Below the pieces are notes generated by a model. It was given only the letters and a program-made list of their open reading frames with translations. It made no database searches and had not been told where the DNA came from. From a virus (lineage: Duplodnaviria; Caudoviricetes): a stretch of 64,000 nt of DNA. The first letter of the stretch is position 1. Each line of letters starts with the position of its first letter. Where the stretch lies: the IMG/VR virus record IMGVR_UViG_3300022552_000005, positions 1 through 64,000 of that record, one strand, 5' to 3'. Below, one piece after another: positions 1 through 64,000 of the stretch. Position numbers and translations under genes: made by a program.

Positions 1-1
1 G

Positions 2-424
2 ATAAACCTTCCAAGAGAAAAACCAAGAAGTAGTCCGCCATCTTATTGGGTAGTAAAATTATCTAACGGCGAAGTATTCTATGAATCAAACGAAGTTAAT
101 TCATGGCGCGTTTTGCATGATTATTGCACAAAAAACGACCTAAAGATTGTTGAACTGAAAGTTATTAATAGCGATGGCGAGCGAGTTGTAAGCCGCAATC
201 ATAAAAAGTTTTACTTTGTAATCCGAGACGTTACTGCTTTTGGTAATGCACGCCTTCCTACCATAGTTAGAAAAGGATATGGGGTTACATGTCTTCATCC
301 GGGGAATTTGCACCGCGCCTATATTCAGTGGTACGATGATCGCAATGGAAAATTTGTTTACACGGAGGTTTTACGCGATGTCCCGTCGTTTTACGAAAAG
401 GAAATCGGCATCCCGGCGGCATAG
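2..424 (+). CDS. Hypothetical protein, 5'-truncated by window edge
   Basis: The frame of the 113..424 ORF is open back to position 2 (INLPREKPRSSPPSYWVVKLSNGEVF...), so the TTG at 113 is not the real start. No recognisable family. Confidence 0.75.
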   Translation: MNLPREKPRSSPPSYWVVKLSNGEVFYESNEVNSWRVLHDYCTKNDLKIVELKVINSDGERVVSRNHKKFYFVIRDVTAFGNARLPTIVRKGYGVTCLHPGNLHRAYIQWYDDRNGKFVYTEVLRDVPSFYEKEIGIPAA

Positions 425-833
425 TGTTTCGCTGGAAAGCCAAACGGGCGGAAAGAATACGCCGCGATTTGTTTCTGTTACTACTCCTGGGAAATTATGG
501 TACTTAATGGATGCTATTGCCGAATTTGTTATGTTACAACGTCATGGTAAGAATCTTCCACCTTATTTTTGGTATAAACGAGTTAATCCTCAATTGTCAG
601 ATGAATTTTATAAGTTAAAAAAGCAATTATACGGCATGATACGCCGAAAACCTGATATGACGGCTTTGCAATTATTGGGTGTGATTTTGCATAAAGACCT
701 GCGACAGCCAGTAGAAGCCAAAATTGAGAAACCTGAGATGGATCAACAGCCAGATCAGCCAGTATTAATCGATCTGGAAAAAGAAGAAAAGGCTAACATT
801 ATTTCATTATTAAGAGATGAAGAAGAAAACTAA
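378..833 (+). CDS. Hypothetical protein (151 aa)
   Basis: Within ORF 279..833; ATG at 378 is preceded by GGAGG (364-368), so it is the likely start. Stop overlaps the recA start. Confidence 0.7.
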   Translation: MSRRFTKRKSASRRHSVSLESQTGGKNTPRFVSVTTPGKLWYLMDAIAEFVMLQRHGKNLPPYFWYKRVNPQLSDEFYKLKKQLYGMIRRKPDMTALQLLGVILHKDLRQPVEAKIEKPEMDQQPDQPVLIDLEKEEKANIISLLRDEEEN

Positions 834-1824
834 TCTGTTCGACGGCATAGAAACCCTCCTTCAGCAGTTCAAGAAAAATATTTTTAAGGGAGTTGACGAA
901 TTAGAGCCCGCTTTCAAGATTAGCACTGGCAGTTTAAGTTTTGATTATATTGTCGGCGGCGGAATTTGTCCAGGAATTACAGAAATTTACGGCACTGAGG
1001 GGGCGGGAAAATCGACTATTGCGTTATCCATTTTAGCGCAAGCTCAGAAATTGGGATTAGAATGTTTCTACATCGATCAAGAACGCGGCATTACAAAATC
1101 GCTCTTACAAACAATTGATGGACTTGACTTAGAAAAACTAAGTGGTAAAATTCTCCGCCCGAACGATGGACAAGAAGCATTGCGCGCAATAGAAATTATT
1201 GTCCAACAAATTCCCAAAAGTTGCATTGTATTGGATTCGATTCCTGCTTGTCTTAGCCCTAGCCAAATCAAAGAGGCGATTGGTAATGAAAACTCCTATG
1301 CCCCGCTGGCGCGTTTGATGTCTGTATTTCTACCCAAGATTAAAATGTATTGTCTTAATAATAATTGTGCGCTAATTCTCCTTAACCAAATCAGAAGTAA
1401 AATCGGCGTTTATTACGGTAATCCAGAAGACACGCCCGGGGGGAAAGCTATTAAGTTTTATTGCGATAAACGTATTGAAGTACGAAAAGGGAACTCCATC
1501 AAAAAAGACAACAATATCATTGGTCATTATGTTAAAATTAAAGTCACTAAGAATAAGTATTCTTCACCATTCAAAACTACAGAAGTTCCGCTCTTGTATG
1601 GGATTGGAATTGACAGAATCCGCGAACTAATTCAGTTGGGATTACAATTAGGTCTCATCAAACGCGAAGGACGAAAATTCCATGTTCGAGACCACGAATT
1701 TACGTTCGAGAAGAACTTAATCAAAGGACTAAAAGAAAACACCGAACTTGCTGATTGGTTATATGATGGTATCTGGAGTATGATGGCAGGCGAATGCGGC
1801 TCAAACGCACCGACGGACGAGTAG
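817..1824 (+). CDS. recA: RecA/UvsX-family recombinase
   Basis: Walker A GTEGAGKST, IDQE, Walker B IVLDS, and NQIRSKIGVYYGNPEDTPGGKAIKFY match the RecA signature. Confidence 0.95.
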   Translation: MKKKTNLFDGIETLLQQFKKNIFKGVDELEPAFKISTGSLSFDYIVGGGICPGITEIYGTEGAGKSTIALSILAQAQKLGLECFYIDQERGITKSLLQTIDGLDLEKLSGKILRPNDGQEALRAIEIIVQQIPKSCIVLDSIPACLSPSQIKEAIGNENSYAPLARLMSVFLPKIKMYCLNNNCALILLNQIRSKIGVYYGNPEDTPGGKAIKFYCDKRIEVRKGNSIKKDNNIIGHYVKIKVTKNKYSSPFKTTEVPLLYGIGIDRIRELIQLGLQLGLIKREGRKFHVRDHEFTFEKNLIKGLKENTELADWLYDGIWSMMAGECGSNAPTDE

Positions 1825-2183
1825 TTCACATCAACTTAGCCAAACATAAAACTGCCCGCCATTTTTCCAAGCCACAATTGACGATGCGTCAAATTTTGGG
1901 GGAGCTGTTCAATTTTGATATTTATGAGGAGGTTTATTGCGATGGAGTATATTTTGATTTCCTGATTCCACAGATCGGGTTAGTAATCGAGGTTGATGGG
2001 AAACAGCATTATGATTATGTTCCGTTCTTTTATAAAAATGCCGCCCAATTTATCCGCGCGATTCGCAACGATGAAAAGAAGGAAAAATTATGTAAATTAA
2101 ATAATTTAAAGTTAATACGCATTCCGGCGGGTAGTTATGCAAAAATGAAAAAGTTATTGATTGAAAAACTAAAGACCGATTAA
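1794..2183 (+). CDS. DUF559/Vsr-like PD-(D/E)XK endonuclease
   Basis: FDFLIPQIGLVIEVDGKQH...D.KKEKLCKLNNLKLIRI is the DUF559-type pattern. Confidence 0.75.
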   Translation: MRLKRTDGRVVHINLAKHKTARHFSKPQLTMRQILGELFNFDIYEEVYCDGVYFDFLIPQIGLVIEVDGKQHYDYVPFFYKNAAQFIRAIRNDEKKEKLCKLNNLKLIRIPAGSYAKMKKLLIEKLKTD

Positions 2184-2198
2184 ATGGAGGATATTATT

Positions 2199-2657
2199 AT
2201 GGATATGAAAGCTTATAATGACTGGGCGCGAAACACAATTTTCTCACTTAAAGTTAGCATTAAAGAAATCAACAAAATTCTCAGTACCCCACCGCAAGCT
2301 TTGCAAAAAATGTCGCTCGAAGAACTCGAAAATATGGCTGTAACAATTGCTCAATATAGTCTTTTTATTCAGAATGAGTATAATAGATGGCGCGTTTACG
2401 AAAAACTGGTCCGCAGCAAATACGAAGATCATTTGCGAACAACAATTGTTACCTACAATATAAACGGGCGTTCTAAGGATGAACGCGAACATGAAGCACG
2501 AAAAGTAGACGAATCATTGCGAAAATTATATGATAAACTCATCGAAACTGAAACCTATGCTAAAAGAATTGACAATTTGTCGATGTCGCTGAATATGTTT
2601 TGCAGCATTATTCGTGATATCTACAAGCGGCGAAAATTCCAACATGGCGCAGAGTAA
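2199..2657 (+). CDS. Helical hypothetical protein, possible UvsY-like recombination mediator
   Basis: GGAGG at 2186-2190 points to ATG 2199 rather than 2184. Coiled-coil-like sequence between recA/nuclease and helicase. Function inferred from context only. Confidence 0.5.
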   Translation: MDMKAYNDWARNTIFSLKVSIKEINKILSTPPQALQKMSLEELENMAVTIAQYSLFIQNEYNRWRVYEKLVRSKYEDHLRTTIVTYNINGRSKDEREHEARKVDESLRKLYDKLIETETYAKRIDNLSMSLNMFCSIIRDIYKRRKFQHGAE

Positions 2658-3999
2658 GTTATACAACAAAAAAGTTGAAATATACCTGCTGGCGTTGATA
2701 GCCCAATATCCAGATATCATACCAGAAATCGATAATATCTATATCACATCTAGCGACTTTTATTTTGTATTTTTTAAGGATCTCTATTCTTTGATTGTCA
2801 AATTATATTACGACAACGTAAAAATCGAACCAGCAATTTTAATTTTACACAGCGAATCCATAGCATCGCGACCAAAGAAATTTAAAGATTTTATCAAATT
2901 TTTATTTAAGTGCCCTGTCAAAAAGGAAAATCTTAATAGTTATGTAAAAATAATAAAAAACTACAGTTTCAAACGACAATTAATTATTACCCTTGAACAA
3001 GCGCGTCAAAAAATGTTGCGCGCGGAGGATGCTTTAACCTCATTAGGTATTATTGAACAAGAGATCTACGATTTCGTTTATAAAAATGTGCAAGATGATC
3101 GTTTGCGTCTATTAAGTGACGGCGTAGAGTCTGTCTTACGTGATTTATCAGAAAATCCTGAAATTGGATTAACAACCGGTTTACCAAGTTTAGACAAAGT
3201 TATTGGTCATGGGATGCGCCGCGGGACAATTAATGTTATTGGCGCGCGTCCTGGCATTGGAAAATCAATGATCGCACTTTGGATTGCGCTCAAAAATGCT
3301 CGCGAAGGAATTCCGGTCTTATATTTAGATACTGAACTTACTTACGAATATCAAGTTATGCGCATGATAGGAATGCTGGCGCGTATTCCATTTGAAGAGT
3401 TAGAAACTGGCAATTGGCGTTATAAAAGTGATTACGTCGAACAATATAAAACAGCGCGCGAAGTTTTAAAAAGTCTTCCTCTCTATTGGGTTTATATCGG
3501 CGGAATGCCAGTAGAACAGATTATCGGAATAATTCGTCGCTTCATTAATAAAGATGTCGGCTTTGATAAGAATGGTCAATACAGGCGCTGTTTGATTTGT
3601 TATGATTATTTGAAGTTAATGAACGTCAATGATAAAGGTTTTAATCTTAAAGAATACGAAGCCCTTGGTTATCGAATGAGCGCAATGCATGACTTAATGG
3701 TAAAATATAAAGCAACAATGCTAATGACGGTCCAGCTTAATCGCGATGGTGTCGAACGCGAAGATGACACAGTTGTTAGTGGTAGCGATAGAATAATGTG
3801 GCTTGCCTCTAGTGCAGCCATCTTAAAACCCAAAACTCAAGAGGAAATCAATATTAATAAAAATGCCGGAAATTATAAGCTAATAGTTGTCAAGACACGA
3901 TTCGGACCCGGCATGCGGTTTGGCGAACATATTGGATTATTAGTTGATAAAAGCTGTGGGCATTTTGCAGATATGGGGCTGGTGAAAATTGTCAAATAG
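2644..3999 (+). CDS. dnaB: Replicative DNA helicase, DnaB family
   Basis: GARPGIGKS (Walker A), LDTE, CYDYLKL, VQLNR, SGSDRI and KTRFG motifs. ATG 2644 (MAQSKL) is the more likely start than 2614. Confidence 0.92.
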   Translation: MAQSKLYNKKVEIYLLALIAQYPDIIPEIDNIYITSSDFYFVFFKDLYSLIVKLYYDNVKIEPAILILHSESIASRPKKFKDFIKFLFKCPVKKENLNSYVKIIKNYSFKRQLIITLEQARQKMLRAEDALTSLGIIEQEIYDFVYKNVQDDRLRLLSDGVESVLRDLSENPEIGLTTGLPSLDKVIGHGMRRGTINVIGARPGIGKSMIALWIALKNAREGIPVLYLDTELTYEYQVMRMIGMLARIPFEELETGNWRYKSDYVEQYKTAREVLKSLPLYWVYIGGMPVEQIIGIIRRFINKDVGFDKNGQYRRCLICYDYLKLMNVNDKGFNLKEYEALGYRMSAMHDLMVKYKATMLMTVQLNRDGVEREDDTVVSGSDRIMWLASSAAILKPKTQEEININKNAGNYKLIVVKTRFGPGMRFGEHIGLLVDKSCGHFADMGLVKIVK

Positions 4000-4960
4000 A
4001 CTCGCCCGTTTCATTAAGTATGCCAATTTGGCGTTTGATCGTATCTTGTATCATTACGACATCGATGAAAGTGTTTCGTCTAGGTGGGACGATGAGGTAA
4101 TACGCATTCCTTGCCCCATTCATGGGGGCGATAATAGGACCGCTTTCTTGTGGACTTATAGTTTCGGGACGTGGGTATGCTGGTCGCATCATTGTGAAAA
4201 ATATTATAAGCGGAATGATTCTATTGCCTTTGTTCAAGCAATGGAAAAATGTAATTTTAAAAAAGCCCTATCTATTACTGCCAAAATACTTAAAGGTGTC
4301 AAAAAGAAAGACATTCTTCATCGACGCGATTTGATCAAAAAACGATACGAAAAAATTAATCATTACAAGCAAAGGATTATTGAAATTTGCGATTCGTGTT
4401 ATCTATCGAACTATGCTTCAAAACGTGGTATTTCTCCCCGCGTTCAACAAAAATATCTGATTGGGATCTATCCGTCTTTTGGTATTAATAGACTGTCTAT
4501 CCCGGTTTTTAATATAAATAGCAAAATTGTTGGTATCACAGCGCGCAAATTGATTGACGGCGATATTGGTCCAAAATGGATGCACTTACCTATAGGCTTT
4601 AAAGCGGCAGCGAATTTATATAATATTAACTTTATCTCAGGGAATGATTTAATCATTGTCGAGGGTCCATTTGACGTTTTAAAATTAGAAACAGCGGGAA
4701 TTCACAATTCTGTTGCAACTTTTGGTTGTCATTTATCTCCTGAACAGCTTGATTTGATTGTAAACGAAATTAGTCCTACCAAAATATATATCGCCTACGA
4801 CAATGATCAAGCGGGCAATTTGGGAGCTACGCAAGCAGCGAGACACCTATATTTTGCCGGGTTTCCTGTTTATCGAATCATTTTGGATGGATATAACGAT
4901 TTCGGCGAAATGCCAATAAATGCTATTCGGAGGAAACGATGGCAAATAAAAAAGTTATAA
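3989..4960 (+). CDS. dnaG: DNA primase (CHC2 zinc finger + TOPRIM)
   Basis: CPIHGGDN...WVCWSHHC zinc-binding region; IVEGPFD and IAYDNDQAG TOPRIM motifs; directly follows the helicase. Confidence 0.88.
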   Translation: MSNRLARFIKYANLAFDRILYHYDIDESVSSRWDDEVIRIPCPIHGGDNRTAFLWTYSFGTWVCWSHHCEKYYKRNDSIAFVQAMEKCNFKKALSITAKILKGVKKKDILHRRDLIKKRYEKINHYKQRIIEICDSCYLSNYASKRGISPRVQQKYLIGIYPSFGINRLSIPVFNINSKIVGITARKLIDGDIGPKWMHLPIGFKAAANLYNINFISGNDLIIVEGPFDVLKLETAGIHNSVATFGCHLSPEQLDLIVNEISPTKIYIAYDNDQAGNLGATQAARHLYFAGFPVYRIILDGYNDFGEMPINAIRRKRWQIKKL

Positions 4961-5550
4961 TCGGACTTTGTGGTAAACAACGGGTTGGTAAAGATACAGC
5001 TTATAAAATTATCAAAGAACTATATCCACAATTAAGTGTTCGCCGTTTCGCTTTTGCCGATGCGCTCAAAAAAGCTTGTGCTCAGTTGTTTTGCATTTCA
5101 GAAAGTAATTTCTATTTTGCAAAAGAAAAGCCAACTCGACTGCGTTGGGAGAATGTAAATCAATATTTTTTAGACGATTTCGGAAATGGGCATCATGAAG
5201 GTTTCATTACCCACCGTGAATTGTTACAATTGTTTGGAATGGCGTGCCGCTATATTTATCCAGACATCTGGGTGGATATTGTAATTAATCAACTAAAAAC
5301 TGAACCATATGACATTGCAGTAATCACTGACGTTAGATTCCCAAACGAGGTGCAAAAACTCAAAGAAATAGGTGCGATATTAATTAAAATTAAGCGAAAA
5401 ACTGGTATTAAAGATATTCATCAAAGCGAACAATGGGTTGATTTTCTTAAAGATAAAGAATTCGATTATATAATGGGGACGTATGATTATAGTCCGCCTA
5501 TGGACGAATTGTATCAACGTTGGCGCGCATTGTTAAAGGAGATACTATGA
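4939..5550 (+). CDS. Deoxynucleoside monophosphate kinase (T4 gp1-like)
   Basis: IGLCGKQRVGKDT P-loop, FADALK, RELLQLFG, ITDVRFPNE, HQSE. Confidence 0.88.
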   Translation: MANKKVIIGLCGKQRVGKDTAYKIIKELYPQLSVRRFAFADALKKACAQLFCISESNFYFAKEKPTRLRWENVNQYFLDDFGNGHHEGFITHRELLQLFGMACRYIYPDIWVDIVINQLKTEPYDIAVITDVRFPNEVQKLKEIGAILIKIKRKTGIKDIHQSEQWVDFLKDKEFDYIMGTYDYSPPMDELYQRWRALLKEIL

Positions 5551-5804
5551 ACATTGAAGAACAGCTAAAAATTCTAGCAGAGAAAAAAAATAATTCTTAT
5601 TTTTTTAAATATATTAGCTATTATGACGTTACTCCAGAAAAATTCGTGATTCGTCTCTTTGATGAAAAATATTTACCAATGTATTTAGAGCGAATCGACT
5701 ACGAAGAGGCTACAAAACGTGTTCAGAATGGCGAGACGGTGGTAGTCATTGATCATGATTCACAGTTGGGACAATTGATTAAAGGACAAAGCGGTGAAGT
5801 GTGA
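5547..5804 (+). CDS. Hypothetical protein (85 aa)
   Basis: ATG 5547 overlaps the upstream stop (ATGA); the stop overlaps the next gene. Confidence 0.65.
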   Translation: MNIEEQLKILAEKKNNSYFFKYISYYDVTPEKFVIRLFDEKYLPMYLERIDYEEATKRVQNGETVVVIDHDSQLGQLIKGQSGEV

Positions 5805-6537
5805 CGCTCTATCAGCAAGTAAAATTAAATGCTATCAAATGTGCCCATTTAAGTATTTTCTTGAATATCATTTGGGTATTCCTACTAGAATTTCATTGGC
5901 TGCTGAAATCGGGAAGTTTGTTCATAAAATTTTTGAAAAGATTGCTCGCGGAGAATTAGACTTTAAAAATTGGGTTGATTGGGCTGCCGAAAATTATAAA
6001 GTCTTAGAAAAGGTCCCAAACCCTAAAAATGTTAATATATGGCACGAAGTTTTATCTTTAGTACGTGCAGTCTTAAATAGGAAGAAAGAGTTTATCCCGT
6101 TTTATCGCAACATCAAAGATGTAGAAAAATTTTTCAAAATTGAAGTAGACAACATCCCCATCCGCGGGATTTTTGACCTAATTATTGAAATCGATCCCGA
6201 AACAGTCGAAATATATGATTGGAAGAGTGGTTCTTTCAGACTGAGATATAAAGAGCTTTATCGTGATCCGCAGATTTTGTTATATAATTTGGCTGTGTCT
6301 AAATTGTTCCCTAAGTACAAGTTCAGATTCGCAACATTGGATTACTTACGTTATACGCCGATTTCTGTTCCATTGGAGTCTAAATATCTTACCATTGCGC
6401 GTCAATTGGTGAAGCGATATTGGTGGCTGATTAAACACGATGATTCGCCGCGACGCATAGAAGTCCCTAATCATATTTGTAAATACATGTGCGATAGGGA
6501 ATTGTGTGACATATATTGGGAACAGGTACATGGGTAA
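5794..6537 (+). CDS. Cas4-like / RecB-family PD-(D/E)XK exonuclease
   Basis: LSASKIKCYQMCPFKY, G.FVH, IRGIFDLI, YDWKSG, QILLY. One N-terminal Cys plus C-terminal C-x3-C-x4-C, the Cas4/AddB Fe-S staple arrangement. Confidence 0.85.
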   Translation: MKCDALSASKIKCYQMCPFKYFLEYHLGIPTRISLAAEIGKFVHKIFEKIARGELDFKNWVDWAAENYKVLEKVPNPKNVNIWHEVLSLVRAVLNRKKEFIPFYRNIKDVEKFFKIEVDNIPIRGIFDLIIEIDPETVEIYDWKSGSFRLRYKELYRDPQILLYNLAVSKLFPKYKFRFATLDYLRYTPISVPLESKYLTIARQLVKRYWWLIKHDDSPRRIEVPNHICKYMCDRELCDIYWEQVHG

Positions 6538-9500
6538 ATACGCCATTTTACATTGCCACACCGATTATTCATTCCGCGATTCAATCTGCCAAATACCGGC
6601 TCTAGTTAATAAGATTAAAGAACTGAATATTCCGGCAGCAGCGATTACAGATCACGGGCATTTACACGGGGTCGTTGAATTTTATCGGGAATGCCAAAGC
6701 AACAATGTTAAGCCAATTATCGGTGTTGAAGCTTATATAGTAGAATCTGAAATCAAAACTCGAAAAAGCCATCATATTATTTTATTAGCGGAAAATAATG
6801 AAGGACTGGCAAATATCATTCGACTTATCACATGGGCTAATCAACCACCGCCAAACGGTGGGTTTTATTACACGCCGCGTATTACATTAAAAAAATTATT
6901 TGAACTGAACAAGGGAATTATCGTTTTGACTGCTTGTGTGCATGGTTTAATCCCGCATTATCTTGTTGAGGATTATCCAAAAGCCATCCGTCTTGTTAAA
7001 CAATTTAAGGATGTTTTTAGCGATCGATTTTATTTAGAGGTTCAGAACGTAAATTATCAACAAGATTTTATTCCTGAACAAAAAATTATTCTAAAACGAA
7101 GCGCTACTATAGGAAAAAAATTTGGCATTAAAGTAGTCGCGACGACCGATATCCATTATTTATCTGCTGATGACAAGTTTACGCATGACATTTGGAAGGC
7201 AATTTCTAACTATAAAACGGTATTTTCTAAACAGTTTCAAGGATTTCAGGGGATCGACTATTATCCTCTCTCTTATGAAGAAATGTGCAAACGTTTTCCG
7301 CGTCAATTCGTTGATAACACAAACGAGATCGCCGAACGCTGCAACGTTGAAATCAAAATTGCACCAGGGTCACATTTACCTAAGTATAATAGCGAGTTAG
7401 ACGATGATGCAACATTTGAATTATTAGTCAAGACAATCAAAAAAAATATAAAAAAGTATAAAATTTTTAATCCTAAAGATGAACGATATATCAGAAGACT
7501 AAAAAAAGAATTGCGCGACATTAAAGAGGCGAATTTACAACATTATTTTATGCTTGTTCATGATGTATGCAAATTTGCCGATGACAATGGGATTGCTCGC
7601 GGTCCAGGTAGAGGTTCCGGCGCAGGGTCGTTGGTAGTTAGATGCTTAAACATTACGAAGCCTGATCCTATTAAATATGGGCTATACTGGGAACGTTTTT
7701 ATAATCGCGGACGTAAAGAGTCAATGCCCGACTTAGATTTGGACTTTGATGTTCTACGACGCGAAGAAATTATTGATTACCTACGCCGTCGTTTTGGTGA
7801 AAATAAAGTCTTCCCGATGTGTACAATTACTAGTCTTGCCGGTAAGGCTGCCCTAAAAGACGTTGGACGTGCGCTAGATTATAGTTTTGATTTTATGAAT
7901 GATATCACTAAACACTTTCCAGAAAAGGCTAATACTATCAGCGAGGCGCTTACTCAATCACCTACGTTAAGAAGATTTGCTCGTGGGTTCCATCCTGCTA
8001 TGCCCAAAATAATTAAAAAAATAAAAAAATCAAAGGGGATCGAACGAAAAAAACTTGTTGCCAAATTAAAAACAATGGCGCGACAAATGCGTCTATTATT
8101 TGAACACGCACAAAAAATTGAGGGTTGCAAACGTCAACGAAGTACTCATGCCTGTGCTATACTGATTAGCGACACTGACATTGATGGAAAAATTCCATTA
8201 GTTTATGATACAAGACATAAAAAACTGCTTACTGGTTGGGACATGCATACCCTTGAAAAGCTTGGGTATTTAAAATTAGATATTTTAGGCATTAAATCGA
8301 TTACAGTGATTAACAAGATTCGCCAATTATTAAAGAAGCATGGTGAAGTACATAACGAAAAACAAAGCGAACAACTTGATGATCCGCACGTTTTCAATAT
8401 GATTGGACAGGGGCGCACGGTAGGCATATTTCAGCTTGAGTCTCATCTTGGACGGAAATGGTGCCGTAAAATTAAACCATCAAATATTTTAGAATGGTCA
8501 GATGTAATTGCCCTAATTCGTCCTGCTGTATTAGAAACGGGCATGGCGCAAGCTTATGTTGATGATGATACGGAAAACATTCCGATTCTAAACTCAATAT
8601 TAGAGCGCACTAGAGGAGTACCACTTTATCAGGAGCAGCTAATCGCCATTGCGCGTGAAATTGCAGATTTTAGTTTAACAGAAGCGGATAATTTGCGGCG
8701 GTGTATCGGGAAAAAATTACCTGAAGAAATTGTTAAATATAAAAGTCTTTTTATTAAAAATGTCACATACAAATATGACAAAGAATTTGCTGAAAGATTG
8801 TGGCAATTAATCGAAGCGGCAGCAGGTTACGGGTTTAATTTGTCGCATTCGATTTCATATGCCTATTTAGGCTATGTTATGGCATGGTACAAGCTCCATT
8901 ATCCGCTTTATTTCTACTTGGCTATGTTGCAATTGTCGTTTTATGAGCAAAACAAATATGAAGAAATTCAAAAACTTTACTATGATGCTAAGAAATTTTC
9001 TATTGATATTTTGCCGCCAGACGTGCGAGTTGGGAATATGGACTTTGCTATTAAAAATGGTAAAATTTATTACGGACTTGGACATATCAAATTTCTATCT
9101 TCTAAGGTGTCTGCTGAAATTAAAAAATTAAAAAATATTAAAACCATGTTTGACTTTTGGTCTACTTTACACAAAGAACGCATTCATAAGCGTATCGTTC
9201 TCCCTCTAATCTCAAGTGGAGCGATGTCATTTCTACCGCTGTTACGCGAGGGAAAGTTATCCCGTCTTTTGGCGGAAGTCGAGTTGTTTTATGGGTTAAC
9301 GCACAAATTCCAAGAGCGGATCCTAAATAGTTACAAAGGTGGAATTTACGAAACTATACTTAGTTTAGACGAAAAAGCTACGCGCCGGTTTAAGAAACTG
9401 CCGCGATTATTAAATGAATTTCGTGAAAATTGTCAAAAAACTGTACACGACATATTCTTGTTGGAAAAGGAATATACCGGCGTTTTTATGCGCACATCGC

Positions 9501-9793
9501 CACACATGGTGATTAATCAAGAGGTTACACCAATCGGCGAATTAAATAATGGTGGAACTATTGGGGCTTATATTGACGATTGGACAATTACCCACAAAGG
9601 ACACATAGTTATGAAATTGGTAGATCACACCGGCATGATTACTGGTTTGGTCGAAAAAGATGACGAAAATTATAAAAAGTGGCAACAAATGGTCGAAACC
9701 ACTAATGTAGCGGTAATTGAGGGAGAAAAAATCGGCGAAGATATTTTGTTGGTAAAAAGTATAAACCCAATTTCAGCGAAAGGAGGTCTGTGA
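6530..9793 (+). CDS. dnaE: DNA polymerase III alpha subunit (family C, DnaE-type)
   Basis: PHP motifs HCHTDYS, TDHG, IGVE, TDIHY; RGSGAGSLV; MPDLDLDFD; KLDILG; YQEQL; GFNLSHS; C-terminal OB-like region. Start likely ATG 6530. Confidence 0.96.
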   Translation: MGKYAILHCHTDYSFRDSICQIPALVNKIKELNIPAAAITDHGHLHGVVEFYRECQSNNVKPIIGVEAYIVESEIKTRKSHHIILLAENNEGLANIIRLITWANQPPPNGGFYYTPRITLKKLFELNKGIIVLTACVHGLIPHYLVEDYPKAIRLVKQFKDVFSDRFYLEVQNVNYQQDFIPEQKIILKRSATIGKKFGIKVVATTDIHYLSADDKFTHDIWKAISNYKTVFSKQFQGFQGIDYYPLSYEEMCKRFPRQFVDNTNEIAERCNVEIKIAPGSHLPKYNSELDDDATFELLVKTIKKNIKKYKIFNPKDERYIRRLKKELRDIKEANLQHYFMLVHDVCKFADDNGIARGPGRGSGAGSLVVRCLNITKPDPIKYGLYWERFYNRGRKESMPDLDLDFDVLRREEIIDYLRRRFGENKVFPMCTITSLAGKAALKDVGRALDYSFDFMNDITKHFPEKANTISEALTQSPTLRRFARGFHPAMPKIIKKIKKSKGIERKKLVAKLKTMARQMRLLFEHAQKIEGCKRQRSTHACAILISDTDIDGKIPLVYDTRHKKLLTGWDMHTLEKLGYLKLDILGIKSITVINKIRQLLKKHGEVHNEKQSEQLDDPHVFNMIGQGRTVGIFQLESHLGRKWCRKIKPSNILEWSDVIALIRPAVLETGMAQAYVDDDTENIPILNSILERTRGVPLYQEQLIAIAREIADFSLTEADNLRRCIGKKLPEEIVKYKSLFIKNVTYKYDKEFAERLWQLIEAAAGYGFNLSHSISYAYLGYVMAWYKLHYPLYFYLAMLQLSFYEQNKYEEIQKLYYDAKKFSIDILPPDVRVGNMDFAIKNGKIYYGLGHIKFLSSKVSAEIKKLKNIKTMFDFWSTLHKERIHKRIVLPLISSGAMSFLPLLREGKLSRLLAEVELFYGLTHKFQERILNSYKGGIYETILSLDEKATRRFKKLPRLLNEFRENCQKTVHDIFLLEKEYTGVFMRTSPHMVINQEVTPIGELNNGGTIGAYIDDWTITHKGHIVMKLVDHTGMITGLVEKDDENYKKWQQMVETTNVAVIEGEKIGEDILLVKSINPISAKGGL

Positions 9794-10152
9794 TGTTTTT
9801 TAATCGTGTAATTATTGCTGGACGCGTAATTGCAAAGGAAACCCGCCAGACGAGCAACAACAATCTGGTTGTCAATTTGCGCCTGGGAGTTAAAGAGGAA
9901 AAGAATGTTCCCCTAACGCACGTCGATGTAGTTTTGTGGAGCAAGCTTGCCGAACAAGGTGACAAGAAGATTGAAAAAGATAGCGTTTTAGTCGTTGAGG
10001 GTGTTCTACGACAAGATCGGTGGGTCAACAAGGAAGGTGAAAAACGCACGAAACTTTATATTAAGGCAAACAAGTTTTGCGTACTCGATATGAATCGCGG
10101 CGGACAGGGAGAGGAAACCGTCGAATCTGAAGAGGAGAAAAAGGAGGAATAA
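9793..10152 (+). CDS. ssb: Single-stranded DNA-binding protein
   Basis: NRVIIAGRV...DVVLWSKLAE...VVEGVLRQDRWVNKEGEKRTK is a bacterial SSB OB-fold pattern; AGGAGG at 9781-9786. Confidence 0.9.
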   Translation: MFFNRVIIAGRVIAKETRQTSNNNLVVNLRLGVKEEKNVPLTHVDVVLWSKLAEQGDKKIEKDSVLVVEGVLRQDRWVNKEGEKRTKLYIKANKFCVLDMNRGGQGEETVESEEEKKEE

Positions 10153-13100
10153 TGCAGATTCCGCCACGCTGGAAAGATATTTACGGCGCAACATTCACCG
10201 AACTATTTGATTTTGAAAAATTAAACGAAAAGATCGCCCAACTCGCGCAAGAAATTAAAGACGGCAAGAGAAGAAAACCCAAGGTTCTTTTCGTTGGAGA
10301 AGCATCTTTTCTAAAGACAGGGTTTAGCACCTATTGGGACGCTGTTTTGCGTCGCCTACATAAATGGGGTAACATTAATATTGTAGAGCTGGGATCTTAC
10401 GCAGCGCCCACCGATCCACGTATTAAGAATGTGCCGTGGAAATTCTATGCAGTAATGCCCGATCCCAATGACCCCGAAGACGTGCGCGAGTATGGCAATC
10501 CCCATGGCTCACCTGATGAACAGCGCCGATATCATTTGAATCAATTCGGTAAACATAAATTCGATCCAGTTGTGGCGGCAGAAAAACCAGACATTGTTTG
10601 CACCCTCCGCGATCATTGGATGGACTCCTACATCAGCGAGTCAGTCTTCCGAGACAGGTTTCACTGGATATGGCTCCTATGTATCGATTCACAGCCCCAA
10701 CAGTGGGAATGGCTAAAGACATTTAATGGTGTTGATACTTGTTTAGCCTATTCTCACTTTGGGAAAAGGGTTGCCGAAGTTCAATCGCGCCATCCAATTG
10801 CACAAAGTTTAGGAATTAAACCTATCAACGTAGAACTTGTTATTCAACCAGCTATCGATACTAATATTTATCATCCAATGGATAAAGCATTAGTCAAACA
10901 GCGTTTCAATATTCCTCCTCAGGTGCAATTTGTTGGAATGGTGGCGCGCAACCAGAAACGCAAATTATTCCCTCGGTTAATTGAGGCATTCCGCATTTTT
11001 AAGAAGCGTAATGGTTGGGGAAGCACAAATAAAAAAATTAAAAATATTGACAACATCAAATTATTACTACATACTTCAATACGCGATGTGGGCTTTAATA
11101 TTCCGGAAGCAATACGGCGCGAAGGTTTACAAAACGAAGTATATTTTACTTATATTTGTCGTCGTTGTGGTGTTTTCGGGGTTACTCCATTTATTGGTTC
11201 GCCAGCACGTTGTCCCAATTGTGGACATATGTCATTTGATAGTCCAAATACTCAGGTTGGACTTCCGGATGATCAATTTAACTTAATTTTTAATCTAATG
11301 GACGTTTATGTTCAGATGAGCATCGCTGGAGCGGCAGAAATGCCGATTGTTAATGCCAAAGCTTGTGGTGTGCCAGTCATTGTTTCTGGCTATGCCGCCA
11401 TGTATGAGCAAGGACTTAATGGCGGCGGCATGATAGTTAAAGGTGATCTCGAAACCGAAGCAGAAACTATGCAGCGACGCTTCTGGTTCAACAGGGAGGA
11501 TTTAGTAGAAAAACTAACTAAATTATTCCGTAAACCAAATCTACTCAAAAAACTCGGAAAAGAAGCTCGCGAATGCGCCGTAAAATACTACAATTGGGAT
11601 TTAGCCGCTAAGAAATGGGAATATATTCTATTAAGCCGCAATCTCAAGCCATTATCGGAAACGTGGCAAAAACCAATTAAAACTTATATTATTCCATCTA
11701 ATCCAATTTACAAAGAAAATCTTTCTAACGAAGAGTTCATCACGCAATGCTATCAAAAAATATTAAATCGCGAGCCAGATCCTGAAGGTTATAGCCATTG
11801 GCTAAACCAATTGAGCCGTGGACGCCCACGTGAAGATATTGAAAAATTTTTCCGTCGAATTGCTGAACGCAATAATCGTGCTGCCGAATTGTTGGAAAAG
11901 GGAAAATTAAACGTTCTAAGTCCAATTGAAAAAATTAAACGGGAGTTTGATCCGGCGGATAAGTTCCGCATCCTTTACTGCATGCCACAAACAGCGGGTG
12001 ACGTATTGATTAGCACTGCTATTGTGCGCAAATTAAAAGAAAAATATCCTAATGCATCAATTTACTTTGCTACTGAAAAGCGCTATTTTGACATTCTAAA
12101 AGGTAATCCGGATATTAAGAAAGTAATTGAGTATAAAGACTTTATGCTTAATTATCGCATTCCAGAGCCTTTTGGTCCACAAAAGGGATTCGTTGATTTG
12201 TGTTTTTGTCCATTCATTGTTACGCAACGAATTCCCCATTGGATACATGGGGGCAAGGGGGAATCATTGGGTGTTACTTATGCACATTTGTGCAATCTCA
12301 CTATGACAGACGAAGAAATTAGTCAAAAAATGTATATCGCGCTTGAAAAACCCAATGTTGAACTACCAGAAACTTACATTACGTTTCATGCTAAAACAAC
12401 GCAAGATCCAAAAGATTATGAACGTTGGGATGAGGTTTTTGAACAATTACAAGGAATCACCGTTGTTCAGGTTGGTAATGCCGATGAACCACTAATTAAA
12501 TATGAAAACGTAATTGACCTGCGCGGAAAAACTACGCCACAGCAATTGGCATATATTATTAAACATGCAAAATTACACCTTGGGCTCGACTCATTCCCGG
12601 CGCATGTAGCTTCAGCCGTAGAAACGCCCTCTGTAATTCTTTACGGCGGAACATACGCCAAACAAGGCGGCATTCAGCACAATATTGCCATTGAACCAAA
12701 GGATAGGAATGGATGCGTAACGAGCTGCCATTTAATTGAATGTATTCAGAAAAAACAAGGGCGCGACAAATGTATTAATAATATTGAGCCCGATGAAGTA
12801 ATCGAAGCACTAAAAAAGATTTTAAATGTTCAATATTTTAAACCCCCGAAAGAATTGAAGGTTTCAGCATATTGTATTATTAAAGATGGCATTAAATATG
12901 GTTTTCCGTTCGAGGAATGCATTCGGGCAGCTTTGAAAATCGTTGACGAATTCGTAATGGTCGATGGTGGCTCAACAGATGGCACTTGGGAACGCCTCCA
13001 AGAACTACAAAAAGAAGAGCCTCGTTTAAAAATTTATCAGCATGAATGGGATATGGACGATCCCATGTTAATGGGCAACGAAAAAACCTACGCTAAAGAA

Positions 13101-13763
13101 AAATGCACCGGCGATTATGTTATTCAATTAGATGCCGATGAAATTTTGGTTGAGCCACATCCAGGGGCAATTAAAAAACTCATCCGGCGGAATAAAAAGG
13201 TGGTCTGTTTTGATTTGCCTGTGATAAATCTTTACGACAATGAAAAAATTCGCCTGGACGATACACTGATTAAGTGGCGTATCTATAAAAATACCGATGA
13301 CTGGGTTCACACCGCACCCGGACAATTTAGAGAATTCGATCCAGATACCATGAAAATTACCTTCGACAAAAAGAAGTGCGATTCGTGCGAACCGTGTAAT
13401 AGATATACCCTTGAGATTATTCCGCACGTTTCAGTTTTGCCGCCGAATGTATTATCAGCTCACTATGCATTAAAAGAAGCCGTCAAGAAGGGTAATGTTC
13501 CCGATGATTTATTAAAAACCTACTGCGACATTTTGCGAAATATTGTTAAACACGTTCCTCACGTCGTACATTATTCTTGGAACAATCTTGAAACTAAGAA
13601 AAAACGCGGCGAATTTTGGAGTAATACTTATCATGGACGTAAAAGCTGGACACATAATACCACACAAGACATCGAGGAAAGAATTAAAGAAAATAAAGAG
13701 TTTATTTTACCGATAGCCTTAAGTGGCTTGCGAAAGGAGGAAAATAATGGACTTTCCAGATAA
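10152..13763 (+). CDS. Multidomain glycosyltransferase: GT4-like + DUF4214-like + GT9-like + GT2-like
   Basis: GT-B/GT4 motifs (VGMVARNQKRK, FNLMDVYV, MPIVNAKACGVPVI); EEFITQCYQKILNREPDPEGYSHW (DUF4214-like); GDVLISTAIVRKLKEKYP and GLDSFPAHVASAV (GT9); VMVDGGSTDGT and QLDADE (GT2). Confidence 0.85.
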   Translation: MQIPPRWKDIYGATFTELFDFEKLNEKIAQLAQEIKDGKRRKPKVLFVGEASFLKTGFSTYWDAVLRRLHKWGNINIVELGSYAAPTDPRIKNVPWKFYAVMPDPNDPEDVREYGNPHGSPDEQRRYHLNQFGKHKFDPVVAAEKPDIVCTLRDHWMDSYISESVFRDRFHWIWLLCIDSQPQQWEWLKTFNGVDTCLAYSHFGKRVAEVQSRHPIAQSLGIKPINVELVIQPAIDTNIYHPMDKALVKQRFNIPPQVQFVGMVARNQKRKLFPRLIEAFRIFKKRNGWGSTNKKIKNIDNIKLLLHTSIRDVGFNIPEAIRREGLQNEVYFTYICRRCGVFGVTPFIGSPARCPNCGHMSFDSPNTQVGLPDDQFNLIFNLMDVYVQMSIAGAAEMPIVNAKACGVPVIVSGYAAMYEQGLNGGGMIVKGDLETEAETMQRRFWFNREDLVEKLTKLFRKPNLLKKLGKEARECAVKYYNWDLAAKKWEYILLSRNLKPLSETWQKPIKTYIIPSNPIYKENLSNEEFITQCYQKILNREPDPEGYSHWLNQLSRGRPREDIEKFFRRIAERNNRAAELLEKGKLNVLSPIEKIKREFDPADKFRILYCMPQTAGDVLISTAIVRKLKEKYPNASIYFATEKRYFDILKGNPDIKKVIEYKDFMLNYRIPEPFGPQKGFVDLCFCPFIVTQRIPHWIHGGKGESLGVTYAHLCNLTMTDEEISQKMYIALEKPNVELPETYITFHAKTTQDPKDYERWDEVFEQLQGITVVQVGNADEPLIKYENVIDLRGKTTPQQLAYIIKHAKLHLGLDSFPAHVASAVETPSVILYGGTYAKQGGIQHNIAIEPKDRNGCVTSCHLIECIQKKQGRDKCINNIEPDEVIEALKKILNVQYFKPPKELKVSAYCIIKDGIKYGFPFEECIRAALKIVDEFVMVDGGSTDGTWERLQELQKEEPRLKIYQHEWDMDDPMLMGNEKTYAKEKCTGDYVIQLDADEILVEPHPGAIKKLIRRNKKVVCFDLPVINLYDNEKIRLDDTLIKWRIYKNTDDWVHTAPGQFREFDPDTMKITFDKKKCDSCEPCNRYTLEIIPHVSVLPPNVLSAHYALKEAVKKGNVPDDLLKTYCDILRNIVKHVPHVVHYSWNNLETKKKRGEFWSNTYHGRKSWTHNTTQDIEERIKENKEFILPIALSGLRKEENNGLSR

Positions 13764-14226
13764 GGCAGTCACAACACTATTGCTTCGCGATATAAACAAC
13801 CAAATACTTGAGATTTGTTACGGCAAACTATTCGATCAAGCACAAGGTCCAGACAATATTTCTTTCGGACCGCACAACCCCGGTATGAGTGCAGAACCTG
13901 CCAAGTGGTGCTACATTAACAAATGCAATTTGATTCCTGCGTTCAGATTGTTTAAAAATTTACACGAAGAACCACCATGTAAAATCAAGCAAGATTGCTC
14001 ACATATTCCGCCATATATTATAGTCACCCCAGACAGACTAGAGATTGTAGAGAGTTCAGGGCGTTCCATCACATTTCAAATTGCAACTCTTAATAATATA
14101 GAAATAATACTAAACAGTAAAAATAAAAGCAAAGCATCTATTACAACATTCGCGTTCGATTATGATTATTTTATGGGACTCTTCGATGAATGGCTAAAGT
14201 TCATTTGTCGAGGGAGACATGGGTAG
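13747..14226 (+). CDS. Hypothetical protein (159 aa)
   Basis: AAGGAGG immediately upstream of ATG 13747; no recognisable motif. Confidence 0.65.
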   Translation: MDFPDKAVTTLLLRDINNQILEICYGKLFDQAQGPDNISFGPHNPGMSAEPAKWCYINKCNLIPAFRLFKNLHEEPPCKIKQDCSHIPPYIIVTPDRLEIVESSGRSITFQIATLNNIEIILNSKNKSKASITTFAFDYDYFMGLFDEWLKFICRGRHG

Positions 14227-14404
14227 TTTGTGTCAGAAGGCATCTTCCATTAAAACACCCAATAGAAATATCGATTTTTTTCAAGGACTAGATTGAAAGT
14301 CTATTCGCGGCGCTGTATTACGAGCAAAGACGGTTAGAGATAAAAAGCGTCTTCGATCTTGAAGAATTATATGAAAATGGCAAACTACCGCCAAGAGAAA
14401 TACG

Positions 14405-16117
14405 ATGAACTGTCCAATTATTGTACATTTAGCCGTTCATAACATGGCTGATTTCGTTGGCTATGCCATTGATGCTGTCGCTCCGCACGTTGATAAAATC
14501 ATTATCTTAGAGGGAGCCTGGGGAACCAGCGTAAAAGCCAATAATCTTTTCACGCCGCGTTCAACTGACGGAACTATCGAAATCCTAAAAGAAAAACAGA
14601 AACAACATGGTAATATCGAAATTCATCATCTTAGTTTGCCCACCCAATTGCAACAGCGCAGCGAATATTTCCACATTGTTAAAGATTATCCTCATTATAT
14701 GTGGCTTATTGATGCCGACGAAATTTATGACGAAATAGACATTATCAAGGTCAAAGATGCTATTATTCGTCATGACCCTAAAGAAAGTCAAGTTCTATAT
14801 TGCACATCATTAACATTCGTGAACGACTTTTATCATTACCGACCAATTGATTGGGCGCGCATTTTCTATATTGAGCATCCGGATCATGAATTTATAGCCC
14901 CAAATCATATTTTTGATAAACGCAAAAATCGCCCACTAGTTGAAAATAAAAAACCGATTGCTAATTTTTTTCATTATTCCTATGTAATTTCTCCGGAAAG
15001 ATTTAAGCAAAAAGTCGCTGACCGTATTGAGGTGCACGGCGAATTCAAATGGGAGCTTCAAGATGGAGTAATTCGTCGCGCGGGAATTAATTACTATCAT
15101 AAAACTAATTACGTCCCCCCAATTATCCGCAATCATCCGAAAGCCAAAATAAAATTACCTGACGAAATATTTAATTACAAAGCGCGCACAAAAATTGGTT
15201 TTTTAATTCATTCCGGCATTGGCAACATGATTCTTGCCACCCCTATGCTGAAAGCGTTACGCAAGCTTTATCCAGATGCAAGAATTTCCGTATTCACGTG
15301 GGAACGTTGCGCAGACATAATTAGGGGACTCGATTTCATTGATGATATTATTACACATCGATATGAGGCTTTTGTAGATTCTGTTGGTGGGTTAGATTAT
15401 TTATTAATTTCTCCGACGGCAGTAATTCCTACAGCCCGCGCCCGTTTGATTGAACGTAGCAAATCTGTTATCGAACTTCCCCCACATAACTGGGGAAAGC
15501 ACGAATCTGAATATAACATGGACTTGGTACGTATGTTAGGATATAAGGGGGAAACGCCACGTCCAAGTTGTGTCTGGGATGAACTAACCGTAACGTATGA
15601 AAACGCGGCTATCATAAGTATAAGCCATCTGGCTGAGGGTCATTGGTGGCTAAAATCCATAGAAGATGATCGCGAATGGTTGAGAGTCGTTGATTTCTTG
15701 ACATCGTGTGGTTATAACGTGATAGCATTAGGAACCAACATAGGAACATCTATACTTGATCAACATCCAAAAGTTATTAATTTATGTGGCAAAACTACCA
15801 TAACAGAAGCCGCCGCGATTATTAAAAATGCAAAACTCTTTGTGGGGTTGGACGGCGCATTAGCCCATATTGCCGCATGTTTTGAAATTCCGTCGGTTGT
15901 TGTATTTACTTTCACGAATATTATAAAAAATCTGCCATTGAATCGAAACTTACTAGTGGTGGCTAAGAATTGTCCAAAACGCACGACATGTCAACATGGA
16001 AATTGGGCAAAATGCGAGAGTAGATTCTGCCGCAGGATTAGCGCTAAAGATATTGTAAGTAAAATCCGCGAATTGCGCAATATCGATGCTGTTATTAATT
16101 GGAATTCGTCAGAGTAA
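14405..16117 (+). CDS. Fused GT2-like + GT9-like glycosyltransferase
   Basis: N-terminal STDGT and WLIDADE (GT-A DxD); C-terminal GIGNMILATPMLKALRKLYPDA and GLDGALAHIAACFEIPSV (heptosyltransferase-like GT9). Confidence 0.85.
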   Translation: MNCPIIVHLAVHNMADFVGYAIDAVAPHVDKIIILEGAWGTSVKANNLFTPRSTDGTIEILKEKQKQHGNIEIHHLSLPTQLQQRSEYFHIVKDYPHYMWLIDADEIYDEIDIIKVKDAIIRHDPKESQVLYCTSLTFVNDFYHYRPIDWARIFYIEHPDHEFIAPNHIFDKRKNRPLVENKKPIANFFHYSYVISPERFKQKVADRIEVHGEFKWELQDGVIRRAGINYYHKTNYVPPIIRNHPKAKIKLPDEIFNYKARTKIGFLIHSGIGNMILATPMLKALRKLYPDARISVFTWERCADIIRGLDFIDDIITHRYEAFVDSVGGLDYLLISPTAVIPTARARLIERSKSVIELPPHNWGKHESEYNMDLVRMLGYKGETPRPSCVWDELTVTYENAAIISISHLAEGHWWLKSIEDDREWLRVVDFLTSCGYNVIALGTNIGTSILDQHPKVINLCGKTTITEAAAIIKNAKLFVGLDGALAHIAACFEIPSVVVFTFTNIIKNLPLNRNLLVVAKNCPKRTTCQHGNWAKCESRFCRRISAKDIVSKIRELRNIDAVINWNSSE

Positions 16118-16119
16118 AA

Positions 16120-17097
16120 ATGAAAATTTTATTGATCGGCTCGTATTACAAGAATCAGTTTCACGGTGCTGAGGTTGGTATCTATAATGCTTTAAAGAAA
16201 TTAGAACATAAAGTTGACATTCTTGATTTGCAAGCTACCCAAGGAAAATTTGGCGACTCTATTGTCTATAATCAAAACCTCAACGAATTAGCCGAACACG
16301 CCGGAAAGTATGATTTTATTTTAGTTGTTGGCGCAGGTATTAACCCTGACCGTTTAACTGATAAAGTAAAGTCGCTTCTTGCCAATCATGTCACGGTTGT
16401 CTGGAATTCTGAGCCGATTAGATTAAATAACTATCGTGATCGTTTATTGTTACAGAAACATTATTATAATTTCTTTTTTACTTTTGATGAAGGTGAAATT
16501 CCTCTATATTTGAAAAACGAAATGCGCCCGTGTTATTTTTTGCCGCAAGCGTTTAATCCAGATTGGTATCGCCCAATAGATATTGAAAATAAAGAATTTA
16601 TTTGTTTTGTGGGATCGGTTGGTGGGAAATGGGTAAACCGACACTTTTTACTTCAGCGAATTAAAAAGATTACGCGCATTTATACGACAATGACATTCAA
16701 CGCCGAACATGTAAATAAAATATACAATATGCATTGGTGCGGCATCAATCTAGGGCTTTACCATGAAGAGCTTGGTCCGCCACCGTATTTAAGTTCATAT
16801 GGATATCAACAACGCATTTTTGAATTAATCGGTGCTGGCTGTATTCCAATTACTAACCTTCCCGCGGATTTTGATCGAACGCCTGAACAACGACGCATGT
16901 TTACAAATAAAAAGAATATAATTTTTTATACAAATGATTCATTAGAGGCAATATTAAAGTATTATCGCGACAACCAAGACAAACTTCAGGAAATCCGAGA
17001 AAGCGTCCTTCAAATTCGCGAAAATCATACTTATGAAGCACGTATGAAAACGATGGTTAAATTGCTTGAGAAAGGAAGGTTTTCTCATGTCCAGTGA
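16120..17097 (+). CDS. CgeB/DUF3880-like glycosyltransferase (Glyco_trans_1_2)
   Basis: FFFTFD, LPQAFNPDWYRP, ICFVGS, RIFELIGAG, RENHTYEARM are typical of CgeB-like GT-B proteins. ATG 16120. Confidence 0.75.
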   Translation: MKILLIGSYYKNQFHGAEVGIYNALKKLEHKVDILDLQATQGKFGDSIVYNQNLNELAEHAGKYDFILVVGAGINPDRLTDKVKSLLANHVTVVWNSEPIRLNNYRDRLLLQKHYYNFFFTFDEGEIPLYLKNEMRPCYFLPQAFNPDWYRPIDIENKEFICFVGSVGGKWVNRHFLLQRIKKITRIYTTMTFNAEHVNKIYNMHWCGINLGLYHEELGPPPYLSSYGYQQRIFELIGAGCIPITNLPADFDRTPEQRRMFTNKKNIIFYTNDSLEAILKYYRDNQDKLQEIRESVLQIRENHTYEARMKTMVKLLEKGRFSHVQ

Positions 17098-17500
17098 TAG
17101 CTATGCGCGTTCTCCTAATAAAAAGAAAATCAAATTAACATGGTCACACGTTGAAAAATTATTACTCAAACCGCTTATTAATAAATTAAAGAATTACAAA
17201 TTTGACGAGATTTTTGCCGTTTCTCGTGGAGGGTTAATTCCTGGTGTTTACTTAAGTCATGTCTTTAAAAAGCCGCTACGCGTAATCGAACCATGGCAAA
17301 CGCCTTCTATTAGACGACACACCCTAATTATTGACGATGTGGTCGATACAGATTACACATATGAACATATTATGTCCGAAATAATACAACATCATGATAA
17401 GATAACTTTTGCGGCGCTAGTCAAAAAACCGTGGTCAAAAGCTAATGTTGTATATGGGACGGTGATGAATGAGTGGGTCGTTTTTCCCTGGGAACAGTAA
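17087..17500 (+). CDS. Type I phosphoribosyltransferase (xanthine/hypoxanthine PRT-like)
   Basis: [10 protein letters not shown] and [16 protein letters not shown]-binding loop (variant); AALVKKP; WVVFPWE C-terminus. Confidence 0.85.
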
Positions 17501-18092
17501 AGTAATTCTTGGCGATTGTTTTGAAGTTATAAAGAACTTTCCCGATAATAGTATTGATTTAATTTTTACTGATCCACCTTACCTTAAAAAATATCTTCCT
17601 CTCTATAAACGTATGGCTGAAGAATTTCCACGAATTATGAAAGATGGTGCATCATTAGTTACAATTGTTGGGCATTATGCTATCCCATATGTCCTTGAAG
17701 TTTTTAAAAACAAACTAAAATATCGCTGGATTTTATGCCTTAACCAATTTGATGGCAAACATGCACGTATGGCAATGGGAATTGAAGTTATGTGGAAACC
17801 AATGTTGTGGTTTGTCAAACGTGCTTACCCACACGGTCGCGGATTTCTAAGAGATGGTATTAAAATTACCGGCACAGCAGGACAAACCAAACATCATCAT
17901 AAATGGGAACAGGATATTAGTTGGTGTGAGTATTATGTTAAACGTCTTTGTCCAGAAAACGGGGTTGTTCTTGATCCGTTTTGTGGATCAGGAACTGTTG
18001 GAGTCGCCTGTCAGAAGCTGGGAAGAAGGTTTATTCTAATTGATAATGACGAAAAAGCAATCAAAACAACCCGACAGCGATTGGGTATGTAA
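17469..18092 (+). CDS. DNA amino-methyltransferase, N6_N4_Mtase family (beta order, DPPY)
   Basis: [13 protein letters not shown], then [10 protein letters not shown] (catalytic motif before SAM-binding motif). Confidence 0.88.
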
Positions 18093-18894
18093 ACCACTAT
18101 TAGGTTGGGTAGGAAGTAAGCGCCGCCTATTACCTGTATTATTAAAATACACACCTTACCGTAAATATTTATGCGAGGCGTTTGCTGGAAGCGCAGCGCT
18201 TTATTTTGGCTCAACATTTAAAAGGGCATTTTTGAACGATGTAGATCTTTATCTTATCAGATTCTATGATGCACTAAGAAAATACCCTGAACAAATCATT
18301 GAACGTTTCAAACAATTATCAGATAAAATTGATAAAGATTCATACCTCAAATCACGAGAAAACAATTTTCTTCATCTTGAAAACAAACAAAAAATTATTG
18401 ATTTTGCGGCGCATTTTTGGTATTGGAACAAGTTGGCATTTTCCAGCGTAATGCATTTTAATAAAAAAGGATTTTTCAGCGTTCCATATCGTCCACGAAA
18501 AACGCCATTAAAAGTCAACATAGAACAAATTAATATTATCGTTAAAAAACTCCGCAATGCTAAATTATACAATAAAGACTTTCGTGAATTTCTATCATCT
18601 TTCTTAAAGTGCAACGCATTGGATCGTATCGTGTTCTATATCGATCCTCCTTATATCAAAACTCATGCATCGTATGCAGATAAGTGGACCAATAAAGACA
18701 TTGAAGATCTGGTCAAAATCTGCACAGAATTAAAAAATAAGGGCGCTTTTTTATTAATATCTGGCAATAAGATTACTGCCGACGCTTTTGTCGAGGCGGG
18801 ATGGAAAATAGAAGAAATATTCAAATTGTGGCATTGTTGCAACCCGGCAAGAAACATGAATTTGAAAGAAGAGTTCATTTTATCATCGAGGTAA
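18046..18894 (+). CDS. Dam-like DNA adenine methyltransferase (D12 class)
   Basis: [32 protein letters not shown]. Confidence 0.88.
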
Positions 18895-18898
18895 ATAC

Positions 18899-19849
18899 AT
18901 GGAAACTGCCACTCTCATAACCGGCGGATTGGGGTTTATCGGATTAAATCTTCTCAAATTTATCAAGGCTGACCGAATTATTGTCGTTGATAATTTCAAA
19001 TGTGCTGGAAGTATACGGCACATTAATAAACACATTTTATTTCTTGAAGGAGATGTGACTGATAAAAAATTCGTGCGGATGTTGTCTATTTACCCAATTA
19101 ATAAGATTTATCACCTGGCAAGCATCGCATCACCGAAATTCTATAAAAAATTTCCCATTGATACAATCATGACTAACGTGATTGGTACGTTAAATATATG
19201 CGAATTAGCTTTGACCTGCAAGGCGCGCCTTTTGTTAAGTAGTACGAGCGAAATCTATGGACAACCAGAGGTCCATCCACAGCCAGAAAGCTATTTTGGG
19301 CATCGTAATACTGTCGGTGATCGGTCTTGCTATGATTGTTCTAAAGCCGTAGCAGAAACAATAGTTTACGAATATACTAAAAAAGGTCTAAATGCTGTTA
19401 TTGCTCGCATTTTTAATACTTATGGACCTTATATGCGCCCTGATGATGGGCGTGTGATTAGCGAATTTATTTGTCGCGCAATAATAGGGAAACCGCTTAT
19501 TATCCATAACGGCGGCAACCAAACGCGCAGCTTTTGTTATGTTGATGATCTTTGCAAAGGACTAATCTTACTTATGGAAAAGGGCAAAGATTTAGTTTAT
19601 AATGTCGGTAACGACCAAGCGGAAATAACCATCAATCAACTGGCGGATTTAATTGAGGCAAGGTTAAATAAAAAATTGGAGCGCAAATATATCGACGTAC
19701 AAGATAACGATCCTGTGGTTCGCCGTCCAGATTTGACAAAAATCAGACAATTGGGCTATAAGCCACAAGTTGAAATTGAGCAAGGACTTAGGAAAACTAT
19801 TAAATATTTCAGGAAGCAATGGACTGGAAAAACATTCAAGGAATATTAA
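18899..19849 (+). CDS. UDP-glucuronate decarboxylase / UDP-xylose synthase-like NAD-dependent SDR
   Basis: TGGLGFIG; IYHLASIASP..Y...PIDT; STSEIYG.PEVHPQPESY.G; YDCSK (YxxxK); RIFNTYGPYMRPDDGRVIS; QTRSFCYVDDL, closely following the UXS pattern. Confidence 0.85.
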   Translation: METATLITGGLGFIGLNLLKFIKADRIIVVDNFKCAGSIRHINKHILFLEGDVTDKKFVRMLSIYPINKIYHLASIASPKFYKKFPIDTIMTNVIGTLNICELALTCKARLLLSSTSEIYGQPEVHPQPESYFGHRNTVGDRSCYDCSKAVAETIVYEYTKKGLNAVIARIFNTYGPYMRPDDGRVISEFICRAIIGKPLIIHNGGNQTRSFCYVDDLCKGLILLMEKGKDLVYNVGNDQAEITINQLADLIEARLNKKLERKYIDVQDNDPVVRRPDLTKIRQLGYKPQVEIEQGLRKTIKYFRKQWTGKTFKEY

Positions 19850-19861
19850 TCGATAAAGAGA

Positions 19862-20626
19862 GTGACAATGCTAATTATAGGCGATAGTCACTTCATCCCC
19901 CTCAAAAATAATAGCGTCCACCTTATTATTACATCGCCCCCATATTGGAATATCAAAGATTACGGCTGTCCCAACCAAATCGGATTCGGACAAACCCTAG
20001 ATGAATACTATCAAAGTTTAAAAACTGTCTGGCAAGAATGTTGGCGGGTACTTCAACCTGGAAGAAAATTGTGCATCAATATTGGCGATCAATTTTGTCG
20101 CGCTAAAACTTTCGGCAAGTATAAAGTCATTCCGCTTCACGCCAATGTAATTATTCAGTGCGAACAGATTGGGCTCGACTATTTAGGGGCGATTATTTGG
20201 CAGAAAAAAACGACCATGAAGACCAGCGGCGGGGCAGTGATTATGGGCTCCTACCCCTATCCGCCGAACGGGATCGTCGAGATTGACTATGAATTTATTT
20301 TAATTTTTAAAAAGCCTGGCAAACCACCGAAAATTGATAAAACTATTAAAGACAAATCCAAACTCACTAAAGAAGAATGGAAAAAACTATTCCGCGGACA
20401 TTGGAATTTCGGCGGGGCAAAACAAAAGGAACATATTGCAATGTTCCCCGAGGAATTGCCGCAGCGATTGATTAAAATGTTCTCGTTTTATGGAGAAACA
20501 ATATTGGATCCTTTTGTCGGTAGTGGAACAACCATTAAAGTCGCCAATGAGCTTGGGCGAAAAGGAGTCGGAATCGAGATTAATAAAGAGTTCATACCAA
20601 TCATTCGCGAGAAAATAGCACAATGA
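19862..20626 (+). CDS. DNA amino-methyltransferase, N6_N4_Mtase family (SPPY, probably N4-cytosine)
   Basis: LIITSPPYWNIKDYG, H.AMFPEELP.RLIKMFS, ILDPFVGSGTT. Confidence 0.9.
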   Translation: MTMLIIGDSHFIPLKNNSVHLIITSPPYWNIKDYGCPNQIGFGQTLDEYYQSLKTVWQECWRVLQPGRKLCINIGDQFCRAKTFGKYKVIPLHANVIIQCEQIGLDYLGAIIWQKKTTMKTSGGAVIMGSYPYPPNGIVEIDYEFILIFKKPGKPPKIDKTIKDKSKLTKEEWKKLFRGHWNFGGAKQKEHIAMFPEELPQRLIKMFSFYGETILDPFVGSGTTIKVANELGRKGVGIEINKEFIPIIREKIAQ

Positions 20627-21471
20627 CATTGTTTCGTTATCCCGGCGGGAAATCTCGCCTCAAGAAACACATTCTGCCAATTCTTAAAAGCTGGGCAAAG
20701 GAATTAAAAAATTTTGTTTATATTGAGCCATTCTTCGGCGGCGGTGCAATCGGACTGGAATTTTTACATCATTGTCCGCGTGCGATTTTAAACGATGTTG
20801 ATTTTAATATCTTTGCCGTTTGGTGGACTGTGAAACATAATCACACAGAATTAATCAATAAAATCGCCAATTACCAGCCGAAAGTAAAAGATTTTTATAA
20901 TTTCCAAAAGTTTCTACTGAATCCGCCCCATGATTATAACAGACTTACTGAAATTGCTTTCAAAAAAATCGCCATTCATCAAATGTCCTACTCCGGTTTG
21001 GGTGAAATGGCTGGTGGTCCAATCGGCGGGAAAAATCAGCGGTCAAAATATCAAATCGACTGTCGCTGGAAGCCGCTTACTTTAATTAAAAAAATTGCTA
21101 AATATCATCGATTATTAAACTCTGCATGCAAACTGGGGGTTTCGATTATTAATTTCGATTTCAAAAAATTAAACTTTAACAATTTGCGCATGAGAATGAT
21201 CGACGAAAATGCAATTATTTATTTGGATCCGCCCTACATTGAAGAGGGAAACGAGTTATATCGGTGTTCGTTTACTATCGATGACCACGAAAAACTATCT
21301 GCAATTTTACGCTCCCTTCCCGCTGAATGTCGATGGCTACTGTCATATAAGTGGCATCCATTACTCAAAGAACTGTACCCTGATTGTGAAATAAAATTCA
21401 TACAACTAACGTCAACAGTGAACAGCAAAAATCCAAAGGTAAACACAGAATGTTTAATCAGCCGCTCGTAA
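20623..21471 (+). CDS. Dam-like DNA adenine methyltransferase (D12 class), second copy
   Basis: FRYPGGKSRL, IEPFFGGGA, LNDVD, IYLDPPY, WLLSY. Confidence 0.9.
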   Translation: MTLFRYPGGKSRLKKHILPILKSWAKELKNFVYIEPFFGGGAIGLEFLHHCPRAILNDVDFNIFAVWWTVKHNHTELINKIANYQPKVKDFYNFQKFLLNPPHDYNRLTEIAFKKIAIHQMSYSGLGEMAGGPIGGKNQRSKYQIDCRWKPLTLIKKIAKYHRLLNSACKLGVSIINFDFKKLNFNNLRMRMIDENAIIYLDPPYIEEGNELYRCSFTIDDHEKLSAILRSLPAECRWLLSYKWHPLLKELYPDCEIKFIQLTSTVNSKNPKVNTECLISRS

Positions 21472-21968
21472 AAATCTTTGGCAAGCGATATGCATTATGC
21501 GAATTCGCAGCACAACGAATGTGGTCTCACAATAAAAACGATAAAAACGAAATACAAAAATACAATCGTGGGCTATTAAACAGCAATAACGATCCTTATC
21601 TAACCGAGCGAACCGGAAGACTTGGTGAAATGGCGGTGTGCTTGTTCCTCAACAACGATAAAATGGATGTCACTTATCGTCCATTCGGTGATCGGGGCGA
21701 CCTTATAATAAGTAAAAGAGTACTCGAAGTTAAAACAGCACGACATAACTACGGCGAGTTATTGGTGCGTCATATCAGCAGCGGCGGAAAGATTGTTCCA
21801 ATCAAAAGCGATCTTTTCATTGCTGCGACCGTTGAATTTGAAAATAAGGTTAAAAAATACGCGATGATTAAGTTGGTTGGTTGGATAGATTTTGAAAATT
21901 TCATCAAAAAAGCAAAATTAAAGCCTGCAAAGCGCGGAAAACACATCAATTTTGGTTATTCGCCATAA
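21450..21968 (+). CDS. Putative PD-(D/E)XK nuclease (restriction-endonuclease-like)
   Basis: GRLGEMAV...GDRGDLIISKRVLEVKT gives an E...D...EVK catalytic arrangement. Confidence 0.55.
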   Translation: MFNQPLVKIFGKRYALCEFAAQRMWSHNKNDKNEIQKYNRGLLNSNNDPYLTERTGRLGEMAVCLFLNNDKMDVTYRPFGDRGDLIISKRVLEVKTARHNYGELLVRHISSGGKIVPIKSDLFIAATVEFENKVKKYAMIKLVGWIDFENFIKKAKLKPAKRGKHINFGYSP

Positions 21969-22209
21969 TGAACTATTTTCAATAGGAGCCCTGCAATCAC
22001 GTTTGTCTGAATCAATTATTAAGAAGAAAAAAGTAAATCAAAACGTTGTCTATTACATTCGTTTACCATATATTTGTTTCACATTGTCAGTAACAAAAAA
22101 TACTGTTATTGATGCCCCACCAGTTGCCAAATGGTCTATTGGAAAAAACGTCAGCAAGGTGATTAAATATTATTTAAATAAAAAAGCGGAAATTTCGATT
22201 ATTAATTAA
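21952..22209 (+). CDS. Small hypothetical protein; start uncertain
   Basis: Last + strand ORF before the terminator. PYICFTLSV...DAPPVAKWSIGK looks like a compact conserved phage domain. Start may be TTG 22003. Confidence 0.55.
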   Translation: MVIRHNELFSIGALQSRLSESIIKKKKVNQNVVYYIRLPYICFTLSVTKNTVIDAPPVAKWSIGKNVSKVIKYYLNKKAEISIIN

Positions 22210-22231
22210 AAAAAGCCTGCCGAAGCGGGCT
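22208..22231 (-). terminator. Intrinsic terminator at the convergence of the two arms
   Basis: AGCCTGC-CGAA-GCGGGCT hairpin (22214-22231) with an A7 run on its left, i.e. a U-tract on the - strand. Confidence 0.75.
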
Positions 22232-22248
22232 CATTATTCTCATCAGCA

Positions 22249-22887
22249 TCATGCGTATTGAAACCGGAAACAGAACGTAAAATCGTCTATCCAACCAACC
22301 GCATTGGCTTTACAACTAATGGCGCACCACCATTTATGCTCGTTTTGGTTGGCTTGATAACCAGTAGAGGGCGAATGATCGACAAAATTGATACCATTAT
22401 AAATTGTATTCATTAACGACCATTCAGTAATATTGCCCAGTCCGGATGGATTAATTTCAAATCCATAAACCGTTACATCTGTTGGATTATCATAAAAACT
22501 ACCATATTTTTGAAATACAAACAATTTGGCATTATAAGTACTAACCTGCAAATCACCCGAGGCGCGGAACCAAATCAATAGGGTTCCCGAGGACGTATGG
22601 AGCTCATCTTGATAGTCGCTAATGTCTTTTCGTCCCCAGCCAGATGTAGCTACCCCTGATTGATCGATATATTTATTATTAACAAGCGCGCCCCATACGT
22701 TTGGATCTCTATGCCCTGAAGCGTCTACTATCCACGTAGAATCATTAAAATGCCCAACAATAATAGCGTCATTAACGCCATTTGGACCGAAAAATCCCAT
22801 ATGGTCATATTGACCTTCGCCCAAATGGCTGATCATTAGCCCAGAATTATGACAGGCATGAAAAGTTATAACACCAGACGTAGCCAT
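22249..22887 (-). CDS. Putative virion protein (SG-rich, weak paralog of the 186/229/230-aa family)
   Basis: Strong SD (GGAGG); 8 SG dipeptides; beta-rich; ends FTFCFRFQYA like the family's C-terminal strand. Confidence 0.6.
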   Translation of the reverse strand: MATSGVITFHACHNSGLMISHLGEGQYDHMGFFGPNGVNDAIIVGHFNDSTWIVDASGHRDPNVWGALVNNKYIDQSGVATSGWGRKDISDYQDELHTSSGTLLIWFRASGDLQVSTYNAKLFVFQKYGSFYDNPTDVTVYGFEINPSGLGNITEWSLMNTIYNGINFVDHSPSTGYQANQNEHKWWCAISCKANAVGWIDDFTFCFRFQYA

Positions 22888-22903
22888 TTTTTCCTCCTTT
22901 ATT

Positions 22904-22914
22904 TAATACGTTTT
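22904..22914 (-). promoter_or_regulatory. Candidate late-promoter motif AAAACGTATTA upstream of 22249..22887
   Basis: Fills the 27-nt gap together with the SD; identical 11-mer to 51480-51490. Confidence 0.4.
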
Positions 22915-24600
22915 TTAATCATAAAATTCTTCCGGGCGGTGAATATTGTCGTCTAAAATTGCCACATAATTAATAGTAGCTACCGGAAAACAGTCTTGAC
23001 AGTTAAGGAAAAATTGCTCTCTAAGATAATTATATTTCTCTAATAGATTCCCCCTGCTGCAAGCATAAGGCGGAAAAATGGTTTGACATGATTTTCTAGT
23101 TACAACGCCCAATGTAATATTAGTTAAAACATTTAAGCCAAAACTCTCTTTATGTAGCATAGCGTCCCATAAATAGCCCCTAAAAGGCAAAGAATTAAAG
23201 CTTAATATGGGGTAACCGCAGGTGGCAGATGACATTCCCCAGTAAGGATGGTCACCAATTGATCCATATGAATGACGTGTTACATACCCATAGAATCCAC
23301 AAGTCCGCGATTGGCTAGTTGGGTCTCCCCCCGCAGTACCACCGCCATCTACAATTAATTCACTAAATTTATGATAGTAAAAATAAGCATCGGGCACCTG
23401 GGGCACATCAATCATTGCTAACTTATAAATATCTACATTAAGTTTGGGATAACCGTAAAATATTTTACTTTTAGCACTGTGTGTTACTGATGGACTACAG
23501 CCCCAATGCTTTCCTTTAATATAGCAACGCTTTCCATAATAATCATCTGGTATGATTAAAGTTACTCCACCATTACTATGAGAAATAACATGATTCATTA
23601 CCCCCCATTTCCCAGATCTTTCAAAGAAAAATGCTTTTCTAATAGGAGACGTAAAATAAGTCTGCGAACATACTTGTGGCAAACCAGCAAAACCATAATT
23701 TGTCCACGTTCGTGAAACATATGGGCGTCCATCCAGTTCGGGATAATGGGGCATAAAATTTTCAACTATTGGTGGCTGAAAACGCAACATTTGAATGACA
23801 AAAGATATTATAAACCACAAAATACGTTTATGATCTGTAATAATATAATTACCATCAGCGTCTTTTCCAGGTAAATATCGACTATCTGGAGATTTGCTAT
23901 AAAAACAAAGCCCCATTAAAGCGACCAACTCATCAAAAGAGAGCGCCCACTGTCCGGCGCGCATACGTTCAAACAATGGCAATTCTTGTAATTTTTTCTT
24001 AGCGGTTGCAAAAGCATCAACCAAAATCTGCCGCGCAGGATGTGATGGAGACGGAATATAATAATTAAATTTATTAAACGTTTTGAACAAAGCTTCACCA
24101 CTAATATTCTCGGGGAAATTATAGAAAGGAATACCATCTAATTTAGGTATTTTGCATGAATCTGGATATTTATTATATAAGCCAGGTGAAACAATACGCC
24201 ATTTTCCATAGTATGGTGCATTAAAACAACGCCCAAAGTGCGCTCTTAATGAATCTGGAGGAACGATTATTTCTTCGATTGCCTGTTTAATTTCCTCTAC
24301 ATAATATGGAAAAGCACCAATAGGAATTTGTCCATTAAGATAGGAATATCCTTTCGTTGGATAGAATTTTCCTTTTATAATACCGCGATCGTCATATAAA
24401 TTAAACTGCCGTTCACTTTTCTTTAACCAAAGTTTGCGATATTGATTAATATACCACATTATTTCCTCTAAATATCTACCATCAATTGGCAAATAAAGGT
24501 AATCTTTTTCCTGGAAATACCAGCCGGTTGATATATTCAATCGCGCAGGCAATAAAAATGGCTGAGGTGGTGAATAATCAAACGCACGATATGGTGGCAT
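22915..24600 (-). CDS. Hypothetical tail-region protein (561 aa)
   Basis: ATG 24600 sits just after the upstream stop with GGAG upstream; Tyr/Pro/Cys-rich; no recognisable family. Confidence 0.6.
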   Translation of the reverse strand: MPPYRAFDYSPPQPFLLPARLNISTGWYFQEKDYLYLPIDGRYLEEIMWYINQYRKLWLKKSERQFNLYDDRGIIKGKFYPTKGYSYLNGQIPIGAFPYYVEEIKQAIEEIIVPPDSLRAHFGRCFNAPYYGKWRIVSPGLYNKYPDSCKIPKLDGIPFYNFPENISGEALFKTFNKFNYYIPSPSHPARQILVDAFATAKKKLQELPLFERMRAGQWALSFDELVALMGLCFYSKSPDSRYLPGKDADGNYIITDHKRILWFIISFVIQMLRFQPPIVENFMPHYPELDGRPYVSRTWTNYGFAGLPQVCSQTYFTSPIRKAFFFERSGKWGVMNHVISHSNGGVTLIIPDDYYGKRCYIKGKHWGCSPSVTHSAKSKIFYGYPKLNVDIYKLAMIDVPQVPDAYFYYHKFSELIVDGGGTAGGDPTSQSRTCGFYGYVTRHSYGSIGDHPYWGMSSATCGYPILSFNSLPFRGYLWDAMLHKESFGLNVLTNITLGVVTRKSCQTIFPPYACSRGNLLEKYNYLREQFFLNCQDCFPVATINYVAILDDNIHRPEEFYD

Positions 24601-24602
24601 TT

Positions 24603-27600
24603 TTACATCTCTCCATATGGAGTAAACACTGGTTTCTGTATAATAACAAACCAACGACGCGCACTGCTTTCTGAACTTGACAATCCGGGTACAAGAATCC
24701 CATAGTCACCCTCATAAATCAAATTTGGCGGGCAACCCACAAAGTATAGTTCTTCCTCTTGTGCACTGCCAGTTATTTTTCCGAATTGTACAGTTTCATC
24801 TCCAACAGCAGCTACCAAACCGCCACGTCCAGTAACAGGATTAGGCGGATTAATAACTACAACAGCAACCGCATTAACGGTGGGGGGATTATTAATAAAC
24901 AAATCACCAACGGGTTCACCATCGCTGCGCAAATGTTCGCTGTCCGGTCTTAATGTCCCACGGTCAATTGTCAAAGGCGACCCGCCATCCGCAGCCGTAC
25001 TAGCTGAATTGCTGGTAGTCATAGTATTATGTACAACTTGTACTAAATCGCCAGCTTTATAACTCTGCAAATATACAAAATCATTATTAACAAACGGAAC
25101 TTTATAAAACCTAAAAGGTTCAGCACCAATATGTGAAATTGTTTCAACATCTGCATAATAATAACCATTAGCATTTTTCTGAGGCGCAGTTAATAAACGC
25201 ACAACTTTTGCCTCTTCCAAGCGGACACCACCGGTAAAATAATCAAATGTCGTACCATTTATATCTTCGTGATGAAACATGGCGGGCATACCTCTTCTTA
25301 AGTACCCGTCTACGCACATTGCATACCCGTGATAGCGCATACGAATTCTTGTAGTTTCTTCATTAAATCCAATTAATAAAGTCCGTGGATCACGTTGTTC
25401 ACCCGCCGCAACCCCCATTGATTGATAACCCTCCACATAATGCCATGGCGCGGGCCACTCATTTCCCTGATCATCAACGCCACGGTAAAATTCCATTCTA
25501 ACGTTATTTCCGCCGCCATTCGGATCAGCAACATAAGCATAAGCTATGTCAGTTATTGTTACCATACGCACAAAATTGCGCTGTTCAATTTCCGGACGTT
25601 CTTCTTCCTCTCGTGGACGAGATGATTCAATTGACAAAAATACACGTCTAAACGGTGGTTTTCTTAATTTTGATAGATTCGTAGCTGCAAGTTCAAGATT
25701 CGCCTGTAAATCTGTCAATAATTTTGACAAATTGGCAAAATGTTGTATACGATCTAACCGCGATTTCCAACGACTAAATTCTATCTTATTCAACCTGAGT
25801 ATTTCATAAATCTGCGACTTTGCCGAATAACGTGTAGTAAGCCCAGCCGCCCCTACTGAAACATTAATAGACGTAAATGGATAAACCGGTTCGCTGTTTT
25901 CGTTACTAAAATTGGCAAAAAAATTAATTTCGGGTAATTCGGCGACAGTAACTTCTAAGAACTCGTCTCGATAATCGCTGGCTGTAATCTGTTCGGCTTT
26001 TTGAGTCATATCATCAATGGGTGAAATTGGATTTTGTCTCGTCCATGGAGCATATTTATCATCTATTTCACCGCGGTAATTATACAAACCACTACCTCTA
26101 ATAGTACTCCCATCATCGCCATAACGAATATTATATTGAACTGGAATTAGAAACTGATCAATAAAACCAAGCGGAATAATAGTAATGCGCGGATCATTCA
26201 TATCTTTAGCAGTTAAATAAAGCTGATATCTATCTTCAATGCTACCACTACTTGCTAAATACTGATTATTATTATAGCTAAAAGCTTGTAAAGTTTGTAA
26301 ATTAGCCAACATAGGATGCAATTCCACACCAGACACAACAATTTCGGGCAATGAAACAAAAATGCGCGTATCCTCAATTCCAGGAAAAACAGAACGATTA
26401 TTAGTGGGAGAATATAACATCACATCTACTGGCAAATAAATAAAATCATTATCTTCATTCCATTCTACATAAGAAGCTGGCGTAGACGTTCCATCGACGC
26501 CAAATCCCTTTACTTGTGAACGCGGAATCTTAACAAAGGCAGAAATGCGCCCATCTTCATAAAATGGCGATAAGACATCATCGATTTGAATATTATCAAC
26601 ATTATCATGTACCCACGCCGCGTCTATAATTGAACAATTGCGTAAAAATTCCTCCGAGGGTTGACAATAGTACAATTTCCCATAATAAGTACGCGCGTGA
26701 CGAGCAACCGCCTCATACCATGCACACAACCAATTACATGCCTCGGCGCGGCGATTATGTATTACGCGATAAACATCGTCTCTTCCACCACCAAATGAAA
26801 TAGCAGCATCCAAAGTGCTCCCCGTTAAACCATAAGCATCAGGGTCCAATCGCGATTCCATCCAACCGCGCGGCAAATCATCACCTTTAGATAATAATTC
26901 CTGTCGTTTATAGTAAACCCAATGCTCGATAGACTTAAGCGCCATTTTTAATTCATCATCGGTCGGATAGTATTTCTGTAATTTACCGTTATGATCATGA
27001 TAAACAATTTGGATATCATTCCAGGCGGGTAATAGACGAGCCGCTCCTAAATCGACCAGATTATGATATTGACAAAAGGGAATAGTTCCTACACTACCCT
27101 CTTTTTTAGCTCCAAGAACTATATATTTTCCAGGACGATCGGTATAATCATACCCTTGACGCCAATTAATCTTATATTTATCCTGGAAGAATGTTTTATC
27201 AATACTAATGGGTTTACTACGGTCAACCAGTTTAATTTCGCCATCATAATAATAAACATCAAATCCGCAATCATCAAAAATTTGCAACAAAGCATCAAAC
27301 AAAGGGGTTAAATTAAAACTCCATCGATAAGCCTCCAAGTTGCCCAATTTATTGATAATAATCCCGGGACTGGGGAGCTTAACAATGCCCCAATTCATTA
27401 CCGCTGTATAAATTTCACCATAAGTAGCACCATAATTAGCCATTAACCACAAGGGGGAATTAACTGTATAAAGATCTCCGCCAGTATTAAGCTCTTTCGG
27501 AACAACAATAACATTTTCTAAATTGCTTTTTAATAATGGTTCGGTATGAATCAGATATTTATTTAAATCAATTTTCCGCCCATCTTCACAGCGAACGCGG

Positions 27601-27908
27601 GTAACATATCCATTTGCAGAAATATCTGTATCAACGTGAGTTACATACCCTTTAAAATACATCGCACCAACTTTAATAGCGCACGGCTGATTAATCGAAT
27701 CAATTTTTACAGGAATCTTATCGGGTGCAACAAGTTCTAATTCCAGGCTATGGGGAGTACTATTAAAACCAAAATTAGCATTAATGCTAGCAATCCACAC
27801 TTGTCCAAAACTGTCAGGAAGTCCAAGATTAACATCGACTTTGCTACTATCATTAAAATATAACGGCTCGCCGATACCTGAAACATAAATATATGGACTA
27901 TCGATCAT
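24603..27908 (-). CDS. Putative tail-tip / baseplate hub protein (1101 aa)
   Basis: N-terminal IASINANFGFNSTPHSLELELV...FKGYVTH...VRCEDGR resembles hub/Tal-type beta-barrel starts; lies in the distal tail module. Function inferred. Confidence 0.5.
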   Translation of the reverse strand: MIDSPYIYVSGIGEPLYFNDSSKVDVNLGLPDSFGQVWIASINANFGFNSTPHSLELELVAPDKIPVKIDSINQPCAIKVGAMYFKGYVTHVDTDISANGYVTRVRCEDGRKIDLNKYLIHTEPLLKSNLENVIVVPKELNTGGDLYTVNSPLWLMANYGATYGEIYTAVMNWGIVKLPSPGIIINKLGNLEAYRWSFNLTPLFDALLQIFDDCGFDVYYYDGEIKLVDRSKPISIDKTFFQDKYKINWRQGYDYTDRPGKYIVLGAKKEGSVGTIPFCQYHNLVDLGAARLLPAWNDIQIVYHDHNGKLQKYYPTDDELKMALKSIEHWVYYKRQELLSKGDDLPRGWMESRLDPDAYGLTGSTLDAAISFGGGRDDVYRVIHNRRAEACNWLCAWYEAVARHARTYYGKLYYCQPSEEFLRNCSIIDAAWVHDNVDNIQIDDVLSPFYEDGRISAFVKIPRSQVKGFGVDGTSTPASYVEWNEDNDFIYLPVDVMLYSPTNNRSVFPGIEDTRIFVSLPEIVVSGVELHPMLANLQTLQAFSYNNNQYLASSGSIEDRYQLYLTAKDMNDPRITIIPLGFIDQFLIPVQYNIRYGDDGSTIRGSGLYNYRGEIDDKYAPWTRQNPISPIDDMTQKAEQITASDYRDEFLEVTVAELPEINFFANFSNENSEPVYPFTSINVSVGAAGLTTRYSAKSQIYEILRLNKIEFSRWKSRLDRIQHFANLSKLLTDLQANLELAATNLSKLRKPPFRRVFLSIESSRPREEEERPEIEQRNFVRMVTITDIAYAYVADPNGGGNNVRMEFYRGVDDQGNEWPAPWHYVEGYQSMGVAAGEQRDPRTLLIGFNEETTRIRMRYHGYAMCVDGYLRRGMPAMFHHEDINGTTFDYFTGGVRLEEAKVVRLLTAPQKNANGYYYADVETISHIGAEPFRFYKVPFVNNDFVYLQSYKAGDLVQVVHNTMTTSNSASTAADGGSPLTIDRGTLRPDSEHLRSDGEPVGDLFINNPPTVNAVAVVVINPPNPVTGRGGLVAAVGDETVQFGKITGSAQEEELYFVGCPPNLIYEGDYGILVPGLSSSESSARRWFVIIQKPVFTPYGEM

Positions 27909-27916
27909 GATGCCCC

Positions 27917-30412
27917 CTATTTATTGTAACCTATTCTCAATGTATCTATCACCGGAATTTTTCGCGCATCCTCTATCCTTACATACGGAATATAATCACC
28001 TGGCAAAACATATTGTGCGACCAAATTTAACGAATTATTATATTGTGTAACACCATTCCCAAAATCCCAATATAATGTATAAGGATAATTAATTCCAGAC
28101 AATGAAACACTAAAGTCAACTAACAATGAGGGCGGGACCAAGCCCTCACGTGGAATTCCAGACAAATTAATATATGGATAATCAGTATATCCAGACGGTA
28201 ACAAGTTGACTTTTTGAGAATCTGAACCACGTCGCCCGTATTTGTCATATCCAATTACAATTGGACAATAAATTCCGCTACTACTATAATAATGTTGTAA
28301 CTGCCATATATTATCAGTAGTTACAAATGAATCAGAATCGCCGTCTGACCATACAAAATCAACTCGCCGAATACCACTGCTAATTGCTTGATTATTAACG
28401 TCGAAAGCATATCCAGAAGCTGTAACGGTAACGTGCAAACCACTAACAACTATATCAATTATTTTAATATATGGGTTTTTCCTTATGCGATCGATCACAA
28501 TGTGTGAATCAAATTCGTCGTTTGTAACGATATTAGCGAGAAGCGTTGCATCAAAATCATTATTATTAATGGCGTAGAAATTAAATTCAGCATCACTATA
28601 AAATTCTTGCTGATATGCAAAATCGGAATTTGCCTTTATTAATGTTCGATCTAAACATTCAACAATAGAATTGTCATAATCATACCACGTTGCAACAGTA
28701 AAACCACCAAAGTTAATATTGTAAATCCCACTTACAGACGGCAAATAACCACCACATTCGGTTGTTCTCAAAATTGTATCAAGCGCGTTAAGATACCCAC
28801 CCAAAAAAGTATCGCTTATATCACCGGCAACATAAACACCACCATCATAGAAGAATAAATGCTCATCTCCCCACGACCAATAAGCGCCACCAAATCGTCC
28901 CTCTTCTGTTCCCCGAAAAGAGAATGTAAAACCACCAAATAAAGTTTCTAGCGTCGAAAGAGAGATTATGTATCCACCAAAATCAGCTCTTTCATACTCT
29001 TTTTCTCCAAGATACAAACCACCAAACAAACCACTATCCCATGGACGCCCCATAGCACTCAAACAAACGCCACCATAGTAATTGTTATAATATGGCAGTT
29101 CGCCATAATAAGTAACCTCCGGTCCGACATGCAAAATATATTCTGTATCAACCCAATCGGGCGGAACATCATAATCCATTACCCCAGAGGCAAATTCAGG
29201 ATAAACGGAAAAGCGAGCTTGTTCCATATAACCTTTATAAATATAAGAACTATTATTCAATCCACCAAGCAAAGTTAACCCCAATTCATCGCCATAAAGC
29301 GCAGTTGCGATTCCCTGTGTGCCCGTTACTACTGGTTGACCATTAATATAAAGAGTAAATTTCGAACCATCTGATAAATTAGTCCGGTAAGCAAATCTGA
29401 TATGAGTCCAGGCATCTTTTTTGAGCTCATTGAGTTTCCTAACATACAAATAGCTCGAATAATTATAATAATAATATCCATACAAATCATCATAAGAACA
29501 ATACAATCTTAGCAAATAAGAAGAATTATTATCACGATATCGCGTAAAAATATACTTTGTGCCACCGTAATCAGGTTTTAACCAACAATCAAAAGCAAAA
29601 CTTCCGCTAGGATGCGTTATATTATTGGTGTAATCAATTCTCAACGAACCATTATAAATACCACTAAAATAAACACAACGATCTAGACGCCCTGGATGTC
29701 CTTTACTAATTGCCCCATCAACATTGGCAATACCACTAGTAAACCCTGTCGAATCTTCAAAAGATGAATAATCACCTATAGAGGGATCATCGTTCAGCCT
29801 GTAAAGAAATTTATCGCGAAAACCGCTTTCAGTTGGTCGTCCGAATGGTTGCTCCCATGTAATCGTAGGTGAATAAGGGGCTTGAGGGAAATTATAATTC
29901 TTATAAGGCGGAGGTAACTGCTCTATATTTCCGCTAGGATTACCATAATAAACGTAATATTTCCAATCATAATCAGTTAAATAAACTCCAGAAGGGATAT
30001 AATTTTGCGCGGGAAAATAGATTTTTTGAGGGGAACAACCAGAGGCTATATAATATGGAACATTAATATGATAGCTTCCACTTGTAAAAATAATGCGCAG
30101 ATCTTGATAATCAGCACGTAATTTCTCTTCAGAGACAAGCGAATCTAAGTCAAGTTCAATATGCAAAAAATGAATTCCTGACTCATATGGTCCTCCTGAG
30201 GGAACAACGTTGGCTATATGTCGTCTGTAAGCCCAGCGCGAATCCCACCAATTGTCTGTCGATGTATCAGGTGGATGAAGATATAAATAATATGGTGTGA
30301 ATGTTCCGGCGCTATCTGATGATAAATATAAATAAATTAAAGAAGAATCCCCGACAAACGTGGGAATCTGAAAATAAACATTTGTAGTATTAGAATGAAC
30401 ACCACTGGACAT
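27917..30412 (-). CDS. Tail fibre-like protein: DUF2341-like + LamG-like + FGG repeats + two PKD-like domains
   Basis: WW..RW.YRR and DYQDLRII; FDCWLKP...WTHIRFAY...LYING (LamG); nine xxGG repeats; FVWSDG, HYYSSSGIY, WDFGNG, LPGDY (PKD). Confidence 0.65.
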   Translation of the reverse strand: MSSGVHSNTTNVYFQIPTFVGDSSLIYLYLSSDSAGTFTPYYLYLHPPDTSTDNWWDSRWAYRRHIANVVPSGGPYESGIHFLHIELDLDSLVSEEKLRADYQDLRIIFTSGSYHINVPYYIASGCSPQKIYFPAQNYIPSGVYLTDYDWKYYVYYGNPSGNIEQLPPPYKNYNFPQAPYSPTITWEQPFGRPTESGFRDKFLYRLNDDPSIGDYSSFEDSTGFTSGIANVDGAISKGHPGRLDRCVYFSGIYNGSLRIDYTNNITHPSGSFAFDCWLKPDYGGTKYIFTRYRDNNSSYLLRLYCSYDDLYGYYYYNYSSYLYVRKLNELKKDAWTHIRFAYRTNLSDGSKFTLYINGQPVVTGTQGIATALYGDELGLTLLGGLNNSSYIYKGYMEQARFSVYPEFASGVMDYDVPPDWVDTEYILHVGPEVTYYGELPYYNNYYGGVCLSAMGRPWDSGLFGGLYLGEKEYERADFGGYIISLSTLETLFGGFTFSFRGTEEGRFGGAYWSWGDEHLFFYDGGVYVAGDISDTFLGGYLNALDTILRTTECGGYLPSVSGIYNINFGGFTVATWYDYDNSIVECLDRTLIKANSDFAYQQEFYSDAEFNFYAINNNDFDATLLANIVTNDEFDSHIVIDRIRKNPYIKIIDIVVSGLHVTVTASGYAFDVNNQAISSGIRRVDFVWSDGDSDSFVTTDNIWQLQHYYSSSGIYCPIVIGYDKYGRRGSDSQKVNLLPSGYTDYPYINLSGIPREGLVPPSLLVDFSVSLSGINYPYTLYWDFGNGVTQYNNSLNLVAQYVLPGDYIPYVRIEDARKIPVIDTLRIGYNK
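28691..29080 (-). repeat. Nine imperfect ~15-aa (F/Y/L)GG repeats
   Basis: YYGG, LFGG, DFGG, LFGG, RFGG, YDGG, FLGG, ECGG, NFGG spaced 14-17 aa. Confidence 0.8.
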
Positions 30413-31899
30413 TATGTGTTTTTAGCTCTTAGCCGGAATAATACGTGCTGTGTTGAACCAATATCATTTACCCAATCCCATGCAAAAACATAACCACTTC
30501 CTTGCGGTGCATTTTTTAAGTCACCAGCAGACAACCCGGTTGTAGGGTCGCCTACTCCCGTTTTACGAGTTGCAACTTGCCACGTAGCCCCACCATCGGT
30601 TGAATATTCAGGAATTATCTCGACATTTTCGGTAGGAACCTCTCTAAATAATCTATAATTAAAAACTGCCTTTTCTAAATCGATACTTGGACACCCTGAC
30701 ATTTCAACATCGGGGGCGTCTTTGTCCCAAAAATCATATGCAAACCATGTTGTACTATCTAACGGTCCATTGGTTGAAATTAATTCCATTCCCGAACCAG
30801 TAAATTTATATTCATCGAACCCACCCGTATCAGCTACAAATACAATGCGACATTCACCAGAGGCAGCAGCATCAATACAACCATGAATATGTCCATTCTG
30901 CGTTTTCCAGGTAGAAGGAATTATATCATCAGTTTTCTCGGTCCAGTTAATACCATCTGATGATTCAAATAATACAATTCCGCTAGTCCCTGTTCCCCCT
31001 GTTCCACTAGCGTTCAAAAAAGCATATAATTTATTATTTAATTGACAGAGGTAACCAGCATAACCAATTGAAACATCATATTTTCCACCAGATAAATCAA
31101 CTCCATCATCAATGGCTGAATTAACTAATGTTAAGTCTGCCGTTTGATTGAAAGTTGAGCCAACCCAACCAACACGTCCATCAGAAAATAAACAGTATAA
31201 GAATACTCCTGAGGGTGAATTAAAAACTGAAAAACACTTAGAACATTGTTCATCAGTGCATGGTTGTAAATGTTCTCCCGAAGAAGGTAAATAAATAGCT
31301 CCAACCGACCCCATTGAAGTAGATGATATATCGTAATCTGGATGTGGGGCAGTAGAATAAATCCCAAATGCTGTGGCAACATAAATCATATTATTATAAA
31401 CAATCAGATCAGTAATATGCTCACAATCCTGATAATCTGAACTTTTTTCGAACTGACGAGTTGTATAATTAGAAACTACAACATTTCCACCTTGATCGCT
31501 TAGTCCCCATGCCGTCCAAGATGCAAAACGTAACTGATGATTACGGTTATAAGTAGTACTACTACCATTTTGACCATAATAATCCCAAAATAAATAAACA
31601 CGATTTTTAAAACTAATTAGTCCTGGCATAGCATAGGGCGCACTACTCAAACTAAAACTATATGACAAATTTTCCCAAGTATTATTTATAGAATCATATC
31701 TAATTAAACGCCAACTATTTGAATAATAACGAACAGTAATCAAGTGTCCCTTAAACCAAGTGGACAAACGATGACATGCCGAATTAGAGGCAATATAATT
31801 GGTTGATGCCCATGTGATATTGGCAGTCGGTTGACCAACTGAACCGCGATAAAATGGATAACAACAGTTTTCAGTTCGAATTACATTTTGCGTACTCAT
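30412..31899 (-). CDS. Putative virion beta-propeller protein with shared C-terminal domain (family B)
   Basis: Propeller-like blades (FKNRVYLF, YNNMIYV, LNNKLYAF); C-terminal EYSTDGGATW...FAWDW.NDIG...LRA. Confidence 0.55.
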   Translation of the reverse strand: MSTQNVIRTENCCYPFYRGSVGQPTANITWASTNYIASNSACHRLSTWFKGHLITVRYYSNSWRLIRYDSINNTWENLSYSFSLSSAPYAMPGLISFKNRVYLFWDYYGQNGSSTTYNRNHQLRFASWTAWGLSDQGGNVVVSNYTTRQFEKSSDYQDCEHITDLIVYNNMIYVATAFGIYSTAPHPDYDISSTSMGSVGAIYLPSSGEHLQPCTDEQCSKCFSVFNSPSGVFLYCLFSDGRVGWVGSTFNQTADLTLVNSAIDDGVDLSGGKYDVSIGYAGYLCQLNNKLYAFLNASGTGGTGTSGIVLFESSDGINWTEKTDDIIPSTWKTQNGHIHGCIDAAASGECRIVFVADTGGFDEYKFTGSGMELISTNGPLDSTTWFAYDFWDKDAPDVEMSGCPSIDLEKAVFNYRLFREVPTENVEIIPEYSTDGGATWQVATRKTGVGDPTTGLSAGDLKNAPQGSGYVFAWDWVNDIGSTQHVLFRLRAKNT

Positions 31900-34136
31900 C
31901 GATTATACCCTAAACGTAATGTATCGACCACATATATTCTACCGTCATCTAGCCTTACCCACGGAATATAGTCACCAGGTAAAATATACTGCGTTGTATT
32001 TTGTAAAGAATTATTATATTGAGTAATCCCATTACCGAAATCCCAGTATAAATTATAACTATTTACACCAGAAATACTTACAGTAAAATCAACATACAAA
32101 GGCGGCGGAACCAATCCTTTTCGTGGTGAGCCACTTAAGCTAACAAACGGCATACTTTCACCAGAGGGGAGCGCTAATCCTGACGCCAGATTCAAATAAG
32201 CAAAATCACCGCCAGACCGCCCGTATTTATCACGCACAATTACAATTGGACGGTAAATGCCACTGTGATAATAAGTATGTTGCGCTGACCAAATGCTTCC
32301 GCTGTTAACGGGATTGCTAATAATTGTAGAATCATTATCTCCCCAAATAAAAGCTACGTAATGAATACCGCCTTCAATGGCATTATTATCTTTATCAAAA
32401 GCATAACCAGATGCAACTGCAATATAGGTATAAGGAACCGTCCCACTTTCAGGACCATTCAACATCATCACAAACGGGTTTTTGCGCGTCTTACCAACGA
32501 TAAGTTTCGCATCAAATTCATCATAATAACTATAACGAACATTCAACGTGCCATCAAATTCACTATTTTGCTGTCCGTAAAATGTAAATGCTGCATCAGA
32601 AACAAAACTTTGTTGTACAACATTATCGCTATTTGCTTTAATTAAAACGCGTCCAAGTGCCTCTGTAATTGTGAAATCAGTATCATCATAACTACACCAT
32701 AATAATGCACCAAAAAGTCCGCTTTGTAAAATGTTAGACCAACTTAATCCGCCATAAAGATTTTCGGGAGATTGTATAACAGTTGAAATAATTCCACCAA
32801 AATAACTCAGGAATCCCGATAAACTATGTGCAATACCACCAAACAATCCTGACAATGCAGGAGCATCGGAAAGCGTAAATCCGCCAAACAAAGCATGAGT
32901 AGAAGTCTTATATTCAATTTGTCCAGTATAAGTAATATATTGATTATCAATCCAATCTGGCGCACACTGATATAAAGAAAGTGGTGTAGTTCCACTAATC
33001 GCTGGATAAACAAATGTTGAGTATCGTAACTGTTCTAACCATCCCTTATAAGTATAAAGACTACCATTTTGACCATATTTTCTTCCAATAAAAGCAGAAG
33101 TTAAATCACCACCGAAAAATGCGGTATTTTCAGCATATGCCTGTGTATCAACGCTATTTCCATTGTATTTATTAACTAACTTTCCATCTCTATAAATCTG
33201 AATGCGACTATATAAATAATCTCCTCCGGTACGATAAGCTATACGATAATGATGCCATTCACCTGAAGGGACATAAGAATTTTCTTCTTGATGTAAATCT
33301 TCTTGTGAGCTAAACAAACAACGAGCAAATATATAATAATCATCATTCGATTGATAAATAGCCACTACAGGGAAATTTTCTGTATCGAAAGTTGACTTTA
33401 CTTTAGCAAATATATACGCCGTTGCCGTTCGTCCTGCTGTCTCCGGTTTACACCAAAAATCTATGCACCAATCACCAGATGGATGAGCCCAATGTTTGTC
33501 ATCTTGAGGAATTTCTATCCAACTGCCGCTGGATGCATTATAGTAATAACCATTAAAGTATGTACAAGTGTCCAGAACACCCGAATGTCCTTTTTGAACA
33601 TTAATATAATCTTTTGACTCACCTTGTCCATGATTAGTGGCATCAGTAAACCAGCGTGGATCATTAGGATCATCGTTTAAACGAAAAAGATATTTGTCTC
33701 TATATTTACCATAAGGTGTTTCAATCCAATCAGGATGACAAGAATATGGTGCCTGGGGGAAATTAATATTTTGGTACGCACCAGGAAGTTCTTCTAAATT
33801 ACCACTTGAGTTGTTAAAATACAAATAATATGTGCAGTCATCTAACTCACCAATATTTACATTAGATGGAATATTATTCTGAACCGCAAAATATATTCGC
33901 GCTGGTGAAATTCCCGATGCTATATAATATGGAATATTGATAGCATGGTCCGATTTTTGGGCAATAACTCGCAAATCGCCAAAATCATTTCTTAACAGTC
34001 CGCGAGAGATTAAATAATTTAAATTAGCCTGAACACACAAAAAATGCACCCCCGATGAATATGGACTACCGCTTGGTTCGCTATATAAACGAACGCGATT
34101 TTGCCAATGAGGGTGCCACCAGTAGGTTAAAGCCAT
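31896..34136 (-). CDS. Tail fibre-like protein, paralog of 27917..30412
   Basis: Same architecture and extensive identity (e.g. NFPQAPYS, DK.L.RLNDDP, LIKANSD, GLVPP.L.VDF.VS.SG.N, WDFGNG.TQYNNSL, DTLR.GYN); five FGG repeats. Confidence 0.65.
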   Translation of the reverse strand: MALTYWWHPHWQNRVRLYSEPSGSPYSSGVHFLCVQANLNYLISRGLLRNDFGDLRVIAQKSDHAINIPYYIASGISPARIYFAVQNNIPSNVNIGELDDCTYYLYFNNSSGNLEELPGAYQNINFPQAPYSCHPDWIETPYGKYRDKYLFRLNDDPNDPRWFTDATNHGQGESKDYINVQKGHSGVLDTCTYFNGYYYNASSGSWIEIPQDDKHWAHPSGDWCIDFWCKPETAGRTATAYIFAKVKSTFDTENFPVVAIYQSNDDYYIFARCLFSSQEDLHQEENSYVPSGEWHHYRIAYRTGGDYLYSRIQIYRDGKLVNKYNGNSVDTQAYAENTAFFGGDLTSAFIGRKYGQNGSLYTYKGWLEQLRYSTFVYPAISGTTPLSLYQCAPDWIDNQYITYTGQIEYKTSTHALFGGFTLSDAPALSGLFGGIAHSLSGFLSYFGGIISTVIQSPENLYGGLSWSNILQSGLFGALLWCSYDDTDFTITEALGRVLIKANSDNVVQQSFVSDAAFTFYGQQNSEFDGTLNVRYSYYDEFDAKLIVGKTRKNPFVMMLNGPESGTVPYTYIAVASGYAFDKDNNAIEGGIHYVAFIWGDNDSTIISNPVNSGSIWSAQHTYYHSGIYRPIVIVRDKYGRSGGDFAYLNLASGLALPSGESMPFVSLSGSPRKGLVPPPLYVDFTVSISGVNSYNLYWDFGNGITQYNNSLQNTTQYILPGDYIPWVRLDDGRIYVVDTLRLGYNR

Positions 34137-34573
34137 TTACATGCGCCGGTCATTACATCAATGCGTAATACCTCTTTAATTTTATCATTCTTCTGTAGAG
34201 CTAAGTGAACATAATTTACATCACCGCAATATAAACGATGCTTGCTCACTAAGTATTCTTGCTGCCCTTCAAGATTGATATGTTCAGTAATAATAACCCG
34301 TTCGCCAACCTTAATATTAAATGGATTCTTTATTTTGAAACGTTTTTTAGGATTATGTAGAGCATAACCCTCAGCTTCATTTTCCGAAATCAATGTACCA
34401 ATACATTCTAACATCCCAGTCGTCGCCGTATAATAAACGTAGGGTTTCCATCCGTCCAAAATTTTGATATCATATGCAACTACTTTTTGCAATAACGGAA
34501 TCCACAATTTTACTACAAGATAATCCTTACCTTCACGCTTTTCAATGCGTTGTTCTATATTCTTGATACTCAT
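34127..34573 (-). CDS. Hypothetical protein (148 aa), possible fibre-assembly chaperone
   Basis: Coupled by overlaps to both neighbours; charged, no SG, unlike the flanking structural proteins. Confidence 0.55.
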   Translation of the reverse strand: MSIKNIEQRIEKREGKDYLVVKLWIPLLQKVVAYDIKILDGWKPYVYYTATTGMLECIGTLISENEAEGYALHNPKKRFKIKNPFNIKVGERVIITEHINLEGQQEYLVSKHRLYCGDVNYVHLALQKNDKIKEVLRIDVMTGACKWL

Positions 34574-35259
34574 AGATCTCCCGGTAAATTAATACGCGCA
34601 AACTCATCGGTCCAGTCGTAGGTAAAACGAAAACGAAAAGTTCCAACACCTAAACCGCCATATTGTCCAACTGCATGTTCGCCCGAAGGAAAAATAATAG
34701 AAGAATAAATAATTTGAGTATGTTGATTAAGCCCTATACCGCTTAACCATGGACAACCATCCCAACGATAAATGTTCTGTCCAGACGGTATGCTGTGCGG
34801 AATTTCGTAAGCACCATACCAGCCGCTACCCAAAAATAAATTTCTTTTCCACTTACCGCTTGGCAAAATTTGTATATATGGACGTGGGGAAATACCGCTA
34901 AAAGCTGCATCTGATTCTAACCAAAGTTTCATATTAAAAATTGTAATATGGTTATTTATTCGTGAATCATCATAATCAGCTTTCGGCATATACAAAAAGG
35001 CAATAGTACGTGAAACCCAATGCGGCTCAGTAATAGGAGTAATTCCAGATCCATAATTTAAAAATCCCGATGGTTCTATGGAAATCGCCGGACAACTACC
35101 AGCTAATTGTTCAACATCATCATGCCCGGATGGTAAAATTAGATTCCAACCCGATGGACCAAAAACAATGTCCGGGCGATATTGAACGCACATTATTTTC
35201 GGGCGCAATGCACCAATTATTTTATTATGATAAATGCCACTTTGATTAACACCAGCCAT
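34570..35259 (-). CDS. Putative virion protein (family C), extremely SG-rich
   Basis: IFNMKLW, IPSGQNIYRWDG, TQIIYS, VGQYG, FRFRFTY shared with 35262..35954 and 39944..40504; 11 of 20 Ser are followed by Gly. Confidence 0.6.
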   Translation of the reverse strand: MAGVNQSGIYHNKIIGALRPKIMCVQYRPDIVFGPSGWNLILPSGHDDVEQLAGSCPAISIEPSGFLNYGSGITPITEPHWVSRTIAFLYMPKADYDDSRINNHITIFNMKLWLESDAAFSGISPRPYIQILPSGKWKRNLFLGSGWYGAYEIPHSIPSGQNIYRWDGCPWLSGIGLNQHTQIIYSSIIFPSGEHAVGQYGGLGVGTFRFRFTYDWTDEFARINLPGDL

Positions 35260-35261
35260 TT

Positions 35262-35954
35262 TTAATCAAATAAACTATTTATATTATCCATACTATAGGT
35301 TACTCTTATTCGTAAGCCAGATGTAGGAGTTCGCCCATATTCACCAACGGGCACAGTCCCTGACGCCGCTAAGGCAAAATACATGTATTCAGAAGAATCG
35401 GCATCGCCAGAACCATGAATAGTTAACCCACCGTCACAACGGAACAAGTTTTGTTTTTCAGGTAAATAATTTGGTAATACCTTGCTAGGATCGAATATAT
35501 CGGCAAATTGAAATTTTTTATTGGGCTGCCAAACTGGGCTATGTTCATATAAAATCTTATAATCTTTAATTAGAAAATCAGAATCGTCGCTAACCCAAAC
35601 GCGCATGTGGGTTACGCGCGTCGTATCACATTCACGATCAGCTAATCGAAAAGTTAAACAACGAGTGTCACTAACTCCGCTACCACTGCCAATATCAACA
35701 TCATTGAAATCAAAGATTACTAACCCAGTTTTAAGCTGCCCCATGCCGCTACCTACCACACCTAAAAATGCTTCATGTGTGCGCAAATGTCTATATCCAG
35801 AAGGATTAGACTTGCTTAAATCCCACCAAATTAGTTCAGGATAAACACCAACCCATGGTAATTCAAATGTTGACGTTTCAAAAGCTATACCATCAATAAC
35901 GTTTAAACTAAACGGTAGCGTATATTGCCATAATCCTATACGTTTCTTACTCAT
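35262..35954 (-). CDS. Putative virion protein (family C)
   Basis: NPSGYRHL, MRVWVSDDSDF, LPEKQNLFRCDG, SEYMY, PVGEYG, LRIRVTY. Confidence 0.6.
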   Translation of the reverse strand: MSKKRIGLWQYTLPFSLNVIDGIAFETSTFELPWVGVYPELIWWDLSKSNPSGYRHLRTHEAFLGVVGSGMGQLKTGLVIFDFNDVDIGSGSGVSDTRCLTFRLADRECDTTRVTHMRVWVSDDSDFLIKDYKILYEHSPVWQPNKKFQFADIFDPSKVLPNYLPEKQNLFRCDGGLTIHGSGDADSSEYMYFALAASGTVPVGEYGRTPTSGLRIRVTYSMDNINSLFD

Positions 35955-37723
35955 TATTGTGGATCGCTCAATAATGGAACTACGCGCAGTTTACAATATT
36001 TATAATTAACATTATAACCAACATCTCGTACAAAATCCCAATAAAAATTATGCCATTCTCCAGAGGGTGAAGAAGATAAATAGGTTGTTCCCTCACCTAA
36101 ATACTGTAAAGTAAAATAATCACGTTTGCGGCTACAATCCTGCCATGTACAACCGTCATCTAATGAATATTGAATTACAACATCAAAATGGCGACTATAT
36201 CTATCCATAAGTTTATATTCTAACAAAGCATAATCTAAACATTTATATACAATTGGAGTTAATTCTGCCGTCGGTTCGTTATAATAGGTACCAGACGGCA
36301 TATAAACATTCGGACCAATTCCATTGTACGCTGTAAAACCGCCCGCGCCACCAAATGATGGAATGAGATGCCATGCAATTTGAGTCCAATTATTATTACT
36401 GTCATATTTGAATAAATATGCCACATTGGCAGTTTCAGCGCCCATTGTCAAATTACCCAAAACGCCCCCACGACACGCTGTATAAAATAATACATACAAA
36501 TCATTTTTATAAGTATCAACATAAGTGTAGACGTGCCCTTGACGAGTCTTCATAATAGATGGCAACGAATCAGTAACATCATACCACACACTTAAATCTT
36601 CGCTATAAGCATGATAAACTCCTGAGGGACCGCCCAGAAAAACATGAATTTTATCATTATAGCTTACTATATCACCTTTAGTGGCGCGCTCAAATCCGTA
36701 AGCACGAGCATGAATGCCACCATATATTAAATCACCAAGCCAATTAAAATTGGTCAGATTTTGTTTATGACTACGTTCGCCACGTTTCCAATCGCCCACA
36801 ATAATGCGCGAAATCACGCCACTTGCCTCTAGCATATATAAATTACCATTATGTTTGGCAAGCCACTTAGGGTTGGGTGAGTAAACATCTTTGTTAGAAC
36901 TATAAACTAATTCAATGTCATTTTCACCGCTACCATGAACTACTATTAGGTCACATGAATTACAAGCAACAATTTTATTTTGATATTCTATACAATCGGT
37001 CATATTGAAATTATAAGTCCAAAAATCGCGCAAATTATTATCATAAGCAATTGCATTGTTATATTCATTTTTCATCCATTGTGGAACGGGGACCAGTAAT
37101 GACGAACGATAAATCGAGGTAAGTCCACTACCATTATTAAGTTCGGGATTGAAAACTCCATAAACATACTGCAATAAACCTGATTGGGGTCCGTAAATTA
37201 TAACAGCCTCCTCACCACTTGAACGAACAGCACCACGTTGCCTTACATCTGCCGCACCAACAAAAATAATATTTCCATTATAATTCAAAAAAGCTGGCAT
37301 TAAGCCATGATAATGGTGGCTATCAATTCCTGCTCTATCATGGGAACCAAATAAAACATGTACACCGTGTTCATTGCTTAATAAATTTTGTGCATAATAA
37401 TCGTATTCTGCAAAAACATGATTAAAGATATAACCACCATATTTTTCACCATAATTATATTCGCTAACATCTAAAAAGGCAGTATAAACATCACCACGTA
37501 AAACAGCTAAACTTGCATTACTAAGATAAATACCTGGTAGCGCACTAAAAGTTCCATCAGCCTCATGTCTTATTAATGTTTTAATATCACTAAAATAAGC
37601 TGTCAATTCACCACGTGTAGCATCGGAATCCGGGGCTTTATCTACCCAATGATGTAAACTATGGAGTGTTGCCCCATCTAAAATAAACAATCTATCATTG
37701 CCACGATAAACAAACTTAATCAT
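35954..37723 (-). CDS. Putative virion beta-propeller protein (family B)
   Basis: Blades YQNKIVA, HNGNLYM, YNDKIHV, YKNDLYV; C-terminal QYSLDDGCTW...FYWDFVRDVG...LRV. Confidence 0.55.
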   Translation of the reverse strand: MIKFVYRGNDRLFILDGATLHSLHHWVDKAPDSDATRGELTAYFSDIKTLIRHEADGTFSALPGIYLSNASLAVLRGDVYTAFLDVSEYNYGEKYGGYIFNHVFAEYDYYAQNLLSNEHGVHVLFGSHDRAGIDSHHYHGLMPAFLNYNGNIIFVGAADVRQRGAVRSSGEEAVIIYGPQSGLLQYVYGVFNPELNNGSGLTSIYRSSLLVPVPQWMKNEYNNAIAYDNNLRDFWTYNFNMTDCIEYQNKIVACNSCDLIVVHGSGENDIELVYSSNKDVYSPNPKWLAKHNGNLYMLEASGVISRIIVGDWKRGERSHKQNLTNFNWLGDLIYGGIHARAYGFERATKGDIVSYNDKIHVFLGGPSGVYHAYSEDLSVWYDVTDSLPSIMKTRQGHVYTYVDTYKNDLYVLFYTACRGGVLGNLTMGAETANVAYLFKYDSNNNWTQIAWHLIPSFGGAGGFTAYNGIGPNVYMPSGTYYNEPTAELTPIVYKCLDYALLEYKLMDRYSRHFDVVIQYSLDDGCTWQDCSRKRDYFTLQYLGEGTTYLSSSPSGEWHNFYWDFVRDVGYNVNYKYCKLRVVPLLSDPQ

Positions 37724-39944
37724 TGGCGTAGGCTCTTATTCGTAACTGTACATATGGTAGAATACTACGGCTTCCTATATCTTTTGTATAATCCCAGGCA
37801 AACATGTATTCCTTACCAATTATACCAGATGGATCTGTTGAAATATCGCCTGTGCTTAAATTAGTAGTTGGACAAGATAAGGTTGAATGAGGTGTAGCAT
37901 CATACCAATTAATATAATCAGTAGTATATTGAACCTCAATGTTTACATTTCTGAAAAACGGATAATCATAAATTCTAAATGGTTGCCAAACAACACGATT
38001 AATTCGATCTTCCTTAGGAAAGCGCTCATAATAAGTACCTGAAGTTAACACCACCGCTGGTTCATGCATATCTGTTGGCTCAATCCACATTAATTGCTTA
38101 CATTGAAATTGGTTTCTAAAAATGAAATTCCCATTAGAATCTAATACATAATACAATACTTGATTAGAAACACCTGAATTACTCAAATAATAAGTATTAT
38201 TCTGGAAAGCATATTCATCCTCTACAAAGAAAAGATGCAGCCTATCATCTGTCTCATCTTTCCAACCAAGAATATGATAATTTGTTACACCAACCCAATT
38301 GTAACCGCTATTAGCAACACCTACAGGACGCAAATTATTATCAAATCCAGTCGGTTCAATTGTATAAGTCGGCGCGAGATAACGGGTTATCGATTGATAA
38401 CGCATCGGAATATCCCAACTGGAGGGTGAAGAATCATAATCGCAATTATAAAAAGTTCCACTTCCCTGCCAGGTGGCTTTGATACCATCGCGCTGACACC
38501 AACCAGAAGGCTCACATTTTATTGCCGGTCCATTAATCCCTGATGGCTGACCGTTGGCTACGGTATCAAAATTATTATATCCAGAAAATCGATAAGGCGA
38601 AATAATACCTAAGTAAGTCGTTAAATTCATTCCAGAAGGTGGAATAATTCCGCTACTCGGCAAATCAAAAGTATGATCGGTCCATTCATCAAAATTAGTC
38701 GTAGAAGCGCAAAAAACACCGCGCCGCTGTTTACCATTTTCTTCATATAAATAATTTAAAAAAACATACAGTCGCCCGCCAACATCGCCAGCAAAGCACA
38801 TATAACTATTTCGTTTCCAACCTTCATAACCAATTTTACCGCCAAAAATTCCAGAACCATGCGGTGCTTCAAAATAATCACGCACATCACAAACCAAACT
38901 TATATATCCATTATCAAGTTTCAATATCTTTCCGTCATTCTGTAGAAAGAAAAGTTCACCATTATAAATAAAAGGATACTTATAGCAAACACCATATGGT
39001 GTAGTATCATCATAATCCCAATAAGTTAAACAATAATAACGATTCGTATAAGAATCTTCTATATCTTTTGTATTCTGAGCCAATATTAACGAAGGATAAC
39101 TAAAAGAAGGAACGCCAGGAATAACAATACCAACACTATCATCCGTAACGGCTACAAAAATTCCTTTGTAATGAACCACTTTTAAAGGTATGGTAAACTC
39201 AATATAAGTTGGATTAAGTTGTACAAAATCATCATCATAATATTGAATACCACGTCCGCCGTAGTCACGGGTTTCGATACCCCCCCAATATTCTCCGTAA
39301 AACCAAGCAAACTGTCCAGGAATTGCTATATAACCTGACCCCTCATATAACTCCTCTGCAGAGTGCCAACGATGTTGAGTATGATGGATATAACGAGCGG
39401 CATATTTGAACAAATCAAACCATTGAGTTTCACGTCCATCAAAAATATGAACACCATCAATAAATGATAATAATGCTAAACTTTCATTATAATTACGATC
39501 CAACCGTGCAATTCTTTTATAATACGCATCTTGAATAATGTCATGAGTTTCTGCATTTGAAAAGTTGTCACCAAGGGCAGCAACCATATAAATACGAGGA
39601 TATTTAATGCCACTAGGAGGACAAACATAATTTTCTAATGAAGATAACCCATATGGACAAAATGCCCAAATACATTCATCAGCGATACTATCTACTCCTA
39701 CAGTTTCCCGAAATAATAATTCTTTACCACACCAAGCTAAACAACGGCTGCCAAAATTATCCTGATTATCCCAATCGGTTTCATATATGTAATGTGAACC
39801 ATCTTCTACACGTTGAATGTTCGGTTTAGGCAAATGACAGACATTTCCACTTGGACCAATAAAAATTAAAAAAGGATATCCGTCAGTCCAAGAATACCCA
39901 GTTCTACCAACCGCTTGTCCGGCTAAAATTTTACCTGCGTACAT
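37716..39944 (-). CDS. Putative virion beta-propeller protein (family B)
   Basis: Blades YKGIFVA, YNGELFF, VGGRLYV; C-terminal QYTTDYINW...FAWDYTKDIG...LRIRA; 14 SG. Confidence 0.55.
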   Translation of the reverse strand: MYAGKILAGQAVGRTGYSWTDGYPFLIFIGPSGNVCHLPKPNIQRVEDGSHYIYETDWDNQDNFGSRCLAWCGKELLFRETVGVDSIADECIWAFCPYGLSSLENYVCPPSGIKYPRIYMVAALGDNFSNAETHDIIQDAYYKRIARLDRNYNESLALLSFIDGVHIFDGRETQWFDLFKYAARYIHHTQHRWHSAEELYEGSGYIAIPGQFAWFYGEYWGGIETRDYGGRGIQYYDDDFVQLNPTYIEFTIPLKVVHYKGIFVAVTDDSVGIVIPGVPSFSYPSLILAQNTKDIEDSYTNRYYCLTYWDYDDTTPYGVCYKYPFIYNGELFFLQNDGKILKLDNGYISLVCDVRDYFEAPHGSGIFGGKIGYEGWKRNSYMCFAGDVGGRLYVFLNYLYEENGKQRRGVFCASTTNFDEWTDHTFDLPSSGIIPPSGMNLTTYLGIISPYRFSGYNNFDTVANGQPSGINGPAIKCEPSGWCQRDGIKATWQGSGTFYNCDYDSSPSSWDIPMRYQSITRYLAPTYTIEPTGFDNNLRPVGVANSGYNWVGVTNYHILGWKDETDDRLHLFFVEDEYAFQNNTYYLSNSGVSNQVLYYVLDSNGNFIFRNQFQCKQLMWIEPTDMHEPAVVLTSGTYYERFPKEDRINRVVWQPFRIYDYPFFRNVNIEVQYTTDYINWYDATPHSTLSCPTTNLSTGDISTDPSGIIGKEYMFAWDYTKDIGSRSILPYVQLRIRAYAND

Positions 39945-40504
39945 TATAGATATTTATAGGTTACTCGATATCTAAAACCATTAGTTCCATCGCCGCCGTA
40001 AATGCCTACTGGAATGTTTGGATCAACTCCGACACTTAAATAAATATACTGGCTAACCGAATTATCCGTTCCTGCCTCAGTAATCTCTTTAACACCATCC
40101 CATTTATATAAATTCTGCCCGCTGGGTAGCGACAACGAGGAATACATTCCGCTGCTATGAGTTAATTTCAGTCCCGAGTGCCACATTCCAGTAATGTATT
40201 GATTAAAATAAACATTATAATCAGTCCCCAAACCAACAAAGTCAGAAGTAGAACAAATCCAAAACTTCATATCAAAGATTTTTTGAGTGGCATCACCCAT
40301 ATCATCAACAACCCACACAACACACTTAGTGGGCGAATCAACAATTACACCACTACTAATATCCAATGTGCCAAAATCCAAAGCGCCACCAGCACCAGTG
40401 TGAAGATTCTTAATATAACCTGACGCCGTGGTTAAATGACGTTGTCCGCTTGGATCTGGACCATTAATGTCAAATAGTGCAAAATGAGTGGTTGGCGGAT
40501 TCAT
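39944..40504 (-). CDS. Putative virion protein (family C)
   Basis: DPSGQRHL, IFDMKFW, LPSGQNLYKWDG, SQYIY, PVGIYG, FRYRVTY. Confidence 0.6.
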   Translation of the reverse strand: MNPPTTHFALFDINGPDPSGQRHLTTASGYIKNLHTGAGGALDFGTLDISSGVIVDSPTKCVVWVVDDMGDATQKIFDMKFWICSTSDFVGLGTDYNVYFNQYITGMWHSGLKLTHSSGMYSSLSLPSGQNLYKWDGVKEITEAGTDNSVSQYIYLSVGVDPNIPVGIYGGDGTNGFRYRVTYKYL

Positions 40505-40517
40505 TTACTTTTCTCCT

Positions 40518-41822
40518 CTATAGATAAGTCAAATAGCTATTATATGCCGGTGCAGTAAATGCCCATCTAATGCTAAATTCTACAATATCCCCGCTATCAT
40601 CTATAGAATACGTTTTCTGAACTACCCTGTAACTCGTTCCATAACCAGTAGGAGCAGCTGCTGCAATTCGAGCATTAATAAAATCTTTTAACAAATACAA
40701 CGGATAATCGCTTTTCTTTTGGGCACGACCCCGAATAGTCACGTAACCTTCTGTTGAAGTTCCCAAATCTTGAACTACTGGACCATCGGGTTTATCTACA
40801 ATAGTATGAGTGGCATAAAGAGTAACCGGCTCATCTATTTCTTTTACTAATTCAAAACTAATAATTCCAGACGGTAATGCATTAACATCATCAACGAAAG
40901 ATACATCATAGGTAATTATACCATCGAATTTATTCTCAGTTAAATTTAACGAACGCGGTGATTGGCTTAGGTTACGCGTACCTCCATATCTTAAATAAAC
41001 TCCAGACGCTACACTAGGTAAACGCGGCAAAACATTAGCCCATCCCTCTAAAGCATGCTGATAAGCCGCATCTCCTCGTCCCAAGCCACGTATTTCACCA
41101 TCAATGTCAACGTTAACACTACCATTTTCATTAACACTATAAGAAGCATTATAAACATGAATATATGTTCCAGAAGATAAAATAAATTTTTCTGTTACCT
41201 CATATGTGCTTTCATAAGTATCAGCATTTTCTACGCGAAATGATTCATATGGTTGTAACGCACCGGAACCCTCCGTAAAAGCGGGCATAAAACTTGGTGC
41301 ATTATTATAACCTACTTTTGACAAAACAAAGTCGCGCGCGTTTTCTAAAGCATTGTTACCGCTAGTAGCTGTATTAAGCCCCTTAGCACTAATATTGTGT
41401 TCAACCGTGATGGTACGACGGTCTTCGTTTTCCTCGTAGGACCAAGTTTCAGAATAAGTCTCGATATTACCTATTGCGCCCGATTCTTTAATGAAAAGCT
41501 CGGCGGTATAATCAATACGGTCAACCCACACACCCTCAGTAAACTCTAAACTATTAACGCGCGGACAACCCGAAACAAGAACGTCTCCATTATAAACAAT
41601 CTTAAAAACTTCATTATCACGACTAAGTGCATCTTCTAATTCTTGACGCTTCTGCATTATTACGCCAAAGTCGCCGCTCGGAAATAGTAAGGTTCCATTC
41701 AGCCCATAAGTAATCGTGCGATAAATTAAATTTTCCTTTTCATCGTACTCTTGAGCTATACTATAAGTAATTAACGGTGCAGGAAGAAATTGATAATTAC
41801 CGTAATAAACCTCCGCCGCCAT
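40518..41822 (-). CDS. Putative distal tail (Dit-like) / tail-tip protein
   Basis: First gene after the tape measure; beta-rich with repeated gene-length modules (YSETWSYEE...HNISAKG; YNASYSV...VDIDGEIRG). Positional inference. Confidence 0.5.
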   Translation of the reverse strand: MAAEVYYGNYQFLPAPLITYSIAQEYDEKENLIYRTITYGLNGTLLFPSGDFGVIMQKRQELEDALSRDNEVFKIVYNGDVLVSGCPRVNSLEFTEGVWVDRIDYTAELFIKESGAIGNIETYSETWSYEENEDRRTITVEHNISAKGLNTATSGNNALENARDFVLSKVGYNNAPSFMPAFTEGSGALQPYESFRVENADTYESTYEVTEKFILSSGTYIHVYNASYSVNENGSVNVDIDGEIRGLGRGDAAYQHALEGWANVLPRLPSVASGVYLRYGGTRNLSQSPRSLNLTENKFDGIITYDVSFVDDVNALPSGIISFELVKEIDEPVTLYATHTIVDKPDGPVVQDLGTSTEGYVTIRGRAQKKSDYPLYLLKDFINARIAAAAPTGYGTSYRVVQKTYSIDDSGDIVEFSIRWAFTAPAYNSYLTYL

Positions 41823-41824
41823 TT

Positions 41825-44800
41825 TTATACTCCATCAACACCCATTTCTTTCAATCTTTGTAATATATTCAATAATGTACTCTTAAGAGCCGTAAATTCT
41901 GCCCGCGATACGGCTTGTTTCATGTTACGTTGCCAGATACGCTCAATTTCGCTGGATAATTCATTAATACCACTAATATGAATCTCGCGCCGACCATCAA
42001 GAGAAATATTAATTTTCTGCTCTGGTTTTTCTTTAACCTTGTTGTTTATTTTTTCAATAAGCTGTTCAACTCGATTGATCAACGAACGAAAATCAGTCGT
42101 CTCAATAGTTTTTTCTTTGATAATCTCTTTCCTAATCGGCGCATTAACAACCTGCGCCATTGTATTCTGCAATTTATCCGGCAAATTCAACTGCCCGAAA
42201 ATCTTCTTAGCTTGATCCTTAGTAAGAATTAGTTCTGACGTATTGGCAACCACAAGTTCGCTTCCACGTGGCATTTCACGTTTTTCTCGCTCTGCCGCCA
42301 TTTTTAATGAGAATAATTCGGCAGGACTAAGTCCACCGGCGCGTGTTTGAGTTCCGGCAACTCGATATATGCGAATTCTAACATTATTAATCGCGGTAAT
42401 TAACTTACTTATCCAGCCGGGTAAATTTTGCCTAATAAAGTCCACACTAGTGCTGATTGACTTAAGAAGTACGTTAGTTCCGTCAGCAATAGTATTAGTA
42501 ATATCTTGATTAGTTCCAATTAATGTATTTTGCAAACTAATTAATTCGGCTTGTTTCTCTATTAATGCCTGTTTAAGACTTTCAATGCGATCGTGTAATT
42601 CCTCAACTGTTTTCTTTGAATCGGCAATAATTGCATTTGATTGTTCAATTATTTTTTTATTTTCGGCAACGGTTTCTGCACTTTTAAGAACTGCCAGGGT
42701 CACCTCGTCCATTTTGCTTTGTACCGCAGTAACGCCAACAGTATTCTCTGCGATTTTGCCAGCTTGAAACTTAGCTGAGGCAGAACCCTCTTGTAATACA
42801 TTATACAGTTGCATAAACTGATTTTGTAAATTCGCCTGAAAACTTAATTGCTGATTAAGCTGAGCCTGAAGCAACTTGCGGCGCTCTAAGGCTTCGGATA
42901 ATTGCTGCTCTAATGTTTGTTCTTGATTAAAAGCAGCCTGTCTCAATTCATCGATTTTTTCGCGAGCCTGTTGAGCTTCCTGTATTTGTTTCTCCGTTTG
43001 ACTTAATTCTTGTTCCAGCAAATTAACCATCATGCCGGTAGAATTAGCTGTGCGTTGTTGAGCATCAAAAGCCTTTTTATTAAGATCGGCGACCTCTGCA
43101 CTCTTGCGAATAATTTCTTCATTGAGCCGTTCTAAGGCGGTAGTATCAATGCCGATACGCTCAAGTCCAGCTTTAGCAATTTCAATTTCGATACCTGGAC
43201 CACGTTGTAGTTTTAATAATTCAACCACAGTGTCGCGCAAAAATAAGGGTACTTCTGACAAATCACGATTAATATATTGCATAGCCAAGGCTATTTTGGC
43301 AAGACGAGAATAATTTGCAGTATACAGCCCCTCGCCAAATCTTTTAATACTGTTAAATTGATCTTGCAAAACATTAATAATTTGCTGGTTGAGATCTGCC
43401 CGAATACGATAAATAGCCTCTTCGCTTGCTGCTATACCATTAACTGCCGCATCATATGAGGCGGTAATAGCATCAATCTGATCTTGCCAGGTACGATATA
43501 TTCCTAATTGCCTTTTAATGCCGATTAAATATTTTTGATTTTCATAATTAAGATTTATCGTCGCATCATTGATTTCTCTAATACGTTGATTATGTTCCTC
43601 AAATGCCCGAACAAGTGCGATTTCCTCACGTAATTGTTTAGCTTTCGTCTCTAATTCCGGCAAACGAGCAACCTTTTTTGCTAATCTTGGCGGTGGGGTC
43701 CATGCTATTTGAGCTTGTAACTTAGCAATTGTTTTATCTAAATCAAGCAAACTATTACGTAAACCAGCTATTTTGTCCGCGGTAGTATTAATCTTCGATG
43801 ATAGATCGCCTAGTTTACGAATATTAATACTTTCAATTTCTCGGGTTAAACGCTTACGTTCTTGTTCAATTGCCCGCTCAGCTTGCCTGCGATCTTGTTC
43901 AGCTTTTTTTGCTCGTTGAATGTTTTTAATAATAAGATCATATAAAGCATTAATTTGCTGCTCAACAGATTTTTTAAATTCTAGTGCAACCGTTGCTTTT
44001 AATTGTAATTCGAAAGCTTGCACATAAGGAGTGGCAGCTTCACCTAATTTCTGTTTAAGTTCTTCAATTTTTTCTTTCTGAAAATCAATTAGTTTCGCTC
44101 GCTTTTCAGCAAAATCAGCGTCAATCTTGGCAATCTTAGCAAATGTGACTGCAGTAGCTTGGGCTAAATCATCCTGAGCTCTAATAACAGCATCTAAATT
44201 TTGAATACCTAACTCAATATCACGTAACATAAGTGCCGATTGCAGACGGTTAACCTCAATTATAAACTGTTCCGTGGTAGTACGTGCTTTAATTGCTGCC
44301 GTTTCAAGTAATTTAAATAACTGTCCATACATATCGCGCCAACGACGAGCAGTTTGTTCCAAGGCGCGTTGCTTCATCTCCTCAGCCCGACGAGCAACCT
44401 CACCACTAAGTTTTTCAGCTTCATCTAAAAGTTTAATCTTTGTAACACTTGATTCAATTGCCTTAACGATTTCCTTAGCAAATTCAGGATGAGCTTTAGC
44501 AAATTCTTCTAAAGCCTCCTTAGCCTCCTCTATTCCAGTTGCCTGATCGCGCATATAAGCAACAGTCTCTTGAAATTCTCTCTGTAAACTATTAAGTCCA
44601 TCCTCTAATGCTTTAATACCAACACTGGTAATATTATCTATTTCGCCGGGCAACTCAACAAACGCATCGCGCAATCCATAAGTTGCCGTTACCATATTTC
44701 TGAAATTAGTAAAAGCACGATTGCTAGCAGATTGAAGTCCTTCCAATGCGCTATTAAAATCAATAGTTTGAGTAGTGCTGAACTTTAATAAGTCATTAAA

Positions 44801-47800
44801 ATATGCTAACTGAGTTCCGATGTCTTTAATCGCACCAACTGTTTGATCGCCAGTTTCAGTCACGCCAGTAAATTCAATTGTAAATCCTTCACGAGTAATA
44901 TCCTCAATTAAAGCGCCAAGATTAATTAAATCACGATTCACTGGACCATAATTTTTCTCTACGAAATCGACAACAACTTGCAGCCGTTCTTTCGCTAAGT
45001 CAGACAACAACTGCCGGAAAAATTGGGTACGTTCGGTAACTCGATTAAAAATAGTATTCAAATCCTGCATTTGCTTACTGATTTGTACAAGCGATTGGAA
45101 TGACTTATCCAAATTACGTGCTAATTCCCCAGCACCAGCCGTTAAAATAAGCTTTACATTAACTTTGCGCGGTAATGCTAAACGTGATATAAACTCTTCA
45201 CCCAGTTTTCCACTAGCAAAAGTCTGTACTAAACGCGCATACCCTTTATTAACTAGTCCAATCCGTAATGCTTCGACAGAACGGGCTTTTGCTAAAACAG
45301 CCTGCGCATCAACAAGTTCCGCCGCCGTTCTTTCTTCTTCGGTAGCTAATTTCTCACGTGCTTTTAATGCTTCACTAGTACGATTAATAACCGCCGCTAC
45401 AGTAGATAATGCCGCCCCAACTGCCGCAGCAGCAGGACCTAACGGAGCTAGAAACGCAGCACCTTTAGCTGCCGCTCCGCCAAAAGATAATAAATATCCA
45501 CCTGTTTGCTCTAATGTGTTACCTGTTTTTACAATTTCATCACCAAAAGTTCCTATAACATTTCCAATAGATTCCAGGGCAGTCATTATTACAAGAGCAC
45601 GACCAACTTCTTTTGCAAAATCTCTTGCGCCACCAGCCGCTTTTTGCATTGAGCGCGCCATCTGTTGCATGGCTACATTTGATGCGCGTACTTGTCGAAC
45701 GCCTGGTCCAACACCACCCATTGCAACGGCTGGAGCGACGCCCATTCTCTGTTTAGTAAGCGCGTCAGCAAGCATACCGGTTTGTTTAAGGGCGGCATTT
45801 TGTTGTTGAATAGCAATAGTACTTTGTTCAACTGCGCGTGTAACCTGATTAAATCCATCAACTAACGCGCGTATTTGCGTTTCACTGCCGGTAATAAATG
45901 CTCTGAAATGACGTGCTGCTGTAATGATTTGAGGAATAAATACTTTACCAAAAATAACTAAAATTGTCCGTTTAAGTAATTGTAATACGCTAGCAGCATT
46001 CGTTACACCTTTACCAATAGACTCGGCGATCATCTCGCCGATAGTTTTTACCTTTTCAACTTCACTAGTATCAACTTCAAGAGCTAACTTCTTAGTCAAA
46101 AATTTATCCCAAGCTTTTCCAAGATCAACAATATGAACTAACAATGAACTCGCGCCAAGAATTAACTTACGATAAACATCAACCGCACCAATTTCTTTTA
46201 ATGTAGTTACTAATTTAACAATAGCATTAACTAATTGACGATGGGCATAACCAACTGTTTGAGCCTCAATAGCTTCCTTACGTAATGCCGATGTAGAAGC
46301 CTCGGTAGCAATAGCTAATAACCGATGATATTTATCGCTACGACTTAACAATGCGGACAGCTCGGTAAAACGGCGCTTACCACCAGCCAAACGTGCCATA
46401 GCTGCCCGCTGAGTTTCATCCATATATTGCCACGCCTGAGCCATTAATTCAATAATTTCAGACGTGGTCTTATATTCGCGAGAGGCTGCCTCAGTATCAC
46501 CTGCCAAACGTAAAGTATTTTTAGCAAGTTTAATAATTTCCTCTCGATTCTGCGCAATAGAAACCAAAATAGTCTTCATGGCTGTACCGACGCGAGTAGC
46601 AGCCAACTGAGTTGTCCCAGCCACAGTTGCAATCATCGCGCCGAGCTCTTCGATGCTCACACCAAATGCAGAAGCAGTAGCGCCTGACCGAATAAAGCCC
46701 TTCGCCAAGTCTTCTACGGTAACAGCGCTATTATCCGCCAAATCAGAGAACATCGCGACATACTTTGCCGCTTTTTGGAAAGTAATGCCGAAAGCATTAA
46801 CCGTAGTAATAAGTAGCTTGGAACCAGTAACAGCATCAACAGTTGAAATATTCAAAAGCTGCATAGTTGCCCGTGTGGCAGCCGCAATTTCATCAATGTT
46901 CTTTAAACCTTGGCGCGCGAAATTAGTTGCTGCATCTGAAACTTCGGCAAACGTTCGTCCGGTTTGAATTGCCATATCAACAAGACGATCAGTAAGTTGT
47001 TCGGTATCAACACCGGGAAGAACCTTTGCTAAACTCTTAGCTGTATCATCTAATAATCTTAATCCATCAACCGCTTGTCGAATAGCTTCAAGCATCTTAA
47101 ATAAGCCAGCAGTATAAACAAAGAATGCTGAAAAACGTTTAGCAATCTGACCGATTTTCGCACCAAATTCAGCCGCGCTCATTCCGGCTTCACTATAAAT
47201 TTTATTTAAATTATCTTTATAGCGCGCCAACTCAACATCGCGCGGACTAAGAACTAAATTGAGTCGCCGTTGTGTAGGAATGGCTGCTAATTGTGCTCGT
47301 ACTTCTTTTAATCGCTCAACAGCTCGTCTAATAGGTTTTGCAGGAAGCGCATGAGAAAATTGTTTACGTAATGCTGCCGCATCCCTAGCTACTAACCCTA
47401 ATTCGCGACGCAGCTGATCGGCAATTCGTTTGGAAATTGTTAAATCTGCCCGTAATTTAATAGGTGGTTGAGAATCCATAAATTTCTGCAAGTTCTTATG
47501 AGCTTTACGCAATTCCTTATGAGGAAACTCAACTGGAACCTTAGCTACCAGTTTTAAATCACTAAATTGTTTTTTAGAAATAATGGGCTTAACGGGAATA
47601 CGCAGCCTATAACCCGCCGCAGCAGTTGCAATATCTTTATTTATGGCACTTAATTGTGCCCTAATATCACCACGTTTAAGTTGGATCTGCGTGCTGATAA
47701 TATACTTTTTAGAAAAAAGTTTCTGCATGCTGGCACGCCAAGAGGACATCAAAGTTTTAATATCCGCGCGCATTTGTTGAATACCTTCGCGCAAACCAAT

Positions 47801-48100
47801 AGAAAGTTGCTTTTTAAGATAGTCTGGCAAAAAATCCAAATTTATATTTTGCGGACCATAAGTTATACTAACACGTTTAATCGTATCACTAAGACGTTTA
47901 TAAATCTGACTTAATTCTTTATTTGGTAATACTTGAACGGCAGTTAATCGTAACTCTCCAAGGCGAGCTTTTAATTTTTTAAGACTTACATTAGTAATCG
48001 CATAGTTGAGCGCACGACGTACCTTGTCTATCAGCGCTTTAGTCTTAACATCGCGCTCTGTAAAACGAACGCCTAGTTTAATTTCATACTGCGCCGCCAT
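41825..48100 (-). CDS. Tail tape measure protein (2091 aa)
   Basis: TP901-type core (FARQG, LADNSAVTVEDLAKGFIRSGATASAFGVSIEELGAMIA, VGTAMKTIL, LAGGKRRFTELSALL); long Ala/Leu/Glu/Lys coiled-coil; follows tube and chaperone genes. Confidence 0.92.
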   Translation of the reverse strand: MAAQYEIKLGVRFTERDVKTKALIDKVRRALNYAITNVSLKKLKARLGELRLTAVQVLPNKELSQIYKRLSDTIKRVSITYGPQNINLDFLPDYLKKQLSIGLREGIQQMRADIKTLMSSWRASMQKLFSKKYIISTQIQLKRGDIRAQLSAINKDIATAAAGYRLRIPVKPIISKKQFSDLKLVAKVPVEFPHKELRKAHKNLQKFMDSQPPIKLRADLTISKRIADQLRRELGLVARDAAALRKQFSHALPAKPIRRAVERLKEVRAQLAAIPTQRRLNLVLSPRDVELARYKDNLNKIYSEAGMSAAEFGAKIGQIAKRFSAFFVYTAGLFKMLEAIRQAVDGLRLLDDTAKSLAKVLPGVDTEQLTDRLVDMAIQTGRTFAEVSDAATNFARQGLKNIDEIAAATRATMQLLNISTVDAVTGSKLLITTVNAFGITFQKAAKYVAMFSDLADNSAVTVEDLAKGFIRSGATASAFGVSIEELGAMIATVAGTTQLAATRVGTAMKTILVSIAQNREEIIKLAKNTLRLAGDTEAASREYKTTSEIIELMAQAWQYMDETQRAAMARLAGGKRRFTELSALLSRSDKYHRLLAIATEASTSALRKEAIEAQTVGYAHRQLVNAIVKLVTTLKEIGAVDVYRKLILGASSLLVHIVDLGKAWDKFLTKKLALEVDTSEVEKVKTIGEMIAESIGKGVTNAASVLQLLKRTILVIFGKVFIPQIITAARHFRAFITGSETQIRALVDGFNQVTRAVEQSTIAIQQQNAALKQTGMLADALTKQRMGVAPAVAMGGVGPGVRQVRASNVAMQQMARSMQKAAGGARDFAKEVGRALVIMTALESIGNVIGTFGDEIVKTGNTLEQTGGYLLSFGGAAAKGAAFLAPLGPAAAAVGAALSTVAAVINRTSEALKAREKLATEEERTAAELVDAQAVLAKARSVEALRIGLVNKGYARLVQTFASGKLGEEFISRLALPRKVNVKLILTAGAGELARNLDKSFQSLVQISKQMQDLNTIFNRVTERTQFFRQLLSDLAKERLQVVVDFVEKNYGPVNRDLINLGALIEDITREGFTIEFTGVTETGDQTVGAIKDIGTQLAYFNDLLKFSTTQTIDFNSALEGLQSASNRAFTNFRNMVTATYGLRDAFVELPGEIDNITSVGIKALEDGLNSLQREFQETVAYMRDQATGIEEAKEALEEFAKAHPEFAKEIVKAIESSVTKIKLLDEAEKLSGEVARRAEEMKQRALEQTARRWRDMYGQLFKLLETAAIKARTTTEQFIIEVNRLQSALMLRDIELGIQNLDAVIRAQDDLAQATAVTFAKIAKIDADFAEKRAKLIDFQKEKIEELKQKLGEAATPYVQAFELQLKATVALEFKKSVEQQINALYDLIIKNIQRAKKAEQDRRQAERAIEQERKRLTREIESINIRKLGDLSSKINTTADKIAGLRNSLLDLDKTIAKLQAQIAWTPPPRLAKKVARLPELETKAKQLREEIALVRAFEEHNQRIREINDATINLNYENQKYLIGIKRQLGIYRTWQDQIDAITASYDAAVNGIAASEEAIYRIRADLNQQIINVLQDQFNSIKRFGEGLYTANYSRLAKIALAMQYINRDLSEVPLFLRDTVVELLKLQRGPGIEIEIAKAGLERIGIDTTALERLNEEIIRKSAEVADLNKKAFDAQQRTANSTGMMVNLLEQELSQTEKQIQEAQQAREKIDELRQAAFNQEQTLEQQLSEALERRKLLQAQLNQQLSFQANLQNQFMQLYNVLQEGSASAKFQAGKIAENTVGVTAVQSKMDEVTLAVLKSAETVAENKKIIEQSNAIIADSKKTVEELHDRIESLKQALIEKQAELISLQNTLIGTNQDITNTIADGTNVLLKSISTSVDFIRQNLPGWISKLITAINNVRIRIYRVAGTQTRAGGLSPAELFSLKMAAEREKREMPRGSELVVANTSELILTKDQAKKIFGQLNLPDKLQNTMAQVVNAPIRKEIIKEKTIETTDFRSLINRVEQLIEKINNKVKEKPEQKINISLDGRREIHISGINELSSEIERIWQRNMKQAVSRAEFTALKSTLLNILQRLKEMGVDGV

Positions 48101-48105
48101 TTATT

Positions 48106-48813
48106 TTATTCTTTCTTTTTTCTTCGTCGTTTGCGCGGTTTTTTGGCTTCTTTAGCTTCAGTTCCAATTGCATCAGCGACAATTTCTTTATAATATTTAT
48201 CGGTCAAATCATCTTCGTTATTCAAATAACCATGTTCACGCAACCATCTCCGTTCAGCAAAATCTGGGCGGGTATCTTCCTCCTTCAATCCAGCATTAGC
48301 TAACAATGCGTACCCATAACAAGTAGCCGTAAAAGTGGTATCTGGATGATTAACGAAATCAGCGCGTGAATTAAAAATACGCTGGTTATTTTCATCTACC
48401 GTACACTCAACAGCAAATTGAATTGTGCGAGCTTCATCGGCGTATCCCTCGGCGGTTTGCGAAGAAAAAAGCCGCGTTTTATGAGTAATCAAATCGAGCA
48501 GTTTATTTCGCAGTTGCATAATCTTGAAAGCAAGTTCTTTGCCCTTCTTTTCATCCTCCTCTTTCTCAAGTTCAAGCTCAGCAGTAACAATTTGCACTTG
48601 AAGCTCTCTAACTTTTTGTTCTTGTTCATCTCCCCAAACACCAGTTTTTTCAAAAATTTGTTTAGCTTCAAGCTCAGTCATAATGCCATTTCTAACTGCC
48701 TCTGCGAATGCGCGTCGATATTCAAGGTCAATTCTTAAAAGCTGGTCTTGTGTAGGATTAAGAATAAAATACTTTTTACCTTCATACGTGAACTCAATCA
48801 ATTTCTTTGTCAT
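48106..48813 (-). CDS. Putative tail assembly chaperone (paralog of 49096..50154)
   Basis: Directly upstream of the TMP; helical; shares G..E.E...I......W.D..E..V..LQ and LL.L...K..LF....E..A with the 352-aa protein. Confidence 0.55.
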   Translation of the reverse strand: MTKKLIEFTYEGKKYFILNPTQDQLLRIDLEYRRAFAEAVRNGIMTELEAKQIFEKTGVWGDEQEQKVRELQVQIVTAELELEKEEDEKKGKELAFKIMQLRNKLLDLITHKTRLFSSQTAEGYADEARTIQFAVECTVDENNQRIFNSRADFVNHPDTTFTATCYGYALLANAGLKEEDTRPDFAERRWLREHGYLNNEDDLTDKYYKEIVADAIGTEAKEAKKPRKRRRKKKE

Positions 48814-49135
48814 GACCTTTCACCTCGCCTTTGCCCTGAAAATTAAACGTTTCTTTGTCCGGAATATATTCAACATTAAATTTCTCTAAATATTGATGAG
48901 CCTCACGAATAGCATCATTGCCAATACGCAAAATTTCCGCTCGTAAACCAGGATAAGAGGGAAAGTTTTTGCCTAGGCGGGTTTCGATTGCCCTCAAAGC
49001 TCCTACAAAAACGGATTTGATGCCATTATAAATTAAAAGCCGAAGGTAATCCTTCGACTTATTAAAATAAGGCTCATCTCTATGATTAATATTTTTTAAA
49101 CGCCTTTGAGAATGTCGCCTTTCCTTAGATCCCAT
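48794..49135 (-). CDS. Hypothetical protein (113 aa) in the chaperone region
   Basis: Only in-frame ATG is 49135; overlaps both neighbours; helical. Confidence 0.6.
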   Translation of the reverse strand: MGSKERRHSQRRLKNINHRDEPYFNKSKDYLRLLIYNGIKSVFVGALRAIETRLGKNFPSYPGLRAEILRIGNDAIREAHQYLEKFNVEYIPDKETFNFQGKGEVKGHDKEID

Positions 49136-50154
49136 TCACTTACCGTGCCTTTGCCTTTAATAATATTCCGTTCATGACGCAATTTAGCACGCGTTAAAGG
49201 ATCATTTTGTGATTGAATCTCATCAATAAGCGTCGGATCATTATCGCAAAACACAAAAGTTTCAACCGTCCCGTATTTTTGTTTTTTATCTACGGGAGAC
49301 ACGACATTCTTTCTACTATTTAATACGTTTCTGTTATTACGCTTACGAGTTTCGTTACGTACCCAAGCATCCAGTGCCTCATCATTATCAATCAAATGAT
49401 GAGGGCACTCTGGATGTTCAAAAACCCAATCATAATATAAACTCCAAAAAATCAAATTATTCTGCACATCGCCCCATTCTGCGGCAGGTTTACCAAAAAG
49501 ATCTGCTCCATTTTTAGTGGAATTCCAACGATAACGCCACATATTAGAGCGAGCAATTTTTCTGACAGTTCTTTCGTCAAGAACAAAACGATCATTATAA
49601 GCACTTACCACGTTATTAATAAATATTATATCATCAAAATTATTAAATTCTTCTTCTGTCCAAAACGGCGTACTGTCTAATTTAAATAAACAATAAAAGG
49701 CTGTTTGGCGAAACTTGACAGTCAGCGCACGATTTTCCAGGCTATTAGCAAAAAGATCCCATTTTCGTTGAAGCAAATCATTTAATTCTCGTTCAGTCCG
49801 ACGAATTTGGCGTTCGATATTTTTATACTTGACTCGTTGGTACTTAAAATCTGGCAAAATATTTTTTAATTTTTTAATTCCATTTTGTAGAACAACAACT
49901 CTTTCTTCGTCTTTATCAGTCCAAATCTCACGCTCGGCATAAATTTTTCTAAGTTCTGCCTCGCTAATAAGTCCAAGCTTGGCTCCTTGCACAAGTTCGC
50001 GCTGATACATGTAATTAATATAATTCTGCTGCCGACCACTTAGAATCTTTATAATACAAGTATGAATATTACCATTGCCATCAGAAATATCAACAATCGC
50101 TTCCCCCAATAATATTTCGAGAATATGCTGTTCGATCTCTTGATAGTCGTCCAT
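49096..50154 (-). CDS. Putative tail assembly chaperone (352 aa)
   Basis: First gene after the tail tube; helical/charged; paralogous core with 48106..48813. Confidence 0.55.
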   Translation of the reverse strand: MDDYQEIEQHILEILLGEAIVDISDGNGNIHTCIIKILSGRQQNYINYMYQRELVQGAKLGLISEAELRKIYAEREIWTDKDEERVVVLQNGIKKLKNILPDFKYQRVKYKNIERQIRRTERELNDLLQRKWDLFANSLENRALTVKFRQTAFYCLFKLDSTPFWTEEEFNNFDDIIFINNVVSAYNDRFVLDERTVRKIARSNMWRYRWNSTKNGADLFGKPAAEWGDVQNNLIFWSLYYDWVFEHPECPHHLIDNDEALDAWVRNETRKRNNRNVLNSRKNVVSPVDKKQKYGTVETFVFCDNDPTLIDEIQSQNDPLTRAKLRHERNIIKGKGTVSEWDLRKGDILKGV

Positions 50155-50161
50155 TTTTGAG

Positions 50162-50196
50162 AAAAAGAAAGGGGGCCTCTGTTATTCAGAGGCCCC
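50162..50196 (-). terminator. Intrinsic terminator after the tail tube gene
   Basis: Perfect 10-bp stem GGGGCCTCTG-TTATT-CAGAGGCCCC (50172-50196) followed on the - strand by CTTTCTTTTTC. Confidence 0.85.
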
Positions 50197-50211
50197 GGTG
50201 GAAATCAAATA

Positions 50212-51426
50212 TTACGGGTTCTTAGCCTGCCTGGTGGCTGTGTGAGTTACGGTAAAGGCATTGCTGTTAGTATATTCAAAAGTGCATTCAACAGAATCGC
50301 CACCCGTGGTGAAATCACCCAAACTAACGCTGCTGAGCTTATTCTTGGTGCCAAGATCAATGGTCAAGCCGCCCAGCGTGCGTAGAATAATCTGCTGGTT
50401 GGTCAAATTGCTCTGATTGGCAAGAGCATTAACCTTATCGCCCTCAGACGTAATAACCGTGAAAGTGGTAGTTACAGTAAGTGGGAAACTGACCGCCCAG
50501 TAGTATGGATCACGACTACCGAGCTCGTAAATCTCTTCACGCCCGATATCAACGCTGACCTCAATGCTCTGAATGTGGTCATCGCTGCTAATATCGGTCG
50601 GAAGAACTGAATTCGCCCGGTCAAAGTCCTCACTCCGCTGAACGCCCGAACCAACAACAGTAGCGTCATAAGCCTCGGAAGTCGGGAAATAACCAGACGG
50701 TACCACTGAAGAAGTTGCGCTTACCCACAGCTTGTTATTACCAACGAGCGTCACAGACTCACGAGCGTTCTCGGTAGCAGAAAAGCTATAAGAAACAGCG
50801 CTCACATAAAGACCACTACAAATCACCACAGAATCCGGCGTTCCACGAGCAGAATCTTGGGTATCCGGATAGATATTAACTGCAACATCAACTTTATAAT
50901 CGGCAGTTTTACCTTTCAGATCAGTATAGCGCGGATCGCCCACCATCAGCCAAAGTGGCATAGTTCCGTCAAGTACGCGCTCCATCGTAACTTCAATATT
51001 AGGAAGGGTCTCAATGTTTTCGTATGAGCCGAGCTGACCAATCTGGAAAATATCCTCGGTATTGAAAGCGGTACTAATCGAGCAGGTCTGCATGCCCATA
51101 GGAACGTACCAACCGTTTAGATCAGCCGCCGCTCCACTGGCATGCGTCGCCGCCGTAGTCCCGCGATCACCGCGAGTTAGCCCGCCCACTGTGTACTGAT
51201 CAAGAAAAGTAGTAAAATAAATATACTCATCGCCAACCCGGAACTGATGAGGCACCGGCCAAACACCACTGACTACCTCGTTAAAACGAATTTCACCGTC
51301 GGTAGCACTAATACCGGACGCCAGCGTAAGTTGCGGATACCAATTTTCAATGACCGTGGTGGGGCGCTTTTTAGTGTCCTTAATGGACACCTGCGCGGTC
51401 GCGTATGTAATTCGATTATTAGCCAT
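50212..51426 (-). CDS. Major tail tube protein with inserted accessory domain
   Basis: Strong SD GGAGGTGAT, high-expression codon bias and own terminator; MANNRITYA...EDIFQIGQLGSYENIE.LPNIEVTMERVLDG, EEIYELGSRDPYY..VSFP..VT; position between terminator protein and chaperones/TMP. Confidence 0.8.
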   Translation of the reverse strand: MANNRITYATAQVSIKDTKKRPTTVIENWYPQLTLASGISATDGEIRFNEVVSGVWPVPHQFRVGDEYIYFTTFLDQYTVGGLTRGDRGTTAATHASGAAADLNGWYVPMGMQTCSISTAFNTEDIFQIGQLGSYENIETLPNIEVTMERVLDGTMPLWLMVGDPRYTDLKGKTADYKVDVAVNIYPDTQDSARGTPDSVVICSGLYVSAVSYSFSATENARESVTLVGNNKLWVSATSSVVPSGYFPTSEAYDATVVGSGVQRSEDFDRANSVLPTDISSDDHIQSIEVSVDIGREEIYELGSRDPYYWAVSFPLTVTTTFTVITSEGDKVNALANQSNLTNQQIILRTLGGLTIDLGTKNKLSSVSLGDFTTGGDSVECTFEYTNSNAFTVTHTATRQAKNP

Positions 51427-51479
51427 TCATCACCTCCAACTATATTATCTTCGCGCGTGAGATAAGGCTTCACATAAGT

Positions 51480-51490
51480 TAATACGTTTT
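51480..51490 (-). promoter_or_regulatory. Candidate late-promoter motif AAAACGTATTA upstream of the tail tube
   Basis: The same motif occurs in intergenic gaps at 22904-22914 and 60031-60039. Confidence 0.4.
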
Positions 51491-51493
51491 TGT

Positions 51494-52366
51494 TTAATCC
51501 CGCAAATATACGCTCAACTGAGCATCAATACGACCTCTATAAATATTATTTAATAAATCTCGCTCCCGGATAACTAATTCATCGATATATATATTAGTCC
51601 AAAAATGGTCACTCTGTAACTGGGTGTAATTTTTATAAGTAGAGGAATAATCGCCCTCAAATGTCATAATTTCAGGAACTGAATTATAATCCACTGCTTT
51701 AATAACTTCCCTGGCTTGCCCAAAAATAACGTCTATAATCGCGTCTCTCTCGTAATCGCGAGCAGCAAAAACGAAAAACGAAATATATTCCTTAATAATC
51801 TTACCACCGCCAATCTGGCGCGGGAAATGGTTTCTCGTGGTTGGTTCAATAATAACAACCGGCAAAATGCGTTCCAGTCCAGATGGATAAATAATACTCT
51901 CGCTACTGCTATATGGCGCATTAGTTAAAAACCTACTCATTAATATATTAAAAGTATGTGAATCAACAAAATCAACCTTAACATCTTTATAACTATATTC
52001 TGCCTCAACTGTAGCATCTTGAGGCGGTGGATTTCTAAAAATATAACGCCCCCTCAGGTAGTCGGGAGAAGGGTAATAGGGATGCGAATTGTTAGCATGG
52101 AATGAACCATTGATCCATACGCCGCTGACGGGGAGTATAGGAGAGGGGAACCCCGAGGGGGCGCTTATGTCCGTCTCATAAACCCATTCATTTGCTATAG
52201 ATTCATAATAAATTCCTTCTACCCTACGAAGATTTGCCAACGATGTTTCGTCATAGAAATCGATATTACGAGTTACATTAGTATAAAAGCCATTATCTAA
52301 AAATAATTTTTCACAATATTGCTTCAGATTATAACGAATATTTGATGTAAATCCAATGCCAATCAT
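51494..52366 (-). CDS. Putative tail terminator / completion protein
   Basis: Immediately upstream of the tube; LPVVIIE...PRQIGGG...FFVFA...RDAIIDVI pattern typical of terminator-like folds. Confidence 0.55.
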   Translation of the reverse strand: MIGIGFTSNIRYNLKQYCEKLFLDNGFYTNVTRNIDFYDETSLANLRRVEGIYYESIANEWVYETDISAPSGFPSPILPVSGVWINGSFHANNSHPYYPSPDYLRGRYIFRNPPPQDATVEAEYSYKDVKVDFVDSHTFNILMSRFLTNAPYSSSESIIYPSGLERILPVVIIEPTTRNHFPRQIGGGKIIKEYISFFVFAARDYERDAIIDVIFGQAREVIKAVDYNSVPEIMTFEGDYSSTYKNYTQLQSDHFWTNIYIDELVIRERDLLNNIYRGRIDAQLSVYLRD

Positions 52367-52369
52367 ATT

Positions 52370-53053
52370 TTATCCGATAAATTTAACTCTTAACCAACGC
52401 CGTTGTGCAGGCGGGAGAATTCCCTTTGCCTCCTCAAATTTCATACGGAAAACATAAGTGGGGGGAAAAATAAAATTGCTCGTTTTACTCTTAGTCATAA
52501 TACCATAACCACTTCGACTATAAGCCAATCCATGACGAACATAAACATAATGAAAAACATCAAAGCCATATTCTATCAAACTAACCCAAGAAACTTTTTT
52601 CCGTCCATCGTGATAAACTGCGAATTGTGATTCAGCAAACTTATTAAAATCAAAAACCAATAACCCGCGGTAACCGCGTTTTGTTTTATTCCAAGTAAGC
52701 TGTACAAATCCAGAATTTATAGTAATCGCTTTGATAAGATTATCAACCAAATGAATGTCAGGCAAACCAATTGCGCCTAAAAGCGGCGTACTATAAACAT
52801 TCGCAGCCGAATAACCAGTTTTAGCACTGCCAGGCGCAGGAATATGCAAATTGCGAATAATCGCCGAATGCTCAAGTAATTTCCGATAAACCATTAAGAA
52901 TTTGGAAGCGATACTCCGAATTCTGTTAATCTGCTGTAAAACATCTGTGCGTTTAATCCGCTTTGGTTTATAACTTTCAAGAATTTTAGTTAAAGTATCT
53001 TTGAATGCCTTATCTAAAATCGTGTCGCCATCTTTAGTAAAAACTGGCTGCAT
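52370..53053 (-). CDS. Putative neck / tail-completion protein
   Basis: Basic protein in the head-closure - neck - terminator slot; positional inference. Confidence 0.4.
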   Translation of the reverse strand: MQPVFTKDGDTILDKAFKDTLTKILESYKPKRIKRTDVLQQINRIRSIASKFLMVYRKLLEHSAIIRNLHIPAPGSAKTGYSAANVYSTPLLGAIGLPDIHLVDNLIKAITINSGFVQLTWNKTKRGYRGLLVFDFNKFAESQFAVYHDGRKKVSWVSLIEYGFDVFHYVYVRHGLAYSRSGYGIMTKSKTSNFIFPPTYVFRMKFEEAKGILPPAQRRWLRVKFIG

Positions 53054-53054
53054 T

Positions 53055-53600
53055 TTACGTTACTCGCTTCCAAAATACATTGATAAATTTCAAATCTTCC
53101 GGGTTATTACCTAGTCCAATTTTTACAGGTTCGCTCAAACGCTCGTAATCAAGCCCATCTATCGTCGCACGAATGCAATTATTAACATCGTCCCATGCTT
53201 CAACCAAAAACTTAGTCAAAACTACATTCTCAGGAGAAACGCCATAAAATTCGTAATCATAATCTCTTGGACGCTTGACAATAGTCGCATGCCAGGTGCT
53301 TTGGCGAGGAATATGGATTATATGTGTCCCACGGCAAACAGGACAGCGTTGTCCATCGGCAAATGGTACATTATACGGCGGACCAGAAAATGGATTAGAG
53401 CTATTATATTTGTAAAGCCCCCTTCCGCCAACTGACAGATATTTACAATTTGGACAACCGCTTTCTATTGGTGGCAAATGCAACGTTACTTCGCGCCCAA
53501 GATCGCTGATGAGCTGAGAAATTGCGTCTGCATAAAGTTCTTTTAAATTATTGGTTAAATATTTGCCAGGATCAGGGAGAATACTATCATCTCGCGCCAT
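53055..53600 (-). CDS. Putative head-closure (stopper) protein with two CxxC motifs
   Basis: Position after the adaptor; CPNC...CPVC; C-terminal LDYERLSEPVKIGLG...FINVFWKR. Confidence 0.5.
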   Translation of the reverse strand: MARDDSILPDPGKYLTNNLKELYADAISQLISDLGREVTLHLPPIESGCPNCKYLSVGGRGLYKYNSSNPFSGPPYNVPFADGQRCPVCRGTHIIHIPRQSTWHATIVKRPRDYDYEFYGVSPENVVLTKFLVEAWDDVNNCIRATIDGLDYERLSEPVKIGLGNNPEDLKFINVFWKRVT

Positions 53601-53601
53601 T

Positions 53602-54117
53602 TTAATATCTATCTACATCAAAACCGCTGCGAAAATTCTGTGTACTATTATCAGGATCTTCGTCATTCCAATATTCTTTTTGATCTTCATACCAAATTAA
53701 TGCACCATAATCCGAAACATTGCTTTCTGCTAAAGTTTTTTTGTAATCCTCTAAGGCTTTTTCTAATTCGCCACAAACAGATTCAACATTATCATCATAA
53801 CCACCAAATGATGCTGTAGTGTCAACTTCGTCAGTCCCACTACGAATCCGAATACCGCGACTAACAGCTTCAAAACGCAACTTCTTAGCTATTAAACATT
53901 CTGCCTGCAAAATTATCAAATCTAACAAAGCTTCGCCATCATCAACATTAATATTATCATTATCATTTTCTACAAGTTTATTACTGCCAGTTAAGTTTAA
54001 TTTTCTATTAAGTCTCACAATTGCCTTATGAACAAAGCTGCGAATATCGTCCCTGGTCAGATTAACCGAACCAACGTCAGTTAAAATATAATCGATAATT
54101 TTATCAGTCGGAACCAT
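53602..54117 (-). CDS. Putative head-tail adaptor
   Basis: Helical N-terminus, IRIRSG..EVDT hairpin, first gene of the neck block; positional inference. Confidence 0.45.
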   Translation of the reverse strand: MVPTDKIIDYILTDVGSVNLTRDDIRSFVHKAIVRLNRKLNLTGSNKLVENDNDNINVDDGEALLDLIILQAECLIAKKLRFEAVSRGIRIRSGTDEVDTTASFGGYDDNVESVCGELEKALEDYKKTLAESNVSDYGALIWYEDQKEYWNDEDPDNSTQNFRSGFDVDRY

Positions 54118-54122
54118 GGTTT

Positions 54123-56699
54123 TTACCTTATAAACACTCCCTTATAAAAACCACTGCTAGAAACAAAAACACGTAATGTGTTTTCATCAATAGCTTCTAA
54201 AGAATCAAAACTAACACTCTTATCAGTTTCACTATTATATAACTGCACCATTACATATTTGTGTCCAAGATTGTGTGTTACATCAGTATAATATAACGAG
54301 CCAGATGGCTGCCAACTATTAAGGGTTGCCTCAACAACATTTGCTGCATTTTGAGCTACGGAATAAACAGCGCTATCTAATATCGACAACCCAGAAGCTA
54401 AACCAATTCCATCATTCAAATAATTATGCGATAAATAAGTTGGCGTATAGTGCCTACTTACTTCACCAGATGCCGTCAAACCAACGTAGGTCCGGAGCTG
54501 ACTAATCTTACTCGCATTAACAATAGCACGTCGCCGAGCTTCATTTCCAATCTGATAAGCAAGATCGCTACGACTTAAGAAAAGATCATCGAGAGACCAG
54601 GCATAAATACGAGAATAACCATCGTTATGACGATAACATAAATAAATATTCTTATTATTAAGTATCATTGTGTTGCGATAATCACTAGCTGTATCTGCTG
54701 GCGGTGTAGTATTATATGTATAAAAATCAGACATTGTATTTACATTGAAAGTATAAAAACCACAAGTAGAGGTGTTAATCTTATGCATCATCACAAAAGC
54801 TCGTTCATTCTCAATCAACATGTTTTGTAATGGATAAGTTCCCCATGCATAATAAAGCTGCGTTTTGTGTCCAGTATTCAAATCATAACACCAAATATAA
54901 TCACTATGCTGATAATACAATGTATCATTATAAACCGTAAGAGGCCAGACCCAAGTATCATTAATTGTAATTGTTTCAACGCGCGAACCATCCCACCGAG
55001 AAACTAGCATACTACCACGCAAACCATATAAATAACTACCGTCTACACAAATCTTAAAACCAACATCAGAAGTAGCAAAATTATCAGCAACCTTTTCAAC
55101 TGTTAACTGTCCACTCGGCGAATTCTCATTAATAATCCATAATGTACCATTATTATCCAATCCACACCAATAACCATTCCAATCGAGCATGCGAACGAAA
55201 TAATCTCCGCCGAGAGGCAGTTCGCTAATATCTGTCCAATCTAAATCATAACGGCAGATATAAGCCTTTGTCCCATCACTACTTCTAATACAAGCATATA
55301 GCGAATTATTTACTGATGCGAGAGATGTAACTGAACCACTAGCAGCTGACGGCGAACGAATAACATCAAAAACAGGATCGCCAACCCCGCGCTTTGTTGG
55401 TAGGGTCTTCCCAGATAAATCAAGACGATAAACAACACCTGACTGATCTGCTCCAGCAAATAGCTCATTAGCATGTTCCGTTAAACAGCTAATTTGTCCA
55501 GCATAATCAATTTCTGCAACCAACGTTCCAGCATCAAAGCCAGGCGCACGCGAATTATCATTAATTGTACTAAAGTAAAATGCATTCTTGCTTAATGATT
55601 CATCCTCAATATAAGCTTTCACCAAAAAGTTATCTAACGACCAAATTTTAATCACATTACCATTAAAAACACGAGCAACATATTTTCCATTTGACCGCGC
55701 GTAACCATCCAACCATTCACTAAATGGATAAATATAACCAACATCTTCAAACTGGTGAGTATAAGCATTAAACTTATAATTTTTATAATATATAGATCTA
55801 CCAATCTTATGTACAACAAAAGAGGAAAGATTAGTTTTCTTCGATTCTACATGTCCATTATATTTAACAACAGTAATAACAGAATGTTCGATACCACTGT
55901 CGGGATCACGTAATTTATTCCAATAATAGAAATCACCATTATGCAGCCAGTTTTCTGCCCAATAGCTGGTAAGATCGGTAGCATTTACAAAACCACTTGG
56001 CGCAGTTGTAACTAGTGTATCGCCATACTGGAAAATATCCTGAAATAGAACTCTGATAACATTATTTCTACCAAAATATAATTTATTATCACCCGGATCA
56101 ATCGGACGCGATGGACGAATTCCACCACCGGCGTTGGTAAATGACCAATTTATACCATCATGACTATATGCATCTGAACGTCCGCCATCGTGACAAATTG
56201 CACCAATCATTGCATCGGTGGCAATAAGCATTTCGGGCTTACTATAAATATCTAATTCGCAAGCTTTTGTCCATCCGCTACCAGAGACATATTTAGCTAC
56301 ACCACCATTACCATTAGGAATTCCCCAACCCGATCCATAAAACAAGACATACAAATCACCGCGAAAGCGACAGGCAACATTAAACTTATTACCAGCCTCG
56401 ACACTAGCAGCTGCGCCAGCCCCGGGTAATCCAATGCTTTTAATTCCATATTCTTCAGCATCACCCAAATATTCGGTTTCACCGCTATCAATATTAACTA
56501 AATAAACATAACGCCAACCACTAATAGCAATAATCTCATTGTCAAACAAGCTAATTTCCCAATCGCCTTCAGGTAAAGTTATTTCACGAACACCGCTTAC
56601 CGAAAATGGAGCAATATTCACAACATCAGATAATGTTGCCAGACCATGTTCATCATACTGTGGGCGTCGTTCAAAATCATATGAACCACGTATATACAT
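54123..56699 (-). CDS. Virion fibre/appendage protein with beta-propeller repeats and C-terminal HNLG-type domain
   Basis: Blades FDNEII, FRGDLYV, HANELFAG, VNNSLYA, YNDTLYY; C-terminal module shared with 57774..59984; 16 SG. Confidence 0.55.
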   Translation of the reverse strand: MYIRGSYDFERRPQYDEHGLATLSDVVNIAPFSVSGVREITLPEGDWEISLFDNEIIAISGWRYVYLVNIDSGETEYLGDAEEYGIKSIGLPGAGAAASVEAGNKFNVACRFRGDLYVLFYGSGWGIPNGNGGVAKYVSGSGWTKACELDIYSKPEMLIATDAMIGAICHDGGRSDAYSHDGINWSFTNAGGGIRPSRPIDPGDNKLYFGRNNVIRVLFQDIFQYGDTLVTTAPSGFVNATDLTSYWAENWLHNGDFYYWNKLRDPDSGIEHSVITVVKYNGHVESKKTNLSSFVVHKIGRSIYYKNYKFNAYTHQFEDVGYIYPFSEWLDGYARSNGKYVARVFNGNVIKIWSLDNFLVKAYIEDESLSKNAFYFSTINDNSRAPGFDAGTLVAEIDYAGQISCLTEHANELFAGADQSGVVYRLDLSGKTLPTKRGVGDPVFDVIRSPSAASGSVTSLASVNNSLYACIRSSDGTKAYICRYDLDWTDISELPLGGDYFVRMLDWNGYWCGLDNNGTLWIINENSPSGQLTVEKVADNFATSDVGFKICVDGSYLYGLRGSMLVSRWDGSRVETITINDTWVWPLTVYNDTLYYQHSDYIWCYDLNTGHKTQLYYAWGTYPLQNMLIENERAFVMMHKINTSTCGFYTFNVNTMSDFYTYNTTPPADTASDYRNTMILNNKNIYLCYRHNDGYSRIYAWSLDDLFLSRSDLAYQIGNEARRRAIVNASKISQLRTYVGLTASGEVSRHYTPTYLSHNYLNDGIGLASGLSILDSAVYSVAQNAANVVEATLNSWQPSGSLYYTDVTHNLGHKYVMVQLYNSETDKSVSFDSLEAIDENTLRVFVSSSGFYKGVFIR

Positions 56700-56701
56700 T
56701 A

Positions 56702-57769
56702 TTACCTCCTAATGATTATTTGCCGAGCAAAAATAACCCCGCGTCGTTCAAGTGAATAATTACACAATTGATCATTAAGAGCATTATTGGTAGTATAAAA
56801 ATACTCAGGACTACGAGCCACATTAGATATACGCAATTCCTCAAGATATCCATCTGTTTTTCCATGATAACCATCGTCGTCAAGTAATTCACCAACAGTT
56901 AAACCATTGCTATTTAATACAGTATTCCAAGAAACAGACTTACTGCCAACATACTGACCATTAACATATAGTTTAACAGTATTCGATTCCAATGTAAATG
57001 CCACATAATACCATTGATTCAAAGAACGCACAATAGGATCAAGATAATCATCCGTCCAGCCTAATACAATAAAACCTTTTGTAGAATCAATTGCATATTC
57101 CAACGCTGATGTTTGTGAATTAGCCTGCGGTGTTCCATAACCACAAATACATTGCCATTGTGAAGTATAAGCTACCGGGTAAAATTTAGCCTCAATTGTA
57201 CGCGCATTTCCGCCAGTTGGCAAATTATTAGGAGACGAACATTGTAAATAATCAGCGTTCGTACCAATAAATCTAACTGCTTTACTCAGAAAACCATATG
57301 TCCTAACCGGACTACCAACAAATGATAGATTATTATTTCCTTTTGTATCGATATAGTTACCACTATCATCATTAAAATGCCAAATACTCACATAATTACT
57401 ATCCCATGCATTACTGTTATGCATACTAACATTAGAATTAATAATATTTGAATCATAATAAATATAAAGTACGGTATTAGCTGAATCAGACAATGAAAGC
57501 GACGAATGTGTAACCCATAGTAACCCACTTTGACCAGCATTATCCCAATAATCTACCTCAACATTCGCCTGTGTAACACCATCAGATAAAGTAACGACAA
57601 TGCCAGAATAATGAATTCCCAATTCATTAAACAAAAACGATAAATCATAATCATTAAGACCAGCATTATTACGAATATACAAAGGAACAGAAAATTGGCT
57701 TAAAGTTCCACTAACCTGAGTCGGCGGTATAACAACCTCAATCCGTTCAGAATATCCAGCCAACCACAT
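56702..57769 (-). CDS. DUF2341 + LamG/concanavalin-like domain protein
   Basis: MWLAGYSERIEV...SDGVTQANVEVDYWD...LLWV...LYIYYD (DUF2341-like); IWHFND, RTIEAKF, QWYYVAFT...LYVNG, LEELRISNVARS (LamG). Confidence 0.75.
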   Translation of the reverse strand: MWLAGYSERIEVVIPPTQVSGTLSQFSVPLYIRNNAGLNDYDLSFLFNELGIHYSGIVVTLSDGVTQANVEVDYWDNAGQSGLLWVTHSSLSLSDSANTVLYIYYDSNIINSNVSMHNSNAWDSNYVSIWHFNDDSGNYIDTKGNNNLSFVGSPVRTYGFLSKAVRFIGTNADYLQCSSPNNLPTGGNARTIEAKFYPVAYTSQWQCICGYGTPQANSQTSALEYAIDSTKGFIVLGWTDDYLDPIVRSLNQWYYVAFTLESNTVKLYVNGQYVGSKSVSWNTVLNSNGLTVGELLDDDGYHGKTDGYLEELRISNVARSPEYFYTTNNALNDQLCNYSLERRGVIFARQIIIRR

Positions 57770-57773
57770 TATT

Positions 57774-59984
57774 TTACCTCACAACAATAACCCCTAATGC
57801 CCCGCTACTACTGGCGAAAACCCGCACAGTATTTTTATCTAATAGAACATGATGATCAATTCCTACACTATTATATGTAGTTGGATCGTAGCATTGGACA
57901 ACTACTAACCGATCACCGAAATTATGATGAACATCAGCATAATATAATGAGCCAGATGGAGTCCAACTAGTTACTACCTCAGTATACTTAGTCGCCTGCC
58001 CACCAAAAACACCCGAAACGCCATAAAATACACCATCTGAAGTGATATACCAATTATTATTTGTTCCGCAAAGATCGATATCGACGCCACTTACATTTAC
58101 AACACAACCAGCTGACCGACGAATAAATGAAGCGGCTTGCTCAACTGAACTATCAACATAAATTAAAGCATCAGCAGATGATTTATTTTCAAGTCCTAAA
58201 TCAAGTTCTTGAGCATATATATTATCAACATAAAGATCATTAAATTTAGCCCCACTACTACCAATATTATAAGTCAAAGAAGCAGCAGGAATTAAATTCT
58301 CATCCTTTTTATAAGTATTTGAATCAATGGCGTTTATATCTAATTCTACTTCAGCAATTTTAGCATCTAGCTTAGAAATACCAGAAGCTAAATTATCACC
58401 TGTTTGAACATAATTATTAGATGTATATGTCGGACTTGAGTCATCGTCACTACCAATAAATGTATGAATATTTTTAATATAATCTAATTTCCGCGCAATC
58501 GAAGCTGTTGCCGTATCATCTTCGCCGATTGCTGATAATTGCCCACGATACCAGAAATAACTACCATCGCCACAAATAATACAAAGACGATCTTTATAAG
58601 GGGCAAGCGTAACAATACTTTTACCACTTGGTAATGTGCAAATCAATTTCGTCGAACGTCCATCAAATGCCCAAACCTCATTACCATTAAAAGTATAAAT
58701 CAACTTACCCTGATAAATACACGGTTGTTGCCCAGCACAATCAGAAATTATTTTAACAGCACGCTCTTTTTGATCAATTAACCATAAACCATTTCCACAA
58801 CCATAAGCTCTGCCTTTATAAACAATTCCGTAAGTGCAATGATGTCCAATAGCATAAAAATAACCCTCTTTTACACCATCATACCAACTTACATAATCCT
58901 CATTAGGACCCCAAACATACAATGTATTACCAAGCGAGGTACAACCGAAATTCCAACCCCAGGTACCACCTTGAGCATGAACACGACAAAGAATTCCCCA
59001 GCTATTACCATCATATTTAAAAATTGGTTGTTTGGATCCAGCCGAAGCCCCACCAACAACCGAACAAATTAAATCGCCATTATATTCGGCTAAAGACGTT
59101 GCCCCCCAAGCTCCTCCCGTACCTGATGGTTGACCAATATATTCCAAATTATTTCCATCATAGAGAAATACCCACGTATAATTCCAAGGCGAAATTGAGG
59201 CAATGGCTAACTTACCACGCCAAACCGTTAAACCACCAATCTTAGTTCCAGAACCAGGTGAACACTCTAATTGCCAACCGCTCGGAGTAATACTATAAAC
59301 ATTATCAGAATCACGTGAACCAACAAAAACTTTCCCATTGTAAACGCAAGAATAACACAACCAATCGCCCGGAGACTCGGGTAACTGTCCGCCCGAAACA
59401 ACCGGCATTTCACCATAAGTATCAATATCGACAGTGCTTAAATTAACAGCCAACTCTCCATCTGGGCTAATATGTAACGTACCGCTTCCTACTTGAATAC
59501 CATACAAGAAATTACCAGATTGCGCATAAATAACAGCAAAACGATGGTCCAAGCTGCCGATATCATATAAACCGGATGGAATTAGATCTTCATCTTTACG
59601 ATAATAAAGACTTAAATCAACGCCAGAAACTTGAGCATCAACATAACCTTTTGTCGCTAAATCATAAATATGTTGTGGGATAACACCGCTAATAGTTCCG
59701 GTAAAACCACGAGTACCATCAACTAAAATATATTGTGGATGGTCATCATCGGTAAGCCCAGTTAAAAGTCCATGATCAGTAACGCCACCACCAACTCCGG
59801 ATAACCCAGAAACATTAACTAATAGACGCCCAGTTCCGTCTACAGCAAGCGGATAACCAGTCTCACCCCAACAAAAAACAAAGCCGCTCGCTTGTGCGTC
59901 GGCATTTACTAATAGCTGTCCTTTATCATTAACTTTTATTGTGCGCCCTTCCGGTCCATAACTGAAAATGTATTCGGCAGACAT
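57774..59984 (-). CDS. Virion fibre/appendage protein with beta-propeller and HNLG-type domain (736 aa)
   Basis: Start ATG 59984 with AGGAG SD; DHGLLTGLTDDDHPQY and DLATKGYVD fibre-type motifs; blades YNGKVFVG, WRGKLAI, YNGDLIC, YKGRAYG, YQGKLIY, YKDRLCI; 19 SG. Confidence 0.6.
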   Translation of the reverse strand: MSAEYIFSYGPEGRTIKVNDKGQLLVNADAQASGFVFCWGETGYPLAVDGTGRLLVNVSGLSGVGGGVTDHGLLTGLTDDDHPQYILVDGTRGFTGTISGVIPQHIYDLATKGYVDAQVSGVDLSLYYRKDEDLIPSGLYDIGSLDHRFAVIYAQSGNFLYGIQVGSGTLHISPDGELAVNLSTVDIDTYGEMPVVSGGQLPESPGDWLCYSCVYNGKVFVGSRDSDNVYSITPSGWQLECSPGSGTKIGGLTVWRGKLAIASISPWNYTWVFLYDGNNLEYIGQPSGTGGAWGATSLAEYNGDLICSVVGGASAGSKQPIFKYDGNSWGILCRVHAQGGTWGWNFGCTSLGNTLYVWGPNEDYVSWYDGVKEGYFYAIGHHCTYGIVYKGRAYGCGNGLWLIDQKERAVKIISDCAGQQPCIYQGKLIYTFNGNEVWAFDGRSTKLICTLPSGKSIVTLAPYKDRLCIICGDGSYFWYRGQLSAIGEDDTATASIARKLDYIKNIHTFIGSDDDSSPTYTSNNYVQTGDNLASGISKLDAKIAEVELDINAIDSNTYKKDENLIPAASLTYNIGSSGAKFNDLYVDNIYAQELDLGLENKSSADALIYVDSSVEQAASFIRRSAGCVVNVSGVDIDLCGTNNNWYITSDGVFYGVSGVFGGQATKYTEVVTSWTPSGSLYYADVHHNFGDRLVVVQCYDPTTYNSVGIDHHVLLDKNTVRVFASSSGALGVIVVR

Positions 59985-60030
59985 AGCTTTTTCTCCTCGC
60001 GCAAAATACAACAATACCGTCCATAAATAG

Positions 60031-60039
60031 ATACGTTTT
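60031..60039 (-). promoter_or_regulatory. Candidate late-promoter motif AAAACGTAT just downstream of the MCP terminator
   Basis: Located where transcription would have to restart; 9-nt match to the other two copies. Confidence 0.35.
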
Positions 60040-60049
60040 CTTGTAAAAT

Positions 60050-60076
60050 AAAAAAAGCGGGGCATAAAACCCCGCT
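60050..60076 (-). terminator. Intrinsic terminator after the major capsid gene
   Basis: AGCGGGG-CATAAAA-CCCCGCT hairpin (60056-60076) with an A7 run on its left, i.e. a U-tract on the - strand. Confidence 0.85.
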
Positions 60077-60104
60077 ATTGATTGCAAATTATATTATTTA
60101 ATTA

Positions 60105-61124
60105 TTAGAAGGTACCAATGACTAGGAACCGATTGTCAAGAACCGCAAAACCAATCTCCATAAAGCCGAACCAACCGACCCGATTCGAGCGGAGAAGCGT
60201 GTCGTCTTCGTAAAGCTGGAGATCTTCACGGACAACAAACTTCCGAGTCCGAAGCGCCCAATCACTGGCATCAAGACCAATGCAAAATTCCTTGTCCGTA
60301 TCGCCGCCAGCTACGAACCAGGATGCCTTGTTTGGACCGTCGGTTGATTCAATATAAGTCTGGAACCGCTGACCCTCACCAAGCTCCTGAAGCTCATGCA
60401 GCCGAACACCGAAAATAGTGGGCAGACCGGCAAGCCCCTCACCACGGAAAATCTCATGCCGAGTAATATCATCGACTTCAGCCTGCGACCAGTTCCGAAT
60501 ATCAGCAAGAGCCTCGGGCGAGAGGAAAAGATCAGTCAGCTTGCTGCGCCGCCCACCCGGAAACCGCTTAATAGCAGTCATCATGCCGGTGAGCAGCTTC
60601 TTGGTAAAGGTACCAGCGGCAGCCGAGCTGTCAACAACCCGTCCATTCTCAACCGCGGCAGAAATAATAGTATGCCAACCATCATCATTAAGCTTCCGGG
60701 TAAAGCCATACTTTAGAACGTCCATAGCATCAGCAACAACGTCCCACCGAGCATCGCGGACATATTTTCGGGCAATATCAATTGAATTGCTGATGGTATA
60801 GGTGGGAACATAAACCTCATCGCCCTCAATTAGCCTTTGAGGCGGTGCACCCTCCTTGGCAATCACGAAGGCGACATAATCTTCCTCTTCACCGGGGCTA
60901 AGGAAATGAAGCGGAAACCGCGGATCAACTCCAGGCTCCAGAACCACGCGCTGGAAAACACCATTCAGCGTATCATCTTCCAGAACCGCACCCCTGAAGG
61001 CACCATCGAGTACCTGGGCAAGGGCGCGCTGGTACTTTTTCCGTTCTTCCAGATCGTTGGAAGCCGCTTTCCGAAGCAGCTCACGTTCCTCTTCAGTAAA
61101 AACCTTTTTACCTAACGCACGCAT
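60105..61124 (-). CDS. Major capsid protein (HK97-fold, inferred)
   Basis: 339 aa; strong SD; high-expression codons; own terminator; follows protease/scaffold and decoration genes; VYVPTYTISNSIDIARKYVRDARWDVV and C-terminal RVGWFGFMEIGFAVLD fit HK97 topology. Confidence 0.85.
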   Translation of the reverse strand: MRALGKKVFTEEERELLRKAASNDLEERKKYQRALAQVLDGAFRGAVLEDDTLNGVFQRVVLEPGVDPRFPLHFLSPGEEEDYVAFVIAKEGAPPQRLIEGDEVYVPTYTISNSIDIARKYVRDARWDVVADAMDVLKYGFTRKLNDDGWHTIISAAVENGRVVDSSAAAGTFTKKLLTGMMTAIKRFPGGRRSKLTDLFLSPEALADIRNWSQAEVDDITRHEIFRGEGLAGLPTIFGVRLHELQELGEGQRFQTYIESTDGPNKASWFVAGGDTDKEFCIGLDASDWALRTRKFVVREDLQLYEDDTLLRSNRVGWFGFMEIGFAVLDNRFLVIGTF

Positions 61125-61142
61125 TGTATTCCTCCTCTCTTA

Positions 61143-61592
61143 TTAGCAATTAATCCAAACCTTCACGTATCCATCGCTATCTTTCCCGGTCTCGAACCGA
61201 CCAACCAGCGGATAGGTATAACCATCCAGAGAACCAGACGGAACAAGAACGCCACTCTGATTCACGTAAGCCGGGTCACCGGGGTTGATAGACAGAGACG
61301 GGTGAACAACATTGGTGTAGATCCGCCCAATCTGGAGAACAGGAACCGCTCCGCCAGCCCAGACCTCGAAAGCCTTCTGGTAATTGGCGGGACGAGAATC
61401 ACTTTCATCCGTCACTACGTCATTCAGGAGACAACCAAGCACCTGTGTGTTAGCATTAACCGTGGTGTCAACTTTCTTGACAAAACCCTCGTTGGAAGGA
61501 TCGAGCATTACGAAATAACCACGTTCTGCAGTCTCATTCATGCGGAAAGTCGCAACTTCCGCGATAATCTGCCGTTCGCCTTTTAACGCCAT
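61143..61592 (-). CDS. Capsid decoration / cement protein (beta-tulip-like, inferred)
   Basis: 149 aa between scaffold and MCP (lambda D position); G.I.TN.V...INPGDPAYV...G.L...VGRF.T.KD.DGYVKV; SD GGAGGTGA. Confidence 0.7.
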   Translation of the reverse strand: MALKGERQIIAEVATFRMNETAERGYFVMLDPSNEGFVKKVDTTVNANTQVLGCLLNDVVTDESDSRPANYQKAFEVWAGGAVPVLQIGRIYTNVVHPSLSINPGDPAYVNQSGVLVPSGSLDGYTYPLVGRFETGKDSDGYVKVWINC

Positions 61593-62386
61593 TATTCACC
61601 TCCTTCATTAATCAAACCAATATCTTTCAGGATTTTCCCATACTTATCTACCAAACTTTCATCCTCGTCGGTCGTAAAATCAATCGGATCTTCTTCTTTT
61701 GCAGCGCTGTCCAAAACGTCGTCAATAGTTTCGTCGATTTCGTCAGCAACTTCCTCTTCGACATCCTCAGTCTCTTCCGAAGTGTCCTCTTCAGCAACAT
61801 CCTCTTCGGAAGCATTAACGGTCTGAGAAACTGATTCTTTAACTTTCGCCAAATCTTCGACATAAGCAACAAATTCCTCGTCAGACATATTAATGCAGCG
61901 CTCAACGAGTTTATCCAAAGCATCGCCACTTAAAGCAAACTCAGTCGCAAGAATTCGAGCCCGTTCCTCACGCAATTTCTCAAGCTTAATCTGATCCAGT
62001 TCTTTGTTAATATTATCGAGCCGCTCAGAAATGGCAGCCAAAGCCTTTTCATACTCTTTAATAAGTGCTTCTTTCTCAGCTACTTCTTGACGCAGAAATT
62101 CGAGTTCAGACTCTTCAGCCTTTTCAGGTTCCTCGGATTGCTCTTCCGGCTGTTCCTCTTCTTTTGGCTCTTCTTCAAGTTGCTCTTCCTCGGCAGGCTC
62201 TTCAGCCGGTTCCTCTGGTTGTTCAAGCTGTTCTTCTGGCTGCTCTTCTTCTTTTTCAAGCTTTTCCTCGGGTTTTTCCTCAAGTTTTTCTTCCACTTTT
62301 TCTTCAAGTTTTTCCTCAACTTCGGGCTCCTTTTTATCTTCAGAAGCAACCGTCTGAGCGATATTTTCTAATTTTTTATCCTCCAT
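61592..62386 (-). CDS. Nested in-frame scaffolding protein (264 aa) from internal ATG
   Basis: AGGAGGTGAT (62397-62388) directly precedes in-frame ATG 62386 (Met245, MEDKKLE...), at the protease/acidic domain boundary. Confidence 0.65.
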   Translation of the reverse strand: MEDKKLENIAQTVASEDKKEPEVEEKLEEKVEEKLEEKPEEKLEKEEEQPEEQLEQPEEPAEEPAEEEQLEEEPKEEEQPEEQSEEPEKAEESELEFLRQEVAEKEALIKEYEKALAAISERLDNINKELDQIKLEKLREERARILATEFALSGDALDKLVERCINMSDEEFVAYVEDLAKVKESVSQTVNASEEDVAEEDTSEETEDVEEEVADEIDETIDDVLDSAAKEEDPIDFTTDEDESLVDKYGKILKDIGLINEGGE

Positions 62387-63118
62387 AATCACCTCCTCGT
62401 TACCAAACTTAACAGTATCAATTACGTAATCATCCAAATTAACCACTTCTTGTTCAAGCGCAGCGACCTCTTCGGAAACAGATTTAATTACACTATCTTT
62501 ATTGGCAGGATGACGAACCAAACCGATACCTCCAATAATAATATTCCTTAAAACCCTGCCTACGCGCTGTCCGTCTAACTCACCGCTACCGCCATTAACC
62601 TTCAAAACCGGGTCAAGCACCCTCGCCGTTACCTCATTACGCCTAACAATCTTATCTCCAACCAAGTAATCATAATCAGTGAAATAAGCTTCAACCGAAA
62701 CAAACAATTCACCTGTGGCTGCTTTTTGCCTTATCTCACGCGCTTTTCCCGGAAAAATATAGGCATACATTACAGCCCGGTTAATTACATCAAATTCCGC
62801 TGGAACCTGACCCGGATTTTGAAGTACTATATTATCATCTATCCGTTCCCCGGATTTAGTTGCCAAATAGGCATCAATCATATGTCCAACAATTTTTTCT
62901 TCTTGATGTTCAATATTAAGTGGCTTATGGCGAGCGGTTTTATAAGCAGCTAAAAGCTCATCACGTAGGAAAACATCGTCATTAGCATTAATGCCAACAG
63001 AAACCAAAACGGAATCGATTACAAGCAGATCTGGTTGTTCTTCGACGTAAATAGAGTCATCGAGCGTTTTTGGTTCAGTAATTACACTTGCTTTAGCTAA
63101 AAATCGTGTTTTGTACAT
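61592..63118 (-). CDS. Prohead protease fused to an acidic scaffold domain
   Basis: N-half NANDDVF...KPLNIEH...IVGH, VSVE, GGIGLVRHPA (assemblin/HK97-protease-like His/Ser motifs); C-half Glu-rich coiled coil. Confidence 0.75.
   Translation of the reverse strand: MYKTRFLAKASVITEPKTLDDSIYVEEQPDLLVIDSVLVSVGINANDDVFLRDELLAAYKTARHKPLNIEHQEEKIVGHMIDAYLATKSGERIDDNIVLQNPGQVPAEFDVINRAVMYAYIFPGKAREIRQKAATGELFVSVEAYFTDYDYLVGDKIVRRNEVTARVLDPVLKVNGGSGELDGQRVGRVLRNIIIGGIGLVRHPANKDSVIKSVSEEVAALEQEVVNLDDYVIDTVKFGNEEVIMEDKKLENIAQTVASEDKKEPEVEEKLEEKVEEKLEEKPEEKLEKEEEQPEEQLEQPEEPAEEPAEEEQLEEEPKEEEQPEEQSEEPEKAEESELEFLRQEVAEKEALIKEYEKALAAISERLDNINKELDQIKLEKLREERARILATEFALSGDALDKLVERCINMSDEEFVAYVEDLAKVKESVSQTVNASEEDVAEEDTSEETEDVEEEVADEIDETIDDVLDSAAKEEDPIDFTTDEDESLVDKYGKILKDIGLINEGGE
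62100..62330 (-). repeat. Low-complexity EEK(L/V/P) / EEP / EEQ tetrapeptide repeats in the scaffold linker
   Basis: EEKLEEKVEEKLEEKPEEKLEKEEEQPEEQLEQPEEPAEEPAEEE; about 12-nt periodicity. Confidence 0.8.
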
Positions 63119-63119
63119 T

Positions 63120-63719
63120 TTACTCGCGGAGCAGTACGCCCAGATACTCTACAAGATCTCGGAGAGATTCAACATTGAATGCATCCTGGTGGAAAACAAC
63201 GCCTCGCAAAGCGCCTTGAGCATCACGGTAAACCTCAAAGCTCATGAGGTATTCAGCGCCATCAGCCCCGGCAATTAACTCGACCGTTTCGACCGTACCA
63301 GTCTTCCTAATATCGAGTAACGCCGCCTTCGTCTTCTCTTTAACAAATTTAGAATTCGGAAGAAGGGCACGGGCATGCCTTACAAGATGAGCCTTAGCCT
63401 TAGCACGTGCTTTAGGAGAAAGCCGCGTCTTCTTTTGAACTACCCGAGCAAGAGCATTCCGCAAATGGGGAATATCAACAGTGCTATTCTCATTAGGATT
63501 CTTTACCTTATGATTGTGATGGGGGAGATGGCGCAACCGACGAGGTACCGTCTTTCCTTCCTCATCTTTCTTGCCGCCTGGTTCAATGTACGCAAAAGCA
63601 GCATCCGGAAGATCGTTGATGTATTTCCGAGTCCACCGCTTAGCCTCGGTCTTTTCCTCCTTTAGTTCGCGCAGTTTAGCTTCAACCTTATCTAATTGTT
63701 CACGAATCTTATCCAGCAT
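63120..63719 (-). CDS. Head-module protein of unknown function (YINDLPD...HLRNALAR domain)
   Basis: Strong SD AGGAGG; basic, His-rich; INDLPDAAFAY...PHLRNALAR resembles DUF6582-like phage head-region domains (from memory, unverified). Confidence 0.55.
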   Translation of the reverse strand: MLDKIREQLDKVEAKLRELKEEKTEAKRWTRKYINDLPDAAFAYIEPGGKKDEEGKTVPRRLRHLPHHNHKVKNPNENSTVDIPHLRNALARVVQKKTRLSPKARAKAKAHLVRHARALLPNSKFVKEKTKAALLDIRKTGTVETVELIAGADGAEYLMSFEVYRDAQGALRGVVFHQDAFNVESLRDLVEYLGVLLRE

Positions 63720-63999
63720 TGTTACCTCCTACTTTTTCTAACATCATCCGAATTACATCTGTTTGATTGTCAATAGCCTCAATAATCCGTTGGCTATTAT
63801 TAATTGAATTTAAATCATGTTTTTCCATTGCTTTAGCAAGCTCATTACTACTAGAAGTTAAATGTGATAAATGGTTTGTAATTATTGAACGCTGTTCCTC
63901 CATTAATTTTTGCCATGCTTCACGGTCTTCTTTGTGAGAATTAATTATATATTTAAGTAAAACCCAGCAAACTACACCCATTGCACACGCCAAAGCAAC
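63709..63999 (-). CDS. Membrane-anchored small protein (holin/BhlA-like?), 5'-truncated
   Basis: Frame open to the window edge; hydrophobic VALACAMGVVCWVLLKY followed by a charged coiled coil. Confidence 0.4.
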   Translation of the reverse strand, partial: VALACAMGVVCWVLLKYIINSHKEDREAWQKLMEEQRSIITNHLSHLTSSSNELAKAMEKHDLNSINNSQRIIEAIDNQTDVIRMMLEKVGGNNAG

Positions 64000-64000
64000 G

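What the first reader, a model, noticed from the sequence alone, without database searches (positions are those of the whole stretch)
10152..59984. Candidate phage-encoded virion O-glycosylation system: Ser-Gly sequons on surface proteins plus UDP-xylose synthase and about 6 glycosyltransferase domains
Seen (hand counts of SG dipeptides): 21 in 831 aa (27917..30412, versus about 5 GS), 21 in 746 aa, 19 in 736 aa, 16 in 858 aa, 14 in 742 aa, 11 in 229 aa (11 of its 20 Ser; 6 as PSG), 9 in 495 aa, 9 in 434 aa, 8 in 212 aa, 7 in 230 aa, 6 in 186 aa, 6 in the tail tube. Contrast: 0 in the MCP, about 2 in DnaE (1088 aa), about 2 in the 1203-aa GT, about 3 in the 2091-aa TMP, about 4 in the 1101-aa hub. 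The context is usually [P/A/S/V/L]-S-G-[hydrophobic]. The same genome encodes a UDP-glucuronate decarboxylase-like enzyme and GT4, GT9 (x2), GT2 (x2) and CgeB-like domains. Established: Ser-Gly is the acceptor motif for O-xylosylation from UDP-xylose in animal proteoglycans, and some mycobacteriophages glycosylate their virions with phage-encoded GTs. Inference: this phage writes a glycan, possibly xylose-primed, onto a simple SG sequon spread over its tail, fibres and decoration proteins (glycan shield, host-surface mimicry or stability). I know of no described SG-directed phage glycosylation system.
Basis: partly seen in the sequence, partly recalled or inferred. Interest (0 to 1): 0.88.

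Follow-up and report, generated by a model that had tools for sequence, protein, structure and literature searches.

The report
Ser-Gly excess on phage tail proteins
The outer tail, baseplate, fibre and decoration proteins of this uncultured aquatic phage and its large clade carry about twice as many Ser-Gly pairs as chance allows, with that serine almost never allowed to change; the pairs may be sugar-attachment sites for the phage's own glycosyltransferases, but no chemistry shows this.

Summary
SG is the top outlier of all 400 dipeptides in the structural module (179 observed, 76 expected, z 12). The rest of the proteome, the MCP, tape measure and hub, and T4/T5 tail proteins show no excess. 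All Ser and Gly codons are used, so the bias is at protein level. It spans at least 7 unrelated protein families. Ser before Gly is conserved 73% between orthologs, against 33% for other Ser (p 1e-10); no other residue gains conservation before Gly. Conserved SG serines rarely switch codon family. SG comes in addition to N-G and D-G turns. In a pLDDT-91 model the sites sit at strand ends and hairpins. Ten relatives show the excess (O/E 1.2-2.4), as does a 138-member Dit-like family (O/E 1.85), mostly at lineage-specific positions.

UXS, GT9, GT2 and the CgeB-like gene are real but confined to one subclade. SG excess persists without them. No GT14 is present, and the flanks are hydrophobic, not acidic. 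Only a GT4 enzyme is clade-wide. Every genome has several GTs, so co-occurrence cannot be tested. Best reading (about 0.4): a Ser-specific modification motif, probably O-glycosylation. Main rival (about 0.35): a structural habit of the lineage.

The scan has noted the same phenomenon in at least 21 other genomes.

The parts
22249..22887 (-). 212-aa SG-rich virion protein at the end of the tail module (8 SG, 1.8 expected)
   Evidence: z 4.9; 7 of 8 SG conserved in the G001 ortholog
27917..30412 (-). 831-aa fibre/baseplate protein with LamG_3 and a PKD-like domain (21 SG, 7.1 expected)
   Evidence: z 5.9; Pfam; paralog of 31896-34136
30412..31899 (-). 495-aa BNR-like protein (9 SG, 4.8 expected)
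   Evidence: z 2.1; weak BNR_2 hit
31896..34136 (-). 746-aa paralog of the 831-aa protein (21 SG, 6.3 expected)
   Evidence: z 6.3
34570..35259 (-). 229-aa protein, the most SG-dense (11 SG, 2.4 expected; 6 as PSG)
   Evidence: z 6.2; across 14 homologs at 44-65% identity most SG are invariant or nearly so
35262..35954 (-). 230-aa protein sharing a C-terminal domain with the 229- and 186-aa proteins (7 SG, 1.8 expected)
   Evidence: z 4.2
35954..37723 (-). 589-aa baseplate/fibre protein (8 SG, 3.8 expected)
   Evidence: z 2.4
37716..39944 (-). 742-aa baseplate/fibre protein (14 SG, 4.3 expected)
   Evidence: z 5.1; 12 of 14 SG conserved in G001 at 43% identity
39944..40504 (-). 186-aa protein (6 SG, 2.0 expected)
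   Evidence: z 3.2
40518..41822 (-). 434-aa Dit-like protein just downstream of the tape measure (9 SG, 2.7 expected)
   Evidence: z 4.1; AF2 pLDDT 91 places 7 of 9 SG at strand ends or hairpin/pre-strand turns; weak fold hits to tail-tip/baseplate proteins including SPP1 Dit; family of 138 representatives has SG O/E 1.85
50212..51426 (-). 404-aa tail-tube candidate (6 SG, 2.9 expected)
   Evidence: z 2.0; orthologs range from 3 to 11 SG across the clade
54123..56699 (-). 858-aa head-proximal decoration/fibre protein (16 SG, 6.9 expected)
   Evidence: z 3.8
57774..60065 (-). 763-aa protein next to the MCP (19 SG, 8.4 expected)
   Evidence: z 4.1
24603..27908 (-). 1101-aa hub-like protein: internal negative control (4 SG, 5.2 expected) with similar Ser and Gly content
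   Evidence: orthologs also not enriched
41825..48100 (-). 2091-aa tape measure: negative control (4 SG, 5.4 expected)
   Evidence: the ortholog carries PF10145
60105..61124 (-). Major capsid protein: 0 SG (1.2 expected)
10152..13763 (+). 1203-aa GT megaprotein: GT4-like (with Zn ribbon), DUF4214, GT9, GT2. The N-terminal GT4 module is the only GT conserved across the whole clade
14405..16117 (+). 570-aa protein with a C-terminal GT9 (heptosyltransferase-fold) domain; subclade-specific
16099..17097 (+). 332-aa CgeB-like glycosyltransferase (Glyco_trans_1_2 plus DUF3880); subclade-specific
18899..19849 (+). UDP-glucuronate decarboxylase (UXS) homolog; subclade-specific
   Evidence: E 4.7e-77 to human UXS1; orthologs only in G001, G003, G020

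Best explanation
S-G, usually as hydrophobic-x-[P/A/V]-S-G-[V/I/L/Y/W], is a short Ser-specific motif at the solvent-facing end of a beta-strand or in a tight turn. It is kept and repeatedly re-created on the outer virion proteins of this phage clade because a phage-encoded factor reads it. The most likely factor is a soluble glycosyltransferase that O-glycosylates the serine in the cytoplasm before or during assembly. The only clade-wide candidate writer is the GT4-family enzyme that forms the N-terminus of the 1203-aa protein here. The GT9, GT2 (GmaR-like) and CgeB-like domains and UXS in this subclade would then extend or diversify the glycan. Shown: the motif, its specificity, its distribution, its selection and the enzyme inventory. 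Inferred: that the serine is modified, that the modification is a sugar, and which enzyme does it.
For: (1) SG is rank 1 of 400 dipeptides in the structural module (z 12) and at expectation elsewhere in G000 and G001. The same holds in G003, G020, G012, G011, G009, G006 and G005. (2) It is not generic to tail proteins: T4, T5 and phage G show none. (3) It crosses at least 7 unrelated protein families and is absent from the hub, TMP and MCP of the same virion. (4) The selection is Ser-specific: Ser before Gly is conserved 0.73 against 0.33 for other Ser (OR 5.5, p 1.4e-10), while all other residues before Gly score 0.51 against 0.51. TG is not enriched. AGY/TCN family switches are rare at conserved SG serines (19/144 against 63/177, p 5e-6). 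(5) SG is added on top of N-G and D-G turns, not substituted for them: 24% of Gly are preceded by Ser against 8-11% in T4/T5, with N and D shares unchanged. (6) Across the deep Dit-like family the excess (O/E 1.85) is spread over 255 columns with none in the majority, and subclades hold their excess at different positions. This fits continuing selection for the motif itself. (7) Sites lie at strand ends, hairpins and loops, almost never inside strands. This is the geometry that TIGR04414 names for Aah/TibC, 'strand-loop-strand O-heptosyltransferase'. (8) Every genome encodes several soluble GTs plus nucleotide-sugar enzymes. The GT2 domain's best PDB match is GmaR, which from general knowledge is the Listeria flagellin O-GlcNAc transferase. 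(9) Phage virion glycosylation by phage GTs has precedent (Freeman et al. 2023, as cited in PMC12619734).
Against: No chemical evidence exists. No enzyme-to-motif link is demonstrated. All 11 genomes have GTs, so no GT-free control exists. The cassette/SG-strength pattern reduces to 2-3 evolutionary events. G004 and G007 have the GT4 core and the most GTs but the weakest SG excess. The GT4 core sits in a conserved DnaE-SSB-GT4 arrangement in the replication module, which could point to a DNA or other target. Within the subclade the excess equals the set of positionally conserved sites, and several SG are invariant across a whole family. That is tighter than expected for a loose glycan shield and is compatible with a structural role. 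Strand-end and turn locations are also what any x-Gly dipeptide would show.
Confidence: 0.4

Rival explanations
1. Structural habit of the lineage: S-G is this clade's preferred way of ending beta-strands and making tight turns or bulges in beta-rich tail and fibre proteins. The serine hydroxyl would cap the turn. No modification is involved, and the GTs serve something else.
For: SG sites sit at strand ends, hairpins and loops in a confident model and are almost absent from strand interiors. Within the subclade the excess equals the conserved sites (65 shared against 61 excess). Several SG are invariant across a 14-member family. The context is hydrophobic and strand-like. Two earlier scan follow-ups reached this reading on other genomes.
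Against: A purely structural preference should be seen in T4/T5 tail proteins and in the hub of the same virion, and it is not. It should allow D, N or T at the same place, but NG and DG are not displaced, TG is depleted, and only Ser gains conservation before Gly. The suppressed codon-family switching shows that no intermediate residue is tolerated. The excess re-forms at different positions in different lineages and across at least 7 unrelated folds.
Confidence: 0.35
2. SG is read by a different factor: another Ser-directed modification (phosphorylation, acylation, ADP-ribosylation, cross-linking), or a non-enzymatic partner such as an assembly chaperone or a host surface component.
For: Many ORFs in these genomes have no annotation.
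Against: No kinase, acyltransferase or ADP-ribosyltransferase turned up among the ORFs I scanned in the GT cassette, beside the GT4 core or in the structural module, whereas GTs and sugar-nucleotide enzymes are abundant and one GT is clade-wide. The genomes were not annotated exhaustively.
Confidence: 0.1
3. The GT/UXS cassette modifies phage DNA (sugar hypermodification of bases) or the host envelope, and its presence beside SG-rich proteins is coincidental.
For: Phage GTs related to LPS enzymes, including ones that transfer heptose, glycosylate 5hmC in DNA (Pyle et al., bioRxiv 10.1101/2023.12.21.572611). In G000 the cassette is interleaved with four DNA methyltransferases. The GT4 core always follows DnaE-SSB.
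Against: The MTases are N6/N4 types, and they are absent from the same cassette in the G003-type genome, so they are insertions. The complete G001 has no ThyA-type hydroxymethylase, only one C5-MTase about 60 kb from the cassette, and no TET hit. The TET search had no positive control and is therefore inconclusive.
Confidence: 0.25

Closest known systems
Mycobacteriophage virion O-glycosylation by phage-encoded glycosyltransferases (Freeman et al. 2023, Cell Host Microbe; known here only through its citation in PMC12619734)
   Same: Phage-encoded soluble GTs would decorate the phage's own structural proteins in the cytoplasm, giving a surface glycan coat.
   Different: There the glycans sit at the C-termini of the capsid and tail-tube subunits. 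Here the MCP has no SG at all, and the candidate sites are about 100 dispersed internal S-G turns on baseplate, fibre, Dit-like and decoration proteins. No glycan has been shown here.
Bacterial autotransporter heptosyltransferases (TibC/Aah, BAHT; PMC4358343; NCBIfam TIGR04414 'autotransporter strand-loop-strand O-heptosyltransferase')
   Same: A cytoplasmic GT-B enzyme of the GT9 fold hyperglycosylates many serines in short loops between beta-strands of a beta-rich surface protein. This phage has two GT9 domains, and its SG sites have strand-turn-strand geometry.
   Different: The phage GT9 domains score 31 bits against a 200-bit cut-off for TIGR04414 and match LPS heptosyltransferases better. 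GT9 is missing from most clade members that still have SG excess. The substrates are not autotransporters.
Animal proteoglycan core-protein xylosylation at Ser-Gly (GT14 xylosyltransferases using UDP-xylose made by UXS)
   Same: The acceptor dipeptide is Ser-Gly, and this subclade encodes a UXS enzyme that closely matches human UXS1.
   Different: No GT14 domain is present. The flanks are hydrophobic with acidic and basic residues depleted, not acidic. UXS is absent from most SG-rich relatives.
GmaR, the Listeria flagellin O-GlcNAc transferase (PDB 22ao)
   Same: It is the best solved-structure match of the C-terminal GT2 domain (E 5e-9), including the DxD-type motif. From general knowledge, it is a cytoplasmic GT that O-glycosylates Ser/Thr of a surface filament protein.
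   Different: The similarity covers only about 100 residues of the catalytic core. The domain is subclade-specific, and no acceptor motif is shared.

Membership tests
Phage virion O-glycosylation (mycobacteriophage type) | Phage-encoded glycosyltransferases in the genome | tested here: met
   Five GT domains in the window; 2-6 GT genes in every relative
Phage virion O-glycosylation (mycobacteriophage type) | Glycans at the C-termini of capsid and tail-tube subunits | tested here: not met
   The MCP has 0 SG. The candidate sites are internal and dispersed, mostly on baseplate and fibre proteins
Phage virion O-glycosylation (mycobacteriophage type) | Chemically demonstrated glycan on virion proteins | not testable with these tools
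   The clade is uncultured, with no relative in the phage collection
BAHT (TibC/Aah) protein O-heptosyltransferases | GT9 / GT-B heptosyltransferase fold | tested here: met
   PF01075 at E 5.5e-13 and 7.4e-14
BAHT (TibC/Aah) protein O-heptosyltransferases | Score above the TIGR04414 equivalog cut-off (200 bits) | tested here: not met
   31 bits; the LPS heptosyltransferase models score higher. TibC in the PDB matches at E 0.06
BAHT (TibC/Aah) protein O-heptosyltransferases | Acceptor serines in short loops between beta-strands | tested here: inconclusive
   7 of 9 SG in the pLDDT-91 model lie at strand ends or hairpin/pre-strand turns, but any x-Gly dipeptide favours such places
BAHT (TibC/Aah) protein O-heptosyltransferases | Enzyme travels with its hyperglycosylated substrate | tested here: not met
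   GT9 is absent from G012, G009, G006, G005 and G004, which keep an SG excess
Proteoglycan-type Ser-Gly xylosylation | GT14 xylosyltransferase domain | tested here: not met
   PF02485 not found in G000, G001, G003 or G020; the positive controls registered hits
Proteoglycan-type Ser-Gly xylosylation | Acidic residues flanking Ser-Gly | tested here: not met
   D, E, K and R are depleted at -3, -1 and +1 after Gly; P/A/V/I and V/I/L/Y/W are enriched
Proteoglycan-type Ser-Gly xylosylation | UDP-xylose supply (UXS) | tested here: met
   E 4.7e-77 to human UXS1, but only in the G000/G001/G003/G020 subclade
Phage DNA sugar hypermodification (MT + 5mYOX/TET + GT, or hydroxymethylase + GT) | C5-cytosine MTase with a TET/JBP dioxygenase, or a ThyA-like hydroxymethylase, next to the GTs | tested here: inconclusive
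   No PF12851 hit, but no positive control registered one either. One PF00145 hit in G001, about 60 kb from the cassette. No PF00303 hit in G000, G001, G011 or G004. The cassette MTases are N6/N4 types and are absent in the G003-type genome

The most novel reading that the evidence does not exclude
A very large, wholly uncultured clade of long-tailed aquatic phages writes a Ser-specific 'S-G at strand ends' O-glycosylation code onto roughly a hundred sites per virion on its outer tail, baseplate, fibre and decoration proteins. A conserved virus-specific GT4 enzyme would be the writer, and individual subclades would bolt on extra GT domains and sugar-nucleotide enzymes (GT9, GT2, CgeB-like, UXS, Gmd) to diversify the glycan. 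This would be the first sequon-directed protein glycosylation system described in bacteriophages.
Probability: 0.35. Interest if true: 0.85.

Novelty: new variant of a known kind. Interest (0 to 1): 0.7.

Why it matters
If the serines are glycosylated, this would be a sequon-directed virion glycosylation system in phages. It would cover tails and fibres rather than capsid C-termini and would be spread over hundreds of environmental genomes. That would bear on how phages shield or stabilise their adsorption apparatus, how they pass through host capsules and exopolysaccharide, and how virion proteins are recognised. It would also yield a compact soluble Ser-specific protein glycosyltransferase with a two-residue core motif, which would be useful for glycoengineering. 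If the motif is purely structural, it is still an unusually strong lineage-specific rule of beta-protein design that current turn statistics do not predict. Either way the signal is large, reproducible and directly testable by co-expression and mass spectrometry.

Tried and rejected
- **DNA-level motif or codon artefact:** rejected. SG uses AGY and TCN Ser codons and all four Gly codons.
- **Composition:** rejected by within-protein shuffles, and by the hub, which has similar Ser and Gly content but no excess.
- **Paralogy:** explains some counts, but at least 7 unrelated families remain.
- **Internal tandem repeats in the giant fibre proteins of relatives:** none found by self-BLAST, and SG spacing is aperiodic.
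- **Generic property of tail proteins:** rejected with T4, T5 and phage G.
- **Generic conservation of pre-Gly positions:** rejected; only Ser gains.
- **Replacement of N-G/D-G turns (deamidation or charge avoidance):** rejected; the N-G and D-G shares equal those of T4/T5.
- **'Excess is only ancient fixed positions':** true within the subclade but not across subclades or the Dit-like family.
- **AF2 of the 229-aa protein:** failed (pLDDT 37).
- **Cultured relatives:** none for the GT4 core or the tail tube.
- **'Moraphage' paper (PMC12619734):** concerns a different lineage with PolB and contractile tails.
- **Freeman et al. 2023:** not held in the library.
- **Co-occurrence of SG strength with gene content:** uninformative. 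Every genome has several GTs, and the patterns reduce to 2-3 events on the tree.
Full report
**What the window is.** The window is the first 64 kb of a 79.8-kb IMG/VR virus record, rated 42% complete by CheckV. It holds two blocks.
- The plus-strand block is DnaE, a small ORF, a 1203-aa multi-GT protein, a GT9 protein, a CgeB-like GT, four DNA methyltransferases and a UXS.
- The minus-strand block is a structural module running from the MCP (60105-61124) through a 2091-aa tape measure to baseplate and fibre genes.

Almost nothing matches PHROGs. The MCP is only 24% identical to that of Bacillus phage G. No cultured phage carries the tail tube or the GT4 module. The MCP family has more than 568 contigs in IMG/VR. 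MAG bins that hold relatives are mostly Bacteroidota, which is a weak host hint.

**Observation.**
- Ten proteins have SG at z 4-6 against their own shuffles.
- Pooled over the module, SG is 179 observed against 76 expected (z 12.4), the top outlier of 400 dipeptides. PS comes next because of PSG.
- GS, NG, DG and AG are at expectation and TG is slightly low. The rest of the proteome has z 0.4.
- SG uses both Ser codon families and all four Gly codons, so the bias is in the protein, not the DNA.
- The extended context is V/I/P at -3, P (6-fold) or A at -1, V/I/Y/L/W right after the Gly, then W/Y/F. K, R and D are depleted.
- The MCP, TMP, hub and the 579-aa protein are not enriched, although the hub has similar Ser and Gly content.
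- T4 baseplate/tail, T5 tail and phage G regions show no such excess.
- Paralogy accounts for some counts, but at least seven unrelated families are involved.

**Selection on the serine.** I fetched the 150.9-kb relative G001 (100% complete by CheckV), along with G003 and G020. All three show the same module-restricted excess, with the same exceptions.
- Between G000 and G001 orthologs (41-70% identity), 65 of 90 SG are kept in place.
- Ser in SG is conserved 73% against 33% for other Ser (odds ratio 5.5, p 1.4e-10). In 28 non-enriched ortholog pairs the figures are 55% against 43%, not significant.
- No other residue gains conservation from preceding Gly: pooled 0.51 against 0.51, N 0.38 against 0.41, D 0.48 against 0.52.
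- At conserved SG serines, AGY/TCN codon-family switches are rare (19/144) compared with other conserved serines (63/177; p 5e-6). Identical codons occur at only 26-42% of sites. So non-Ser intermediates are not tolerated.
- In the 229-aa family (14 sequences at 44-65% identity) most SG are invariant or nearly so.

**Is it just turn chemistry?** In the SG-rich proteins 24% of all Gly are preceded by Ser, against 8% in T4 and 11% in T5. The shares preceded by N (6.4%) and D (7.4%) match the controls. SG is therefore added on top of N-G and D-G, not substituted for them; only T-G is depleted.

An AF2 model of the 434-aa Dit-like protein, built on 70 homologs, reached pLDDT 91. Its nine SG sites map as follows:
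- two are the last residues of strands;
- two lie in tight hairpins;
- two lie in loops leading into a strand;
- one lies just after a strand;
- one lies in a long loop;
- one lies in a helix.

Projecting 373 family SG sites onto the model, 2% fall in strand interiors, against 39% of other serines. Fold matches are weak but point to tail-tip and baseplate proteins, including SPP1 Dit. Hydrophobic residues at -3 and -1 imply that the serine faces the other, solvent-facing side; this is an inference.

**Depth and turnover.** I analysed eleven genomes of the clade. SG ranks first of 400 dipeptides in nine of them.

| Genome | Module SG O/E |
|---|---|
| G000 | 2.36 |
| G001 | 2.25 |
| G020 | 1.92 |
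| G003 | 1.73 |
| G009 | 1.69 |
| G011 | 1.62 |
| G012 | 1.61 |
| G006 | 1.60 |
| G005 | 1.53 |
| G004 | 1.36 |
| G007 | 1.22 |

- The giant fibre proteins of the distant members have no detectable internal repeats and show the same hydrophobic context.
- Within the subclade the excess (about 61) equals the shared sites (65), and the unshared sites (25) equal chance expectation (about 29).
- Between subclades each lineage holds its excess mostly at different positions. One example is the tube with 11 SG against 5 at 66% identity, where the extra sites align to TG, EG or GG.
- In 138 representatives of the Dit-like family (at most 50% mutual identity), SG O/E is 1.85. GS is 1.02, TG 1.14, NG 1.07 and DG 1.45.
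- Those SG sites are spread over 255 alignment columns with no column in the majority. The caveat is that this alignment is gappy.

**Enzymes.**
- **UXS:** genuine, at E 4.7e-77 to human UXS1.
- **GT2 domain:** its best PDB match is GmaR (E 5e-9), including the DxD-type motif.
- **GT9 domains:** they match LPS heptosyltransferases best and the Aah/TibC model at 31 bits, against a cut-off of 200.
- **Subclade-restricted genes:** GT9, GT2, DUF4214, the CgeB-like GT and UXS are confined to the G000/G001/G003-type/G020 subclade.
- **Methyltransferases:** the cassette is contiguous and free of MTases in the G003-type genome, so the MTases in G000 are insertions.
- **GT4 core:** the N-terminal GT4 module has stand-alone homologs of about 550 aa in every genome, always after DnaE and an SSB-like gene. 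It belongs to virus-specific GT1/GT4 clusters. Its nearest solved relatives are generic retaining GT4 enzymes.
- **Other GTs:** all genomes carry further GT1- or GT2-family genes, and G004 and G007, with the weakest SG, carry the most.
- **Independence:** the full-cassette genomes form one clade, and G004 and G007 are sisters. The gene-content patterns therefore rest on two or three events.
- **GT14:** no such domain exists.

**Rival role for the GTs.** Phage GTs related to LPS enzymes can glycosylate 5hmC in DNA. The complete G001 has no ThyA-type hydroxymethylase and one distant C5-MTase. The TET search found nothing, but no positive control registered a hit either, so it is inconclusive. 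This rival is weakened but not excluded.

**Verdict.** The pattern is lineage-specific, crosses folds, is specific to Ser, is limited to outer-virion proteins, and is both conserved and re-created. That is what a short motif read by a phage-encoded factor would look like. In genomes this rich in soluble GTs, O-glycosylation is the leading candidate (about 0.4). A structural habit of the lineage remains a serious rival (about 0.35).

The only clade-wide candidate writer is the GT4 enzyme.

The scan has recorded the same phenomenon in at least 21 other genomes, with follow-ups split between the same two readings. I treated those notes as leads only.

Noticed in passing
G020 (L150), record coordinates 43757-48460, minus strand: The ortholog of the GT megaprotein is a 1567-aa ORF. 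The match to G000 is split around residue 80 by about 360 extra residues, which could be an intein or homing-endonuclease insertion in the GT4 module.
   Followed up: no
window 17469-18092, 18040-18894, 19862-20626, 20623-21471: Four DNA methyltransferase genes (two N6_N4 type, two D12 N6-adenine type) are interleaved with the GT/UXS cassette in G000. They are absent from the same, otherwise syntenic, cassette of the G003-type genome (L147), so they look like insertions.
   Followed up: partly
G011 (L134-L135) 75495-91670; G009 52171-62478; G012 73129-83040; G005 48797-58999: Tape-measure genes in relatives encode 3300-5391 residues, against 2091 in the window. This implies extraordinarily long non-contractile tails in this clade.
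   Followed up: no
G004, G005, G006, G007, G011 next to the GT4 core (e.g. L137/L136; G004 103117-107454): In distant relatives DnaE is encoded as two ORFs (about 620 and 540 aa) separated by an ORF of about 230 aa. In G000 and G001 it is a single ORF of about 1100 aa.
   Followed up: no
L147 8031-8468 and 10952-12246; window 17066-17500: A peptide deformylase gene sits inside the GT cassette. In the G003-type genome a radical-SAM gene and a dCMP deaminase follow UXS.
   Followed up: no
G009 92031-94125; G007 129799-130905; G011 119378-120511: The ORFs of about 350-380 aa immediately downstream of the clade-wide GT4 core are themselves GT1/GT4-family (clear in G009, weak in G007 and G011). This suggests a conserved pair or trio of GTs.
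   Followed up: partly
window 9790-10152: The 120-aa ORF between DnaE and the GT megaprotein is conserved in position across the clade and is annotated SSB (PF00436) in the G003-type genome.
   Followed up: partly
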